Positions 1-64,000 of a stretch of DNA of 64,000 nucleotides are shown piece after piece. This DNA comes from Mobula birostris (taxonomy: Eukaryota), in assembly GCF_030028105.1 (NCBI RefSeq), contig NC_092385.1, positions 25,758,774 through 25,822,773 on the forward strand. Reading direction: 5' to 3'. Numbering within the stretch: position 1 is the stretch's first letter; each line of letters begins with the position of its first letter. The translations under genes and the position numbers were made by a program. Under the pieces are notes generated by a model. It saw nothing but the letters and a program-made list of their open reading frames with translations, was not told where the DNA came from and did not search any database.

Positions 1-409
1 AAGGCAGGAAAATGGGGTTGAGAAGCATAATAAATCAGCCATGACGGAATGGTGAAAGAGATATGATGGGCCAAATAAACAAATTCTGCTGTTGTGTCGT
101 GTGGTAGGAGTTCAAGAAAGAGGCACGTGTTAAAGGTCAGTCAAGAGCTTACTGAATATATGAGAATGCATAAGGAGTCACATGACATTCCCTTATTTAT
201 TATTGATCCCCGTGAACTACCAAAAAATAGCAGCTTTTGCCAAATAATGTCACAATCCACTCCTCATAAAGAGTTGTGGTTATCTTCCAGTTTGCTTTTT
301 TCCGGAGAACCCTTGTATTTCACATTGTTAACATAGGCATTTATGGGAGCTTGCCATGTATAAATTGATTGCGGTGTTTCATACAACACTAACTAGAACT
401 CACAATAGT

Positions 410-1620
410 TATCTCCAGAGACGGCTTATCCACTGATCCAAAGGACTCTCACCACTACCTGGACTGTACCCCGTGCCACCCTGCTACTTGTAAAAATGCC
501 ATCCCCTTGTCTCAGCCGCATCTGCTCTCAGGATGAGGCTTTCCATTCTAGAATGAAGATGTCCTTTTTCAAAGAAAGTGGATTCCATTTTTCCACCATC
601 AATGCTGCCCTCAACCACAACTCTTCCACTTTACACACGTCTGCTCTGAACCCATCCTCCCGCCATGCTACCAGGAATAGGGTTCCTCTTGTCCTCACCT
701 ACCACCCCATCAGCCTCCCCGTCCAGCACAAAATTCTCTACGATGTCCGCCACCTCCAACTGGATCCCACCACTAAACACATCTTTCTCTCACTCCCACT
801 TTATGCTTTCCGCAGGGATCGCTCCCTAGGTGACTCCCTTGTCCATTCGTCCCTCCCCACTGATTCCCTCCTGTCAGTTATTCTTGCAAGTGGAACAAGT
901 GTCTCACCTGCCCCTACACCTCCTCCCTCACTACCATTTAGGGCCCCAAACAGTCCCTTCACCCGTCAGTCTGTTGGGGTCATTTAATGTGCTTGGTGCT
1001 CCCAGTGTGGCCTCTTGTGTATCAGTGAGACCCGACATAGATTGGTAGACCACTTTGCCGAGCACCTACGCTTGTCTGCCAGATCAAGTGGGATCTTCCA
1101 GTGGCCACCCATTTTAATTCCACTTCTCATTCTAATATGTCCATCCATGGCTTCCTCCACTGTCGGGTAAGGCCACACTTAGGTTGGAGGAACACCTTAT
1201 ATTCCGTCAGGGGAGCCTCCAACCTGATGGCATGAACATCAATTTCTCAAAGTTCCAGTAATACCTCCCCCCCCCCACCCACCCACCTACCTACCTTCAC
1301 CGTTTCCCCTCCCTGTGTCCCTCTTTCATGTTATCTCCTTGCCCATCCATCATCTTCCTCTGGTGCTCCTCACCACCCCCTCCCTTTCTTCTTTGTTCTG
1401 TGGCCTTCTGTCTCTTTCACCAATCAACTTCCTAGCTCTTTGCTTCATCCTCCCCCCCCCACTTATTGCCAGGCATTTCTCACTCCCCTCTCTCCCTTCT
1501 AACTCTGACTCATCTTTTTTTTCTCCAGCCCTGCTGAAGGGTTTTGGCCCTAAACGTTGACTGTACTTTTTTCCATAGATGCTGCCTGGCCTGCTGAGTT
1601 CCTACAGCATTTTGTGTGTG
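410..1620 (+). mobile_element. Penelope-like retroelement, 5'-truncated and degenerate (RT C-terminus, GIY-YIG, 3' tail with decayed hammerhead)
   Basis: ORF 496-987 (RICSQDEAFHSR...RVPLVLTYHP...DPTTKHIF) aligns by eye to the 707-aa ORF at 54569-56692; the tail AGATGCTGCCTGGCCTGCTGAGTTCC is shared. Confidence 0.9.
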
Positions 1621-2279
1621 TTACTCACAGTACTTCACTGGGCAAAAAAGGACTTTGCAGCAGGAATTCTTAACTTCAAAAAGGAAAGGTTAAAACACGT
1701 AGCTTGGTCCCCAGTTGTCTTAAAACCTTCCTGGACCAGACGTTACCCGGTGAAGCCCATATGGTAGCTACGACCACCCCGCGTTAAATCATACATGGGC
1801 ATCTTCTAATTCTCAGAATGCTGGCGTGGGCCCAGGTCACCATCAGCCCTGAGGTACTACATAATAGACACCAGAGTCTTCAGATGCTAAAATTTGAAAT
1901 CTGGAGCAATAAACAATACGCTTGGGGCGGGGGGCGGGGCGCTTAGCAGGTCATGCATCATCGATAGAGGGAAATTGTCAATCTAAAGGTCTCCATTCGA
2001 AATGCCGACTGTCATTCTCCCTTTTCGGATGCTGCGTGACCCGCTGAGTTGCTCGGGCATTGTGTTTGACGAGCTATCTAAGGAGCTTCTCATCCATTGC
2101 ATTAGCGGTGTCGTTTTCTCCATCTCCTATATGTTTCTGCCCTGTTGCCCCTACCACCAGAAATCAGTTATATTTTGAATCACGAGAGATTCTGCAGATG
2201 CTGGAAATCTTCAGCACTGCACAGACACAAAGTACTGGAAGAACTCAGCGGGTCAGAAAGCCTCCCGCAGCATGGCCAG

Positions 2280-2449
2280 TCCCCGCATTGACATGGCGCC
2301 CGCTCGGTTTCAAAGAGCGGACGCCCGGCTCGGTTGCGGACGCGAATGGCGATTGGCTGGCTGGGGCGCGGGAAGTGACGTGCCCGGGCCGGTCGGGGGC
2401 CTAGTGCTGCGCTGAGGCCTGCTGCCGGTTTTCGTCGCCTGGCGGTGGG
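2280..2449 (+). promoter_or_regulatory. CpG-rich promoter/5'UTR of RPP14-HTD2
   Basis: Local CpG enrichment; inverted CCAAT box (ATTGG 2352-2356); GGAAGTGACGT ETS-CRE-like composite at 2371-2381, just upstream of the ATG. Confidence 0.7.
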
Positions 2450-2541
2450 ATGATTGGCGCTGGCGAGCAGCGGGCGGGCGCAGTGTACGAGAGGCGCGTT
2501 TACAAGAATGTCTCTGACTACCAGTACATGAAGGTCCGCCT
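2450..2541 (+). CDS. RPP14: RPP14 (RNase P/MRP subunit p14) coding exon 1
   Basis: MIGAGEQRAGAVYERRVYKNVSDYQYMKVR(L), matching the RPP14 YERVVYKN..Y.YMKV.L motif; donor GTGAGT. Confidence 0.92.
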
Positions 2542-2653
2542 GTGAGTGATAGAGGGCGATCTGATGTGGTTCCGCTGCGCACAAGGCTTGTGGTTTTCTG
2601 GTGTGCCACTCAACTCATTCTGTTTCTCTTTTTCTCAATGCAACGATAAATAG

Positions 2654-2738
2654 GGAATTCGAAGCCCCGGGATTCAGGCTGAATGATGTCTCCTTTAAAC
2701 AGATGATCATCTCAGCCCTCAGGGGTTTGCACGGAGAG
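2654..2738 (+). CDS. RPP14: RPP14 coding exon 2
   Basis: EFEAPGFRLNDVSFKQMIISALRGLHGE; TAG acceptor, GTACGT donor; phase consistent. Confidence 0.93.
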
Positions 2739-2742
2739 GTAC

Positions 2743-3188
2743 GTCAAGTCAAGTCACTTTTTATTGTCATTTCATGCATAACTGTTGGTACAGAACATAG
2801 TAAAAATGAGACAACGTTTTCCAGGACCATAGTGCTACATGAAACAATACAAAACTATACTGAACTACGTAAGAAAAAACACAAAAACTACACTAGACCA
2901 CGGACCTATCCAGGACTGCATAAAGTGCACAAAACAGTGCAGGCACTACAATAAATAATAAGACAGTAGGCACAGTAGAGGGTATAGTAGGTTGGTGTCA
3001 AGCCAGGCTCTGGGTATTGAAGAGTCTGATGGCTTGGGGGAAGAAACTGTTACGTAGTCTGGTCGTGAGAGCCTGAATGCTTCGGTGCCTTTTTCCAGGT
3101 GGCAGGAGGGAGAAGAGTTTACATGAGGGGTGCGTGGGGTCCTTCATAATGCTGTTTGCTTTACGGATGCAGCGTGTGGTGTAAATGT
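2743..3188 (-). mobile_element. Rex1/Babar-like LINE 3' fragment
   Basis: On the minus strand, AATAAA followed by a (TGACT)n tail and HP...LLPPGKRHRSI-type C-terminal coding; possible GTAC TSD. Confidence 0.7.
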
Positions 3189-3497
3189 GTACTATAACGC
3201 GAGTTTACAGTATATACAAATAATGGCATGTTGAACCAGGAGTAAAATTATTCTCCCTTCTCCATCAACTTTGCAGTTTGTAATTATCTCAAGAATTTGG
3301 AATATATACATTTTCAAATGTTGTTTGCCGTTGATTTTATATCTTCCAGTCATCTGTTTGCACATTAATGTGAAAAATTGCCTTTGTTTACATTCCCTAA
3401 CTGAATTGTTATTTTTACAAAATCCTTGTGGTGCATTATACTCTCTTAAAAAACGTTGTGAAGTCTTTGATTTGTTCAGCCATCTATGCCACACATA

Positions 3498-4830
3498 CAG
3501 ATTTCCCCTGCTATCCGAAGGTAGAGCGATCCTATGAAGTAGTTCATAAGCCGGAATGTCGTAAAGTGAATAAGCAATTACCATTTACTAATATGGGAAA
3601 AATTTTTGAGCGTTCCCAGACCCAAAGAATAACCTACAAAATCATGCCAAATAACATATAAATCCTAAAATAACAGTAACATATAGTAAGAGCAGGAATG
3701 ATATAAATACACAGCCTGTATAAAGTAGAAATACTTTTCTGCAGCACTGTCTAGCACAGCAAAAATCTTGCGGAAGCGCTCCCAGCAGAAACACACTCTC
3801 CAGTAACCTTTAAGTTATGAAGCTGCCAAATCATACCAAATAACACATAAAAATGCACAGCCTATATAAAGTAGAAATAATGTATGTACAGTGTAGTTTC
3901 ACTTACTGGAATCGGGAAGACTCCAATAAATTGCAGTTTCGTCACAGTTAAACACTTCCTTATATGAATAACCACCTGACACCATCGGCAATTGCCTCTG
4001 ATCTGGGCCAATATTTACGTGCAGGGTGGCACCTAATTAATTCGCATGTTTATTTTGGCTTTTTTCTTAAAGATGTGCTGGGTGCGTTCCGACTACCGCT
4101 GCACTGCTTCATTCTTCGCGGCAATGTATCGGTCCGTGGCCCGGAGGTTGGGGACCACTGCTTAAACTATGAAGCTGCCCTCGCCTCAGAAACCGATCAA
4201 ACCACCCATGACTACCTTTAAATTCCACTTTTGCAACACTTTCATCACCATCGTCCAGTGCTTTCTGTTTCAGCTTACTAAAACGACTGACTAATTTCTT
4301 CTTAAGTATAAGAAAACTTAACGGAACACCATGCTTTGTACACCCATCAATCCACTCAAGCAATAGACTTTCCATTTTATCCATTATTGGATGCCAACTA
4401 AGAGAGACCACTTGGCTATGAGCAGAACCAACAGTAACATCGGCAGCTTTCAAAATTCTTTATCTGCGTATAAATAGTGCGAATGGTGGACGCAGCAAGT
4501 TCAATGCACGGACAATGTCCTTATTTCGTTCACCACAATCGAAACACTTAATTATGTCTAGTTTTACGCTAAGTGTAACACTCTTACAAGCTCTTTCAGG
4601 CTTTTCCAATACCTTAGAACTCATCTTGCTAACGGATGCACAAAATAAATAGAGATAAAGCACGTGTTTAAGCAATGCAGTTCCAGGGGAGGAGCTTGGC
4701 TGTTCGGGCGCTCGCTGCCTTTTTCGTAACAGTGAAAACACCTTCTGTTAGCGAAAATAGGTAACTAATGTAAATCTTTCATAACAGCGAGGTGTCGTAA
4801 AGCAAACGTTTGGAAAACGGGGGCCACCTG
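3498..4830 (-). mobile_element. Tigger/pogo-like DNA transposon, internally deleted
   Basis: TA flanks; imperfect CAG...CTG TIRs; minus-strand fragments KSVTLSVKLDII (psq HTH) and MESLLLEWI...FKGSHGWFDRF (CENP-B/Tc5 HTH). A hAT-like end (GGTTGGGGACCACTG, ~4146-4160) is nested inside. Confidence 0.85.
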
Positions 4831-4952
4831 TAATAACTGGTTGCATGTGGTATGTGTGTATGAATATCTTTCTGGTAAATTACTTAGTTTAGAATCTTCC
4901 TCCAGGTATCACTGAACTAAGCTATTCTCGCAGAAAAGACTCTTGTAAGCCC

Positions 4953-5424
4953 AAACATGAGGAAATCTGCGCTGAAAATCCAAAGCAGCACACTCAAAAC
5001 GCCAGAGGAACTCACCAGGTCAAACAGCATCTATGGAAAAGAATGACTTTTTGGACTGATAGGCTTCTTCAGGGCTGAGGGGGAAGGGGGGAGGTGCCTG
5101 AATTAGATGTAGGGAGAGAAAAGAGACTCACTGGAAGGTAATAGATGAAGCCAGGTGGGTGGGAAAGGTCCCTTCCATTTCTCCTGTTGTCATATCAGAT
5201 TTGTTCTTCTCTAGCCCTTGACCTTTCCCACCCACCGGACTTCTCCTATTACCTTCAGGCCAGCCTTTTTCCTCTTCTTCCCCCCCCCCCAACCCCGCCA
5301 TTTAATTCAGACATCTCCCCCCCCCCCACCTTCCCTCTCAGTCCTGAAGAAGGGTCTCGGCCCAAAAAATCGAGTGTTTGCTCTTTTCCATCGATGCTGC
5401 CTGATCTGCTGACTTCCTAGAACC
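4953..5424. repeat. Inverted pair of Penelope 3' tails
   Basis: A minus-strand tail (~4953-5170) is joined to a plus-strand tail (~5171-5424) with a decayed hammerhead at 5340-5375. Confidence 0.7.
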
Positions 5425-6475
5425 TTTCTGTATTTTTATAAGCTGCTGCTGTGTTCATTGGGGGGTGGGGTAAGTTATGTAGTAATGGAGCTTTATCATC
5501 GGATGGTTTGCTGTACTATTTGATTCTCCTAAATGGCTCCAACTGCTTTCTCCACAAATTTATCAAAGTACATATATGTAACCTCATATAACTTTGAGAT
5601 GTGTTTTCTTGTGGTAAATCCAAGAAACACAATAGAATCAATGAAAAACTGCATCCAGTAGGATGGACAAACAACCAATATGCAAAAGACAACAATCTCT
5701 GCAAATACAAAAGAGAAAAATAATTAAATAAGCAATAATTATTGAGAACACAAGATGAAGAGTCCTTGGAAGTGAGTTCATAGGATGTGGGAACATTTCA
5801 ATGATGGGGCAAGTGAAGTTATCTCTAGTTCAAGAGCCTGATAGTTGAGGGATAATAACTGTTCCTAAGCCTGGTGCTGTGGGTCCTGAGGCTGCTGTAC
5901 CTCCTTCCTGATGGCAAAAGCTTTTCCATTCAAGGGCACTGCTGTTTCCTTAGAAATGGAAAGTTTATTTTTCACCCCAGACACAGCTTATGTTATATGT
6001 TTTCCTGTGTACAAACTGTTAATTCTTTTTATTCCACTGTTCACTATTACAAATGAAATATTTCATTGTAAGTGAGGAGAGTTTTAAGACCACCCCCAAG
6101 ACTGGGACAAATTCTAGTTCATTGCTTCAGGCTGACACATATCAGTGTTAATTGTGATATTGAACTGAAGATTAACTAGTCTTTTAAGCAATTATGTTTA
6201 TAAAATGCATTGCACAATTCAAAGAAAAGTAACAGGTTCTTACTATCCTGGCCTGTATTTATCAACATTAGCATCATCCAATGTAGCACAGCTAAAACTG
6301 GAATTGTATTTACAATTTCATGTTTATCTCTGCTATATCACCCATTTATTGCAATTTTTTCATTCTCTTGGGGGAAGTAGTCACTTTAGTCATTTTTCTC
6401 TATTGAAAATGCACTTTAATGTAAAATAGAGGTTCATATCTGATGCTTAATGTTGTAAAAATGTAAATTTTGCAG

Positions 6476-6552
6476 ATTGGTGCTGCCTTGCCTATTGATG
6501 TTCTGAAACTTGAAGAGCAATCATTAACAGCGATACTAAGGGTGAGAGGAAG
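6476..6552 (+). CDS. RPP14: RPP14 coding exon 3
   Basis: IGAALPIDVLKLEEQSLTAILRVRG(S); CAG/GTGAGT. Confidence 0.93.
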
Positions 6553-7642
6553 GTGAGTGTGCATGTTAATGTACAAAGACATTTGCTGATTTGAATACGG
6601 TAACAGCAATATAGAAGTAATCACTGTGTATTTTATAAGGCTATGTTAGAAGTAGCAATGACTGAATCAGAACTGGTTTTGTTTGTGTAAGTAAGTGGAG
6701 TACACTTCATCTGTAATCATACCCAGCAGAATGACACTTTACTCTAGAGAGAAATTTTAACTAATTGTTTTTTTCTGTCTTATTCCCTTTGCAGCTAGAG
6801 TTGATTTTGCAAATTCCCTTCCTCATCAAATTGGTAACTAGTTCTCTCTCCTTTTGGCTTATCTTCCCTCAGGAAAAACTACTTGGCATTTCTGCTTTTT
6901 TGCAAGCAACCAACATTCCTTTCTTTCAAGAGTTCTTGAGCTTAATATTGTCTCTTTGATCTTTGCTCATCTTTCCTACGGCTCTGTTTTTGAGTCTGTG
7001 TGTTTGAATTTTTTTTCTCACCAGTATATTAACATTGACATTTGACTTGCTTAACCTTTCTTCGACTATTGTCATGCTTGATCCCAACTCTGGTCACTCA
7101 AGTCCTTCATACAAAATCCACCCTGGTAGAATGGTATTCCATTCCAGCCTATTTGATCCTTACCATGTCATTGATAGCAGTGGATTTCTTTCCTGGCTTT
7201 GTACCTTCACCCTCTCTCACAATCTCCATGCTCTTGTATATCCCTATGTCATTGTCGAAGATTAAGACAGATTACAGTTTTAGTGTTAAATGTTTATCTG
7301 CAATAAACTCCATCCCAATCACTGCAATCAAAATGTTGGCTCTTACAAAGCCTGGCTACCTGCTTCCTATCCCACACCAAGCTCTAATCATAGACTAACA
7401 ATATCACTGTAAACCTGTCCTGTCCAAGTGGCTTTTAAATGTCATCATCATAGTCAGCTCAACTACTTTCTCCAGCAGCTTATTTCATGCAAACAACATT
7501 CTCTGTGTGGGTCCCTTTTAAGTCTCCTCTCACCTGTGCTCTTAGTTTTTGGTTATATTTCCCTGGGGAAAAAGACGGAATGCATTCACTCTTATCTGCC
7601 CCTCATGATTTCATACAACTCTGTGTAAGGTAGCTTCTAAGG

Positions 7643-8822
7643 CAGGGGTAGGCAACCTACGGCCCATGGGCCACATCAGGTCCGCGAAGGTATTTTGACC
7701 AGCCCGTGAGCAAATACTGAGATACTATGCTTATCCCGTCAGCGAGCGATTTTTCCTTATTTTGAGTGTTTCACGCGACCATACTGATGGACATGCATGG
7801 CGTCTTGCTACACTGGCCCCAGGTTCCGTTTTGTTCCAAACCAAACACTGGTATATACGAATGACGGGAAGGCAGACTACCTTATTAATATGTATTATAG
7901 ATATTCTCCGTGCACGCGCAGGTTTTCAGATGGGATCATTCAAATTTGTAAATAGAAACAGCGTCACTGTGTTTTAACAAGAAATCCATGCTAAATATCC
8001 AAATAGGGTATTTACATGTGCTGCGATACTTGTTGAATAACTCGCGTTTCGAAATAAAATGAAAGAAAAAAATTCCAATGGCAATGAATGCAAAATGCAG
8101 AAAGGTAGACGCTGAGTGCCGAAAAAGCAGTGAAAATGAAGGAAATACCCATGCCAGCTACAAAGTCTCAAAACATATTGCAGAAAAGATGAAGCCTTTT
8201 ACAAGTGGAGAGTTTGTCAAGAATGTTTACTGGCAGTGGTGGATATTGTTTGCCCTGAAAAGAAATCTTTATTTGCATCTATCAGCCTGTCAGCAAGAAC
8301 GATCACATGGCGAGTTGAAGAAATGTCAGCAGATGTTAAAAGTTGTTTGAGGGATGCCTGCAACGAATTGCATTTTTTTTTCAATTGCGCTTGGTGAGAG
8401 TACAGACTTGAGGGACACTGCTCAACTTGCAGTGTTTGTGCGAGGAGTGACTTCAATTTTTCAAATTTTTGAAGAGTTTATTCAATTAATTCCTATGAAG
8501 GACACGATTACTGGAGCAAACATTTTTGAAGCTTTGCTGAAAATTATGTCAGAAATGAAACTTAATGTGTCGAAGCTAATTGGCATCACAACTGATGGGG
8601 CACCAGCAATGGTGGGACAGAAAAACTAAACTGATTGGCATCCTTGGTAAACACAAATGATTTTCTAGCATGTGTTATTCATTAATTTGAGGTAAAACAT
8701 AACTAAATGTATTTAAATGGATAATTCCCATATTTCAAGTTTCTTATGGCATTTATCTGGCCCACCGTCTGCTCATTAATACGCGATCCGGCCCACAGAG
8801 GCAAAAAGGTTGCCAACCCCTG
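7643..8822 (+). mobile_element. hAT (Charlie/Buster-type) transposon, internally deleted
   Basis: TIRs CAGGGGTAGGCAACC / GGTTGCCAACCCCTG; perfect 8-bp TSD TTCTAAGG (7635-7642, 8823-8830); transposase remnants KPFTSGEFVK, FSIALGESTD..DTAQLAVFVR, ITTDGAPAMVG. Confidence 0.93.
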
Positions 8823-9624
8823 TTCTAAGGAATAAAGTCCCAGCCTGTTCAGCCTCTCACTAATAACTCCAGTCATCGAGTCCAGAGTCCTGCCCTAACT
8901 GATGAAGGTCAGTATGGCAAACAGCCTTTTCATTATCCCTTCTACTTGTGACACCTGTACCTCTGCCAGTCCTGCCGTACTTCCAACCATGTTTCTGTTA
9001 TGGCATTAGTATCCTGGTTCTCAAAGTTGCACCTTCCCCTGCCTTTATTAAATTCATGACTCCGAATGACCAAACACCAAGTTTAAATTATTAGCCTATT
9101 GTATAAATTCACACATGGCTACTCTAATCAATAGCCCTGTATTTCTTCCTTCTACTGAGATGAAAACTGATAATCGTAGAACCACGATTAGGCAGCAACC
9201 ATGGAAAAGGAAACAAGTTAACATTTCCCCCAATGAAGGGTCTCGGCCTGAAACTCAACTGTACCTCTTCCTATAGATGCTGCCTGGCCTGTTGCGTTCA
9301 CCAGCACTTTTTATGTGTGTTGCTTAACATTTCAGGTTGATCTGCAATTTTTATTTTGGCTGTTTCTGAGTCCTGCCTTTTTAAATTATTCCCTTTTCCT
9401 TCATTCGGGTATTGATAGCCATCCCTTTGCCAAGCTCTTCTGTTTCATTGATTTGCTCCTTTTCCTTAAAACATTAACTTTATCAATTGTTTTGTTAATT
9501 TCTCCAGATCACTCCCATTTCTTTCCATTTATGTACCATGAAGTGGCGATTTTCATTGGTGCTGTGTAAAATAGTTGTTGCTGTTTAAACTGCTGGAATA
9601 TATGACAAGACTGTTTGTTTACAG

Positions 9625-9703
9625 TGACCTTGTGAAGCTCTGGAGTGCGTTGACCCTGGTGGCATCCTATAAAGATACGAAGTGTGCTTTCAGAGTTATA
9701 CAG
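9625..9703 (+). CDS. RPP14: RPP14 coding exon 4
   Basis: DLVKLWSALTLVASYKDTKCAFRVIQ; CAG/GTATCA. Confidence 0.95.
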
Positions 9704-11031
9704 GTATCATATGCTTACTATACATGGCTAAAATTTAAGCTGTTTACTCACAGCAGACAAAGTATAGGACTAGGATTATCTAGTTTTAATCAAACTATTT
9801 AGCAGAACAGAATCTGCTGTGGGATTTGTTTAAGCTGTAAGATCAAGGTGCCACTTTCCCTTGCATATATCATCCAGAATTACTTGCAGTTATTTCTCTT
9901 TTCAAAGACTTTGTTGGAAGATAACAAAAATATTTTGGAGACATGAACACTGAAATATATCTCTGCTGCTTGTAGTGAATGTCATCATTCTAAATCACTG
10001 GGGATGGAGCATGCTAAATCAAGCCCATGGTTTCCACTGATACCAGTCTTGTAGCCACATTTAAAAGTTGCAGACATGAAACTCCCATTGCACTACCATT
10101 GTCACTGTAGTCCTTCTATGGAGTTGTTAATTAATTTAAAACCATAAGTATATGTTAAAATAAAAATCCTGAACTCAGCCTTTAAATGAAAGTCATTATG
10201 TGTGGCCTTGCTAGACTGACCAGCTTGGGTGAATGTAAAGCTTCAATGACCCAATCCAATTGTACCCATCCCCTTGTCTTAAATGTGTGTGCGATGTGCA
10301 TGCGCACAGATCTAGAATGCACTGTTGTATGTTCAGCAGCTAAATGCCAGCTTTCTACAAACCAGCCAGCTAGCTACAGTATCAGTGCATTCCGGCCCTT
10401 TAGCTGCTTTCCAGTCTATACGTGCTGCCTGGCCTGAGTCGTTCCAACGTCTATGTATTTTATATCATACCCTTTCTAATTCATTTTTAATATTGCTTCT
10501 GGCTCTGCTTCCTTTTCACTTGATACTTTTCCCTTATTTGATGTGTCATTAATTTTAAAGTTTAATAGAATTTTTCTACCCTAATATTTCTCTTTACATC
10601 CCTTGTACTCCCTGTTGCACCGGTTTGCTGCTCTGTGATTCTGACTTTTTAAATAGATCCTGTTTTTCATGAATCGGGAATGTTATCCTAAACGGATTGT
10701 TGTTTGACAGGCTGGTTTAATTTTTCAGCTAAGCCAGTAATTGCTTTCAGCAATTAACTGAAGTCAAGTGAAAGCGAAACATTCATGAATTCACTATAAG
10801 TAAGCAGTGCATCAAATTGGAAAGATAAATGAAATATATCTGTCAGATTGATGCATTGATATGAGTCTTAATGTTTACTTTTTTCCTTCCTGTAATTAAT
10901 TCACATAAAACTGCTAAAATGTTGTTGTCCTTTAAAGCATGTGAACTAATGATATAATCTTTAATTTTTTAAATTTGCAAATACTCATTGAGTTTACAAC
11001 AATTAATTGCATTTTTATTTCTTCTGTCTAG

Positions 11032-11088
11032 GTCTCTCCTTTTCTTCTTGCACTGTCGGGCAACAGTAGAGAATTTCTGCTGATTTGA
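11032..11088 (+). CDS. RPP14: RPP14 coding exon 5 (stop); the exon continues into HTD2
   Basis: VSPFLLALSGNSREFLLI*; polypyrimidine tract plus TAG acceptor; total CDS 390 nt = 129 aa + stop. Confidence 0.95.
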   Translation, partial: VSPFLLALSGNSREFLLI

Positions 11089-11139
11089 GATCATTGAACT
11101 GACTTGTTGTCTAGACTGGGTTATAACATTTTTGGAAGA

Positions 11140-11658
11140 ATGTCTTTCAGTGGTCCAAGAATTATGCTTGGTATATTTCAGAGAACATTAAAAATGAATC
11201 GGTGGCGTGCAGGTGGCATTGTGATGCTACACGATACTTTTCATAGGTCTGTGCACATTCAAGCTGGGGAGAGAGCTGAACTTACCAGAGTTTTTACACA
11301 GAGTGATGTATTTAACTTTGCAGAGTTAACAGGTGATACTAACCCGCTTCACCTTAGTGAGGATTATGCTAAAGCTCATAGATTTGAAAAACCAGTTGTG
11401 CATGGTATATTAGTATGTGGGTTAGTATCTGCTGTTCTGGGAACCAAAATACCCGGATGTGTTCTTCTATCACAAGAACTCCGTTTCCTCGCACCTTTGT
11501 ATGCAGGTGAACAAGTCTCTGCAGTTCTAGATATAACTAAAATTAAGAGATCTATTGCTTGGATTGCTGTTTCATGCATTGTCAATGAAAATAAGAAGAT
11601 TATTTTGAAAGGGGAAGTCAAGGTAATGCTGCCAGATGGTAAATGTCAAAATGTATAA
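11140..11658 (+). CDS. HTD2: Mitochondrial 3-hydroxyacyl-thioester dehydratase type 2 (MaoC hotdog fold), second cistron, 172 aa
   Basis: Hydratase-2 motif FAELTGDTNPLHLSEDYA, VVHG, SQELRFLAPLY; Arg-rich N-terminus free of acidic residues; 51 nt downstream of the RPP14 stop. Confidence 0.95.
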   Translation: MSFSGPRIMLGIFQRTLKMNRWRAGGIVMLHDTFHRSVHIQAGERAELTRVFTQSDVFNFAELTGDTNPLHLSEDYAKAHRFEKPVVHGILVCGLVSAVLGTKIPGCVLLSQELRFLAPLYAGEQVSAVLDITKIKRSIAWIAVSCIVNENKKIILKGEVKVMLPDGKCQNV

Positions 11659-11720
11659 CTATTCTGAAATTATGAAGTAATTTGTGAAATATTTTTAAGA
11701 TTGTATATTCTGTTCAAGCT

Positions 11721-11726
11721 ATTAAA
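11721..11726 (+). terminator. Candidate polyadenylation signal ATTAAA for RPP14-HTD2
   Basis: First hexamer after the HTD2 stop; actual usage unknown. Confidence 0.3.
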
Positions 11727-14700
11727 ATTGTGATTTGAAAATGGATACTATATGATGTGAGATGTCAGTAATTATAATGGCTTTATGATTGTCATAGAAC
11801 AGTACAGCAGAGTACAGACATAAGGTTGTGTTGACCTATTAACCTACTTTAAACCCTTCCCTCCCACATAGCCTTCCATTTTTCTTTCATCCATGTGCCT
11901 TTCTAAGAGTCTCCTAAATGTCCCTAAATCTACTTGAACCACCATCCCCATCAGTGCCTTCTATGTACTTACCACTCTCTGTGTTTTTAGAAAAAAAGTA
12001 CCTGTAACATCATCTGCCCCCTATAATTTCCTTCAATCACTTTAAGAGTAAGACCTCTTGATTTTGGGAAATAAAATAATCTTTTGGTTTAATGGTGATA
12101 GAAGCCTTCTTATCCACCTGGCTTCTTCAGGCACTGCTCATTCAGGGAATAGAAAAGTTAGCATCCTTGTATATAAAAGTGTGTTCATGAAGCAGCTTTT
12201 GTGCTCTTTGGATATCCAAGACAGCTATATTAACAGTTAAGTACCTTAAATTGTAAATCACTGGGATAGGGAAGTATTGTCACCAATTTAACCAATAAGG
12301 CTTATCAAAAATATTGAATACAAATATTTGATATGAGATTGGTTAGGGAGAAAGCCAAGACAATAGGTGAACCACTCAGCTCATTCTTGAATAGCACACT
12401 CACCAGTTGAAACCTTGTTACAGTCTTACTTGAAAAGCTGGGCCTCCAACGGTTAATGAAAATCAAGAAAACTGATGCTAGAATTATGAAACAAATGAAC
12501 TTGCTTGCTGAGTTTCCAGCCTTTTCTGTTTTTGTAATGCACTGATTTGTCAGCATAGGATAATTGGTCAAATTACTATAGTGGTTCTTTAATCCACAAT
12601 CTTTTTACTTGGAAAGGGTACACACTGCCAGGCCAGGAACTGCATGGTTAGATACAATAATACATCAGCTGGATTCTGGCCATTTCTTAATGCAGAATTT
12701 GTCCAAGTCTGACATCAGGAAGCCATGATAAAGTTGAATAGAATTCAATGGAAAAGCTGCAGTAGCTAGTCATGCCCAGCTCAAATGAAGATCTGTATTG
12801 TTCTGATAGACCAATCGTTCTCAGCAGACTGAATCAAACCTGTCCTTTACAGAAAAGTTTGTTCTGAAGAGCACCTTCAACATTAGTAAATTGGTCTGCA
12901 GTCTTCACAGGTTTTTGAAGCCTTGCAGAAAAGAAGATTCTGGATATCTCCCCAAGCTGACTGTCAAAGTCACCTTGCAGAATGCTTCAACACTAGAACT
13001 TCCAAATGACTGCTTGAAAATGGTGCAAAGGGCTCTCCATGTCAGAACTTCTGTGCACAATCATACTTTATTCTCCAATATACATTGTCCTAGAGGTATC
13101 TAAACTGAGGATTTAGATCATTGAACTAGAACTTGAATTTGCCAAGAGTGTTCTGGAAAGAGATGTGGTGTTTGTTCAGCTCCTGCTAAACAATTGCCTT
13201 ACCTAGAACTTGGTAAACCATGCCCAGTAGTCTGCTTGAATCTTTTATCAATGCAGCAGAAGGCATTCTATCTGGATCCATAATGGCTTGGTAAGGCAAC
13301 TGCTCAGTGTGTGACTTCTAATTGATAACATAACAGAGAAAGAGACAGTGCAGTTTACAGCAAATCAAGAATGTGATAGACTATACTTCCTCTACCTGAA
13401 TAAAGTACAGGTAATGTTCAAAGAGCTTCATGTTACACAGTTCATATCCACTAATGAACATTTTTCCCTCCATTGTGTCTATCATCCATGAAATGTAATG
13501 CCAGATCATACTGAAGCCTCTTTGAGAGGAGCTCCCAAATACCAAACACATAACCTTCTCAATTTTCCCTCCCAAGTTTACACTATTCAGACTTTAAAAA
13601 TATACCACAAGGCACTCCTTTATTGTCACTGATTTTAAACAATCCTGCAACCCATAAAGAATATTGTAGTTCAGGTGGACTGCACTGAGCTGCACAGAGC
13701 TCATGATAAAACAAAATAAAATTGTATACAGTATATTGTTTCCAGTCTCAAGAACTACAACAATCCAGGTATTTTATTAAATTTGGCCATTTGGATTGGG
13801 GTCTATTTTGTCACTTTTCTAGTATTTTAACTTACTTGATGCTTGCTTATATGTTTGTATAAATCAACAGTTCATAAGTGGATTTTCAGTAATTTGTTGT
13901 ATAGCTTGCTCTGTATTTTTACATTTTCTTTATAAGCTGTTCTTGTCAAAAGAATTTTCTCATCTCTCCAGTTTGAGCTAGTTCTCAGTATAAACTCAAC
14001 CAGAAGACAAGGTTTGCTATTCTTTCTTTGTTTCTTTAATTGTTCTTTCCTACTTACATTAGAGTGGATTGGCTACTGTTAGAAGTTTAGAGTAGAATTA
14101 AACCCAGGTATTTTGTAAATCCTATATCTAACCCATTATTTTGTTGGATCCTATCATTACTAATACAGCTTTACATTATTGAAGTGCTTAAAGTGAAAAC
14201 CCGTTCTAAATTTATTAGTTCATCAAAGGCTGCTATAACAGGCGCTCTTGGCTATTCCATACGCACAATAAAATTTTAGGAATTCCAATTCTAATCACGT
14301 TTGGAAGACTTGGTGATTGTAATACACAAAGTGGGCACATGATGGCACTAAAGATCACTGGTTTCGGTTTACACGTTACAAATTGGACAAAATGTAGACT
14401 GGTGTTTTCAAATGTTTGAACACTGAAATTATGAGGACATTTCTGAAATGGAGAGACCAGTTGAATTTCACTGCAGCATCCAAATCTAGTGTTTCAAAAT
14501 ATGTAGTTTAATTATACAGAGTAGCAACATTCTTTGCACTGACCTGCAGCTGAGGTTTGAACATCCTGGGCCACAAAGCTATTAGGACCAATATCAAGGA
14601 TTTGAATTTACTCTGTGACGGTAGGGATGGATGGTGTCAGTGTACATGTAAAAACCGACACTGTGGATGAAATTGTTTATGTGCATTTATGTAAGTGGGA

Positions 14701-16713
14701 AGGGAGGTGGAGGAAGAGGAACGTTTGGGTATAGGAAATAATTCTATTGTTGTAGATATCAGTATTGTACAAAGAGTGAAGTCTAGAGTAAGAGTTCAGC
14801 ACGGACTAGGAGGGCTGAGATGGCCATATGGTTATATGTGTAGCTTACAGGATATATGTTGGAGGGCAATTGAGAGAAACATAATTGGAGGGTTTGACGA
14901 GACATTTGCAGGGAAAATGGACGTCGGTATATGAGGTGATGTGCATTCAAAAGTTACAAGAGCAAAAGGTTCTGAGATGGGATAGCTGTGAGAACGAGGG
15001 AGCAAAGGGTGGAGTTTTTTGATGAGGGAGGTGCTACAAACATCTTTAAAAATGAAAGAAACAAGTGAAAAATGTGAGTTATGATGTTAAGATAAGAGTG
15101 ATCTTGGGTCAGTGGTGTAAATTGCACAGATTAGCTCATCGCCATTTCTATAATAGATGATATTCTTAGTGATTAAATAATACATCAGTTTTCACATTTT
15201 GGAAGTAAATGAAGGGCTGGAGAGTGACTTGACAACCCATAGGTCACGTTATAAGATGACAAAAATGCAATTCCACGTAGCAACAGTGTAAGTAAAAACG
15301 GAGGCAGTGCACAGTTGATAGAAAGTGTGTGCATTCTCAGCAGCAGCAACTTACTTAACTGAGGCAGTTAACAGCTGATTACACACTGGACAGATACTAT
15401 TGAAACTTGTAGAATTCTTACAGGCTTTTGTCAGTGTTTCTTTGGGCTAAAATGTCTAGAACAAGGTCACAGATTCCAAATAAGGCTTTGTTGGATCTAG
15501 AGTTGATGTTATCCAGGTCAAGAATGAGGCATCAATCTTATGGAAATAGCCATTTTATTACATGTTCATTACAGCACAGATGTCACCGTATATCAGCAAG
15601 TAAAATGAAGAAACAAAGAAATTGTCCTCCTGCTCTTGCTTTGTACTGCAAACCAATCTAAACCAGTGAGATAAGACAGTCAGTGGGGGAAAAACTGATT
15701 GAGTTATACTGCCATAGCACTTCAGGTTTACAGAGAGAAATACAGTGCCAGGTATGCTCCAAGTTACTAGATGCTTACAAACAGATGGTTATATAGTCAT
15801 ATCAGCAAGTGTAAAGAAAATTAAAACTTCAAGAAAAATAGCAATCTGGGCCCTTTGATTCTAAATACAACATTTTGAATCATTACACCTGAAAATATAG
15901 AGATAGAAAAACCTCCGGCATCAGTGCCTCGTGTAAGACTTAATCTAGTTTTAAAAAAAACATCAAAGGGTACTCGTTCAGATAATGTCATAATTAGGTG
16001 GATGAGATATGTGTAGTTTCTGAATTCTGGGTAGGAAAATTCACATGAGGTTGGATAGCTCTATCAGTGATTGCCCTTATACAAGTAAGATGTAAACTAT
16101 AATGAGGCATCCAAGAGCAAACTTGTAACATCAGTGTCCCTATTTCCCTAGGGCTGATTTGATTCAGTCAAAGGAATCTCACCTATCCAATTGATATATC
16201 TTGGTTGCTTCTTTGTGAATATGATCAGCCAAATCATATGCATCTTTGAGCTCTTTAGTTATGCAAGTACAACACTCTTTACATATACTCTGTAACTGTA
16301 CATGATCCCCTCTTAAAACCTAAGAGAAGATCTAATGCCATAGGATTGTAGAACTGTTTGATGCACTGCAAACATTCCTTCTGTAACTTTGTGAGGGATC
16401 AGCAGTGTCATTGCTTAATTTTTCTAAGATGCATCAGCACTTAATTTCCTTTATAGATCTTGCAACACCATACATTGCTGCAAATCAACTTCCCTCTGAG
16501 ATGTCATGTTTGTGACCGGACTCAGCATAGTAAAATAAACTTTGTAGGGGTCTCATAACAGGGAAGGCAAAACCCAAATAACAGGATACTGACCAATTAT
16601 GTGAGAGGGAGGGACAAGCTCCATCTTTACACATAAACGTGTTCCTCTCTGAGTTCAAACAATTTCTTAGTAATTGACAGGAATCTTGTTACATTGTGGT
16701 ATTCTTACAGTGG

Positions 16714-17053
16714 TTCTTACAGCGCTGTGTTGTAGGCGATCATGGTCTTTCCATGACCATCACCGTTCTTGGCTAGTTTTTCTACAGAAGTGTTTTGCCA
16801 TTCTGGGCAGTGTTTTCAAGATGGGTGACCCCAGCCATTATCAATACTGTTCAGAGATTGTCTGCCTGGTGTCAGTGGTGGCATAACCAGCATTTGTGAT
16901 ATATATGTACCAGCTGCTCCCATGACTTCACATGACCCTGATAGGAGGACCAAGCAGGTGCTGCACCTTGCCCAAGGGTGACCAGCATGCTAGCGGAGGG
17001 AAGGGGCATCTTACACCTCCTTTGGAAGAGACATATCTCCACCCCGCCACCCC
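16714..17053 (-). mobile_element. Short non-autonomous retroelement (RTE-associated, inferred)
   Basis: Perfect 13-bp TSD ATTCTTACAGTGG (16701-16713, 17054-17066); non-coding; structured GC-rich 5' end beginning GGGGTGG. Confidence 0.75.
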
Positions 17054-18674
17054 ATTCTTACAGTGGATATTCTCAATAAAGATTCCATAATCATTATTCC
17101 ATTTAGGACAGTGATACATACAGTTACATGAACTATACCCCACTGTGAGGTTATATTCAGAACTCATGTAAAAGGCATCCTTTACAATGAACACCTGAAA
17201 GGATGTGGCAACCTTGTCACTAATCTCCAGTTTAGGCATAGACTTACCCCAGATGAAAACGTGGTTGGGATTGGTCTCAAAATAATTCAATAGGTGAGAT
17301 AGATATGACTGGCACAAATTCACATTTATGGTGTAAGTATAGCAAATTCGCATTATTTAGAGGATTTCATTTGTGAACAAGACAAGAAACCATTTTGACA
17401 AAAGATAGTAACTCACAGTAACTTTTCAACAACTGAGCTTTATTGTGCATCTGCTTCTCATCTGAAGAAAGAGGTAGTACTTGTTTTTGCACAATTTGTT
17501 TTCACACAAATAATTGAAACCATGAGAATCACTGTTCATTTGACAGTAGATTATGACTTATTATTATTAACTTTTATCTGTTACTGCTCAGTTGATGGTA
17601 AAGCAATACAAAAATAAACCTGAGGAAATAAAGTTTAACAGAACATATATTTAAAATCTCTGTGCCAAAATAACAAAGGACATAAAATTGTATAGAATAT
17701 GTACAGGCATTTTGATCCAACCAGATTGTGTTGGCTCATACTTCAGATGAGTTTCCTTCCATGTTTCCTGTTTCATGGCAGACCTTGAGTACATCTTTCA
17801 ATTCCCTTTTCCCTCAAATACTCATCTAGTTTATTCTCAAAATCATCTACAGGATTTGTCTTCATCACTTCCTATAACACTACGCTCCAATTTCAAACCA
17901 CTTCAATGAAAAGAATTTTCTTTATTCTCCTGTGTGATTGCTTGGTTACTTATCACATAATCAGTTCCCTTGTGAGATTACAACTTGTGCAAAAACAAAA
18001 ACCATTTCTATCTGACTTTATGCCACTTTAATTAAGGATAATTTGAACAGATAACAAAAATACCTCTTAAAATGGTGGCATAGCTGTGGTTCCATAAATG
18101 TTATATACTCCACTGTATTTAAACACCCTGAGTATATTATTATAATGAAACATCTTTTGAAGAAGCACTGACTATTCTCCTTCCAGGCAAATTGGGTAGA
18201 AATGTTCCTGGCTTTGAAGAGCTAAACATTTTTTTCTCATTCTGTTTTCTTGTTTCATAATGAATTATATTGGTGGGTGCAGATTGCAAATCACCAATCC
18301 AAATCAAGAATTTTTTGACCATTGATTGTGATTTTCACAGGATACTGCTACTTGCTGAGATGCTGTGTATGGCAATGACCACTATTCCTAATATGCTGCA
18401 ATTTTCAGCATTGATTTATTGGTGAGGATTGCAGGATGTATCTGGCAGCAAGTGTTGTGGAATCTAAATAATATGCACTTATATCAATGCCAGCAATTTT
18501 TTAGTGGTGGAAAGTGAACACAAGATTGACAATAACTAATATAGCTTGTTTGCCTTCATGGTGCAAACAAAAGATAGAGACAAAAATCTATGAATCTAAG
18601 GAGGGTTTTTCAATTTCTCTTGTTAGATACCTTTGCCAGATTATGAAAACCCATTTTATAGACACACGTACATA

Positions 18675-18937
18675 CAGGTGAGTTCCCACAATATTATCAA
18701 AATCAAAAGACCAACATACACATATACTATCGTTCCTACGAGGCCAGATCTCACACTCTACATTTGGTAATTGTTCTTGCTTATCGGTGGTATATTTTTT
18801 TTTATACCATTTATTGAAATATTGCGAAGGTATGGTTACAATATTGAGTGATTTTTGAGTATTTTCTGACTTAGAGACAAAATCGACTTATAGATGTCTG
18901 TAAAAATAGAAACTGTTCATTACCTAGGAATGGCCTG
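18675..18937. mobile_element. Old Tigger-like MITE
   Basis: TA-CAGG...CCTG-TA ends with degenerate TIRs. Confidence 0.45.
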
Positions 18938-19529
18938 TACTGATGAAGGCTGCGGTAAGTTGAAGGCAGTCATGCAACAAGACTTGCTGTAATTTTCTTG
19001 GGATTGTTGTACGGTTAAGATCATGTGCATAGTCCCTTTTGAAGGACAGAATCAAAGAGTGGCTTTTCAGATACTGGAAGAGGTGGCCGAGGAAGGACTG
19101 GCCATGACTTTAACTGTGGAGCACGGAAATGAGCCTCCTCTGTACATATGACAGTTGGGCCCAGCTTCTTGAAGATAGACACAGTTACAGCATCTCTGAT
19201 ACTCTTGTGGTGTCTTTAAGTCCTTTGGGGTTCCTACTAGCTCAGGCAAATAACAGAGGTAGAACTATCACCAAAAATATCCTTTGTTGACAATTGTCAA
19301 CTTACAGCTGTATCGGAACATATCCTGTCCCAGTTTCAGTTCTTAAAGGTACACTGACACTCATGTACATATGTACAATCAATTTAGCATTTGGCATGGG
19401 GAGTGTTTAAACATCATGTGACTTACATATTGAACTGGGAGTGAATTGATATGATTGAGAAGTAACAGAAATAATGGTGTTAAATCTGGTAAACATTGAG
19501 AATTAATATATTTCTTCTCACGGCAGACC

Positions 19530-19860
19530 TTCGTGATTGAGGTGACTTGCTTCCTCTCCAGTTCTGTGGAATCCAAGAGGCCAATGAGGGAACAACAAAC
19601 AGGGATGCCCCTGTTGAAGGGGGATGTGTGGCTGATGGTATGGGTGTATCTGCTCTTCCTGTCTTTACACAGGGCCTCTGTGTTCTCCATATATATAGCT
19701 TTGAGACTCTCTATATCGTGCTGTATGCTCCCTTATCATTTTGGGTAGTCACGGGCCAGAATTTCCAAGGAGTCAGTGTGAAACGTGTATTATATTTCTT
19801 AGAGGAGGAATTGAAAACATTTTTGAATCTTTTCCTCTGTCCACCTGACATTCTTGTGGA
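19530..19860 (-). mobile_element. RTE-like LINE 3' fragment
   Basis: Minus strand encodes GGQRKRFKNV, resembling the RTE GGQ.KR.KD C-terminal motif. Confidence 0.55.
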
Positions 19861-20022
19861 GTGATACAGCTCAACGCCTGATGAGCTCAATGCTTTTTAT
19901 GCATGCTTTGAAAGGAAGAATAAAACCACACCTGCAGCATCTGGTGACTGTGTGATACCTTCCTCTGTGATACTGAGCTGAGACCGTTCATCAGGACTGG
20001 AAAGGAAGGTGGAATAAGCCAG

Positions 20023-20048
20023 AATAATAATAATAATAATAATAATAA
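20023..20048 (+). repeat. (TAA)n microsatellite
   Basis: About 8 AAT/TAA units. Confidence 0.9.
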
Positions 20049-23000
20049 AGTTCCTAAGAATTGAGAAATGAGTGTGCTTGGCTATGCCTGTACCTCAGAT
20101 TTTACCAACTTGAGCTGAGAAAAATAGAAACGAATAACAACAATAACCAAACAAATTATACTTGACACACCTTCTATAAATGGGCAATTTAAAATTATAT
20201 GTTCCTTCATCAGTAAAGCTAAAGCAATGAATTCAAATAGAGCTATTTTCAAAAGAGATAAACATGAACTTCGAACTAGTTAAGTGCAGAGCATTAAACA
20301 TAAAGAAAAGTGCAAAAGAGCTAGTAGACTATAAAATAGACCAATTGGATACTATACAAGTGATGGATGAATATGAAACATATAAGTGCTGTATATGTGA
20401 TATCAACAGGCAAAGAAAATAGATCACAGTGCGATAAAGGGAAAACTTGACAGAATTTACTTCAAGGCTTAAGAAAATCTGCCACATAGAGCTCAATAGT
20501 AAAAATACAACAAAGGCAATAAGCACTTTGCTATACCCATATTAATGTATTCTTTTGGCATAATATCTTAGTCTGAAATTGATCCGGAAAATTTACAAAG
20601 AAAAATAACAACTGAACTAATAAATTTTAGAAAATACTATGTACACTTGAATGTACTTCAATTAACACTACCTACAACAGAAGGAGGAAGAGGAATAACA
20701 GACATGAAAAATTTGCGCTACAGTCCAATAAAACTTTTAAGAATGTATTTTCATCAATGAAAACAGGATTCAGCACTCCACACGAACATATGGAATACTG
20801 TTAAGAAACACACACTACTAAACTTGAAAGCACGACCCAGAAAAATGAAGACAAATGAGAAAAAGTTAACCAATGGGAGAGCATGACTCACCATGGAAGA
20901 CATCCCTGCAATCTAAACAGACGAAATGTCGACAAGGAAGCATCGAATGCCTGGCTCAGAGTTGGAGACCTCTCCCCAGAAACAGGGATTCCTTCTGGCT
21001 ATATGGGACCAGGTGATTACCACAAAAAATGATCAAAAATACATCATAAAAGACCAACAAATTCAAAATGATTAATGCAGAAAATGCGATGGAAACCAGA
21101 AACAATCCAACATATTACAGGATCCTGCAGCAGTTTAACTCACTGTCTTGTTCAACTGCATCTATGTATGGTTTGAATGATAATTAAACTTGATTTGATT
21201 TGATTTGAACTCAATCTGATTACTTACACATGCACAATCAAGAAGCAAACATCATTCGCCAAAATCTTGCTTTAAAATGCAAACTCATAAAAGACACCAA
21301 ACATAGAGCATAGAACAATACAGTACAGGAACCCACAATGTTGTGCTGAACCAGTAAAAAGCAAATCAAAAACACCCAAACACTAATCCCTCCTACCAAC
21401 ATGCTCTATATCCCTCCATCTTCCTTACATCCACGTGCCTATCCAAACATCACTTAAAAGCCTCTAATATATTTACCTCTACTGCCATTCCAGGCATCCA
21501 TCACTCTCTGAGTAAAAAACTTACCGCTCACATCCCCTTTGAACCTAACCCCCTCAACTTCAATACATGCCCCTGTAATAGATATTTGAACCCTGCGAAA
21601 GTCATTCAATGTCTGCTCTAACTATGCCTTTCATAATATAAACCTCTATCAGATCTCCCCTCAGCCTCCACCACTCCAAAGAAAGCAACCCAAGTTTATC
21701 CAGCCTCTCATGATAGTGTATGTCCTCTAAACCAGGCAACATCTTGCTAAACTTCTTTTGCACCCTCTCCAAAGCCGCAACATCCTCCCTATAGAGAGGT
21801 GACCAGAACTGTACTGCAATACTCCACATGTGGCCTAACCAGGGTTTTATAAAGATGCAATATAACCTCTTGACTTTTGAGCTCAGTGCTTCAACTTATA
21901 AAAGCAAGCATTCCATAAGCCTTCTTAACCACCTTATCAACCTGTGTAGCCACTTTTAAGGAACTATGAACTTGGATGGCAAGATCTCTCTGCTCAGTAA
22001 CATGGTTAAGAATTTGGGTATCTAGGTTAAACTCCATCTGCCATTTGTCTGCCCATATCTGCAACTGAGCTATATCGTGTTGTATTATTTGCCAGTCTTC
22101 TGCACTATCCACAACTCCACCCATTTTGGTATCATCTGCAAACTGACTAACCCACCCATCTACATTTTCATCTGAATCATTTACAAACAGTATGTCACAA
22201 ATAGCAGAGGTCCCAGCACAGATCCCCACTCACTGCCCTCTCTCTTCTATGCACGAGCCAGTTCAGAATCCAAACAGCCAATTCTCCAAGGGCTCTGTGC
22301 ATCTTAACCTTCTGGATTAGCCTCACATGAGGGACTTTGTCAAACAGCTTACTGAAATCCATGTAGACGACATCCACTGCCCTACCCTCAACAATCTGCT
22401 GGCTCTCCCTAATTAGGTCTTGGGTTTCCAAGTGTTCATGCACCCTACCCTAACAATTTTCTCTGGCAATTCCTCTACAAATGACATGAGACTCATTGAG
22501 CTATAGTTCCCAGAATTTTGCCTTCTTCCCTTCTTAAACAGAGGCACAACATTAGCCACTTGCCAGTCCTCTGGGAACTCACCTGTGGCTAGAGAGGATA
22601 GGAAGATACCGGTCAAGGCCCCAGCAATCTCGTCTCCTGCTCCTTCAATAAACCATCAGGCCCTGGGACTTATCCACTTTAATACTCATTAGGAGGCCCA
22701 ACACTTCCTCCTCCTCGACCTCTAAACACCTTAACATATTTATCCACTCAGTACTGATCTCCTAGTCCTCCATATCCTTTTCCTGGGTAAATATTGAAAC
22801 AAAGTACTCACTAAGTACCTCACTCACGTAAATAAATACAAGCTTGATCCAGTTTTAGAGTCAGGGTCCTACAAATTATATTACCACTGATCCATTATTA
22901 CAGATAGGACAATCTATAATAACCATCTGGATATAATATCATCCCAAAGTCACTACACAATAGCATTAAACAAGTAGCCCAACACAGCAATATTTATGTA

Positions 23001-23134
23001 AATCTTCAGAAAGCCATAATACTAAACACCACGAGAACAGTCTGAAAGTCCCTAGCAATTGAGAAATGAATGTGCTTGGCTATGCCCATAGTTCAGGTTT
23101 TATCAGCTTGTGCTGAGAATTTAAAAAAAAATAA
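20048..23134 (+). mobile_element. R4/Dong-clade non-LTR retrotransposon remnants (RT C-terminus, CCHC, RLE), interrupted by CR1 and a short LINE tail
   Basis: Frameshifted motifs ELNSKNTTKAI, LTLPTTEGGRGITDMKNL, GFLLAIWDQVITTK, CRKC...ETIQHITGSC...HNQ and SIITDRTIYNNHLDII; adjacent to (TAA)n. Confidence 0.8.
21301..22828 (-). mobile_element. CR1-clade LINE fragment
   Basis: PEDWQVANVVPLFKKG, VDVVYMDFSK.FDKVPH, FADDTK, QFWSP..R.DV.ALERVQ. Confidence 0.92.
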
Positions 23135-24495
23135 CTTTATTTATATAGCTCTTTTCATACATTAAGATGCAGGTTCAAAGTGCTTTACATAGATTGTAAA
23201 TATAAATCAAAATAGTCATAAAATACTAGACAAAGTCAAAAATCATTAGACAAACATTATATAGAATAAATTGTAATTGAATATACCAAATTATATAAAT
23301 TTAACCAACATCAACAGGCAATAAGTAGGCCAAATTAAAGAAGTAGGTTTTTGAGAAGTGTTTTGAAATATTTCACAGTACTAGCCTGGGTTATTTCAGT
23401 CGATACAGTATTCCAGATTTTTGGTGGATCAGAGTAAAAGGCTGTATCACCAGTTCTTATACAATCGTTTGTATGCTTGGCTCTACGAACACTAAGCAAA
23501 CCAGTATTCGCAGATCTAAGATTATGATTAGGGACGTAAGAGGATAGACACTCAAATATATAGAGGAAATAGATTATTCAGAGCCTTATATACAATTAAA
23601 AGTATTTTAAAATTGATCCTAAGGGCACAGGCAGCCAGTGAAATGATGCCAAAACAGGTGAAATGTGCTCAGATTTTCATTTTTTGGTTAAGATTCTTGC
23701 TGCTGCATTTTGAACGAGCTGCAGCCAATTTACATCTTTCTTAGCAATCCTGAAAAGAGTGCAATACAGTAGTCTAATCGGCTAAAAATAAAAGTGTGCG
23801 TCAATTTTTCTGCATCTTGAAATGTTATAAGAAATCAAACTCTTGAAATGTTCCTTAAAGAAAGAAAGCAGTCTTAATCAAATGGTTAATATGTGATTTG
23901 ATATTTAGCTCAGAGTCAATAATAATACCTAAATTCTTTACTTCTTCTCTTGATTTTTAATGCCAAACAATCCAGTTTATTTTTAAGATTCACACTTTTT
24001 TATTGCTACCAATAACCAAAATTCCTTTATTTAGTTTAAGGAAATTCAAGCTCATCCATTCTGTAATGCTAGTAAGTCAACAGACCAGAGGGTGTAGGGC
24101 CTCAAGGCCATCTGGTGTAAATACAGTTGTGTGTTGTCTGCATAGATGTGGTAATTCACCTTCTGTTTTGAAATAGTCTGACCTAATGGGAGCATGTCAA
24201 GTGAAGGCAACAACCATAGCTAACAAAGAATTTTCTTCCTGTTATAAAAGATTAAAACAAGTGTGAGGCAGTACTGTACCCGAAAACCTACCCAATGACT
24301 AAGGCAGTTTATGAGAATGCTGTGATCGATGGTATTAAATGCTGCAATCAAATCTCAGAGAACAGGAGTCCAAGAGAACCTGCATCGGTATTAAACCATG
24401 AATCATTAACTACTTTAACCCGTGCAGTTTCTGTACTATGATTTGATCTAAAACCTGACTGGTACTTGTCAAGTAATCACTCAATTGTGGAAAAA
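23135..24495 (-). mobile_element. L2-clade LINE fragment
   Basis: Minus-strand remnants DLIAAFNTIDH, HIYADNTQLY, VKNLGIIIDSEL, LQLVQNAAARILT, LASFHWLPV. Confidence 0.8.
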
Positions 24496-25391
24496 TGACT
24501 TTATCTAAAATTAAAGAATGTGGGGGGAGGGGATGGAGTACAGGCCAGAAGGTGAGTGGAGGAAATGAAGGAATGAAGTAAGAAGATGAGAGGTGATAGG
24601 TGAAAAAGGTAAAGGGCTGGAGAAGAAGGAATCTGATAGAGAGTGGACAATGGGAGGAAGGGAGGGAGGAGAGGCACCAGAGGGAGGATATGGACAGGTA
24701 AGGAGAAGATATAAAAGAGGAGCCAGAGCGGGGAATTGAAGAAGTGAGGAGGGGAGAGGGAAAAATTACCGGAAGTTGCAGAAATCAATGTTCATACCAT
24801 CAAGATGGTGGCTACCCAGACAAAGTTGCTCCTCCAAACGGAGAGTGGCCTCATCGTGGCAGAAGAGGAGGCCATGGACTGACATGTCAGAATGGGAATT
24901 GGAACTAAAATGGTTGTCCACCTTGGGTGGACTTTGGTTGTCCGTCCTGCTTTTTGCGGATGGAGAGGAGATGCTCGACAAAGCAGTCCCCCAATTTATG
25001 TCGGGTCTCACCAATACAGAGGAGGCCATATCGGGAGCACTGGATACAATTGACGACTCCAGTAGATTTACAGGTGAAGTGTTGCCTCACCTGAAAGGAC
25101 TATTCGGGGTCACGAATGGAGGCAAGGGAGGAGGTAAATGAGCAGGTGTAGCACTTCTCCCACTTGCAGAGATGAATGCCAGGAGGGAGATTAGTGGGGA
25201 GGGATGAATGGACAAGTGAATCAGGGAGGCAGTGATCCCTACGGAAAGTAGAGAGTGGTTGGGAGGAAGGAGGTAAATATGTGTTTGGTGGTAGGGTCCC
25301 TTTGAAGATGGCAGAAGTTGCGGAAAATGATGTGTTGGATGCTGAGGCTCATGGTGTGGTAGTTGAGGACAAGCGGAACTTTATCTCTGTT

Positions 25392-26078
25392 GGGGTTTCA
25401 GGGAGGGGTAGCACCTGTGGTGGGGGAACATGTTGCGTCCTTTTCAGGGTGGTTAGTCCACCTTTGGTCCCCACCTGGAACTCAGCTCTCACCTGTGGCT
25501 CCCCGTAGCTGTTTGCGTGCGACAGCGGCCACACCCCGGGCAATGGCTTCGACAAGCCGGCTAAACCAGGTGAAGGTAGCTGACGGGTCTCAAACCCTCA
25601 GTGAGATAGGGAGATGTCTATCCCAGCATGTGAAGACAGACTCTAGCGAATTGAGCAGACGAAACCAATGGAAGATCCAACACTCAAGAAGGCGGTCTCT
25701 GCAAGCATTGTGGAGTGTATAGAGCAGGACAAGACACAGAAGGAGTCCTGGTCATCCACTGCGCCTAGTCCCATCTCCAGCCTTCTCGACTCTTGTCTTG
25801 CCACTGGATCCAGATGGGAATTGGGAAGAGAGAGTGAGGCTGACACAGTGCAACTCTCCCTCTCTTAAATCCAAATCAAGCGCTAATCTCAGCACCATCA
25901 GCCAACTGGTGGCGCAGTGACATCAGAACCAGACTCTGGAGCAAAGGTTCCCGAGTTCAAATCCAGTTGGGCCGCTCCCGGGCACGCTTTCCATCTGTGC
26001 TGGGTTGAGTGTCGAGCTAGCAACTCGACCTCGTAAAAAGTACTAATGGTGTCGAGGTCTTCATTGATTACAATGGAC
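25392..26078 (+). mobile_element. Non-autonomous retroelement (RTE-associated, inferred) with a nested tRNA-derived SINE
   Basis: 16-bp TSD GAACTTTATCTCTGTT (25376-25391) / GAACCTTATCCCTGTT (26079-26094); begins GGGGT; non-coding. Confidence 0.7.
25900..26040 (+). mobile_element. tRNA-derived SINE
   Basis: A box TGGCGCAGTGA, B box GAGTTCAAATCC, short A tail; no complete cloverleaf. Confidence 0.7.
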
Positions 26079-27439
26079 GAACCTTATCCCTGTTAAGGCG
26101 GCCAGAATACAGGCTGAGGGCAGATTCTGGGAAATGTTGGAGATGCAGATGAGGGAATATCAATGGTGGAGGAAGGGAAACCCTGTTCTTTGAAGAAGGA
26201 GGACATTTCTGATATACTGGAAAGGAAAGCTTCATCTTGGGAACAGAAGGAACTGAGAAAAGGGAATGGCATTTTTACAGGAGTCAGAATGGGAAGAGTT
26301 ACAGTCAAGATGACCATGGGAGTTGGTAGGCTTATAAAAGATATTAGTAGACATTTTGGCTCCAGAGATGGAGGCAAAGGGATTGAGGAAGGGGAGAGAG
26401 TTGTCAGAAATGGACCAAGTGGATTTCAGGACAGGGTGGAAGTTGGAGGCCGAGCTGATGAAATTGATGAGCTCAGCATGGGTGTATGAATCAGCATCAA
26501 AGTAGTCCTCAGTGTAGAGCAGAAAGAGATGGGAAGCATTACTAATGAAGGCTTAGAACGTGGACTGTTCCACATAGCGAACCAAAAGTCAAACATAGCA
26601 GAGGCCCATGGCTACCCCTTGAGTTTGGAGGCAGCGGGAAGAGCTGAAAGAGAAATTATTGAGTGATAATAAATATGAATTTGATTCTGAGAATCAGAAT
26701 CAGGTATAATATTGCTCGCACATGTGGTGAAATGTATTGTTTTGTGGCAGATGTGCATTGCATACATAATAAAAAAACTAAATTACAATAAGCAGTATAT
26801 ATTAAAAATAAATTAAGTAGACGGTGCAACAAGAGAGCAACCATTCTGATACAGCACAGAAAGAGGCCCTTCAAACACTTTGATCATGGCTGATTTTTAT
26901 TAAAAATGCAAGAGGCAGCTTCAAAGCTATACCTTGAGTGACCATTTTCAATTTCACCAAAGCCTTTGACTGGATAAACTGGGAAAAAATATGGCATACC
27001 CTCCTCAAATTTGGCTGCTTTCATAGATTGGTCACCATTGCAAAGCTACATATGGGGAAAACAAAAACAAATACAGTATTGGAGTGTTTTCAAAAGATTA
27101 AATATATTTAAAAAGTCGTTCGCGATGCATCTTAGGTTCTATTTCTTTGAATGCATTTTTATTATATTAGTCTAAGTCACATTTTTAACTAATTCCCAAG
27201 CATACAAAGAAATATTTATGAACTACCATGTAATACCTTAACGATGCATTAACTGCCACTCTTAAAGGATTGCATGGCATGAATTCCCTACTTCGATTCC
27301 GATTGCGTTTCTGATTTCTGTTTGTGTATACGGGATAAACGAGGATATCTTTAGGTGTGAACTGATAACTTCCCAGTTACTCCTAAACAGATATGTTACA
27401 TAGTCGTGATCAGGTACTTTTCACTGCATATGTTGATCT

Positions 27440-27920
27440 CACTTTCCGGTCCACCCGATGCAGGAACTGCGGCGCCATTCTGGGCGGAGATTTCACCAGC
27501 GGGATCTCGGCTGCCGACGGAGTGTAGGACCCGGCGGAGTCCTCGCGGTGCCGGCCGGGCAGCCTGGGTTCCAGTCAGGCGGGTGGCGCGCACTCGGCGT
27601 CGGCTGTCCCCTCACATGCTCGCTGAGCGCCCTACTTGCCCGTGTAATGGCGCTCATGGAGAAGAGAAGCCCGGGTAAGGTACTGTTGGACGACACGGTG
27701 CCGCTGGTGTGCGTGATCGAGGCCAGCCAAAATCTTCAGTCACACACGGTGAGTGCGGGGTGGGTGGGGGGAGGCCGGCTCTAGGCCGCCGCGGCCCCGG
27801 GCAGCCGGGGATGGCAAGGGACGGGGACGGGGACGGGAGGGCGGGCTGGCGACCGGTTATCCATTAGCCCTGTGAGGCAGCAGGCAGGGAGCAAGGAGCG
27901 CGGCGAGTAGTAGCTGGCGA
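27440..27920 (+). promoter_or_regulatory. CpG island spanning the PXK promoter and exon 1
   Basis: High GC/CpG around the ATG exon; TTCCGG ETS-like site at ~27444. Confidence 0.8.
27647..27748 (+). CDS. PXK: PXK coding exon 1
   Basis: MALMEKRSPGKVLLDDTVPLVCVIEASQNLQSHT; gtaATGg context; GTGAGT donor. Confidence 0.95.
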
Positions 27921-28254
27921 GACTGGAGTAGTTCAATCATTCAGGAACGTCAGTGCACGAACGGCAAACATTTAGTGATTGGAGTCTGCTGCACCGAACA
28001 GTTGTACAGTCCCCGGGTTGGTAACAGTCTGTATCTCCCAAAGGGCTGCAACATCACTAGACTTCTCGCAATTTAGCCCACGGCATTCGTTCCTTTACCT
28101 CCTGGGAGCTAATTATGTTAGCACATATGTGTTTGCTCTTATGTATTTTCCTCATTGCCTAAAAGTAGGTCTGTGAAGCTGCTGGAGTGGTCAAAGTAAT
28201 TCCGCTTGCAATCGTCCATGGTTTTGGTTAAGCATTAGCAACGTAAACTTTTAA

Positions 28255-29110
28255 TGTGCGTATACGCAAGGAATTCTGTGGATGCTGGAAATCCAAAGCA
28301 ACACGCACAAAATGCTGGAAGAACTTAGTAGGTCAGGCAGCGTCTATGACAATGAATAAAGAGACGACGTTTCGGGTCGCGACCCTTCCTCAGCACTGGA
28401 AAGGAGGGGGCAAAGCGGAATCAGGAAAAAGGTTGGAGGAGTGGAAGGAGGGAAGCGAGAAGGTGATAGGTGAAGTCAGGTGGGTAGGCTAAAAGAGAAG
28501 AGAAAGAGAATGTGGGGGATGTGATAGACAGATGACGAGAAGAAGAGGCCGGAGTGGGGAATAGAAGAGGGAAAGGGGAGGGATTTTTTTTAAACTGGAA
28601 GGAGAAATCAATATTCATGTCATCAGGTTGTAGGCTACCCAGACAGAATATGAGGTGTTGCTCCTCCATCCTGCCAGTCACCAACGTGTCAGAACGGGAA
28701 TGCGAATGGGAATGAAACTGACTGGCTTTTCTGCTTTTGGTGGATGGAGTGGGGATTCTCAACAAAGTGGTTCCCCAGTTTACGACGGGTCTCACTGATG
28801 TAGAGGAGGCCGCATCGGGAGCACTGGGTACAACAGATGACCCCAACAGATTCTCAGGTGGAGTGGTGCCTCACCTGGAGGGACTGCTTTGGGCCCTGAA
28901 TGGAGATGATGGAGGAGGCGTATGGGCAGGTGTATCACTTTGGCTTCTTGCAGGGATAACTGCTAGGAGGGAGATTAGTGGAGAGGAACGAATGGACAAG
29001 GGAATCTCAGAGGGAGTGTCTCTGCGGTGTGTGGGATGGGGAAGGTAACGATGTATTTGGTGTAGAATCCCTTTGGAGAATATGGAAGTTGCAGAGGGTG
29101 ATGTGTTGAA
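28255..29110 (-). mobile_element. Penelope-like 3' fragment with hammerhead (28362-28397)
   Basis: EEQHLIFCLGSLQPDDMNIDFS; minus strand reads CTGAGGA-AGGGTCGCGACCC-GAAACGTC. Confidence 0.88.
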
Positions 29111-29532
29111 ATGTACATAATTATACTTGTAACTTAAAATTCCATTTTTGGCTTGGAATTTATGTTTAAGTTTCTCTAATCAGTTTTCTGCCTCTGCAAC
29201 AAAACCGGAACTGTCCTAATCAAAGTTACAAATAACATCCTTTGTGAGTGAGTTGCACTGTTGATCTAATTAGTTGACCTCTTTACAGCCTTTGACATTG
29301 CTGACCATACTGAATTCCATTGTCTCTCCTTTGCGAATGGCTCATTGGCACCTCCCTTCCTCATTGCACTGAGTGCAGTTCACAGCCTTTCAGCCTGACC
29401 TGTTCTTGGGAGAATTTGGCAAGAGTTCCTTTCATTCTTAAACTCTCACTCATGTATACATGTTCCACTTAGTGACATAATCAAAAGATGGGAACAGCTT
29501 CCACAAAGCAAAGAGTAGACCTGTCATTAATG

Positions 29533-29568
29533 AGTCCTGACGAAGGGTCTGGGCCTGAAATGTCGACT
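29533..29568 (+). ncRNA. Minimal type I hammerhead ribozyme candidate in a solo Penelope tail
   Basis: AGTC-CTGACGA-AGG(GTCTGGG)CCT-GAAA-T-GTC-GACT; core intact, helix I AGTC/GACT. Confidence 0.7.
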
Positions 29569-30575
29569 GTACTTCTTCCTGTAGACGCTGCCTGGCCTGC
29601 TGCGTTCCACCAGCATTTTGTGTGTGTTGCTTGAATTTCCAGCATCTGCAGATTTTCTAGTGTTTGTTGTCATTAATGGTACTGGATTTCCTTTCACTTT
29701 CAAGAAAACATGCAGAAACGAAAGTAAGATTGATATCTCAGTAAAACAAAAACTAAAAACACCCAAACACGAGGAAGTCTGCAGACGCTGGAACACCCAT
29801 TTAGTTATTGATTTCTCCAGCAGCATCATTTAATATTTTTCTTCTGTTTAAATCTGTATGGAAAATATTCTGTGGTCAGCAAAATTCAAATTTATGTGAT
29901 GAAATTCCCTTCCAAATGTTTGTTTCTGCTTAACTGCAAACATCATGTTTGTACAAGTGTAACAAGTTTAAAAAAAACCCTAAATTTTTTTCCTCCGATG
30001 ATTTTGTCATCCATGTCACAAGCAGGGTGGTCAGCAGATTTGCTTCAAGATCACTGTTGATGTTGCTCATGAGGTAACCGTGAGGATATGTGGGTGAGTT
30101 GGCAGCTGAGTTTCTCAGGCTGTGTAGACCACTCTGAGACTGTCACCTTACCAAATTGTAGGCATGAACCTGTGCCTCCTACATGAAATGTCCTCTACTG
30201 TCATTCTAGTATGAAATTGTAAATTTTAATTGCTTGACCTTAGAATTACAGAGGCTTTCATAAAGATTAGATATCTGACTGAATTCCTTTGGAATTTAGT
30301 TTGTTTAATTCTAACAAGTATTTAGAAGTAGATTTTTTTTACAGGTCCCAAAGCTGTTAGCTTTTTTCAGCAGGTCTCTTGTCTAATCAGCATCCTATTA
30401 TTGAACACTTTTTAATATGTTGTTGTCCTAAGTTTTTAATAAATTATTAGTAATGTGGCTGGAGTCATATGTGAGAAATTAGCTTTTGTTTTTAGAGTCC
30501 CAACTCATCCATGCTGATTGTGGTGTCCATCAAGCTAGCCCTGTTTGTCAGTTTTTGGCCCATTTCCTTCTAAGC

Positions 30576-30641
30576 CAGGTCTCCACAGACCCCTCAGTTA
30601 ATGTTAGGGGTCCACGGTATGAAAAAGGTTGGGAACCCCTG
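30576..30641. mobile_element. Small hAT-type MITE remnant
   Basis: Right TIR GGTTGGGAACCCCTG; degenerate TSD TTCTAAGC/CTCTAAGT. Confidence 0.5.
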
Positions 30642-30649
30642 CTCTAAGT

Positions 30650-31245
30650 CAAGGACCAGAATATAAAAATAACGATGTAATGCTGAGGCTTTATAAGGCA
30701 TTGGTGAGGCCTCACGTGGAGTATTGTGAGCAGTTTTGGGCCCCTTGTCTAAGAAAGGATGTGCTGACGTCACAGTTCAAAGGAAATTCATGAGAATGAT
30801 TCTGGGATTGAAAGACTTGTTATATGAAGAGTGTTTGATGGCTCTGGGCCTTTACTTGCTGAATTTAGAAGAATGAAGGAAAATCTCATTGAAACCTACC
30901 AAATGTTGAAAGACCTAGGTAGAGTGGATTTGGAGAGGATGTTTCCTTTAGTCAGGGAGTGGACGACCAGAGGGACAACCTCAGAACAGAACAAAGATGA
31001 GGAATTTCTTTAGCCAGAGTGTGGTGAATCTGTGGAATTCGTTGTCTCAAGCGGCTCTGGAGGCCAGGTCATTGAGTGTATTTAAGGCGGAAGTTGATAG
31101 ATTGTTGTTAAGTCATGGTATGAAAGGTTACGGGGAGAGGGCAGGAGAATGAGGTTGAGTGGGAAATGGATGAGCCATAATCAAATGCAGGAGCAGACTA
31201 AATGGGCCAAATGGTTTAACTAGGCTCCAATGTCTTATGGTCTCA
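30650..31245 (+). mobile_element. CR1 LINE 3' fragment
   Basis: [17 protein letters not shown]; 3' UTR like that of the 46.2-47.5 kb copy. Confidence 0.85.
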
Positions 31246-31869
31246 GCCTCCCTAAACCATGTACTTATTCAAGTGTCTTTTCTTGCACCAATTCTGGTTA
31301 CTTCTGGGTCCTAATTTGTTAAAACTTGTGTTATTTATTTGGTGTACCACAGTCATTTAGAAAGTTATGAATCATTATTCTTAAGTACAAATGTTGGAAA
31401 GGAGGTGACTGGAGAAAAAATAGATGACTTTTAACCATGAGGTAAAGCATATTTCATTTCCATGTAATATTTGTACTCTTTATATGAATTGATTATAAAA
31501 CTCATGAGCGCAAAGTTTCTGTCTTATTAGTTAGTAAAGGTTTAAAGCTGTTTTCAGCTGTCGTTACTCTATGTTGGAATGTGCATGTTTCTCAGCTGCA
31601 TCAGGCAGATTCAGTTTCCTTGTAGGATGACAGCAGATCTGGAGGTTTCTGGGAATACCTTGGTTCCCTAATGTAAAACTGCTTTAAAAGGGAAGGTTTG
31701 GTGATTCTATATTGAATGAATTCCTATTACATATTCTTGCTTTCCATTGTTCATTTAACATATTTACAGTACTTCATTTTCTCAACATCCATGTCCTTTA
31801 CGTATTGCATGGAATCACTAGCTGTGTAACTACACACCAACACTTGTCCATTTAGTCCAGTAACAAGAA

Positions 31870-32670
31870 CCATATGATGACATGAAGGTAGATTGGTGGT
31901 TTTGTGTATAGTGTAGAAGGTTGTTGTAAGTCGCAGTGGACCATTGAAGGGTGCAGAGGTGGACTGAAAGTAGCAGATGTAGTTCAATGCAAAGAAAGTA
32001 TGAAGTGATGCACTTTGGAAGTTCAAACTTAATGGCTGAGTACAAAGTTATTGGCAGTATTCTTGGCTGTGTGGGGGAACAGGTGGATCTTGAAGTCCAT
32101 AGAACCCTCAGCCCTCAAGTTGATAGGATGGGTGGTTAAAAAGGCATATGGTATGCTGGCCTTTGTTGATAGATTAAGAGCCACGAGGTAAAGTTGCAGC
32201 TCTACAAAGCTCTGGTTAGACCATACTTGGAGTGTTGTGTTCGGTTCTGATCACCTTATTTTAGGAAGGACGTGTAAGCTTTAGAGAGAGTGCAGAGGAG
32301 ATTTATCAAGATGCTGACTGGATTAGAGAATCGGTTTTATGAGGAAAAGTTGAATGAGCAAGGGCTTTTCTCTGTACAGAAGGAGGGGAGATTTGATAGA
32401 AGTGTATAAAATGAAAAGAGGCTTGGGTAAAGTGGACAGCCAGTGTTTTTTCCCTGGGGTGGCAATGGCTAATACGAGAGGACATATTTTTAAGGTGATT
32501 GGAGGAAAGTATAGGCGGCAGAGGGGGGAAGTGAGATATCAGAAGTAGGTATTTTCTACATAGTCATAAATGCATGAACTATATTCCTGGGGGATGGTGG
32601 TAGTGGCAGATACATTAGGGGCATTTAAGACTCTTAGATAGGCACATGGATGAAAGGAAAAATGGAGAGC
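31870..32670 (+). mobile_element. CR1 LINE fragment; its 3' end resumes after the Tc1 at ~36516-36615
   Basis: KYEVMHFGSSN, RRRGDLIEVYKM; the 3' UTR is split at the TA TSD. Confidence 0.8.
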
Positions 32671-33012
32671 TACAGTTGCAAGAAAAAGTTTGTGAACCTT
32701 GCAATTACCTACTTTTCTGTATTAATTACTCATGTGGTCTGATCTTCATCTAAGTCACAACAATAGACAAATACAATCTGCCTAAACTAATCACACAAGC
32801 AGTTGTACTTTTCATGACTTTATTGAACACATTGTTTAATCATTCACAGGTAAGGCTGGAAAAAGTATGTGAACCCTTATATTTTACAACTGGTATAACC
32901 TCCTTTAGGAGCAGTAACCTTTACCAAGCCTTTCCTGTACCTGCTGATCAGACTTGCGCAACGGTAAGGAGGAATTTTAGACCATCCTCTATACAAAACT
33001 GTTTCAGTTCAA

Positions 33013-34604
33013 GATTTAAAAGCAGAGCTTTGTGCCAGTTTTCTTTGAGTTGGACAATCCATGTCAGGCAGGGCTGTGTAAAAAGAACTACCTGTTAATT
33101 AGGAGGGACATTGAGATTTCAAAGGCAGAGCTTCACCGCAGTTCTCTGGGTTGAAGAGTGACCAATCTGCAGGAGGGATTCATTAGAAAGGGCCAATAAA
33201 TCAAGTGCAAGCTGTGCACCGTTCGTTTGGAATGTGCTGGTGTTTAGAGGCTTTGGCTCATCTGACGGGCAAGATCAGGTTTGGGTGAGGTACATTGTCT
33301 CAGAAGTTAATCTCTCTCTGTCCTTATTTGTTCATTTCTCATCTGTTAGGGCATAATAGATTGGTGAGAATGGCTCAAGGGACAGTATTTTCTCCCGTGT
33401 GTGGGATGTGGGAAGTCTCCCAGATAAACACATCTGCACCAGGTGCACCGAGCTGCAGCTCCTGAGAGAATGTATTAAGGAACTGGAGCTGCAGCTCGAT
33501 GACCTTCAGCTCATACGGGAGAATGAGGAGGTGATAGACAGGAGCTACAGGGAGGTAGTTACCCCTAGATTGCAGGAGACAGGTAACCGGGTGACTGTCA
33601 GGAGAAGGAGGGGAAATACATAGCCAGTGTAGAATAACCTGTGGCCATTCCCCTCAATAATAAGTATACAACTTTAGATACTATTGAGGTGGACGACCTA
33701 CCGGGGGGAGCCACAGTGACCGGGTCTCTGATAGTGAGTCTGGTGCTGTGGCTCAGAAGACTAGAGAGGGGAAGAGAACTGTAGTGTTGATAGGAGATTC
33801 CCGAGTCAGGGGAACAGAGACAAGATTCTGTGGGTGCGATAGAATAGCCATGGAGAGATTTCAATATGCAGGTAGAATGAAGAAAATCAGGTTGGTGCTT
33901 GATTCCAAGAGGGGGAAATTCTAGAATGCCTACGAGATGACTTTTTAAAGCAGCTCCTGGTGGAGCCCACTAGGGGATCAGCAATTCTGGATTGGGTGTT
34001 CTGCAATGATCAGGAGTTGATTAGAGAGCTTAAGGTAAAAGAGCCCTTAGCTGAATCGTGTTGGGAATTGTGATGCATTTTGGTAGAAAAAAATGAAAGG
34101 GTTGACTATTTTCTAGATGGAGAGAAAATACAAAAAACTGAGGCGCAGAGGGACTTGGGAGTGCTAGTGCAGGATTCCCTAAAGGTTAATTTGCAGATTG
34201 AGTCTGTGGTGAGGAAGGCAAATGCAATGTTAGCATTCGTTTCAAGAGGACTAGAATATAAAAACAAGGATGTTATTTATAAAGTACTGATAAGGCCTCA
34301 CTTGGAGTATTTTGAGCAGTTTGGGGAAAGGAGCAGAAAGGATGTGCTAAAACTAGAGAGTGTTCAAAGGAGGTTCACAAAAATGAGTCCAGGTTTGAAC
34401 AGCTAGTCATATGAAGAGTGTTTGATGGCTCTGGGCCTTTATTCACTAGAATTCAGAAGAACGAGGGGTGACTTCATTGGGATATGGGGAGAAGGCAGGA
34501 GATTAGGGCTGAGAGGAAAAATGGATCAGCCATGATGAAATGGTGGAGCAAATTTGATGGGCCAAATGGCCTAATTCTGCTCCTATGTTTTATGTTCTTA
34601 TATT
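33013..34604 (+). mobile_element. CR1 pieces nested in the Tc1 (ORF1 Zn-finger/coiled-coil/esterase, APE and RT 3' fragments)
   Basis: HICTRCTELQLLRECIKELELQLDDL; VVLIGDS; QRDLGVLVQDSLKVNLQ. Confidence 0.8.
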
Positions 34605-35257
34605 TAGATTAGATTAGATTAGGAGGACACACAGCCCTCTTTTATTGTCATTTAGTAATGCATGCATTAAGAAATGATACAATTTGTTCCTCCGGAATGA
34701 TATCACAGAAATACAAGACAAACCAAGACTAAAAAAACTGATAAAAACCACATAATTATAGCATATAGTTACAACACTGCAAGCAATACCGTAATTTGAT
34801 AGAAGAACAGACCATGGGCACGGTAAAAAAGTCTCAAAGTCTCTCGAAAGTCCCATCATCTCACGCAGACGGTTGAAGGAAGCTTCCAGCGCCATGAACT
34901 TGCTGATGCAGTATCCTGGAAGCACCCCGACCACAGTCCGATTCCAAGTCCCTCCAAAAACTTCGAACCTCCGACCAGCTCTCTGACACCGAGCACCATC
35001 TCTGCCGAGTGCTTCGACCCCGGCCCCGGCAATAGGCAAAGCCGAGGATTTGGGGCCTTCCCCTCTCCGGTTCTCGATCGCACAGTAGCAGTGGCAGCGA
35101 AGCAGGCATTTCAGAAGTTTCTGCAGATGTTCCTCCATGCTTCTCACGGCTGTCTCCATCAAATCAGGATTGTGCACAGCATCCTAGTTCACAAATACGA
35201 TATCAATTCGGAGTAGCCGTGCACGCTGCACAGCGCCGCCATCTTCTCCTCCCCCCT
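34605..35257 (-). mobile_element. Non-autonomous LINE-derived element nested in the Tc1
   Basis: Minus-strand 5' end GGGGGGAGGAGAAGATGGCGGCG; 3' AATAAA plus (ATCTA)n tail. Confidence 0.6.
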
Positions 35258-37614
35258 CAGGTATTTCTGAGATACCTTTCATGAACAGCCCTCATCAGGT
35301 CATGCCACAGCATCTCAATTGGGTTAAGGTCTGGACTCTGACTTGGCCATTCCAAAACATGAATTTTCTTTTTAAACCGTTCTGTTGTTAATTTACTCAT
35401 GTTTTGAACCTTTGTCGTCTTGCATCATCCAACTTGTATTAAGCTTCAGGTGATGGACCGCTACCCTGACATTCTCCTATAAAATGTCTTGATACAATTT
35501 TGAATTCATTGTTCCCTCAATGATTGCAAGCTGTCCAGGCCCTGAGGCAGCAAAGCAGCCCCAAACCATGTTGCTCCCTCCAGCATGCTTCACAGTTGGG
35601 GTGAGGTTTTTGTTGTTGGTGTGCAGTACCCACTTTTTCCTCTAAACATGGCAATATGCATTTCCACCAAAAAGTTTAACTTTAGTCTCATCTGTCCACA
35701 GAATATTGTTCCAGAAGCATAATGGATCATCCAGGTGGTCTTTTACAAACTTGAGACATGCAGTAATGTGTTTTTGTTTGGAGAGTAGTGGTCTCCTCTG
35801 TGGTAGCCTTCCATGAACACCATTCTTGTTTAGTGTTTTTCATACAGTGGACACGTGAACAGAGACTTTATCAAGTTCTCGAGATTTCTGCAGGTCTTTT
35901 GCTGTTACTCTTGGGTTCTTTATCACTTCCTTCAGCATTGCCCATTGTGCTCTTGACGTGATCTTTGCAGGACGCTCACTCCTAGGGAGAGTAGCAACAA
36001 TACTGAATTTCCTCCATTTCTAGACTATTGGTTTTATTGTGGACTGATGAATACTCGGGTCTTTAGAAATACTTTTGTAGCTTTTTCCAGCTTTATGCAT
36101 CTATAAAATTCTTCTAAGGTCCTCTAAAATTGTTTTGATCAAGGCATGATGCACATAAACAGATCTTTCTTGAGAAGAGCAGGATCTGTCAGTAACCTGA
36201 CTTTGTGTCTTTTTTATATGGCAGGGTATCTCGACAACCCACACTTCCAATCTCATCTCATTGATTGGAACACCTGACTCCAAATAACTTTCGTAAAAGA
36301 CTTCACCCTGGGGGTTACATAATTTTTTTGAACCTAGACAGTGATCGTTTAAATGGTATGAGAAGAAGTACAATTGTATGTGTGTTATTAGTTTTGGCAG
36401 ATTGTGCTTGTCTATTATTGTGATGAAGATTAAATATCAGACCACATTTTATGGGTAATTAGTGCAGAAAACCAGGTAATTGCAAAGGGTTCACAAACTT
36501 TTTCTTGCAACAGTATGTGGAAGTGAAGGGTTCGATTGATCGTGGAGAAGGTTAAGGAGTTGGCACAACATTATGGGCTGAAGGCCCTCTACCACACTAT
36601 TGTTTTGTGTTCTAATCAAAACTATAAATTATGAGATATCTGCATATAGCAAAGCAATCTTTGAAAAGTACTTTTCTTTCATAAACTGCAGATTTAGCAT
36701 CCCTGTTAAAATCAAGAGGGTCTTGAATTCCGTGTCATTTCTAATTTAAAGCAGGAAAACTTAAGCAAGACTGCTGGACTCTGGATTTTGACTTGCATTG
36801 ATGCTTGGCCAACAATGATTACTGAGTTTATTCGACATACAGCATTATGGTTTGGCCATCCATAATGAGCTTTTAATGGTTATTATGCAACACATAATGC
36901 TGGATGTACAACATTATGGTTTGACCATCCATAATGATCATATAAAATGCACCTATAAAACCAAGCTAATTTAGAATCTGGAAGTTGTGTTCAAATTGCT
37001 GTCAGCTGCCAGATTGACGAGCTTCATCGACAGTGCCGTTGAGGGTGCTGAACAGAACAACCTACCATGAAGTTTCCGGCGCAGTAGGAACTGTGGAAGG
37101 ATGATCAGCCAGTTGTCCTCTAGCAGTGGAATATATATTGACTGAAGCAACATGCTTTTGTACATTATATCTATTTGAGGTATTTGCTTTATGACTCTTC
37201 ATGGTAAAGTTGAGTCCGTGCAGCTGAATAGTCTCGCTAGAGAAATGGCATTTGTTGCCTCCTGATCAGATATAAGTTGCTGATGGGCATACTCCTGCAT
37301 AATTAACAGATCAATATTGACCTTTCTGCTCCCAGATTCCTGGAACAGTAGTGTGTCTGGCATTGTATAGTTCCCATCTTTTTTGTTTCCTTTTGCCAAT
37401 AATGCTTACCTGTGTTGCTTCAGCAGAAGATTGGTGGTGCTGAAATCGGATTAGAATATCTGCAATGTAGTTGTTGTATCCTTTCCGTGGTTGGGCAGTA
37501 TCTGCTGATAGCAATTGGAGAGGAAATTTCATTGATTTATAGTTTTCTCCTTTCCCTTTTGAATCTGTCACCCTCCAGTCCAAGTGACTGGGTATTACAC
37601 CAGATAGTCCCTTT

Positions 37615-38320
37615 AGTAATCAGAATCTGCTTTATTATCACTGACATATGTTAAGAAATTTGTTCCTTTGTGACAGCAGTACAGTGCAAGGCATAAGTTA
37701 CTGTAAGTTACAATGAAGTGAAAAAGAGGAACAGTGGGATATTGTTCATGAGTTCACGGACCATTCAGAAATCTGATGGCAGGGGAGAAGCTGTTCTGAA
37801 AACCTTGAGTGTGTATCTTCAGGCTCCTGTACCTCTTCCCTGATGGTGGTAATGAGAAGAGGGCATGTCCCTGATGGATGCCACCTTTTTGGGGCAGTGT
37901 CTTTTGAAGATAGTGGGAAGGTATGTGCTTGTGATGAAGCTGGCTGAGTTTAAAACCCTCTGCAGCCACTTTCAACTTTGTGAATTGGAGCCTCCATACT
38001 AGGCGGTGATGCAGCTAGTCAGGATGCTCTCCACAGTACATCTGAAGAAATGTGTGAGACTCTTTGGTGACATACCAAATCTCCTCCAACCTCTCATGAA
38101 ATGTAGTCTCTGATGTGCCGCCTTCAAAATTGCGTGTTGGGCCCTGAGTAGATTCTCAGAGATGTTGACAAGAACTTCAGGCAAGAACCCTTTCCACTGC
38201 TGACCCCTCGAGGACTGGTGTGTGATCTCCCAACTTCCCCTTCCTGAAGTCCGCAATCATTTCCTTGGTCTTGCTAACGTTGAGTGGGAGGTAGTTGTTG
38301 TGGCACCACTCAACCAGGTG
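37615..38320 (-). mobile_element. Rex1/Babar-like LINE 3' fragment
   Basis: LVEWCHNNYLPLNVSKTKEMIADFRK; FFRCTVESILTSCITA. Confidence 0.85.
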
Positions 38321-38617
38321 ACTTGAAAATAATTCAAAGCAGACAACCAAAATTTTGTTTGCCGTACAATACACGAATCTCAAATGTTCAGATTACCGTG
38401 TGGTGTTGATGTAAAATGAGCTGACCTAATTTTAAGTAAAGTGCTGGAGGTATTTAACAGGTCCAACAGCATTCATGGACGCAGAAACAACGTTTACATT
38501 TTTCGGAGTGATCTTTCTGAGCATTTTGCTTTTATTTAGGATTTCCAACAGTTTTTGCTTTTGGATTACCCTACTCTTACCTTGTTCTAATTGGTATATC
38601 TGTATTTATCTCTATAG

Positions 38618-38668
38618 GAATACATCATTCGTGTGCAGCGTGGAGTTTCAGTAGAGAATAGTTGGCAG
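38618..38668 (+). CDS. PXK: PXK exon 2
   Basis: EYIIRVQRGVSVENSWQ; TAG/GTATGT. Confidence 0.95.
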
Positions 38669-38709
38669 GTATGTTGTTATAAATCAATTACTTTGTGATC
38701 TTTTTATTT

Positions 38710-38889
38710 AATCGGAATCAGGTTTATTATCACTGGCATGTATCGTGAAATTTGTTAATTTAGCAGCAGCAGTTCAGTGCAACACATAATATAGAAGAAG
38801 AAAATAAATAAATAAAATTAAAAATAAGTAAATTAATTACAGTATACGTATATTGAATAGATTAAAAATCATGCAAAAAACAAATAGTA

Positions 38890-38920
<31 letters not shown>

Positions 38921-39690
38921 GTATATATAGATATTAAAAATACATACATATATATTTAAAAAAAAGTGAGGTAGTGTTCACAGGTTCAGTGATGGCAGAG
39001 GGGAAGAAGCTGTTCCCGAGTCGCTGAGTGTGTGCCTTCAGGCTTCTGTACCTCGTACCTGATGGTAACAGTGAGAAAAGGGCAGGTCCTGGGTGCTGGA
39101 GGCCCTTAATAATGGACGCTGCCTTTCTGAGACCCCGCTCCCTGAAGATGTCCTGGGTACTTTGTAGGCTAGTACCCAAGATGGAGCCGACTAAATTTAT
39201 GACCCTCTGCAGCTTCTTTCAGTCCTGTGCAGTAGCCCTCCCCCGCCATACCAGACGGTGATGCAGCCTTTCAGAATGCTCTCCGCAGTACATCTATAGA
39301 AGTATTTGGGTGTATTTGTTGACATACCAAACCTCTTCAAACTCCTAATGAAGTATAGTTGCTGTCTTGCTTTCTGTGTAACTGCATCGATATGTTGGGA
39401 CCAGGTTAGGTCCTCGGAGATCTTGACACCCAGGAACTTGAAGCTGCTCACTCTCTCCACTTCTGAACCCTCTATGAGGATTGGTGTGTGTTCCTTCGTC
39501 TTAACCTTCCTAAAGTCCACAATCAGCTCTTCCGTCTTCCTGACACTGAGTGCGAGGTTGTTGTTGCGACACCACTCCACTAGTTAGCATATCTCGCTCC
39601 TGTACGCCATCTCGTCTCCATCTGAGATTCTATCAACAATGGTTGTGTCATTAGCAAATGTATAGATGGGATTTGAGCTATGCCTAGTTG
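38710..39690 (-). mobile_element. Rex1/Babar-like LINE 3' fragment with internal (GT)n/(TA)n
   Basis: EWCRNNNLALSVRKTEELIVDFRK...FKFLGVKISEDLTWS; FSLLPSGTRYRS. Confidence 0.88.
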
Positions 39691-39859
39691 AATGTGTGCA
39701 ACATCTAAAAAGCAAAATTTAATTGGAAGGAGTTTCCCAAGGAAATATATTTCAGCTTTCATTATTTGAATTGCTAAATAATTGTAATTGCTGAATTGCT
39801 ACCAAATGATCAAAACAAAGATTAATCTGGTTTCTTCTACTTACCTTTCCATTTAGCTT

Positions 39860-40276
39860 CATTCCCCTTCCCTTTCTGTCCTAATGAAGGGTCTTGACCC
39901 AAAATGTCAACTGTTTATTCCTCCCCATAGAAGCTGAATAACTTGGTGAGTTCTTCCAGTATTTTGTGTATGTCTCTCTGGATTTCCAGCATCTGCAGAA
40001 TCTCTTGTGTTTATGATCTAGCATATTTATAAGTGTTGCTGGTGTTGTTTGTTATTGACAAGGTGCCACACATAAAAGTGCTAAGCAGGATAGGAGCCCA
40101 TGATATTACAGAAATGGTCCTAACATGGATGGAATATTAAAAACAAGAGAAAATCTGCAGATGCTGGAAATCAAAGTAATACACACAAAATGCCGGAGGA
40201 ACTCAGCCGGCCAGGCAGCATCTATGGAAAAGAGTAAACAGTCGACGTTTCAGGTTTAGACCCTTCAGCAGGACTG
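39860..40276. repeat. Tail-to-tail inverted Penelope tails (~135 bp each, ~125 bp apart)
   Basis: 39877-40015 (+) is complementary to 40141-40275 (-); both begin with hammerhead-like cores. Confidence 0.8.
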
Positions 40277-42918
40277 AACAGGAAATTGATAGAATTGATA
40301 GACTGAATAGAAATGGATAGAATGTTGGCTGGCTGACGGACAGAGACAAAGAATGGGAATGAAAGAGGCCTTTCCTGACTGGCTGTTGGTGATCAGTGGT
40401 GTTCCGGAAGAGTTTGTGTTGAGTCCACTGCTACTTTTCTCGTTATATGCTAATGACTAGATGATGGAATTGATGGCTTTGTGGCTAAGTTTGTGGATCT
40501 GTGACTCTATGATACAAAGGTAGGTAGAGGGGCATGCAGTACTGAGGAAGCAGGGAGTCTCCAGAAGGACTTGGGCAGTTTTGGAGAATGGGCAAAGAAG
40601 TGGCAAATGGATTGGAGCAAAAGGAAGCATATAGTGGGGAGAGAATTAGAAAATAGCAGTGCAACGGGAATTGGGAATCGTATTGCAGGATTACCTAAAA
40701 ATTTACGATGGGCTTGACAATGTGCTCTCATCTTGGCTCTCTTTAGAAACATCATATGTTGACTTTTTGGGTAGTGAATTTGGCTAAGTGACTGGCCCTT
40801 CTTTGGGACGGCATTTTGGGGATAGTGGTTGAAAACTTCTTAAGTTTTAACGCAGTTCTGATTAAGGATAAGCTGATTAGTTAGGATGTGAAAGGTTACA
40901 GGGAGAATAGGGTTGAGAGAGAATAATAAATCAGCCATGTTCAAATGGCAAAGCAGACTCGATGAACCAAGTGCCCTAATTTAGCTCCTGGACCTAATGG
41001 ATATCAAGGGTATTGTTGGTGTATCTAATCTGTGATTTAACAATGTGCTGTCACCTTGGCTTTCTTTAGAATCATCACATGTTGACTCCTCTAGAACAAT
41101 TGTTGGATTCACTTCAGCAACATCGTTATTTCACAGTTAGGTTTTCCGTTCTCTTGCACTTCGCTTGTTTGGTTACTACACTGAAAGATGACCATAGAGA
41201 TAGGAGCAGAATTGGGCCATTCAGCCCATTGAGCCTGTTCTGCCATTTCATCTTCGCTGATCCATTTTCTCTCAGCCCCTAAAGTATAAGTAATGCCTGC
41301 TTCACTTGAAAAGAAGCGTTTGAGGCTGTTGATTGCACAAAACTCAAAATACAATTGATTCCTTCTGTTGTGGGAAGCCAAAGACTGATTAAGTGACTGC
41401 TCTGAGACACCTCTCTTCAGTTGCTAAGTTTGATCTGGAGCTTCTGTTGCCAGTTACCTCCATTCTCCATCCCTCTCTCTTTGGCATTCTTTCCCATTTC
41501 ACCTTTCCTCTCTTCAGACTTGCTTTTAATTACTTTTTACCATCCTCTTTCAATTTTAAATCTCTTCTGTTACTCATTTTCCCTTTTGTTCTTTCCAGCT
41601 CTCTTCCATTCCATATTTTTTCAAACTTTTTCCTGCTTTGATGAAAGATTATTGACTTGAAACATGAGCTGTGTATCCTTTCCAGTGATGTTGCCTGGTC
41701 TGTCTAGCCCTAGCCCTTCCAGTATTTTTAATTTTCACTTATGAATTCTAGAATTTGCAGTATTTTGCTTTTGTAATAATTTTCCTGAAAGCAGCATCAC
41801 CGGAACATGTTGTTTGTTGAGTGGTGCTGCAGGTAATGTAGCTAACTGTCAATTCCAACAGTTTGGGTTTGATTCTGTCCTCTGAGCTGTAGTTTAAAAA
41901 AAAACTTTTATAAAACTGTAGTGCTGGTAGGTCTATTCAAACTCTTTAATTTGTGGTTTCCTCCCATATCTCGAAGATTTGATAGTTTTTTGGTGAATTA
42001 GCTGCAGTAAATTGCCCCTAGTTGTAGGACAATGGTAATAGAATAGGAGGGAGGTGGTGTTGAGAAGAAAGGGTGTTATTGGCATGAGTTAGAGAATAAA
42101 TTGTAGAATGGGATAAGTGGGATTGCTCTGAGAGCTGGTACAGACTCACTGGGCTAAGTGGCTGTTTTCAATGTCATACTGAAACTAAGAGTTAAATTGT
42201 CCTTTTAGATTTAAAAAAAAATCAACTTGTACCTCACTGATTATGTAACATCTTAAGGCTGTGAAAAGTTCTACATAGGAACAAGACTTTTTTGTGCCAT
42301 TAATATATTTTCCAGCTCATTGAATAAGGATTAATTAATAAGGAATTTAATTGATCCTACTAGTGTTATACTGCAAAGTTTTTTTTAAGCTGCTGTTTTG
42401 ATTACCCTCTTAAAATGAGTGACTAAGGAATTGCTTTTGTCTATTATGATTAAAAGTGGTTTTTACTGGAGCAGCTCAGTTTTGTGGCAGAATGTATTTG
42501 TGCTGTCCATGTTGATTTGGTCCTTGTATTTATGTCACTATTTGTGTTGTAATGATAAATTCTTTCTAGGAAGGATTTGTTTGGGCTTGCTTCTATCTAG
42601 TCCTAAGGTGCTGGATGCCTCCTCCTCGGTTTTATCAGTAGGAGGGATTGTGTTGCTTCTTATCACCCTTTTTGTGAGGATTTAGACTTGTATAGATTGC
42701 CTGCACCTCACAACAACCTTGAATTTATAAAATGAGGTTGTTAATACACAAAAGATGGCAAAACCAGTCCAATTCATTTGGGTTCCAATTTATTATTCAT
42801 TTATGAGTCGATTTTTATTGATCTTTCTGTACTTTAGAAGACTTTTCAATGAACTAACTCTGTTTACATGAGTTCTGGTTAATTGAAGGATGTAAAAATT
42901 GAAATATTTAATTTCAGG

Positions 42919-43187
42919 AGGGCAGCATTGTAGCGTAGTGGTTAGCACAAAGCTTTACAGTGCAGGTGACGCAAGTTCAATTCCCGCTGCAGTTGTACAG
43001 AGTTTGTACACTTTCCCTGTGACTGCGTGGGTTTCCTCCGGGTGCTCTGGTTTCCTCCCACAGTTTAAAGACCAACTGGCTGGTATGTTAATTGGTCATT
43101 GTAAATTGTCCCATGATTAGGCTGGGATTAAATCGGCCGACTGGCTCGAAGGGCCTATTCCATGCTGTATCTCCATAAGTAAATAAA
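42919..43187 (+). mobile_element. tRNA-derived V-SINE (HE1-like)
   Basis: A box TAGCGTAGTGG, B box GTTCAATTCC, V-domain GTGACTGCGTGGGTTTCCTCCGGGTGCTCTGGTTTCCTCCCACA. Confidence 0.8.
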
Positions 43188-44225
43188 TCTTTCTTCCCCC
43201 TTTCTTAGAATGCTTTGGAAAATTGAATTAAAACAACTGCTTTTCCATGTTTTATTAGTACAAGCTGAAAACATGTAATGAAGTAGAGTAGTATTTTATC
43301 TTACAGTAAACATTTGCAACTTTTATTTCTGTGTTGTTTTATGCATTTGGGATTTAAGTCATTAAACATGTGCTATGCATTACATTTTCCTGCATCTCCA
43401 TAGCTTCGAGTTGGCAGCATTGGAAGTTTACTGCAAATAAGTGTTGTTTGATTGTAGTGGCATGATAACTCTGCAATATTGTTTCTGCCTGATTAGGTAC
43501 ATTGTCTGGCTGGACAAAGTATTCTATTCAGCAAACAAGATAATACTTCTAAGTAGTGGCTGTTAAATTGGAGTGTTGGACATGTTTAGCACTATTGTTT
43601 GGTGGAGGAAAAGCTTGTATATTTCATTTAGTAGTACACTTTGAGATAAACTAGTTGTGTGTTGTATTGCTGCATGTCAGGATAATGTGTCATTACAGTA
43701 CCAATTAATTAGAACACATTTTGTAAGCAAACTATATCAAACCATGGTTAATAATAATTTAATTAGGATGTGCTGTAATTGAAGATATGCAACAATGAGA
43801 TGCTGCAGGATGGAATAGCTCTTTTCAAGGCCGCTTAAATTTTAGTGTGAATTACAAATACCTTAGCACTGTCCCAACAGTGCTCCTATAAGCTACTTGT
43901 CCTGTGCTTATTTAACAACATTTATTTGATTGAGATCGGTAGTTAGTGTCAAATTGAGGCATGTTTTCTGTAGGATGGAGAGATAATACAACAGACAAAA
44001 TGTATGTTGCTCAATTCTATGAAGTTATATATGATAATTTATCTTCTATGGATATCATAAATACACTGGAAAATGTAAATTTTGCTGAAGTTTGAAAAAT
44101 TATCTGCATGTTGAACCTTACTTTCTAGCTGAAATGTGACTGGAATTATTGCTCTGCAATGTGGTTGAAGAATGTTGAGAATATTGAAAACAACATTAGT
44201 TATTTTATATTTTGATTACTTCCAG

Positions 44226-44273
44226 ATTATCAGAAGATACAGTGACTTTGATGTCCTGAATAGCAGTTTGCAG
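44226..44273 (+). CDS. PXK: PXK exon 3 (PX domain)
   Basis: IIRRYSDFDVLNSSLQ (PX RRYSDF motif). Confidence 0.96.
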
Positions 44274-44940
44274 GTAACTTTTGTAATATTGTAGAAGATA
44301 GTGTTTTAATGAATTTTTCAAATGAAAGACCTCATCAGAAAATAAATTCTCTCAGTGAATATTGTGAGATTATGGAAAGAACTTTCTTTGGATAGAAGTG
44401 TCTTATCAAATGTCAAATATTGTACTATTTATCGTGAAAGTATGAAGAATAAGTATTAATATAAAGCCTGAAATTAATTTTTTCTTATGGCAAGGCCTTA
44501 AAGAGTTTTTCAACCGCCAATTTTTCTCAAAGTGAAAGAATTCCATTTCTTTTAAGTCCAAACTTCTGATACTCCAAACTAATATGCCATGTTTTTTAAA
44601 TAAATTTGATATCACTCATTTGCATAAAAAGAATAAAAACTAATTTTAAATGTATGCTGCTTTACTGATGCCTGATATTTTTGTTAATTTACAATTTTAT
44701 GAAGAAAAGATTATTATGCATCATTTTGGGTGTCACAAAACAGTTTATTTGTTGCCGAAATACAAGCATGTAATTCATTTTAGAGTTTTATTTTGGACAG
44801 AAATATTTAAGACTTGAGTAAATAATTACTTGTGTTTTTAAATAGTATATTGTAAATTGGGATGACTTACATTTAAATAAGCATTTAGAATGAGCAAATG
44901 AATACTCTTCATGGTTGGGCACAATTGTTGTTTATTACAG

Positions 44941-45127
44941 ATCTCAGGCTTGATTCTACCTCTACCTCCCAAAAAGCTAATTGGGAATATGGATCGTGAG
45001 TTCATAGCAGAAAGGCAACGGGGACTTCAGAATTACCTGAATTTCATCACTACACAGCATATGTTGTCCAATTGTGAACTGGTTAAAAAATTCCTGGATC
45101 CTATCAACTACTCTTCCAATTACACTG
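44941..45127 (+). CDS. PXK: PXK exon 4 (PX domain)
   Basis: ISGLILPLPPKKLIGNMDREFIAERQRGLQNYL...FLDPINYSSNYT. Confidence 0.97.
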
Positions 45128-45929
45128 GTCAGTACTACTGAAATGGAGGCGGATCTAATGGGGACATTTAAGAGACTTTCCAATAGGCACATTGATGTAA
45201 TAAGAAAATGGAGGGAAGAGTTTAATTGTGCTTTAAGTTTATATAGGTCAGCACAACATTGTAGTCCTGTCCTGTGCTGGTCTATGTTTGTAGAAGTGGT
45301 AGTTCATTAAATTTCATGTTGAATATAGAGGGTTTTTATCTTTGTAAAATAAGTACCACTCGTCCCTAAGGTAATCATCACGTGTTGGTATTCTCCACTA
45401 ACAGATTTCTAGTTAGGAGTTAAGAGCAAGAAATTTGGCTGATACACTAAGCTGTGGACCTGGGACTGCTTATAGTCCCTTGTCACTATGTCAACAGCAG
45501 CTGAGATGGGTTAATTTTATTGTTCCTGTGTACTTACCGTGAATGTCTGCAGGAAAATGAATCTCAGGGTAATATATGATTAAGTACATCTCGACCATCT
45601 CCACCTCAGCACCATTGATACCCTGCTTCTTGTTTTGCTGACATTGAGGAAGAGGTTATTGTCTTGGTACTATATTACAAGTCTCTCTATCTCCTTTCTT
45701 GTATTTCATCTTGTCAGTGTTAAAGATCTAGCCCGCTACAGTCATGTAATAACTGTTATTAATTACGATATTTTTTTTCCAATATTCTTGCCTGGTCTGT
45801 CAGAATAACTAATGTACTTTCTTTTTAAAGTTGTTTGCCCTACTTTATAGGTTTGGTAATGATTTCTTTTTCAGTGACACTAATTGAGTTTCTATATATC
45901 CTTATTTTCCTCCTTTAACTCTCAAATAG

Positions 45930-46007
45930 AAATCGCCTTGCAACAGGTATCAATGTTCTTCCGTTCTGAACCCAAATGGGAAGTGGTTGAACCATTAAAG
46001 GAGATAG
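45930..46007 (+). CDS. PXK: PXK exon 5
   Basis: EIALQQVSMFFRSEPKWEVVEPLKEI; TAG/GTAAGT. Confidence 0.96.
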
Positions 46008-46191
46008 GTAAGTGAGTCAGTAGCATGGTCATGTTTGCTAATAGTTATACTTATCAAGACTGAGTTCGGACTATATTTTTTTCCATTTCTTAGTTAACAT
46101 GGGCAAACTTTGCCAGCATTAAATTTAAAAAATAAAAGCATGAAATGCTGGTTGTTTGAAGTGGAGCTTGTAGCTTTTCCCAGCAGATTCC

Positions 46192-47470
46192 ATAAGAACA
46201 TAAGAAATAGGAGCAGGAGTAGGCCATCCGGCCCATCGAGCCTGCCCCACCATTCAATAAGATCATGGCTGATCTGTCTGTAAACTCAGCTCCATCTACC
46301 TTTCCTTTTCCCCATAACCCTTAATTCCCTTACTATATAAAAACCTGTCTAACTGTTTCTTAGATATATTTAGTGGGGAAGCCTCAACTGCTTCCCTGGG
46401 CAGAGAATTCCACAGATTCAGCACTCTCTGGGAAAAACAGTTTCTCCTCATCTCCATCCTAAATCTTCTCCCCTGAATCTTGAGGCAATGTCCCCTATTT
46501 CTAGTCTCACCTACCAATGGAAGCAACTTTCCTACTTCTGCCTTATCTATCCCTTTCAAAATTTTGTATGTTTCTGTAAGATCCCCTCTCATTCTTCTGA
46601 ACTCCAGAGAGTGTAGTCCCAGGCGACTCAATCTCTCCTCATAGGTTAACCCCTTCATCCCTGGAATCAACCTGGTGAACCTCCTTTGTACTGCCTCCAA
46701 AGCCAGTGTATCCTTCCTCAAGTATGGAGACCAGAACTGCACACAGTACTCCAGGTGCAGCCTCACCAGTACCCTGTATAGTTGCAGCATAACCTCCCTG
46801 CTCTTGAATTCAATCCCTCTAGCAATGAAGGCCAACATTCAGTTTGCCATCTTAATAACCTGTTGTACCTGCAAGCCAACTTTTTGCGATTCATGAACAA
46901 GCACTCCCAAGTCCCTCTGCACAACAGCATGCTGCAATCTTTCACCATTAAAATAATAATCTGCTCTTCTATTATTCCTTCCAAAGTGGATGATCTCGCA
47001 TTTACCAACGTTGTATTCCATCTGCCAGACCTTGGCCCACTCACTTAACCTATCTATATCCCTCTGCAGACTCTCCACATCCTCTGTACAATTTGCTTTT
47101 TCACTCAGTTTGGTGTCATCAGCAAATTTTGCTACGCTACACTCAGTCCCCTCTTCCAAATCATCAGTGTAAATGGTAAACAGCTGCGGGCCCAGCACCG
47201 ACCTCTGCGGCACCCCACTCACCACTGACTGCCAACTGGAGAAACACCCATTTATACCAACTCTCTGCCTTCTATCGGTTAACCAATCCACCATCCATGC
47301 TAATACACTTCCTCCGACTCCATGCATCCGTATCTTATTTATAAGTCTCTTGTGCGGCACCTTAACAAACGCTTTCTGGAAATCCAAGTATACGATATAC
47401 ACCTGTTCCCTCTATCCACTGCACTCATTATGTCCTCAAAGAACTCCATTAAGTTTGTCAAACAGAACCT
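46192..47470 (-). mobile_element. Young CR1 LINE, 5'-truncated
   Basis: ORFs 46839-47402 and 46296-46838 are in one frame, separated by a single TGA; YLDFQKAF, SGVPQ.SVLGP, KFADDTK. Confidence 0.95.
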
Positions 47471-48649
47471 GCCTTGATTCCAAACCATTATGTGTGAATT
47501 CTAATGTGAATATTATTATTAATGGACTCCTTTTCAAATTGTAAATTTTTTATTTCAACAAATATTTACAACTTTATACAGATAATTGTGCCTCTGTGTG
47601 CATTGGACTTGAGGAGAGTGTATTCATATCCATCTATAGCTATATGGTTCCCTTGAGATCAACTGTATGCCATTTTCAGATTCAACTCGGATTTACGATT
47701 TTGGGAAAAAAATTAATCTGTAAAACCAGTTGCCATTGTCTAAATATTGCAAAACTTAAGTGCTTCATCTGCTTATACTGTAAGCTTCACACAAGCTTCC
47801 ACTACTGGTCTCAGTCCAACTTGACCTCAGCTTATGAGACAAGCTAAGGATGCCATTAATAAGAATTAGAAGAAAAATCTTTTGAATTCTTCCTGCAGTT
47901 GAGAGATTCTTTTGGAATGTTATTTGTTATTGAAAGGTTGATGGACTTCTGTATTTCATAATTTCATAAAAGTCTCTTTTGTTTGATTTCTATAAGCATC
48001 ATAGAACAATTTAAGTGAAGTTATAAATATTCCCCTGGTTCAATTAGATTGTACATCCTATGTGTATCACAGCAATATGATGGATGTTAGGAAGGGACAA
48101 TAGTCTTTCAATTTGCATGTAATGAATTACTGCTGCCCATTGTTTTACTTTTGGCCTAAGGTTGTTTCATGTTAGTTGTGTCCTGGGTGATTTGTGTGTG
48201 ATCTGATTGACTAGAATTTGCTTCTGAGGAAATGTATTTATAGAGGCTACATGTGACCCTTGTGTTATAGAATTTCACCATTATAGAATTCACAAATCGG
48301 TACCCAAAAATTTTGAGGTTCAGAATAAAATTCACTCTTGAAATTTGTGTGGTGAAGAAAATTAAATTAATCAACACAATCTTTGTACAGATGATGTGGC
48401 TTTACATTACAGAAAATCATGATGCAGCTGGCCTTCTGGGAATGTAGCCCTTCCTGTAACACAGTCACCTGTACTGAAATTCTGGGTAAAAATTTGCAGT
48501 ATGGTACTTTGTGGTGCAGTTTTTTGAGTATTCTGTTTGGACAAGATGAAATCCAATTGCATTACTCCATTTTGGATGTTTGTAGATGCTACTCACTGTA
48601 GGTAAGATCACTTTAGATTTGAAAAAATAAAGCATTATTTCTTTTTAAG

Positions 48650-48723
48650 GTTGGAGATTAAGAAAACGGCACCTTTTAATAAAAAGTAAGGATCATCCCA
48701 AAGAGCGACAAGTATTAAGCTGG
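48650..48723 (+). CDS. PXK: PXK exon 6
   Basis: GWRLRKRHLLIKSKDHPKERQVLSW. Confidence 0.95.
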
Positions 48724-49475
48724 GTAAGTTCTGATTTTAAAAAATGGGATAATTAAGTTGCGGTAGTTTTATTAATTTCCTACCATTATATTGTGGAAAG
48801 AGTCATCTATACAATGTGCATCCTATCATAAGTTTCATTAGCAAAGCTTCAGTGTACAAGAGTAAAGATTTTGCTTGTACTCGCTTTTTTCCTGATATAT
48901 TAATTTCTGTTAAGTATCTAGCCAATAATTCAAAAAATCCTGTGAAAGTTTGTCTCTGATTTGAGATAAAGTATTACTGGACTGAGGATGTGCAAGTTAT
49001 TCTGGCAAAGCTTAACTGGGGTGGTAAGTCAATTGCTGTTGTGTAATGCATTTTATTTTGATAAATATTAGTTTGATATTGAACTATGTTTTGTCTATAA
49101 CCTTCATACTTTAAAAAAATGGGATGTAACTGAGAATAATGAAACTTAACAAACAGTCCATCTCTGCTTGTTTAAAATAGTTATCAATTTTTGTGCACAT
49201 CTTTAATGGAAGTTGATGGTTAAAGTGTGCTCAGGCGTATAATTTAATGTTTCCTTATGATGGAATGAAAGCTTATCTCATACTCGATGAACTCGCTCTC
49301 CATAAGTACACTTGCTTTTGTCAATTCATATCCAACCTTTCAGGTTGTAGTTCAGATGACATTGGAATAATTTTGGAGACAGATTGCAGGTGTTTTTAAG
49401 GGTCCTTATTGTGATTTTGGACAAGTGAGCTTTAGTTTAATTTCACTTGTATTTTACCTATGATCTGTTTTGCAG

Positions 49476-49550
49476 GCTGATCTTGGTCCTGATATGTTTC
49501 TCTCCGATAAAGACCTTCAGTCAGCAATGAAGCTTTTACCTTCTTGGTCT
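49476..49550 (+). CDS. PXK: PXK exon 7
   Basis: ADLGPDMFLSDKDLQSAMKLLPSWS. Confidence 0.95.
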
Positions 49551-50079
49551 GTAAGTAATCATTAAAAGTCCTATAAAGTTTTTATCACTTTAGACATATG
49601 CTAATGTCAGACCACCGCTTAACCAGAAAATATTGGAAACAAATCATAAAAAACTTACAACAGAGCAGGATTCCATTTGGTCTGTATTGGTCAAAAAAGA
49701 GCTAGCCAGCTTAATCCATCATTCCAGCATTAGTGCCATGGGTTCTACAGGTTATTGCTCTCCAACTACATGTTGAAGTTTTTTTTTAAAAAGTGTGATA
49801 AGGGCTTCTGCCTTTTTCCCCTTTAGGCAGTCATTTCCGGACCCCCTTCTGCTCTCGAGGTGATTTCTTTTTCATTCTTCTAATTCTACCAGTTACTTTG
49901 TTACTTCAAATTTATGTCCATTGCTTTAGATATCCTCGTTAAGGGAAACGATTCATTCCTATTTTATCTTGATTTCCCCAATTTTATATATCTGTGTTTA
50001 CGCTGCCCCTTGACATCCCATCTTTCAAATAAAACAATCCCAGTTTTTTCAAATCTTTCCTCCAATTTATTGTGTTAGT

Positions 50080-50530
50080 TCTAGTTGCCTCATTATAGGA
50101 AGGATGTAGAAGTTTTAAAGGGGGTGCAGGAGAGATTTACCAGGATGCTGCCTGGATTAGAGAACATGTCTGATGAGCGGAGGTTGAGCGAGCTAGGACC
50201 TTGCTCCTTTTTGGAGCAAAAGAGGATGATGAGAAGCATAGAGTGGACAACCAGCATCCTTTTCTCAGGTGGCAACAGGTAATATGAGAGGACATTCATT
50301 TAAGGTGATTGGAGGAATGTATAAGGTGGATGTCAAAAGTAGCTTTTTTTTAAACAGGGTGTGATAAGAGCATGGAAGCACTGGTTGCGGGTGGTAACAA
50401 AACAGATAGGCACATGGATGAAAGGAAAAATGGAATTTTCTTGGGAGGGAAGGGTTATATTGATCTTGGAGTAGGCTAAGAATATCCTGGGCTAAAGGGC
50501 CAGAACTGTGCTGTACTGTTTCAGGTTCTC
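50080..50530 (+). mobile_element. CR1 LINE 3' fragment
   Basis: PHYRKDVEVLKGVQERFTRMLPGLE. Confidence 0.8.
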
Positions 50531-50965
50531 ATTTCAATAACGTAAATTAGGTACTTAACTTTGAGCTAATGTTTTTTTCCATCTTCGGTTTTTGTCGGTT
50601 AGAAGTCTGGCTAGCAACTGTTGATAAGTTGTGTAATCTTTAATGCCAGACTGAAGTTTGATTCTTGTCTGTTGTTCTTATCTGCAAACTTTGCAGTTTG
50701 CTGCTAGTCTGGAGCTGTGAAAAATCTGATCTAGTGTTGGCTGTCCCTTGATATCATCGCCCTGACCTCATCAAACAAAGTAATAGCTATGGTACTATAT
50801 TCATAGAAACTAAAGATGAGAGTTGGGGCTTCTATTCTGTATTGTGCAATATTTGATTTGGTCATAGTGTTACCAACAGGTTGATAGTTGGCATATTTCT
50901 TGCCATAGACCTTTAAATCAACATAATATGAATTCTAGTCTGAGTTTTTCTGTTTCAACCTCCAG

Positions 50966-51070
50966 CACCCGTACATATATCCTGTCACATTTGCCACAGC
51001 CAGCGAATCTTCAGGGCTTGTTATCCGAATGTACAATGAAAAAGGAACACTGAGAGATTATATCTGCAAG
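50966..51070 (+). CDS. PXK: PXK exon 8
   Basis: HPYIYPVTFATASESSGLVIRMYNEKGTLRDYICK. Confidence 0.96.
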
Positions 51071-51744
51071 GTATGTTGTAACACAACATCTGACTAAAGG
51101 ACTTTTCATTTTCTGACCATACAGAAAATTTAATTTGTAATAAATGTATATATGATTAGTTTTTCCAAAGCAAAAGATAGGTTATGCACCTTGCTGGGTG
51201 ATATTTCCATATTGCAGTCTACTTGATTTTCATTGTGTACAACGTAATGCTATCATTCCATACAGTTCAAATTGTAAAGTGACTTAGTAAGATTAAAAAA
51301 CTAAAAGCCATGAACTTAGTGGTTTATTGATAGTTAATTGGTTGATTTGTTTTATAGAGGTTGGTTATCTCTAAGTTTGGTAATAAGGCAAGTAACTGTT
51401 CAAAGTTAAATACATTCCGTATTTAAAAACTTTATAATTAAGTATTTTAAAATAAAAATAATTAATTTGACTTTAATTGTAGATTTTTCGTTTTGAGTCT
51501 TTTGTTTTTAAATAGAATAGTCTTTTTAGTTATTGAAACTGTACTTTGGTATTATAGTAATTTAATTGGCTTACATTTAGTTACAAATATAGCATATATA
51601 AAATTGTATAACATAACATATAAAAAAATATTGAATTGCACTTTGCTGGAAATGTCACCATTTGCAAACTGGTAACAGGTCTGTTTTTTATATCAGTCCA
51701 AAAAGTCATTAATAATAATTTTGTTAAATGTAATTTACACAAAG

Positions 51745-51846
51745 GCTAAGCCAAAGGATTGTTTTATGAAGAAATACTGCAGTCCAAAGAAAAGTCAAGG
51801 ATTTGACCTTCAGCAGATAAAAACATTTGGAAGACAAATTCTGGAG
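51745..51846 (+). CDS. PXK: PXK exon 9
   Basis: AKPKDCFMKKYCSPKKSQGFDLQQIKTFGRQILE; AAG acceptor. Confidence 0.93.
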
Positions 51847-51971
51847 GTAAATGATGTTTATTCATTTTTCTATCAATCTACCCCATCTGGTCATCATTAA
51901 AGTAATTCTACTTGAGTTCTGGTGTATTTTTTAAGCATATACCTTAGTGCCCAACTTGTTTTTTATTTCAG

Positions 51972-52133
51972 GTTTTGAAGTTTCTTCATGAGAAAAGAAT
52001 TCCATATGGACATCTTCATGCCTCAAATGTGATGCTTGATGGTGATACATGTAAATTATTGGATATAGAAAACTCATTGCTGGGCTTGCCCAGTTACTAT
52101 AGACCTTATTATACCCAGTCCAGGAAAATAAAT
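51972..52133 (+). CDS. PXK: PXK exon 10 (pseudokinase catalytic loop)
   Basis: VLKFLHEKRIPYGHLHASNVMLDGDTCKLLDIENSLLGLPSYYRPYYTQSRKIN. Confidence 0.97.
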
Positions 52134-53080
52134 GTTAGTATTCATTGTCCTTACCAGTGTAATAAACTATTCTCGTTATTTCATGCTGTTATATTTATTT
52201 TGAGGTATCCTTGTAATCAAACCTTCCATTTGAATTACTTTCTCTTAGATTTAGATGAGCTGGTTAAATATTTGCTGCTTTCAATGTAGTTTAGACTATG
52301 AAAACAAATCACTTTTATAAATCTAGTTAGCTGAGGCGTTGCCTCTTTTAGTAAAGAAATGCTTTTACTTAGCAATCAGGTATTAGAACTTGTAGAGACA
52401 CAAAAGACTGCAGGTGCTGAGATCTGAAACGACAAACAAACAATGTGCTGGAGGATCTCAGGAGGCTGACTGGCATCTGTGGGATGGAAAGATTTGCAAC
52501 ATCTCAGGTTGAAACCTTGATCAGGACTGAATTAGAAACTATGCAATTCACTTGGGTCAGTTAATTGCCAGTTCATCCTCTGTATTGCTGGCTATTGTGT
52601 AGTTACAGTGGTTTAGAACAGAAATAGAATAATTAATATTATTCTATTAGTGATAATTATATTAATAATTCATTAATAATTTAATTTAATTATTCCTCAA
52701 GTTAAAATTTTGTCTCTGCGTTAAAAACTATATTCTCTTTTTAACTCGCACAGATGTTTAAATCGAAGTTCCTATAGAGAAACTCTTAATTTTTTGAAGC
52801 TGTTATTTGAGGGGATTTTACAGGATTGGTTGGGAAAGGGTGTGTACAAGGGTGAATAGAGAAGAGTTTGAGTTATCTTCCTTTGATTTACCTGCAAGAA
52901 AATGAATCTCAGGGTTATATATGGTGAAATACATATACTTTAATATAAATTTACTTTGACTTTGAACCTTTACTCATGGATAGTATCTTCCACTACATGA
53001 ACAAATAATCAAACACCGAATGTTTTAATTGTCACATTTTGTACAGTTTTTTGTGTTTATATATGTGTGTTACTTTTTAG

Positions 53081-53198
53081 ACAACGGAAGCTATTGATGT
53101 GTATTCCTTTGGCCACGTATTATATGAAATGACTTATGGAAAGCCACCAGATTCTGTTCCAGTAGACAGCTTCCCATCTGCTCCTTCCTCAGATATAG
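53081..53198 (+). CDS. PXK: PXK exon 11
   Basis: TTEAIDVYSFGHVLYEMTYGKPPDSVPVDSFPSAPSSDI. Confidence 0.96.
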
Positions 53199-54479
53199 GT
53201 TAGAAATTCTTAAATTGTATCTTGTTTATTAATTATTTCTAATGCGCCTTGCAAACCTGGTTTGTGCACATTAGCCTGATTTGCTTGCCATCACTTAATA
53301 TTATCCATCATCCTGACCATGTTGTCAGAATGCAGACCAAAATCTGTTTTTAAGAAAAGTGTGTGTGTATGTGTGTGTATATATATCTATCTATCTATCT
53401 GTGTGTGTATATAAAATGCATATATAATATCTGTGTATATCTGGGGCTTTATTCCCTGCGCTGAAATTTAAGTTTATTGGATTCACTGTAAGATCTGCTG
53501 TTATGAAGGTCTAACATTTTTATTAAATAAAGCTAATTGAATTGTATGGAACATTGACAAGGATAGCATTCAACAGACCAGAGAATGTGGCCCTATCAAG
53601 TCCTTTAAAATTGCAGCAATTCCTTTTATATTCTGCCAATGGCTAACATACTCTTGCTTTGCTATAATTGGTTGCTTTACCTGCACAATTAATACATTTC
53701 CTGAATTGCCATTGCAAATTCTTTCCTACTTTTTTTAAAAAAAGAAATGGTATTTATGTTTTCTATTGAAGTTCATAGCTCACATTTGCTTAGAGTATAC
53801 TCCTTTTGACTAACTCTCCGTGTCCCTATGCACAGTTCAGTTTTCCACCAAGCTTTCTGTCACTAATAGTCCTGAAGAATTTGCACATTCTTCTCAACTA
53901 GTCAATGATATAAAAATAAGTGACTTACTTTCCCAGTGTTTCTGTCCTTTAACAATAATCTGTTCAATGTTAACTCTGTGAACCCAAATTTACTGTGAAC
54001 CCAAATAACTTTACTGAACATTACTAAATGCATTTTTAAAAATCCAGCTATCTACTAGTTACCCCTTGTCCATTTTTTTTGGATCAAAATAAAGCTGTTG
54101 TGCTTAAATAAAATAAAATAAAATCACCGACTTTGTCCGCTCAGGGGATCTCCCATCCACTGCAAATAATCTTATTATTAAACCCGCCGATAAGCGGGGT
54201 GCTGTTGTAGTCTGGCGTACTGACCTCTACCTTGCCGAGGCACAGCGACAACTCGCGGATACCTCTTATTTACCCCTCAATCGTGACCCCACTAAGGAGC
54301 ACCAGGCCATTGTCTCCCACACCATCACCGACTTTATCTGCTCAGGGGATCTCCCATTCACTGCAATTCCTCAGATCCCACCGTCAACTCCTGGGCCCTC
54401 AGAGGCTCCATCTTCCTCTCACCCCAACCCTCCCCTCTCCACTGACACACCCAGCCTCCCCCCCTCCCCCCTCTGATCC

Positions 54480-56692
54480 CGGCTCTCATCCGTGCCGGGT
54501 CTTTACCATCCCCTCCGACCTTCAACTGTCAGAGGCAGAACGCTCTGTTCTCAGTAAGGGCCTCACGTTTGTCCCCCTTCGCCCACACCTCAGCGAGTTC
54601 CGTGTTCGCCATGATGCGGAACTTTTCTTCTGCCGTCTCCGTCTCCGAGCCTACTTCTTCAGCAAGGACTCTTCCACCCCCCACCGATGACCCCTTCTCC
54701 CGTCTTCAACCCTCCTCTTCTTCATGGACACCCCGCTCTGGTCTTCTGCCTGCTCTGGATCTCTTTATCGCTAATTACCGACGGGACATCAACCGTCTCG
54801 ACTTCACCGCACCTTGTCCCCAATCCAACCTCACTCCTTCGGAACGCTCTGCTCTCCACTCCCTCCGCACTAATCCTAACCTTATTATTAAACCCGCCAA
54901 TAAGGGGGGTGCTGTTGTAGTCTGGCGTACTGATCTCTACCTTGCCGAGGCACAGCGACAACTCGCGGATACCTCCTCTTATTTACCCCTCGATCGTGAC
55001 CCCACTAAGGAGCACCAGGCCATTGTCTCCCACACCATCACCGACTTTATTCGCTCAGGGGATCTCCCATCCACTGCTACCAACCTTATAGTTCCCATAC
55101 CCCGCACTTCCCGTTTCTACCTCCTACCCAAGATCCACAAACCTGCCTGTCCTGGCCGACCTATTGTCTCAGCTTGCTCCTGCCCCACCGAACTCGTTTC
55201 TGCATACCTCGACACGGTTTTATCACCCCTTGTTCAATCCCTTCCGACCTATGTTCGTGACACTTCTCACGCTCTTAAACTTTTTGATGATTTTAAGTTC
55301 CCTGGCCCCCACCGCTTTATTTTCACCATGGATGTCCAGTCCTTATATACTTCCATCCCCCATCAGGAAGGTCTCAAAGCTCTATGCTTCTTTTTGGATT
55401 CCAGACCTAATCAGTTCCCCTCTACCACCACTCTGCTCCGTCTAGCGGAATTAGTCCTTACTCTTAATAATTTCTCCTTTGGCTCCTCCCACTTCCTCCA
55501 AACTAAAGGTGTAGCTATGGGCACCAGTATGGGTCCTAGCTATGCCTGCCTTTTTGTTGGGTTTGTGGAACAATCTATGTTCCATGCCTATTCTGGTATC
55601 TGTCCCCCACTTTTCCTTCGCTACATCGACGGCTGCATTGGCACTGCTTCCTGCACGCATGCAGAACTCGTTGACTTTATTAACTTTGCCTCCAACTTTC
55701 ACCCTGCCCTCAAGTTTACCTGGTCCATTTCCGACACCTCCCTCCCCTTTCTAGATTTTTCTGTCTCTGTCTCTGGAGACAGCTTATCCACTAATGTCTA
55801 CTGTAAGCCTACTGACTCTCACAGCTATCTGGACTATTCCTCTTCTCACCCTGTTTCTTGCAAAAACGCCATCCCCTTCTCGCAATTCCTCCGTCTCCGC
55901 CGCATCTGCTCTCAGGATGAGGCTTTTCATTCTAGGACGAGGGAGATGTCTTCCTTTTCTAAAGAAAGGGGCTTCCCTTCCTCCACTATCAACTCTGCTC
56001 TCAAACGCATCTCCCCCATTTCACGTACATCTGCTCTCACTCCATCCTCCCGCCACCCCACTAGGAATAGGGTTCCCCTGTTCCTCACCTACCACCCCAC
56101 CACCCTCCGGGTCCAACATATTATTCTCCGGAACTTCCGCCACCTTCAGCGGGATCCCACCACTAAGCACATCTTTCCCTCCCCCCCCCCCCCCCCCGCA
56201 TTCCGCAGGGATCGCTCCCTACGCAACTCCCTTGTCCATTCGTCCCCCCCATCGCTCCCCACTGATCTCCCTCCTGGCACTTATCCGTGTAAGCGGAACA
56301 AGTGCTACACATGCCCTTACACTTCCTCCCTTACCACCATTCAGGGCCCCAAGCAGTCCTTCCAGGTGAGGCAACACTTCACCTGTGAGTCGACTGGGGT
56401 GATATGCTGCGTCCGGTGCTCCCGATATGACCTTTTATATATTGGCGAGACCCGACGCAGACTGGGAGACCGCTTTGCTGAACATCTACGCTCTGTCCGC
56501 CAGAGAAAGCAGGATCTCCCAGTGGCCACACATTTTAATTCCACATCCCATTCCCATTCTGACATGTCTATCCACGGCCTCCTCTATTGTAAAGATGAAG
56601 CCACACTCAGGTTGGAGCAACAACACCTTATATTCCGTCTGGGTAGCCTCCAACCTGATGGCATGAACATCGACTTCTCTAACTTCCGCTAA
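54480..56692 (+). pseudogene. Penelope RT-GIY-YIG ORF with one frameshift and active-site substitutions
   Basis: LSKGLTFVP frame joins the 707-aa frame across C6 at 54677-54682; KPANKGGAVVV, FYLLPKIHK, MDVQSLYTSI, GVAMG, RYIDG (canonical YIDD), GVIC...YIGET..R..EH. Confidence 0.9.
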
Positions 56693-56988
56693 GGCCCCAC
56701 CTCCCCCTCGTACCCCATCTGTTACTTATTTTTATGCACACATTCTTTCTCTCACTCTCCTTTTTCTCCCTCTGTCCCTCTGAATATACTTCTTACCCAT
56801 CCTCTGGGTTCCCCCCCACCCCCGTCTTTCTTCCCGGACCTCCTGTCCCATGATCCTCTCGTATCCCCTTTTGCCCATCACCTGTCCAGCTCTTGGCTCT
56901 ATCCCTCCCCCTCCTGTCTTCTCCTATCATTTTGGATCTCCCCCTCCCCCTCCAACTTTCAAATCCCTTACTCACTCTTCCTTCAGTT

Positions 56989-57024
56989 AGTCCTGACGAA
57001 GGGTCTCGGCCTGAAACGTCGACT
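56989..57024 (+). ncRNA. Minimal type I hammerhead ribozyme in the Penelope tail
   Basis: AGTC-CTGACGA-AGG(GTCTCGG)CCT-GAAA-C-GTC^-GACT; all core nucleotides present; palindromic ACGT helix III; predicted cleavage after C57020. Confidence 0.8.
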
Positions 57025-57344
57025 GCACCTCTTCCTACAGATGCTGCCTGGCCTGCTGTGTTCACCAGCAACCTTGATGTGTGATGGCTGTTGTGTTTAA
57101 ATCCTGGAATTTACTACCCAGCAACATTTTGGGAGCATCTTCACCACCATATGCTGGAGCAATTCAATAAAACATCCTTTCATTTTTTCCCAACATCCCT
57201 GTAGGACTTGATATTGGACAGATGTGTTGTGAATTAGGCTATTTATAATGCACAGTAGTAGAACCTAGGACAGTTTAGCACAGTACAAGCCCTTTCAATA
57301 TCGAAAGTAATACTTGGAAGCTACAATAATGCTCTTATGTTATT

Positions 57345-57618
57345 TTACTTACTTATTTAGAAATTTAGCATGGAACAGGCTCTTCTGGCCCAACAAGCTG
57401 CACTGTCCAGCAACTCATCTAATCACAGGACAATTTGCAATGCCCAATTAACCTACTAACTGGTACATCTTTGGACTGCGGGAAGAAACCAAAGCACCCA
57501 GAGGAAACCGCGTGATTCATGAGGAGAACGTACAAACTCCTTACAGAGAGTGAACTCCAAACTCTGGAATACCCTTAGTTGTAGTAGTGTTGCGCTAACT
57601 GCTATGTTACCATGGCAC
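57345..57618 (-). mobile_element. V-SINE copy
   Basis: Reverse complement of the V-domain (GGGAAGAAACCAAAGCACCCAGAGGAAACC...GAGAACGTACAAACTCC). Confidence 0.7.
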
Positions 57619-59323
57619 ATCAGTATTAGCGAACATAGTGCATTCAGTGTCTTAAGTTTTGGAATATTATGAAAATTTTTAATGTGTTTGAACCACCATG
57701 CATAATTCTAGGGCCTAGAAATTTTGCAGAGCATTCCACACAGCTGTTGTGTAGCTTCAAACTTTAGTTGATGCATTTTTGAATTATTCTTTTCAGCCAC
57801 AAGTTTTTTGTTCCTATGCTCTTTTTGTTAGGGATTGCCAGCCATGCTTTCTCATTACAAATGTTGAGGTAAACTTTTAATAAGTTTAGAGAATTAAATG
57901 AGCTTTGTTTTCTGCCACTATATCATAATGAAGCAGATTTATTATGCTTGAAACGGAATTTGTTGAGGTAGGTTTCCTGAACTTTGTATTGATTTTTGAA
58001 CTCGTCCAGGCAGGACAGCATTATGAATTTTGAGTTTGTAGCTACAAATTTTACTGGCAAAGTGAATGATTTCATCAGAATGTTAACTGTTTTTAGGAGC
58101 TTATAGGTATTTAAGTAAGTATTATCCTCCTTTCCATTTGTTTTCCGATACTGCTATTTTACTAGACGCACTGATCTATTCTGTGGAGTAAGGTCCATTG
58201 TAGTAATAGCATCTTCCTGGGCCATTCTTCTCATTTCTCCTTGTGGATATCTGCAAGCTATATACGGAGTGTGACTGTCTTCTGATGCACATATATATTG
58301 TTTAAACAGGTGAATCATTGCATGTAGAGCAGGAGCACCACAAGTTGTTTGCAGTTTGGAGAAAACAGGTCCTCTGTATGAGTTTTGTATTACCCAAGTT
58401 GAGCTCAATTAATTCATATAGGCCATAAATTATTGTATTTAATGACCATGTCTATATAATATGGTATTTTATCTACTTGAAGAATTTGTTTAATTTCAAA
58501 TAGGTCAGAATATTCATAATGTGTTGAACTCATCAGGACTATATTATTGGAATGTTGCTGAATTGACAATTTGTGTTTTTAGTATGGCATTAATGTGGCA
58601 ATCATGCCAAGGGACTCTCAAGCCACATAAGGCAAAACTAAAGCAGGTGACATAAATCATATTTTAAATAATGGCTTAAAGTTGTAAAGAAATGTGGAGA
58701 AGTTTCAGGAAAGATTGCATAGTCTTGGCAGCGTATCAGTAAAACCTGCTAATGTTCAAGAAGCCTGTATTGGAGGAAGGTGATGAGCAGGTTTGAGAGA
58801 TTGCAAAAAAAGAGGAAAACCTTCAAGACAGATGTAAGCAGCTATGTTTACAATCGAGGGATTCCTTTACCTGAATATGTGATGGTGCACAGAACACAGG
58901 CAGTAGAAGTTTGGATGAGTGTAAAAGTTGGAGACTGGTGCATGGAATAGCTGAATAGTCAACAGTGGATATATATTCACGGAATGGAATTGAGCATTGT
59001 CACTGAATTAGAAATAAATGATCATGTATGAATATATTATTAGATGCAAATCTTAAGACTTAAATAACGAGGTTCACTCCTATTTGCTATGAAGATGGAT
59101 GAATCAGTGACAGGATGTCTAGATTTGCATATATTTGTCAAATGAAAATTCATATAAGCTGCTCATGCGAGTTTGGGCAGCTATTCGTGTCTTTCAAGTA
59201 TTGCTCTTAATCGGTTTAAGGCTTGCCTGATAATACTTTAGCATGTATTTTGTTAAAATTTATTAAAATATTGGTTTTTAATTAAAAAAAAATCAAAAAT
59301 GTGCAAGTATAAGTTGATTAGAA

Positions 59324-59924
59324 GCGGCATGGTAACGTAGTGGTTAGTGCATGGCTTTACAGTTTCAGCAACCTGGGTTCAATTTCTGCCACAGGGTTTG
59401 TACGTTCTCCCGGTGACTGCGTGGGTTTCCATCCACGTTAAGACGTAACGGGTTGGTAGGTTAATTGGTCACACGCCTGTAACCGGGCGGTAGGTTAATT
59501 GGTCACGCCTGTAACTGGGTGGTAGATTAACTGGTCACACACCTGTAACTGGATAGTAGGTTAATTTGTCACAGGCCTGTAACTGGGCGGTAGGTTAACT
59601 GGTCACACGCCTGTAACTGGGTGGTAGGTTAATTTGTCACAGGCCTGTAACTGGGCGGTAGGTTAACTGGTCACACGCCTGTAACCGGGCGGTAGGTTAA
59701 CTGGTCACACGCCTGTAACCGGGCGGTAGGTTAACTGGTCACACGCCTGTAACCGGGCGGTAGGTTAACTGGTCACATGCCCGTAACCGGGCGGTAGGTT
59801 AACTGGTCACATGCCCGTAACCGGGCGGTAGGTTAAACTGGTCACATGCCTGTAACCGGGCGGAGTAAGCTTGTTAGGCTGGAAGGACCTGTTATGAAGC
59901 TATGTCTCTAAATTTAAAAAAAAA
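59324..59924 (+). mobile_element. V-SINE containing an internal minisatellite expansion
   Basis: A/B boxes and V-domain start at 59324-59430; A tail at ~59910-59924. Confidence 0.75.
59455..59861 (+). repeat. 34-bp minisatellite, 12 units
   Basis: Consensus GGTAGGTTAACTGGTCACACGCCTGTAACCGGGC, head-to-tail with no spacers. Confidence 0.95.
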
Positions 59925-59956
59925 TTTCCAAGAAGCTATCTGAATTTTCTTCACAG

Positions 59957-60035
59957 TGTCTGTGTTGCGGTCTATCCTTTCGGCAGAAGCTTGGAAAACA
60001 AATATGCCAACGATTACCCAGCTGCTAGAGACACC
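59957..60035 (+). CDS. PXK: PXK exon 12 (last exon seen; the gene continues past the window)
   Basis: VSVLRSILSAEAWKTNMPTITQLLET(P); CAG/GTAAGT. Confidence 0.92.
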
Positions 60036-60420
60036 GTAAGTGGAAACCCATTTGATATAGTCTTCATAGTTTAGGAAATTTGCATGTAAATGTCACATTT
60101 ATTCTTAATCTTCGATCTTACAGTAAAATGTGTGCTGTTGGGAGAATGATTTATTGTTGGTGCAATGTTTAGAATGTTTATGGTTGATCGGTTCTGAATT
60201 TGTGGTTTCTCAGTTATGTAACTGTAATCTCTTTTCTGCCAGCCTCATGTCATGAATCACTAATGCAGTAAGAAATCATTCTCAAAGCGTTAAACGCAAT
60301 GTTATTTTATTGTGAAGGTACTTGTGGGTGTTTCTGTCTTTGAGATTGTTGTGGCTTTCCTTTTTGCTGAGCCAAGGAATCACACTGCTGCCCAGCTGTT
60401 GAATGAAACAATAGGATGTG

Positions 60421-60760
60421 ACTGACTGACTGAGGTCTCTGTCAGTCAGAGTTGACTGTGGATATTGTGTTCTAGCTATCTAGATACACAAGTCTGGGCA
60501 GTAGTCTATGGAGGGCAAGCTGTTGCCCATGTAGTAAGCTCCCCCCTCTCCACACATGTGACGAACCCAAAGGAACGACAGAGACAGATTTGTTACCAGT
60601 TTGATGCCAGCAACATCACAGTTTCCAGTCAGCATTGAACTCAATGTAGGGCCGCCTTAGGGACTCCAGCTCTGGACTTTTCCCTCGGAGTTCACTCCCG
60701 AAGCCTTCCCCATGAGTGGGTATAGCTGCAAGGCAGTGGAGGTTTGAGATCAGAGTTTTC
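60421..60760 (-). mobile_element. Short non-autonomous retroelement
   Basis: GATGTG TSD (60415-60420, 60761-60766); (ACTG)n tail. Confidence 0.55.
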
Positions 60761-63700
60761 GATGTGGGGCCCAAATTGCTCAAGTATTCAAAATGCAGTT
60801 GATGGGAGAATCCCCAGTCCCTACCCCCATCCCTCACCGATTTGTAGAACTGCTTCCCAATTTCAATCCTGGAACCTGGGCCAATGTCCTCTCTAATTTG
60901 TAATGACCAGTGTGCGCAGAAATCTTGTGCTGTGCAACTTTTTTCCCAGTAACAACAACATGTGCACACTGAATCATTTCTTCACTAAAAACAGTATAAA
61001 TAAACCAGATTTTAAATCTGCAGACAAATCATTGCAGACTCCACATTGTCAGCATTGTCCGCATCAGAAACCCAAAAAGGAAATGTGATTGTGTACAGTC
61101 ATGAAATATACTTAACATGCCAACGAGGTAGAGGGTGACAACCTTTTGTATGCAGTTTAAATTCCTTTGTGTGCTAGCAGCAAAAGATGTGTGCAGGCGC
61201 AATGTTCCCACCTTAGAGGGAACATTGACCTGGACCGCAATTTTCAAACTCCAGCCCCCCCACCCAGTCCCAGGCTCCTACTTCTTCCATTGGGAAAACC
61301 AACCAAAATTCCCAGTAATTGTGGGGAATTCTCTGCATAACGGCTCACCACAATGTTCTGTATAAAGTTTGTGTGCATGCAGTATTTCTATTTGTATTCT
61401 GACAAGGTATTTAATTGTGTATAATTAGTTTTTTAGTATGGGTGGTGCTGACCGTGTTCCTGACCTCATGATCTTCCTGTACAGTTGGTGATTAATCCTC
61501 ATTTCAAAAGCCCTACGTAATGCTGAAATTAGTCTAAAATACACACTGATGCAACATTTTGAATGTGGAAAGCAGTTTTAGAATGGCCATCATTTACATG
61601 AAGAGGAGCAGTAGTTTTGATTACCAATCTCTAGTGTAGAAAGAAAAAGGACAGAGAAGCCATATTGAAAGAGTAATATCCTTTTTTCAGGTTTGTCTCA
61701 TTCTCCAAGAGTGCAAAACTATAATGGAATTTCCATAATCTGCAGGCTAAACAAGAAAGAAGTTTGTTGATGAGTTTTTGAAGGTTTGCCTAAGAAGTGC
61801 AGTGCGTATTTGGCACTTAGTACAAATGAGGTTGGATAAATGTTATTCAGACCAGCCACGTCTTTTGCTGCTGCCCACATCAATTACTCTGCTACTGATA
61901 TTAACTTCTTAAAACCCTAACTTAAATGCTTACAACCTATGATCTACTCTCTCCTGTAATAGCACTTGAAGTACTGTCAACAGACCAAAACGTATACAAG
62001 TTAAAACCCCCTATTCATTGAAAATCAAAAAAACTGAAACAAAATAGAAAGTGCTCAAAGCTCGGCAGGGAAGGCAGTATCCCTGAGGAAAGAAAAACAC
62101 GTTGACTGTTTATTGTTCCATAAGTACTGCCTGTCTCTGAGCTTTTCAGCTTCGTTGGTTGTTATTGCTTTATTATCTGTTGTCTTGGCCATGCATGTAC
62201 AATGTTTCATGTCACACAAATTATGCAGCACCCTGGTATTATGATTCCCTGCTCTCCTGGGTCCCCTCATGATTTTGTTTTATACTCCACTTTTTGCTCT
62301 GTGAAGTAATTTTCTTTGGAGGGTGATCAGTCAATAAAAGGCTCCTTAAACTAATCAAGTTAAGCTTAACATACTTTTTGTGAGGAAATTTGAAATGAGA
62401 GCACACATTTGAAGGGAGGAATTTGAAGAGTTTGTAATAATCATGCTTACAAATGCTGTATGCAGAGACACGACCAGGCATAAAAAGTGGGCAATGTTTA
62501 TTTTAAAATTGTGCCACTTTCTTTCTACTTTCCAGTCCCATGTATAGCATAGGTCATTCACCAAGAAACAGACCTTGTGTGGTGTGTTAAAGTCAACTTC
62601 TCTTTTTAGGGGGACAGTTCTCTCTGGTCTGCTTGAGTCTTGCAGCTTAGTCATCTTATTTGTTCTTTACCCTCAGCTACTTCATTTGGGCTCTTGCTCA
62701 TGTGTCCAACCTGTTATTCCTCTTTCACTTCCACTTCACCAACTTCTCTCTAATTCTGTAGCCTACCTGTCATTCAGTATCAGCTGTGATAAAGAGGACC
62801 AAAGGTATGTTTTTGTATCAGTTGATATCTATAAGGTCTGTTCTAATAAGCATGACTGTCTGGGCTATATCCTTAATAGAATTATGTTGCCTAGCCCTTG
62901 AAGGTTAGGAAATCATAATACTGGGATGCTGAATAATTTTGTGTGTCACTGAAACTCCCATTATCTTCTCCATAGGCCAATGTGTAGCCATCCACTTTAG
63001 AAATAAAAGGATAGTAGGTAATATTTCCATTGAGCTTTCTTTCACTACGTCTTTGCCATTGTAAAGGAATATTTAGTTTGCTGTCTTTTGAGTGACTGAA
63101 CAGACATATTGAGGGTGAATCATAATTGGAAGAACCTGATCAGAATGTGTTTGAAAGAGCTGACTGACATGGTGTCCAATTAATGACTTTCGGAAAACAT
63201 TCCTGAGTGTCCCTAATAAGATTCTGTTGGTGAAATTTAAAGTTCATGGATTACTTAAAAGGAAATTGGGTTATGAAGCAGGCATAGTCACAAGCAACAC
63301 ATGAGATAATGGACAGATGTTCGGTTTGGCACATTGTGACTGGGAAGTCTTTCATAAGGTTATGTATTGAAACTGTAGCTGCTTAATGTGTTTTTAACTA
63401 CTTAGATAATGAATTTTTAAGTAAAACAATGGCAATATGAACATTAGCTAGAATCATTAAATTGCAGATATAGATATTCTTTATTTCCAGTTCAATGATA
63501 AAACTGACCTATAGGATATAATGTAGGCAGGCACCAAGTTTTCCATTATAGTACCAAAAGGAAAGAACGGTGAAAGTAAATGGTGAAAAACTGGAATTGA
63601 GAAGATCAAAATTGATTGGTTATCTACATTGTTAAATATGAAGGACGAGTACCAAAATATGGAAATAGCCTAATTTTAAAAAAAATGCCTTTGGGGTCAC

Positions 63701-64000
63701 CCCTTTAGAATTGGTTTTCAGGAATTATAACGAATGGTAGATGGAATAAGTTATATGAACAGGAACTTTCCTGTGTGGGGTAATTGACAGAATAGAGGGG
63801 AATTATTTTCATTGAGGAAGTCTAGGGCTTTGGGATATGGTCTATAAGTTGGAGCCAGAATTTTTTAGGGTAAAGTTTGGACAGTTGCCTTTATAAAAAT
63901 AGGTTGTAATTATTAGATACTTTATTCCATAGTCAGTAGGTGATGAGGGGTCAATTAATTTTAATTCTGAAAAAAAACAGATTTTTGTTGATCAAATCTG

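Follow-up and report, generated by a model that had tools for sequence, protein, structure and literature searches.

Hammerhead motifs and host genes in the window

The window analysed here is a 64,000-nucleotide stretch of the Mobula birostris genome. It holds coding exons of PXK on the plus strand between 27647 and 60036 (exons at 27647, 38618, ~44226, 44941, 48649, 49476, 50966, 51742, ~51970, 53081 and 59956), which were placed by tblastn and a motif scan, the exon for residues 130-155 being missing from the placement; the gene ends about 26 kb past the window. Upstream of PXK, also on the plus strand, lie an Rpp14-like gene and then a MaoC-dehydratase ORF (2459..11580; Pfam Rpp14 E=0.01, MaoC E=2e-18); the MaoC-dehydratase ORF is presumably HTD2-like.

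A preliminary description of this DNA had listed nine 36-nt hammerhead motifs, and a check of the window sequence found all nine at their positions, on their strands and in the state of preservation described. A profile HMM raises the number of copies in the window to 15 (0 in the reversed control), six of them beyond that list. Among the additions are an old doublet at 1878-1983 (minus) and 1985-2068 (plus), an old tail fragment at 2189-2264 (minus), an old fragment at 38438..38508 (minus; a weak match, E=7e-4) and an old decayed copy at 41639..41760 (plus). No tandem ribozyme units occur among the window's 15 copies.

The best-preserved motifs belong to two copies that both lie sense in PXK introns, as had been claimed. 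One is a young, 5'-truncated Penelope-like element of about 3 kb (54110..57086, plus) with reverse transcriptase (RT), a CX4CX2C linker, a GIY-YIG endonuclease, 3' UTR, hammerhead and tail. Its open frame spans 54503-56689, its 5' junction carries short rearranged pieces of the ORF, and it is flanked by a 16-bp target-site duplication with one mismatch (54094-54109 and 57087-57102). Its hammerhead (56989..57024) is a minimal type-I form with an intact core, an ACGT palindrome and helices I and II, and the predicted cut falls after 57020. The other is a solo 135-bp stub in PXK intron 1 (29533..29667, plus), which starts at the first base of the ribozyme (+1) and has an exact 11-bp duplication (29522-29532 and 29668-29678). 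Its core is intact; its helix III reads ATGT and not the palindromic ACGT, a point that the preliminary description overlooked.

The remaining copies are older or less complete. Two are 5'-truncated Penelope copies: one is antisense in PXK intron 1 (28251..29108, minus) and retains the endonuclease region, UTR, tail and a hammerhead (28362-28397) whose core is intact and whose helix I keeps just 2 of 4 pairs, and the other (412..1625, plus) lies upstream of the Rpp14-like gene, ends with a decayed hammerhead (1527-1562) and is 71% identical to the 57-kb element over 1,319 columns. At 4971..5433 there is a head-to-head doublet with partial UTR in both arms (minus arm 4971-5074; plus arm with the decayed hammerhead 5340-5375; inverted arms 5115-5170/5220-5275). 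A solo stub at 9228..9323 (plus) starts within the ribozyme, sits inside an older minus-strand tail fragment and has an exact 10-bp duplication (9218-9227 and 9324-9333). The copies at 5340 and 9230 are inside the Rpp14-like gene, and neither these nor the copy at 1527 is in PXK. A decayed hammerhead with tail at 39877..40012 (plus) probably has a short piece of UTR upstream, to judge from a pyrimidine-rich stretch that resembles the element's 3' UTR, a likeness only and not a copy-to-copy match. Two minus-strand copies with tails are probably solo, one at 40141..40275 (hammerhead 40240-40275, a single A6>C change) and one, decayed, at 52407..52528 (hammerhead 52493-52528); their duplications were seen by eye only, the automated duplication finder having missed both. 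Many of the copies had been described as solo tails of about 130 bp, which is true of about four of the nine (29533, 9230, 40240 and 52493), whereas those at 1527, 28362 and 56989 end longer Penelope fragments and that at 5340 is the arm of a doublet.

Identity and abundance of the family

The motifs have the hammerhead core (CUGANGA, GAAA-N-N-UH) together with helices I and II, the copy at 56989 being complete, and the palindromic minimal helix III is ACGT in this copy and in the majority of the family but is lost in 29533. Positions 10.1-11.1 form a G.U pair in the commonest young variant. A search of the window with Rfam gave six matches at E<=1, none of them a hammerhead and none near the gathering score; Rfam misses the minimal variant carried by this family. 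The element encodes RT and then GIY-YIG in a single ORF with one frameshift near its 5' end. Pfam scores for the 57-kb element are under the curated cut-offs (RVT_1 E=0.0016, GIY-YIG E=0.003), and the motifs were read directly. The linker before GIY-YIG is CKRNKCYTC, and the CCHH motif is intact in a young copy outside the window, with one Cys altered in the window copy. Judged by sequence, then, a Neptune-type Penelope-like retroelement carries the motifs in its terminal repeat as minimal type-I hammerheads; the Neptune placement would rest on the CX2-5CxxC linker, a feature common to Nematis, and on CCHH. The family is of a known type, hammerhead-bearing elements of this kind having been described since 2014. 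Further traits of EN+ Penelope-like elements are present, namely 5' truncation, an inverted 5' copy, an optional tail and a target-site duplication.

The genome scan proposed earlier, with a strict hammerhead pattern, gave 70,254 matches against 0 for the reversed pattern. This is 1.1 strict matches per 64 kb; the profile detects 11.3 copies per 64 kb in the 1.86 Mb sampled, and the window is thus average in copy density. Among 215 sampled copies, 48 have an intact core and 22 are fully competent. Close neighbours are head-to-head in 75 cases, tail-to-tail in 17 and on the same strand in 29. Tandem loci occur elsewhere at 1 of 50 junction loci, an array whose 73-nt units begin at +1. Transcript contigs, which are pooled from the whole family, cover the 3' part of the element in all four runs; the tally of ends that they have in common was empty. 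Some of these contigs also show joints into +1, which are probably due to UTR differences among subfamilies and are not counted as evidence.

The family agrees with the minimal hammerheads of metazoan Penelope-like elements, as the available part of PMC4209133 describes them, in the type-I fold without a real helix III, the palindromic 15.2-16.2 positions, the extra base between A9 and G10.1, and the predominance of dispersed single copies with opposite-strand pairs within 1 kb. It differs in the G.U of its commonest young variant and, each study using its own descriptors, in copy number (70,254 strict matches here vs ~4,000 in coelacanth and ~9,000 in Xenopus); that part of the paper names no cartilaginous fish, whereas the present family is from M. 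birostris. The accessible text on EN+ Neptune/Nematis elements (PMC8557442) reports the same order of RT and GIY-YIG, the CX2-5CxxC linker, heavy 5' truncation, the inverted 5' copy and the optional 30-40-bp tail.

A fixed 5' start at the first base of the ribozyme

The count of bases flanking the start used 22,593 exact 32-mer matches. The element has T at position -1, and a purine is found there in 1,125 (694 G and 431 A), or 5.0%, compared with 1.1% (245) at -2 and 489 purine cases at the control position +3, where G accounts for 27 among the 100 matches listed; the point-mutation background is ~0.8-1.1%. When 50 loci with a purine at -1 were examined, 48 proved to be junctions and two were point changes. 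Of the starts of 44 young copies, 12 fall in -10..+10 (0.60 per nt) and 16 in -449..-11 (0.036 per nt; P=7e-10). Starts are also scattered over the interval +2 to +40, seven of the 44 being in +11..+40. The starts of solo tails are therefore non-random, with a peak at the ribozyme's first base far above ordinary truncation, and the mapping of target-site duplications gave exact ones for the solos at 29533 and 9230. The automated finder reported duplications at 11 of 52 unattached copies vs 5 of 69 attached controls, which shows that it is weak on old copies.

The context from -2 to +5 fits YYANWYY in 82 of 106 attached copies. YYANWYY is an initiator pattern. Solos with a duplication have extra junction bases, usually ending in G, at 7 of 8 G(-1) loci and 1 of 6 A(-1) loci (P=0.026), in a set of 14 loci that were the first on one contig and where several extras are stutters of the target DNA. 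The excess of G at -1 is largely templated, inverted doublets making up 19 of the 30 G loci, and eight of these doublets are joined at one AG microhomology. Our search of the open-access literature found no report of copies starting at a ribozyme's first base, and for hammerhead-bearing Penelope elements in sharks it turned up a single review; the sharp peak with an extra G is absent from the accessible text of PMC8557442.

Origin of the stubs and doublets

The peak at +1 suggests that reverse transcriptase ran off the 5' end of a capped RNA. The enzymes of Penelope-like elements start synthesis from internal sites in the tail region, elongate each of the two cut strands and make use of uncut RNA (PMC11167929, available in part), and an untemplated G is a sign of cap copying in L1 and SVA (PMC3287187, also in part). 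A transcript from the upstream terminal repeat would start at +1 and would contain the priming region twice, ~95-135 nt from its 5' end and at its 3' end. Use of the 3' copy would yield ordinary 5'-truncated elements; if synthesis began at the 5' copy, the product would be a stub of 95-135 bp that ends at +1 and in some cases bears a G derived from the cap. Head-to-head doublets would result when each of the two strands is used for priming. This leader layout is assumed, since the sample holds no full-length copy: none of three matches to the ORF's 5' part has a ribozyme within 900 bp upstream, and thus none shows the tail continuing into the ORF. Stubs and doublets would then record priming at the wrong, 5', initiation site. 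On this basis we tentatively propose, at somewhat less than even odds, that thousands of 5' RACE products are preserved as fossils in the genome, derived from a capped RNA whose start is the hammerhead's first base, 32 nt before the cut site, and that the ribozyme serves the element's own RNA as a decapping switch, not as a means of release from host transcripts. For Penelope transcription and the role of the ribozyme, the fixed start yields a precise prediction, a capped 5' end at +1.

The Poseidon element PAc of Anolis (PMC11167929, as far as available) is similar in that it has two internal priming sites that match two classes of 3' ends, both strands are extended, uncut RNA is used and no RNA-seq ends fall at the cut site; it differs in belonging to another clade and in an ORF that starts inside the ribozyme, and the available text leaves stub formation unaddressed. 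Penelope pLTRs of Adineta vaga (PMC3846280, in part) likewise include solos, head-to-head palindromes, 8-10-bp duplications and an Inr-like motif in the pLTR, but they are low in copy number and were attributed either to recombination or to an antisense template that primes itself.

It is unlikely that the +1 peak arose from DNA repair or RNA structure, i.e., microhomology joining, a splice-related RNA end or a pause, and not from a capped start. Microhomology does account for many junctions, the 26 nt before +1 resemble a 3' splice site (a branch-like TACTAAC/TACTCAC, pyrimidines and CAG), and helix I marks the end of an intron in Drosophila (PMC4209133, in part). However, use of the candidate splice acceptors would put the ends at -2 or +3 instead of +1, helix I would be met at +36 and not at +1 by an enzyme travelling 3' to 5', and three solo loci carry extra Gs that are missing from their targets.

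It seems still less probable that the stubs are a self-propagating, SINE-like non-autonomous family, for which an internal promoter would make the +1 stub a whole transcription unit to be recopied. Drosophila Penelope has an internal promoter (PMC2377424, in part), the solos have target-site duplications of their own, and the tandem array of 73-nt units starts at +1. Against this, by inspection the solos share sequence variants with attached copies, they share two 3'-end clusters with them (near +95-105 and +129-135), and their starts are spread and many lie in doublets, as expected of fresh by-products. Thus, of the earlier proposal of short ribozyme-headed non-autonomous elements, the start at the ribozyme stands, and we read the copies as stubs of an autonomous element rather than a separate family. 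Non-LTR retrozymes (bioRxiv 10.64898/2026.07.22.740005, in part) are also Penelope-derived, non-coding and type-I, but form tandem units, whereas the window copies are dispersed singles or inverted doublets.

Orientation and decay of hammerheads in host genes

The preliminary description had proposed that, if a dimer is required, sense copies located in separate introns could pair with each other in cis and cut the nascent RNA, and that selection might then act on their orientation or integrity. Neither bias was seen in ~1.8 Mb of genic DNA from nine genes, eight of which are large matrix or receptor genes. Copies are sense in 151 cases and antisense in 164 (P=0.50; sense fraction 0.48, 95% CI 0.42-0.54), and outside inverted pairs in 79 and 87. 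The corresponding numbers are 27 and 19 for core-intact copies (95% CI of the sense fraction 0.43-0.73) and 12 and 9 for fully competent ones; intact vs broken copies do not differ by orientation (P=0.32, Fisher's exact test). For intact copies the data reject a 1:2 sense deficit (P=4e-4), the test being insensitive to a mild bias (<~10 points, intact copies) or to one confined to highly expressed genes. The core decays like the loop (divergence of core 9.8% sense and 11.2% antisense; loop 10.0% and 11.2%), and CpG sites have diverged by 36-37% vs ~10% for core and loop, similarly on both strands. Selection for inactivation of the cut site was not seen genome-wide (cleavage-site C to purine 169 vs neutral loop C to purine 206). 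After insertion, the ribozyme would thus decay neutrally, mostly at CpG. Our search of the open-access literature found no report on orientation bias of intronic ribozyme-bearing retrotransposons.

Cutting of host pre-mRNA by paired copies, with removal or inactivation of intact sense copies by selection, is accordingly very improbable. The need for a dimer is expected from work on minimal hammerheads, which are inactive alone and cut weakly as dimers (PMC4209133, in part), Xenopus introns hold fewer tandem retrozymes than expected (bioRxiv 10.64898/2026.07.22.740005, in part), and some single genes hold several competent sense copies. Yet sense copies are not depleted, one gene tolerates five competent ones and another three (two of these 1.07 kb apart), and eight of nine Xenopus tandem dimers were without cutting in vitro. 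The predicted energy of helix III is +0.1 kcal/mol in the PXK heterodimer vs -1.7 in a homodimer. Cis pairing of the two PXK copies appears unlikely because they are 27.5 kb apart, with nine or ten exons between them, and the palindrome of the 29.5-kb copy is broken. Sense orientation in introns is apparently tolerated for tens of thousands of intact minimal hammerheads, in keeping with a requirement for either a nearby partner or the protein of the element, and copies in host introns are likely inert. In our view the fixed start matters more than this negative result.

We give a probability of about 0.7 to the reading that the motifs are the hammerhead ends of an abundant Neptune-type Penelope-like element, unbiased and likely inert in host introns, whose short copies are likely reverse-transcriptase run-off at a capped +1 RNA end. 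That the run-off was from ribozyme-cut RNA is scarcely credible: a purine immediately before the cut product is commoner than at a control position (822 vs 418), but seven of eight such loci are point changes at the CpG cytosine and the eighth a fold-back, and the catalytic core is still present in the stubs, whereas it would be missing from a cut product. Run-off at the cut site was rejected for the sample, with no peak there and no start at +33 among the 44 young copies. Four of the eight loci looked alike, hinting at a ribozyme-dead subfamily with G at the cut site, but the 215 sampled copies supplied only three unrelated older ones.

Identity of the element

The hammerhead motif at 56989 is the end of a 3-kb insertion flanked by a 16-bp target-site duplication, and the open frame of this insertion contains RT, a CX4CX2C linker and a GIY-YIG domain. 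This combination is given in PMC8557442 as the mark of EN+ Penelope-like elements, and by its sequence the insertion is an EN+ element of Neptune/Nematis type. The motif matches the minimal type-I hammerhead of such elements as described in PMC4209133 (CUGACGA, one extra A, helix II and GAAA), including the palindromic ACGU replacing helix III and the predicted cut after GUC, here between +32 and +33 (+1 being the first ribozyme base). PMC4209133 also found the single minimal motif inactive and dimers weakly active, and had already noted dispersed single motifs as well as opposite-strand pairs. The family is a new representative of this described type.

The commonest young variant genome-wide carries CCTG versus CCCG elsewhere, which turns the conserved G10.1-C11.1 pair into G.U; the most successful subfamily may have a weaker ribozyme. 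The cut site also lies within another palindrome, GTCGAC (57018-57023); two RNAs are predicted to pair through it at ~-10 kcal/mol, and such pairing would rival the active dimer. At the 5' junction of the 3-kb element (54110-54400) lie two short duplicated stretches of its own ORF (53 and 201 nt), which suggests template jumps. The window also holds an old Penelope ORF fragment with neither ribozyme nor tail (24766-26663, - strand), and an older copy (9190-9333) whose helix III/I region is interrupted by an opposite-strand solo stub at 9228.

Copy number and distribution

All nine motifs listed in the preliminary description were present as first described when the sequence was checked directly. 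A profile built from strict matches picked up 15 copies within the window and 330 across 1,864 kb of the genome, with none in the reversed control. A genome scan with the strict pattern proposed earlier gave 34,934 + 35,320 matches (reversed pattern, 0), a density that predicts 1.1 matches per 64 kb; the window has three and is thus ordinary for this genome. The ribozyme region is present in 215 of the sampled copies: 76 of these still carry element sequence upstream (attached), 30 are attached and also in an inverted pair, 59 are inverted but unattached, and 50 are neither. Inverted pairs are defined by distance (<1.2 kb), a criterion that mistakenly pairs certain neighbours, 28362 and 29533 among them. 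A retrozyme-like tandem array of 73-nt units, each starting at ribozyme +1, occurs on contig C1 (locus L203, ~59.379 Mb), and a further array with 58-nt spacing on contig C9 (~21.104 Mb).

Start points and proposed origin of short copies

In 44 young copies (tail identity >=93%), 9 of the 5' starts lie beyond -450, 16 in -449..-11, 12 in -10..+10 and 7 in +11..+40, so that starts at the ribozyme edge occur at ~16 times the upstream rate (P = 7×10−10). Genome-wide, the base before the exact 32-mer is a pyrimidine in 21,468 cases, G in 694 and A in 431; purines make up 5.0% at -1 versus 1.1% at -2 and 2.2% at +3. The fixed start at the ribozyme edge is real, and the earlier claim that short copies begin there non-randomly holds. 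No peak of starts was found at the ribozyme cut site in the young copies or the loci inspected.

Of the first 30 listed loci with G at -1, 19 are inverted copies and 9 are solos, 8 of them flanked by a duplication; the other two are a tandem and an attached copy. The first 20 listed with A divide into 9 inverted copies, 10 solos (6 flanked by a duplication) and 1 attached copy. Extra bases between duplication and element, ending in G, occur in 7 of the 8 duplication-flanked G solos, versus extra junction bases in 1 of the 6 duplication-flanked A solos (P = 0.026). Untemplated G at the full-length 5' end of L1 and SVA is attributed to cap copying in PMC3287187; counting against a cap-copied G here, many of the -1 Gs come from the inverted arm via microhomology, and the numbers are small.

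For an Anolis element, PMC11167929 describes reverse transcription from two internal sites, which define the tail, and extension of both target strands, with uncut RNA as the main substrate. The 3' ends in our family cluster near +95-105 and +129-135, the pattern expected of two such priming sites, and close neighbours are head-to-head in 75 cases and tail-to-tail in 17. We infer a start site, cap and leader layout in which the element RNA would start, capped, at +1. If so, priming near the 5' end would yield a 95-135-bp stub, and priming on both strands a head-to-head doublet. The fixed start gives a testable prediction on the element's RNA start.

Orientation and integrity within genes

The limits of eight large genes were set from consecutive Pfam exon hits on one strand; 1,740 kb inside these genes was sampled and PXK was added. 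Of the 330 copies, 315 lie inside these nine genes, the 15 outside PXK being excluded. The preliminary description proposed that sense intronic copies could pair in cis and cut host pre-mRNA, and that selection might then act on orientation or integrity. No sense deficit was seen, either overall (151 sense to 164 antisense, P = 0.50) or among core-intact copies (27:19; broken, 79:80), and a 1:2 deficit is rejected for both (P = 6×10−8 and P = 4×10−4), although these tests cover nine genes and intervals for intact copies are wide. Ratios are 12:9 for copies predicted to be fully competent, 79:87 outside inverted pairs (core-intact, 18:11) and 13:18 for strict-pattern matches only. Core divergence equals loop divergence on both strands, with CpG sites >3-fold higher (81 sense and 78 antisense copies). 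In the otherwise exact 32-mer genome-wide, a purine replaces the cleavage-site C 169 times versus 206 times at the loop CpG C (P = 0.06), the reverse of what selection for inactivation would give. Five sense copies predicted to be competent sit in a single gene. Neither the proposed selection nor the cutting of host pre-mRNA finds support here.

The 26 nt upstream of the ribozyme (56963-56990 and equivalents) resemble a strong 3' splice site, with a branch-like TACTAAC/TACTCAC, a pyrimidine tract and CAG; despite this, attached copies in the gene sample show no antisense bias (40 sense to 32 antisense). Equal-score exon hits recur at fixed offsets of ~347 kb and ~115 kb on contigs C7 (186.47-187.06 Mb) and C5 (36.24-36.45 Mb), which suggests tandem duplications or assembly doubles.

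The PXK pair

PXK exons in the window show ~80-100% match to ray proteins P0005 and P0013, which makes the host a ray-like cartilaginous fish. The gene starts at 27647, placing the 29533 copy within intron 1 and the copies at 1527, 5340 and 9230 outside the gene; the 56989 copy lies between exons at 53081 and 59956, and nine placed exons and one unplaced separate the two intronic copies. Transcription proceeds at 2-4 kb per minute, so these copies would be transcribed 7-14 minutes apart, and because of this gap intron 1 would often be gone by then. The 29.5-kb copy (29533) carries ATGT in helix III, and the 4-bp helix is predicted at +0.1 kcal/mol for its pair with the 57-kb copy (56989) versus -1.7 for 57-kb/57-kb, by a program that leaves the ribozyme fold unmodelled. 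In an EGF-repeat gene, one intron (loci L144-L145, contig C1, ~236.344-236.346 Mb) contains two sense copies predicted to be fully competent and separated by 1.07 kb; this pair is a better test case for a cis dimer than that in PXK. A 34-bp minisatellite (59436-59904) stops ~50 bp upstream of a PXK exon.

What the first reader, a model, noticed from the sequence alone, without database searches (positions are those of the whole stretch)
25392..25573. Second HDV-like fold with a hairpin inserted in L3: a possible ribozyme variant
Seen, in HDV order: P2 UCACCUG (25489-95) / CAGGUGA (25567-73); P3 UGGC/GCCA; L3 starting UCCCCGU but extended by a GCUGU/ACAGC hairpin; P1' CACCCC; GG-GCAA; P4 UGGCU/AGCCG; J4/2 GCUAA as in antigenomic HDV (candidate catalytic C25561). 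The element starts GGGGU immediately after a 16-bp TSD, complementary to ACCCC. Two otherwise dissimilar elements in this window both start GGGGU, contain GGGCAA-P4-GCU and have an oversized L3. Strict HDV descriptors would miss such a fold (inference).
Basis: partly seen in the sequence, partly recalled or inferred. Interest (0 to 1): 0.7.

Follow-up and report, generated by a model that had tools for sequence, protein, structure and literature searches.

The report
Delta-type ribozyme with extra core hairpin
The front end of a short jumping element with thousands of copies keeps the fold of a known self-cutting RNA but carries an extra hairpin inside its catalytic loop, so it likely cuts itself free like its known relatives, although this particular copy has lost the nine bases where the family's cut is predicted to fall.

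Summary
The motif is real and at the stated coordinates. It heads a ~565-nt non-autonomous RTE retroposon (1,638 exact core-motif matches) made of the first ~520 and last ~45 nt of a 4.06-kb RTE LINE found in this genome. Across nine aligned sequences from about seven families, P1, P2, P4 and a J1/2 helix (P1.2) show compensatory changes, and U20, C21, G25, P3 and the catalytic C are invariant. All carry a 25-28-nt L3 where published descriptors allow about 7. Correction: the family starts 9 nt further upstream (68 of 89 sampled copies). That outer repeat covaries with P1'; the GGGGU at 25392 is the P1.2 strand, so this copy is 5'-truncated. The hairpin itself has only one-sided support. Its loop is complementary to a conserved downstream GCAUGUG, a possible extra contact. 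No cleavage data exist. It works like drz-Agam-2; the L3 hairpin was not found in the papers I could read, but Ruminski 2011 and Webb 2009/2011 were not available. This scan noted the same motif before in other genomes (four notes). Verdict: new variant of a known kind.

The parts
25376..25391 (+). left target-site duplication (16 bp)
   Evidence: 14 of 16 identical to 26079-26094
25392..26078 (+). whole insertion: non-autonomous bipartite RTE element (family A), lacking the family's first 9 nt, with a SINE-like insert before the tail
   Evidence: 6.9% from the family majority sequence
25392..25398 (+). inner GGGGU-type repeat; in the family the 5' strand of J1/2 helix P1.2, in this copy the only possible (5 bp + mismatch + 1 bp) P1 strand
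25393..25402 (+). P1.2 5' strand
   Evidence: constrained folds; pair counts
25474..25483 (+). P1.2 3' strand
25486..25496 (+). P2 5' strand (extended P2)
   Evidence: 2 pairs with two-sided change, 90.1% of cells paired
25497..25499 (+). P3 5' strand GGC
   Evidence: invariant in 9 of 9 aligned sequences
25500..25527 (+). 28-nt L3: U20 C21 C22 N N G25 U A, then the insert
25508..25526 (+). L3 hairpin (6 bp, 25508-13 with 25521-26; 7-nt loop 25514-20 holding a near-palindromic GCAUGC in the family, GCGUGC here)
   Evidence: one-sided changes only
25528..25530 (+). P3 3' strand GCC
25531..25537 (+). P1 3' strand ACACCCC
   Evidence: covaries with the outer repeat, not the inner one
25538..25539 (+). 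GG of P1.1, pairing with C25502 and C25501
25544..25559 (+). P4 hairpin (6 bp, CGAC loop)
   Evidence: 3 of 6 pairs with two-sided change; z -2.19
25560..25564 (+). J4/2 GCUAA with candidate catalytic C25561
   Evidence: C and the following UAAA invariant in 9 of 9; matches CNRA of the published descriptor
25565..25575 (+). P2 3' strand with one bulged C
25626..25632 (+). conserved downstream GCAUGUG, complementary to the L3 hairpin loop (possible tertiary partner)
25576..25899 (+). rest of the RTE 5' UTR-derived part
   Evidence: 88-90% identical to the 5' end of full-length partners L151 and L155
25900..26043 (+). SINE-like insert with A-box- and B-box-like motifs (label recalled); shared by other copies at the same site
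   Evidence: also in L067, L087, L073, L125, L132, L141, L254; ARAGORN finds no tRNA
26044..26078 (+). RTE 3' tail shared with the autonomous LINE
26079..26094 (+). right target-site duplication

Best explanation
This is the 5' end of a non-autonomous RTE retroposon whose conserved HDV-like fold likely self-cleaves at the element's first base and carries an extra, predicted hairpin inside loop L3. Shown: the element is the two ends of a 4.06-kb RTE LINE; P1, P1.2, P2 and P4 covary; the catalytic positions are invariant; most copies begin at the G of an outer GGGGUGU repeat that covaries with P1'. Inferred: when a copy is read through from a host promoter, the inner repeat zips into a long J1/2 helix (P1.2), which leaves the outer repeat to form P1 and pinches P1 against an extended P2 as in drz-Agam-2; the C75-equivalent then cuts 5' of G1 and frees a unit-length RNA that the LINE's endonuclease/reverse transcriptase copies in trans through the shared 3' tail. 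The insert leaves L3 after G25-U26-A27, outside U20-G25 and P1.1, so the active site would be kept. The window copy lacks the outer repeat and would cut slowly at G25392 or not at all.
For: Partner LINE: L151 carries family positions 2-522 and 521-567 at its two ends, 4 kb apart, around endonuclease (PF03372, E 7.8e-11) and RT (PF00078, E 1.6e-8) frames. Structure on 9 sequences: 89.9% of 276 cells paired, 9 of 32 pairs with two-sided change, 0 of 500 shuffles as high; slid controls 29-50% paired. P1 with the outer repeat: 4 of 7 pairs two-sided, 1 of 500 shuffles reach the score; with the inner repeat 1 of 7, 155 of 500. Inner repeat as P1.2: 92.6% paired, 2 of 6 pairs two-sided, 1 of 500. 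Families A vs C: 0 differences in 52 core positions against 46 of 218 in J1/2 and downstream, p 2.3e-5. 68 of 89 sampled copies carry at least one outer unit, 12 none, 9 not located. The outer repeat is inherited: its G6A variant is linked to position 519, p 3.2e-5. Family A meets every sequence term of the published descriptor (R1-Y, TYYHCG, RN, CNRA) except the lengths of L3 and J1/2. The only Rfam hit at E<=10 is an HDV-type model, weak, E 4.9. RTE 5' ribozymes and bipartite RTEs are in print (PMC5786205, PMC6765202).
Against: No cleavage or RNA-end data; the runs held were contigs only. The L3 hairpin shows no two-sided change, is no more stable than shuffles in isolation (z -0.39), and its A-vs-C conservation is not significant (1 of 20 vs 46 of 218, p 0.14). 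The unconstrained nested fold of copy L027 gave P1 only 0.03 probability (P2 pseudoknot not modelled). 15 of 56 family-A copies carry G6A in the outer repeat, an apparently uncompensated P1 mismatch. G1 pairs with C, not U. A T precedes G1 in 50 of 68 copies, which fits non-templated addition but also a start one base upstream. The nine sequences are related, single decayed copies; L221 and L238 are one family; shuffles ignore relatedness. L3 is part of the catalytic core (PMC4908430), so a 20-nt insert could be harmful.
Confidence: 0.78

Rival explanations
1. The fold descends from an HDV-like ribozyme but the L3 insert has slowed or killed catalysis; it is kept as a 5'-protective or protein-binding module, and the 5' end is set by an internal promoter.
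For: No activity data. A stable HDV-like fold helps R2 templates and non-cleaving versions were tested as 5' modules (PMC11331408 passages). The first 77 nt of L1Tc are both promoter and ribozyme (abstract listing). T at -1 in 50 of 68 copies. An uncompensated P1 variant spread to 15 of 56 copies.
Against: The invariant positions are exactly the catalytic ones (C75-equivalent, following A's, U20, G25, P1.1) in 9 of 9 sequences whose endonucleases are only 35-65% identical to the partner's; element starts coincide with the covarying G1.
Confidence: 0.14
2. The ribozyme is active but uses the inner repeat, and the outer repeat is re-made at each insertion by reverse-transcriptase slippage.
For: The inner repeat can pair with P1' equally well in families A and C; a few copies start at it (window, L117); 3 of 89 copies have two full outer units and two more a partial one, so slippage happens; the window copy's nested fold gives the 5-bp inner P1 probability 0.58-0.69.
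Against: Covariation favours the outer register; the outer repeat carries an inherited variant; constrained folds favour it by 8-15 kcal/mol in 6 of 6 (biased because the outer 9 nt were held unpaired in the other case); the inner repeat covaries with the P1.2 partner.
Confidence: 0.05
3. The insert does not form the drawn hairpin; L3 and the insert fold some other way or the match is a chance resemblance.
For: Hairpin probability only 0.31 in the window copy; z -0.39; no two-sided change.
Against: 0.98 in copy L027; 92.5% of cells paired with two U-G substitutions, and loop-length changes confined to the loop; 0 of 60 shuffled windows match the whole fold.
Confidence: 0.03

Closest known systems
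drz-Agam-2-1, Anopheles HDV-like ribozyme with P1.2 (PMC4908430; first quarter and passages read)
   Same: Structured J1/2 closed by a P1.2 helix, extended P2, 7-bp P1, GCUAA-type J4/2; mosquito ribozymes of this group map to retrotransposons (PMC4870747 supplement).
   Different: Here L3 is 25-28 nt with a hairpin; the P1.2 5' strand is a near-copy of the P1 5' strand; activity untested. The paper names J1/2 as the natural site of extra domains and the passages I read mention none in L3.
HDV-like ribozymes at RTE, R2, Ingi/L1Tc 5' ends (Ruminski 2011, not held; seen only through PMC5786205 and PMC6765202 passages; PMC3774820 passages and section 18)
   Same: Position at the exact 5' end of a non-LTR element; tandem P1 strands and shifted registers are described for R2.
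   Different: R2 passages report high conservation of P1.1, P3 and L3 and length variation in J1/2 and P4/L4. I could not inspect Ruminski's RTE figures, so an L3 insert there is not excluded.
Bipartite non-autonomous RTE elements such as RTESINE1/2, WALLSI3, Bov-A (PMC5786205 passages)
   Same: Only the 5' and 3' ends of an RTE LINE, 7-16-bp TSDs, microsatellite tail; the paper notes that such elements usually keep the 5' end and links this to ribozymes.
   Different: A sub-lineage, including this copy, has a SINE-like unit fused in front of the tail; the ribozyme is described here at base-pair level.
Rfam HDV-F-prausnitzii (RF02682)
   Same: J1.1/4-P4-J4/2 half aligns.
   Different: 13.2 bits against a gathering score of 44, E 4.9; the 5' half is not matched.

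Membership tests
HDV-like ribozyme | Nested double pseudoknot P1, P2, P3, P1.1 with P4 | tested here: met
   Pair counts on 9 sequences; P3 and P1.1 hardly vary, so they are conserved rather than covarying
HDV-like ribozyme | Purine-pyrimidine pair at the cleavage site, 6-7-bp P1 | tested here: met
   G1-C in 5, A1-U in 1, unpaired in 2, absent in the window copy; descriptor term R...Y. Not met by the window copy in the family register
HDV-like ribozyme | L3 5' consensus U-Y-Y-H-C-G (U20, C21, C22, G25) | tested here: met
   Family A UCCCCG fits TYYHCG; U20, C21, G25 invariant in 9 of 9; position 24 is A or G in 4 of 9
HDV-like ribozyme | Short L3 of 7-8 nt (as in published descriptors and HDV/CPEB3) | tested here: not met
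   25-28 nt in all hairpin-type sequences (7 and 8 nt for CPEB3 and HDV). This is the variant feature
HDV-like ribozyme | J4/2 C-N-R-A with catalytic cytosine | tested here: met
   CUAA in 9 of 9
HDV-like ribozyme | Mg2+-dependent self-cleavage 5' of G1, lost on C-to-U | not testable with these tools
   Only contigs available
Bipartite non-autonomous RTE element | Made of the 5' and 3' ends of an autonomous LINE | tested here: met
   L151 and L155
Bipartite non-autonomous RTE element | Partner encodes AP-type endonuclease plus RT | tested here: met
   PF03372 and PF00078
Bipartite non-autonomous RTE element | Partner belongs to the RTE clade by phylogeny with named references | not tested
   Clade name rests on recalled protein motifs and the single-ORF layout; no named reference was in the tree
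Bipartite non-autonomous RTE element | TSDs and simple-repeat tail | tested here: met

The most novel reading that the evidence does not exclude
A widespread RTE lineage uses an HDV-like ribozyme with a new core-proximal domain: a hairpin grafted into L3 whose GCAUGC loop docks on a co-conserved GCAUGUG 54-66 nt past the ribozyme (or on its own copy in a second RNA), forming a third long-range contact that switches or stabilises cleavage as the 5' UTR is transcribed.
Probability: 0.3. Interest if true: 0.75.

Novelty: new variant of a known kind. Interest (0 to 1): 0.5.

Why it matters
L3 is part of the HDV active site and has been fixed at 7-8 nt in search descriptors. A natural, selected hairpin there would show that the fold tolerates a third insertion site, that a whole lineage of RTE ribozymes, with thousands of copies in one animal genome, is invisible to Rfam and RNArobo descriptors, and it offers a direct handle on how RTE RNAs get their 5' ends. 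That bears on RTE-based gene-writing templates and on engineering allosteric HDV ribozymes. The ribozyme-at-RTE-5'-end idea itself is known, which caps the interest.

Tried and rejected
Rfam at gathering thresholds: 0 hits in the window; 0 at E<=1 in L178, L182, L183, L203. Viral contigs: no relative; bacterial/archaeal genomes: one weak 30-residue match, not used. Sequencing runs: only contigs, mostly of uncertain type; they show the families in several other organisms and flank junctions at the outer G but cannot show expression or RNA ends; the one run on record as RNA gave one 151-nt contig, not used. A 37-nt L3 in L183 was rejected: alignment with L182 shows a 7-nt L3 reading. The apparent U-A compensation in this copy's P1.2 was rejected as evidence: the three other G-to-T copies checked keep C, and single-sided changes are common (48 and 92 matches). 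A continuous ORF in the element was not found. The long-range helix between 5' part and tail is present (13 bp with wobbles in L155) but not longer than chance by length alone. The tree is a quick tree of 66 rows (loci with under 140 matched residues, including L238, left out); it separates hairpin-type from short-L3 elements (SH-aLRT 98) but has no outgroup, so gain versus loss is undecided. The host element gave no Pfam hit. Dropped rows: 7 5'-truncated copies and L080 (wrongly taken for a duplicate); L080 is included. L061-L090 were picked by an exact core motif and L001-L030 by likeness to this copy, so the intact-core count (36 of 56 in A, 7 of 30 in C) is biased upward for A. The short-L3 scan crashed, so short-L3 elements among the 80 metagenome loci are a lower bound (3). 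Literature: 10 searches showed no natural L3 hairpin; Ruminski 2011, Webb 2009, Webb and Luptak 2011 and one review were not held, and the Eickbush 2013 and Kojima 2018 supplements were not opened.

Full report
Observation. A descriptor that allows 7-60 nt in L3 finds only this site in the 64-kb window, score 49; 0 of 60 dinucleotide shuffles reach that score and 5 of 60 give any hit. The descriptor was written after seeing the sequence, so this shows only that the full set of helices is not cheap. A slightly different register is more canonical: P3 = GGC/GCC, P1' = ACACCCC, P2 closed by U25496-A25565 with a bulged C, L3 = 25500-25527 (28 nt).

What the element is. In the 4.0-Gb genome the first 509 nt have 4,623 first-look candidates, 40 scored, 92-93% identical; a 20-nt core motif has 1,638 exact matches and 0 control matches. 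Copies are ~565 nt with a simple-repeat tail and TSDs. A search for the tail without the family's upstream sequence gave 102 matches, mostly a coding family. Of 20 stretches extended upstream, two (L151, L155) also carry the family's 5' part; L151 spans 4.06 kb, matches family positions 2-522 and 521-567 at its two ends and holds broken endonuclease and RT frames. The element is therefore an internal-deletion derivative of a LINE; the name RTE rests on recalled protein motifs and was not tested against named references. The window copy belongs to a sub-lineage with a SINE-like unit at 25900-26043 before the tail and sits in an antisense retroelement fragment that looks Penelope-like by recall (no Pfam hit).

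Relatives. A sister family C in the same genome (30 loci, 13% from its majority sequence) and 6 of 80 metagenome loci found with the partner's endonuclease (L176, L178, L181, L203, L221, L238; 35-65% identity in the best segment) carry the same motif upstream of the endonuclease. Three others (L182, L183, L197) carry a homologous-position HDV-like fold with a 7-8-nt L3. A quick tree of 66 rows separates the two types (SH-aLRT 98) but cannot order gain and loss. Contigs from several other organisms hold families A and C.

Structure. On nine aligned sequences, 89.9% of 276 cells pair and 9 of 32 pairs change on both sides: 4 in P1, 2 in P2, 3 in P4; 0 of 500 shuffles reach this, and slid structures pair 29-50%. 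The shuffles ignore relatedness, and L221/L238 are one family. P3, U20, C21, G25, A27 and CUAAA of J4/2 are invariant. Between the A and C majority sequences, 0 of 52 core positions differ against 46 of 218 in J1/2 and downstream (p 2.3e-5); the changes fall at L3 positions 23-24, J1.1/4 and P4, where HDV-like ribozymes vary. The L3 insert is weaker evidence: 92.5% paired, two one-sided U-G changes, no two-sided change; probability 0.98 in L027 but 0.31 in the window copy; z -0.39 alone; A-vs-C conservation p 0.14. It is nonetheless present, 25-28 nt long, in all hairpin-type families, and begins after G25-U26-A27, 3' of the residues that form U20-G25 and P1.1 (PMC1874588 passages; that position 27 is dispensable in HDV is recalled, not from a call).

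The cleavage site is not 25392 for the family. Most copies start with two tandem GGGGUGU units. 68 of 89 sampled copies have at least one outer unit, 12 none (several partly truncated) and 9 could not be located; TSDs end at or within the outer unit in most copies with a clear TSD. P1' covaries with the outer unit (4 of 7 pairs, 1 of 500 shuffles), not the inner (1 of 7, 155 of 500). The inner unit pairs with the strand just before P2 (92.6%, 2 of 6 two-sided, 1 of 500), closing a long J1/2 domain in constrained folds that favour the outer register by 8-15 kcal/mol in 6 of 6 (biased by holding the outer 9 nt unpaired in the alternative). A G6A variant of the outer unit is linked to a variant 513 nt away (p 3.2e-5), so the outer unit travels in the RNA. 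Against: that variant, in 15 of 56 copies, leaves a P1 mismatch, and the unconstrained nested fold of L027 does not form P1 (0.03). The window copy has only the inner unit; it can form a 5-bp P1 (0.58-0.69) at the cost of P1.2. T precedes G1 in 50 of 68 copies, most simply a non-templated base or target microhomology (inference). A few copies have an extra outer unit, like the 5' duplications discussed for R2 (PMC3774820 section 18).

Mechanism. Read-through transcription, folding of P1.2 and extended P2, cleavage 5' of the outer G1 by the C75-equivalent, and trans-mobilisation by the LINE protein. The pinch role of P1.2 plus extended P2 is taken from drz-Agam-2-1 (PMC4908430). All catalytic steps are inferred. 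The rivals are a non-cleaving fold with an internal promoter (0.14), use of the inner register (0.05) and a differently folded insert (0.03).

A further lead. The hairpin loop holds GCAUG in 7 of 9 aligned sequences, and a GCAUGUG-type motif is conserved 54-66 nt past J4/2. The loop's best duplex in the next 110 nt falls on that motif in 6 of the 9 sequences with a parsed loop (6-8 bp; a tenth, C_L096, failed to parse); the exceptions are C_L114, L176 and L181. Because the loop is near-palindromic it could equally pair with itself in a dimer. There is no clean covariation, so this is a hypothesis.

Comparison with print. HDV-like ribozymes at RTE 5' ends and bipartite RTEs are known (PMC6765202, PMC5786205 passages). 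The published RNArobo descriptor fixes L3 at about 7 nt and J1/2 at up to 51 nt (PMC4870747 supplement part 3); family A meets its other terms, so it would be missed, as it is by Rfam. Ten literature searches showed no natural L3 hairpin, but the primary papers on RTE ribozymes were not held. Papers seen as passages only: PMC3774820 (plus section 18), PMC6765202, PMC5786205, PMC7245038, bioRxiv 2022.09.22.508989, PMC13708176, PMC9901934, PMC4035085, PMC4870747 (plus one supplement part), PMC11331408, PMC1874588, PMC10879173; PMC4908430 passages and first quarter. Four earlier notes of this scan describe the same motif in other genomes and two reach the same upstream cut site; they are unchecked AI notes, read after my own tests, and are not counted as evidence.

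Verdict. Real feature; works like a drz-Agam-2-type HDV-like ribozyme of an RTE element; fails the short-L3 feature and is untested for catalysis, so it is filed as a new variant of a known kind. Interest 0.5.

Noticed in passing
window 16714-17053 (minus); L031-L060: Second short retroelement family (7,333 first-look candidates) with a 13-bp TSD, a tandem GGG(G)UGG start and GGGCAA-P4-GCUUA; its L3 region lacks G at position 25 and has extra U before the GG, and it failed my descriptor. Possibly a more degenerate or differently wired HDV-like fold.
   Followed up: partly
Length alone is not beyond chance.
   Followed up: partly
window 25900-26043; L067, L073, L087, L125, L132, L141, L254: A SINE-like unit fused at the same junction in several copies, giving a ribozyme-headed dimeric element that has itself spread.
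   Followed up: partly
G000:C17:42.6-84.6 Mb: Fourteen near-identical copies sharing private variants lie on one contig, suggesting segmental amplification rather than retrotransposition.
   Followed up: no
L182, L183, L197: Short-L3 HDV-like folds with a long J1/2 at the 5' ends of related LINEs in metagenome contigs; L182 and L183 have no Rfam hit at E<=1.
   Followed up: partly
L067: Family A copy with its 5' 50 nt inverted, as in twin priming.
   Followed up: no
window 59436-59904: 34-bp tandem repeat array, with a related 25-nt match at 43074.
   Followed up: no
window 24400-25391 and 26095-26600 (minus): Host retroelement fragment interrupted by the insertion, with related copies near 460-1070, 28600-29020 and 55460-56690; Penelope-like by recalled motifs, no Pfam hit.
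   Followed up: partly

Follow-up and report, generated by a model that had tools for sequence, protein, structure and literature searches.

An intron of the PXK gene of Mobula birostris contains, on its sense strand, a sequence resembling a minimal hammerhead ribozyme (positions 56989-57024 of the window, the 64,000-nucleotide stretch of DNA analysed here). Is this a genuine ribozyme, what brought it into the intron, and does it cut the transcripts of its host gene? The features considered are listed in Table 1.

Table 1. Features of the window, ordered by position.
Feature	Position	Strand	Evidence or remark
Sole further same-strand copy within the PXK unit that passes the structure descriptor, intron 1	29533..29568	+	U11.1, U15.2, altered loop
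PXK coding exon, 118 nt (11, or 12 with the 33-nt mini-exon)	53081..53198	+	exon map, RNA-type contigs
PXK intron holding the element, 6,758 nt, GT..AG	53199..59956	+	joint 53198>59957 in contigs
Shuffled 5' insertion junction: short duplicated internal pieces, no upstream pLTR	54117..54366	+	
5'-truncated PLE ORF remnant, frameshift near 54677	54367..56692	+	
RT catalytic motif, YIDG	55622..55633	+	
CX4CxxC linker CKRNKCYTC, Neptune/Nematis mark	56288..56314	+	
GIY-YIG endonuclease remnant	56411..56620	+	Pfam E 0.07, under the cut-off
3' pseudo-LTR with its short tail	56693..57084	+	
Segment inverted at the 5' end of the TASOR copy	56750..56918	-	
Segment copied to G000:C20:24,110,430-24,109,628 (minus strand; TASOR intron)	56911..57717	+	98.5% identical
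Helix I, 5' strand AGUC	56989..56992	+	sequence read
Core C3-A9 (CUGACGA) plus extra A	56993..57000	+	sequence read, structure descriptor
Helix II GGGU-CUCG-GCCU; U11.1 at 57012 is the subfamily variant	57001..57012	+	
G12-A15.1, palindromic ACGU (57016-57019) and C17 at 57020	57013..57020	+	
Helix I, 3' strand GACU	57021..57024	+	sequence read
Next PXK exon	59957..60036	+	exon map

The motif reads, segment by segment, AGTC, CTGACGA, A, GGGT CTCG GCCT, GAAA, CG, TC and GACT. It has the traits of the minimal hammerheads of Penelope-like elements (PLEs): the core CUGANGA, GAAA and UH; type I topology with a helix I of 4-5 bp (AGUC/GACU, plus U-G); a helix III shrunk to the palindrome ACGU at 57016-57019; an additional base separating position 9 from 10.1, which is A57000 in the preferred register; and location in a pseudo-LTR (pLTR). 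The GUC triplet ends at C57020, and cleavage is predicted between 57020 and 57021. All the parts named in a first-pass annotation of this DNA (helix I AGTC/GACT, CUGACGA, GAAA, palindromic ACGU, GUC triplet) are found at 56989-57024. Its helix II, drawn as AGG/CCT, is replaced here: the GGGU/GCCU hairpin with the extra A fits better (-2.0 vs -1.1 kcal/mol for AGG/CCU), and the arrangement it had suggested for the family, an extra A after A9 with GGG/CCC as helix II, is supported as the ancestral form. As a consequence of the preferred register, the pair 10.1-11.1 is a G-U wobble and not the conserved G-C; in the alternative register it is A-U. Thus the description "intact" holds for the invariant core bases, which are all present, and does not hold for the conserved G10.1-C11.1 pair. 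This pair is a typical, non-invariant trait of the class; it is absent at 56989-57024, and the G-U in its place is fixed in the subfamily.

A structure descriptor for the minimal fold matched 21 times in 644 kb of genome taken without selection, the window included, and 0 times in each of five second-order Markov controls; the exact 36-mer occurs 20,082 times in the genome. Thus the motif is not a chance match. The Rfam hammerhead models, proposed as a check by the same annotation, gave 0 matches in the window at the gathering threshold, and hammerhead was absent from 55000-59000 even at E<=10. Judged by its sequence, the motif is a genuine minimal type I hammerhead of a PLE, of a known kind.

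By linker and domains, the element that carries it is a dead, 5'-truncated EN+ PLE of the Neptune/Nematis type. Matches to RVT_1 (E 0.0019) and GIY-YIG (E 0.07) lie in one ORF, both under the curated cut-offs. A frame of 748 codons occupies 54446-56692, and the motif begins 297 nt past its stop, in the 3' pLTR; this placement bears out the earlier proposal of a Penelope hammerhead in a pLTR tail. We consider the element dead because it has YIDG for YIDD, a one-base insertion near 54677, and has lost its first 1.1 kb; a full ORF and an intact RT, as in an autonomous copy, are both lacking. YIDD was observed in 12 of 15 relatives, the pattern being unmatched in the other three. The missing part, which includes the upstream pLTR, is seen in L132, L139, L145 and L146, the four of the 15 long relatives that keep an upstream pLTR with a second hammerhead. 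This hammerhead is situated about 1,115 nt before window position 54376, has U11.1 in all four, and is separated from the downstream one by about 3.7 kb. In the long frame, the first ATG comes about 170 nt after the motif start. The pieces at the 5' junction (54117-54366) match 55037-55089 and 54877-55077. The tail ends at about 57084, and many relatives extend about 40 nt more. The element differs from the consensus of the 15 relatives at 27 of 1,698 sites, which indicates a young insertion. Other traits of the Neptune/Nematis type are present in the family, namely partial-tandem pLTRs, inverted 5' copies and a tail; an inverted piece starting at the tail was found in 26 of 78 sampled insertions. 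The hexamer TCAGTT at 56983-56989, directly 5' of helix I, is presumably initiator-like. Many truncations and restarts are located at 56974-56990, perhaps the RNA start of the element. A Poseidon label was considered and ruled out by the CX4CxxC linker. CX2-5CxxC linkers are given as the Neptune/Nematis mark in the accessible text of Craig et al. (PMC8557442).

PXK from Mobula and Hypanus rays matches the exon at 53081-53198 with 100% identity, and the coding exons of the PXK protein P0005 extend from 27647 to 90444. In two runs guessed to be RNA (X9 and X11, analysed as contigs only), contigs connect 53198 to 59957 over GT..AG; thus the intron is spliced. Unique bins of the PXK intron lack coverage in X11, which carries no weight either way. 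The exon map and this joint confirm that the motif lies on the sense strand of a PXK intron. Its number, given as 11, is correct if a 33-nt exon at 49827-49859 is skipped, and becomes 12 if that exon is used, as in P0004/P0005. SINE-like repeats, of high copy number by contig depth, occur at 57376-57610, 59396-59500 and 52900-52960, one of them within the segment copied to TASOR.

The exact 36-mer with U11.1 has 20,082 copies in the genome (G000) versus 4,596 with C, and the exact 60-mer, extended by 24 nt of subfamily flank, has 7,183 versus 191. From 15,027 copies found with an upstream anchor, 90 of the first 100 listed were analysed, five tandem repeats and the last five being omitted: 81 have U11.1 and 7 have C11.1. 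Mutations at the true CpG sites occur in 2-11 of about 90 of these copies. Private CpG decay of the window copy, considered as an origin of U11.1, is ruled out by the U/C copy counts, which identify U11.1 as an inherited subfamily character and not decay. Given the counts, the anchor sample and the four full-length copies, all U, a source lineage with U11.1 made the majority of the exact copies. CCC-GAAA, attributed by the first-pass annotation to other copies, is the form of older families; the consensus of the window copy's own subfamily is CCT-GAAA. The copy is thus neither special nor fully canonical: it carries U11.1 and has 20,082 identical forms in the genome, itself among them.

Excess conservation of the core across copies, which that annotation had named among the tests of its claim, is not observed: in the 90 copies, 7 of 900 non-CpG core positions are mutated versus 61 of 5,213 non-CpG positions outside the core (p=0.39); the CpG site G8 is mutated in 7 of 90 versus 52 of 804 for other CpG positions. 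The copies decay neutrally, as expected of dead insertions. The whole core is still present in 78 of the 90, because the copies are young. Covariation of the helices is weak: in 13 divergent copies, a biased set partly chosen with the descriptor, helices are 96.2% paired versus 94.6% in shuffled data (35/500; score 12/500), with one two-sided change. Older families with CUGCYGA (core A6 to C) keep the helices; examples are 40241-40276 (minus strand), 1527-1562 (plus strand) and L239. Short tandem arrays derived from the hammerhead region were found with 58-nt and 49-nt units (G000:C9:21,104,383-21,104,876, L331-L338; G000:C1:20,927,056-20,927,332, L205). More than 10 hammerhead-tail copies of several families lie within about 10 kb at G000:C12:10,037,000-10,048,000 (L237-L241).

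Does the U11.1 variant cut? Copies breaking after C17, at -1 or at +2 were searched, these three positions only, and all matches were inspected. After C17, 20 of 53 matches (18 loci) restart upstream in direct orientation, and all of them are U11.1; 11 have no microhomology and 6 restart at 56989, the remaining matches being mostly small indels. At -1, 7 loci restart among 45 matches, and at +2 none of 10. The excess at C17 is significant against equal thirds (p=9e-5) and modest against -1 alone (p=0.04), and the C17 joints correspond to about 0.07% of exact copies. A copy that runs across the site is no proof that its template was uncut, since RT might pass over a nick. These joints are a hint that U11.1 elements may cleave at a low rate in the element RNA. 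Most simply, RT would have jumped onto RNA with its 3' end at C17, sometimes trimmed by one base.

A segment of the PXK intron has been copied into an intron of TASOR, 1.7 Mb away on the same contig. Some 630 nt of it are unique PXK intron lying past the end of the element. The flank 57090-57370 has at least two full-length genome matches, at the PXK and TASOR loci. Of these, PXK is probably the source: it carries the longer element, and its flank runs on. The TASOR intron (3,587 nt; G000:C20:24,111,865-24,108,279, minus strand, L077/L078) is flanked by same-strand exons matching the TASOR PIN domain, as identified in a scan of 116 of 646 candidate frames. At the copy, no target-site duplication was detected. 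The copy adjoins a C-type (C11.1) pLTR, forming two sense hammerheads 992 nt apart; the captured piece and this pLTR have diverged at 10 of 807 and 8 of 362 sites, respectively (p=0.21), which is compatible with one age for both or with two. Two X11 contigs over 57039-57717, at a depth of about 50, carry the letters of the TASOR copy at 57126, 57557, 57574, 57620 and a 4-nt gap at 57345; thus the TASOR intron is present in this run, guessed to be RNA. TASOR is a subunit of the retroelement-silencing complex HUSH. A further 1.5-kb subfamily copy, antisense to TASOR and 94.7% identical to the window element, occurs at L078:14,777-16,297 (G000:C20:24.115-24.116 Mb). In the predicted fold of the 1,472-nt TASOR region, the inverted piece forms a long hairpin (about 170 bp) and no double hammerhead is formed. 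Cutting of the twin hammerheads as a dimer, which would free a circularisable 992-nt RNA consisting mostly of PXK intron, a retrozyme at birth, is very unlikely. In our literature search, which covered few subscription papers, nothing was found on a hammerhead ribozyme in a TASOR intron.

Both observations admit another explanation. U11.1 may have killed or crippled the ribozyme, the subfamily having spread because cleavage is unnecessary or harmful, and the joints at C17 would then reflect stalling or slippage of RT at helix I. Indeed, G10.1-C11.1 is listed as highly conserved by Cervera and De la Pena (PMC4209133, accessible text), and the U form is weaker by 1.7-1.9 kcal/mol per monomer. 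Hammerhead mutants are reported to insert normally in vitro (PMC11167929), and Naiads to proliferate without canonical hammerheads (PMC8557442), both according to the accessible text; breaks at -1 also exist, at 7 loci. On the other hand, 18 loci at C17, all of U type, stand against 0 of 10 at +2, and helix geometry would place 56989 beside 57024 and not beside 57020. We regard a crippled ribozyme as possible but doubtful, and retain low-rate cleavage in the element RNA. In our account of the TASOR copy, the PXK locus would once have served as a template, most probably in the form of RNA that the family's RT copied in trans. An intronic segment does not by itself distinguish an RNA from a DNA template. 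The copy could instead result from DNA-templated repair, by template switching between loci 1.7 Mb apart. The shared contig, the lack of poly(A) and of a target-site duplication, and microhomology at the 5' joint agree with such repair; the inversion does not start at the tail, unlike that in 26 of 78 sampled insertions, and only 2 of the 78 were assigned the geometry of the TASOR copy. However, the copy starts within a pLTR and abuts another pLTR, the junction of its inverted and direct pieces spans no more than 8 nt of template (56918/56911), and its layout fits the two direct and one inverted pLTRs around captured DNA described in the accessible text of PMC3846280. We consider repair rather unlikely, and copying from RNA remains our preferred route.

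The remaining question is whether the PXK copy itself can cut. The window insertion contains no tandem partner hammerhead. The other same-strand copy of the PXK unit that passes the descriptor, at 29533, lies 27.5 kb upstream of 56989, and the sense copies at 39878, 68083 and 81627 have broken cores. In the minimum free energy (MFE) structure of the isolated 36-mer, GACG of the core pairs with CGUC, burying the cut site; in contexts of 135-400 nt, helices I and II have a pair probability of about 0, and the double hammerhead is 15-21 kcal/mol above the MFE in four pairings. Neither an active monomer nor a dimer at the PXK or TASOR locus is thus supported by folding; this is weak evidence, as ViennaRNA ignores core and tertiary contacts. 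With no tandem partner and no active fold predicted, the motif is likely inert in PXK pre-mRNA. The first-pass annotation expected the copy in every PXK pre-mRNA; that such presence implies activity is not supported.

Published data on related ribozymes point in the same direction. According to the accessible text of PMC4209133, monomers of minimal PLE hammerheads are inactive and dimers weak in vitro; dimer cleavage is described by Lunse et al. (PMC5785218), as paraphrased in the accessible part of PMC6765202. The anole hammerhead, which belongs to another clade (Poseidon) and not to the Neptune/Nematis type, is reported to cleave only with its protein and not to be required for insertion, and RNA-seq revealed no ends at its site (PMC11167929, accessible text). 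No measured effect of G10.1-U11.1 was found in the accessible literature.

We propose that the hammerhead works only when two copies meet through ACGU/ACGU. The partner would come from tandem element RNA, with units about 3.7 kb apart, or from two RNAs held by the element protein. The paired hammerheads would then cut, at a low rate, after C17 near the 5' end of the element RNA, and cutting would persist in the U11.1 form. A lone intron copy would adopt the GACG:CGUC decoy or dissolve into its flanks, and the uncut motif would leave with the lariat. The PXK hammerhead is thus, with high probability, a relic left in the intron by a 5'-truncated, RT-dead Neptune/Nematis-type PLE, and likely an uncut passenger. 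This reading draws on the following observations: the motif and its pLTR location, an ORF that is dead, the lack of an upstream pLTR, the 20,082 identical copies and an intron that splices normally.

In principle, binding of the intron copy in trans by the element protein is conceivable in the germ line. The protein, or abundant element RNA, might then supply the partner hammerhead and bring about cutting in a fraction of PXK pre-mRNAs, likely in the germ line and with little or no effect on spliced mRNA. The invariant core bases are all present, U-type joints end at C17, and the family sequence is very abundant in RNA-type contigs; besides, the locus was a copying template, which suggests an encounter with the element machinery, and protein-assisted cleavage is known for the anole element (PMC11167929, accessible text). 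However, the tail is short, ending at about 57084 where many relatives are about 40 nt longer, and decoy folding is predicted, so we consider such cutting unlikely. A ribozyme adopted by the host and tuning PXK is extremely improbable. The motif does have sense orientation within a transcribed intron, and a contig of organism B (X5) starts 25 nt inside the element and enters the flank, a weak hint of a shared insertion. However, the insertion is young by its 27/1698 differences from the consensus of 15 relatives, and the motif is identical to 20,082 others, has no partner and resides in an intron that splices normally. An uncut passenger remains the preferred reading.

Taken alone, the PXK motif matters little, being an ordinary footprint of an abundant transposon. 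Two observations go beyond the known motif: the majority U11.1 subfamily with its C17 joints, and the PXK-to-TASOR copy with twin sense hammerheads. The former is a natural experiment on the purpose of PLE hammerheads, as the G-U subfamily became the majority and joints remain at the cut site. The latter provides, in a vertebrate, a traced pair of source and copy for host intron DNA captured in association with a PLE, and the TASOR intron with its two sense hammerheads is a better substrate for dimer cleavage in vivo than the PXK copy.

Cartilaginous fish are not named in the accessible main text of the published account of minimal PLE hammerheads, and our literature search, with most subscription papers outside its range, found nothing on Penelope hammerheads in elasmobranchs. 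The ray motif resembles the hammerheads described in the accessible text in its type I fold, intact core, extra nucleotide after A9, short helix I and palindromic collapsed helix III, as well as in its pLTR location and mostly single dispersed copies. It differs in that the majority subfamily is fixed for G10.1-U11.1 instead of the conserved G-C. The ray genome has at least 24,678 exact copies, compared with about 4,000 reported in coelacanth and 9,000 in Xenopus.

Three other systems are comparable as far as their accessible texts go. The anole Poseidon element PAc (Frangieh et al. 2024, PMC11167929) also has a pLTR hammerhead with a tail beyond it and RNA-made copies spanning the site, whereas the ray element has a Neptune/Nematis linker and its first ATG lies outside the motif. 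The captures in Adineta vaga (Arkhipova et al. 2013, PMC3846280) likewise have non-element DNA enclosed by pLTR pieces, two direct and one inverted; in the ray, a vertebrate, the source locus is identified at 98.5%, there is no target-site duplication, and two events may be involved. In contrast to the animal non-LTR retrozymes (Li, Clavereau, Pollet 2026, 10.64898/2026.07.22.740005), the copy in the PXK intron is a lone one joined to an ORF remnant, and the captured ray flank has at least two genomic copies with no amplification. The retrozymes nevertheless share with the ray family the pLTR-derived type I hammerheads, and the TASOR copy has the tandem pair.
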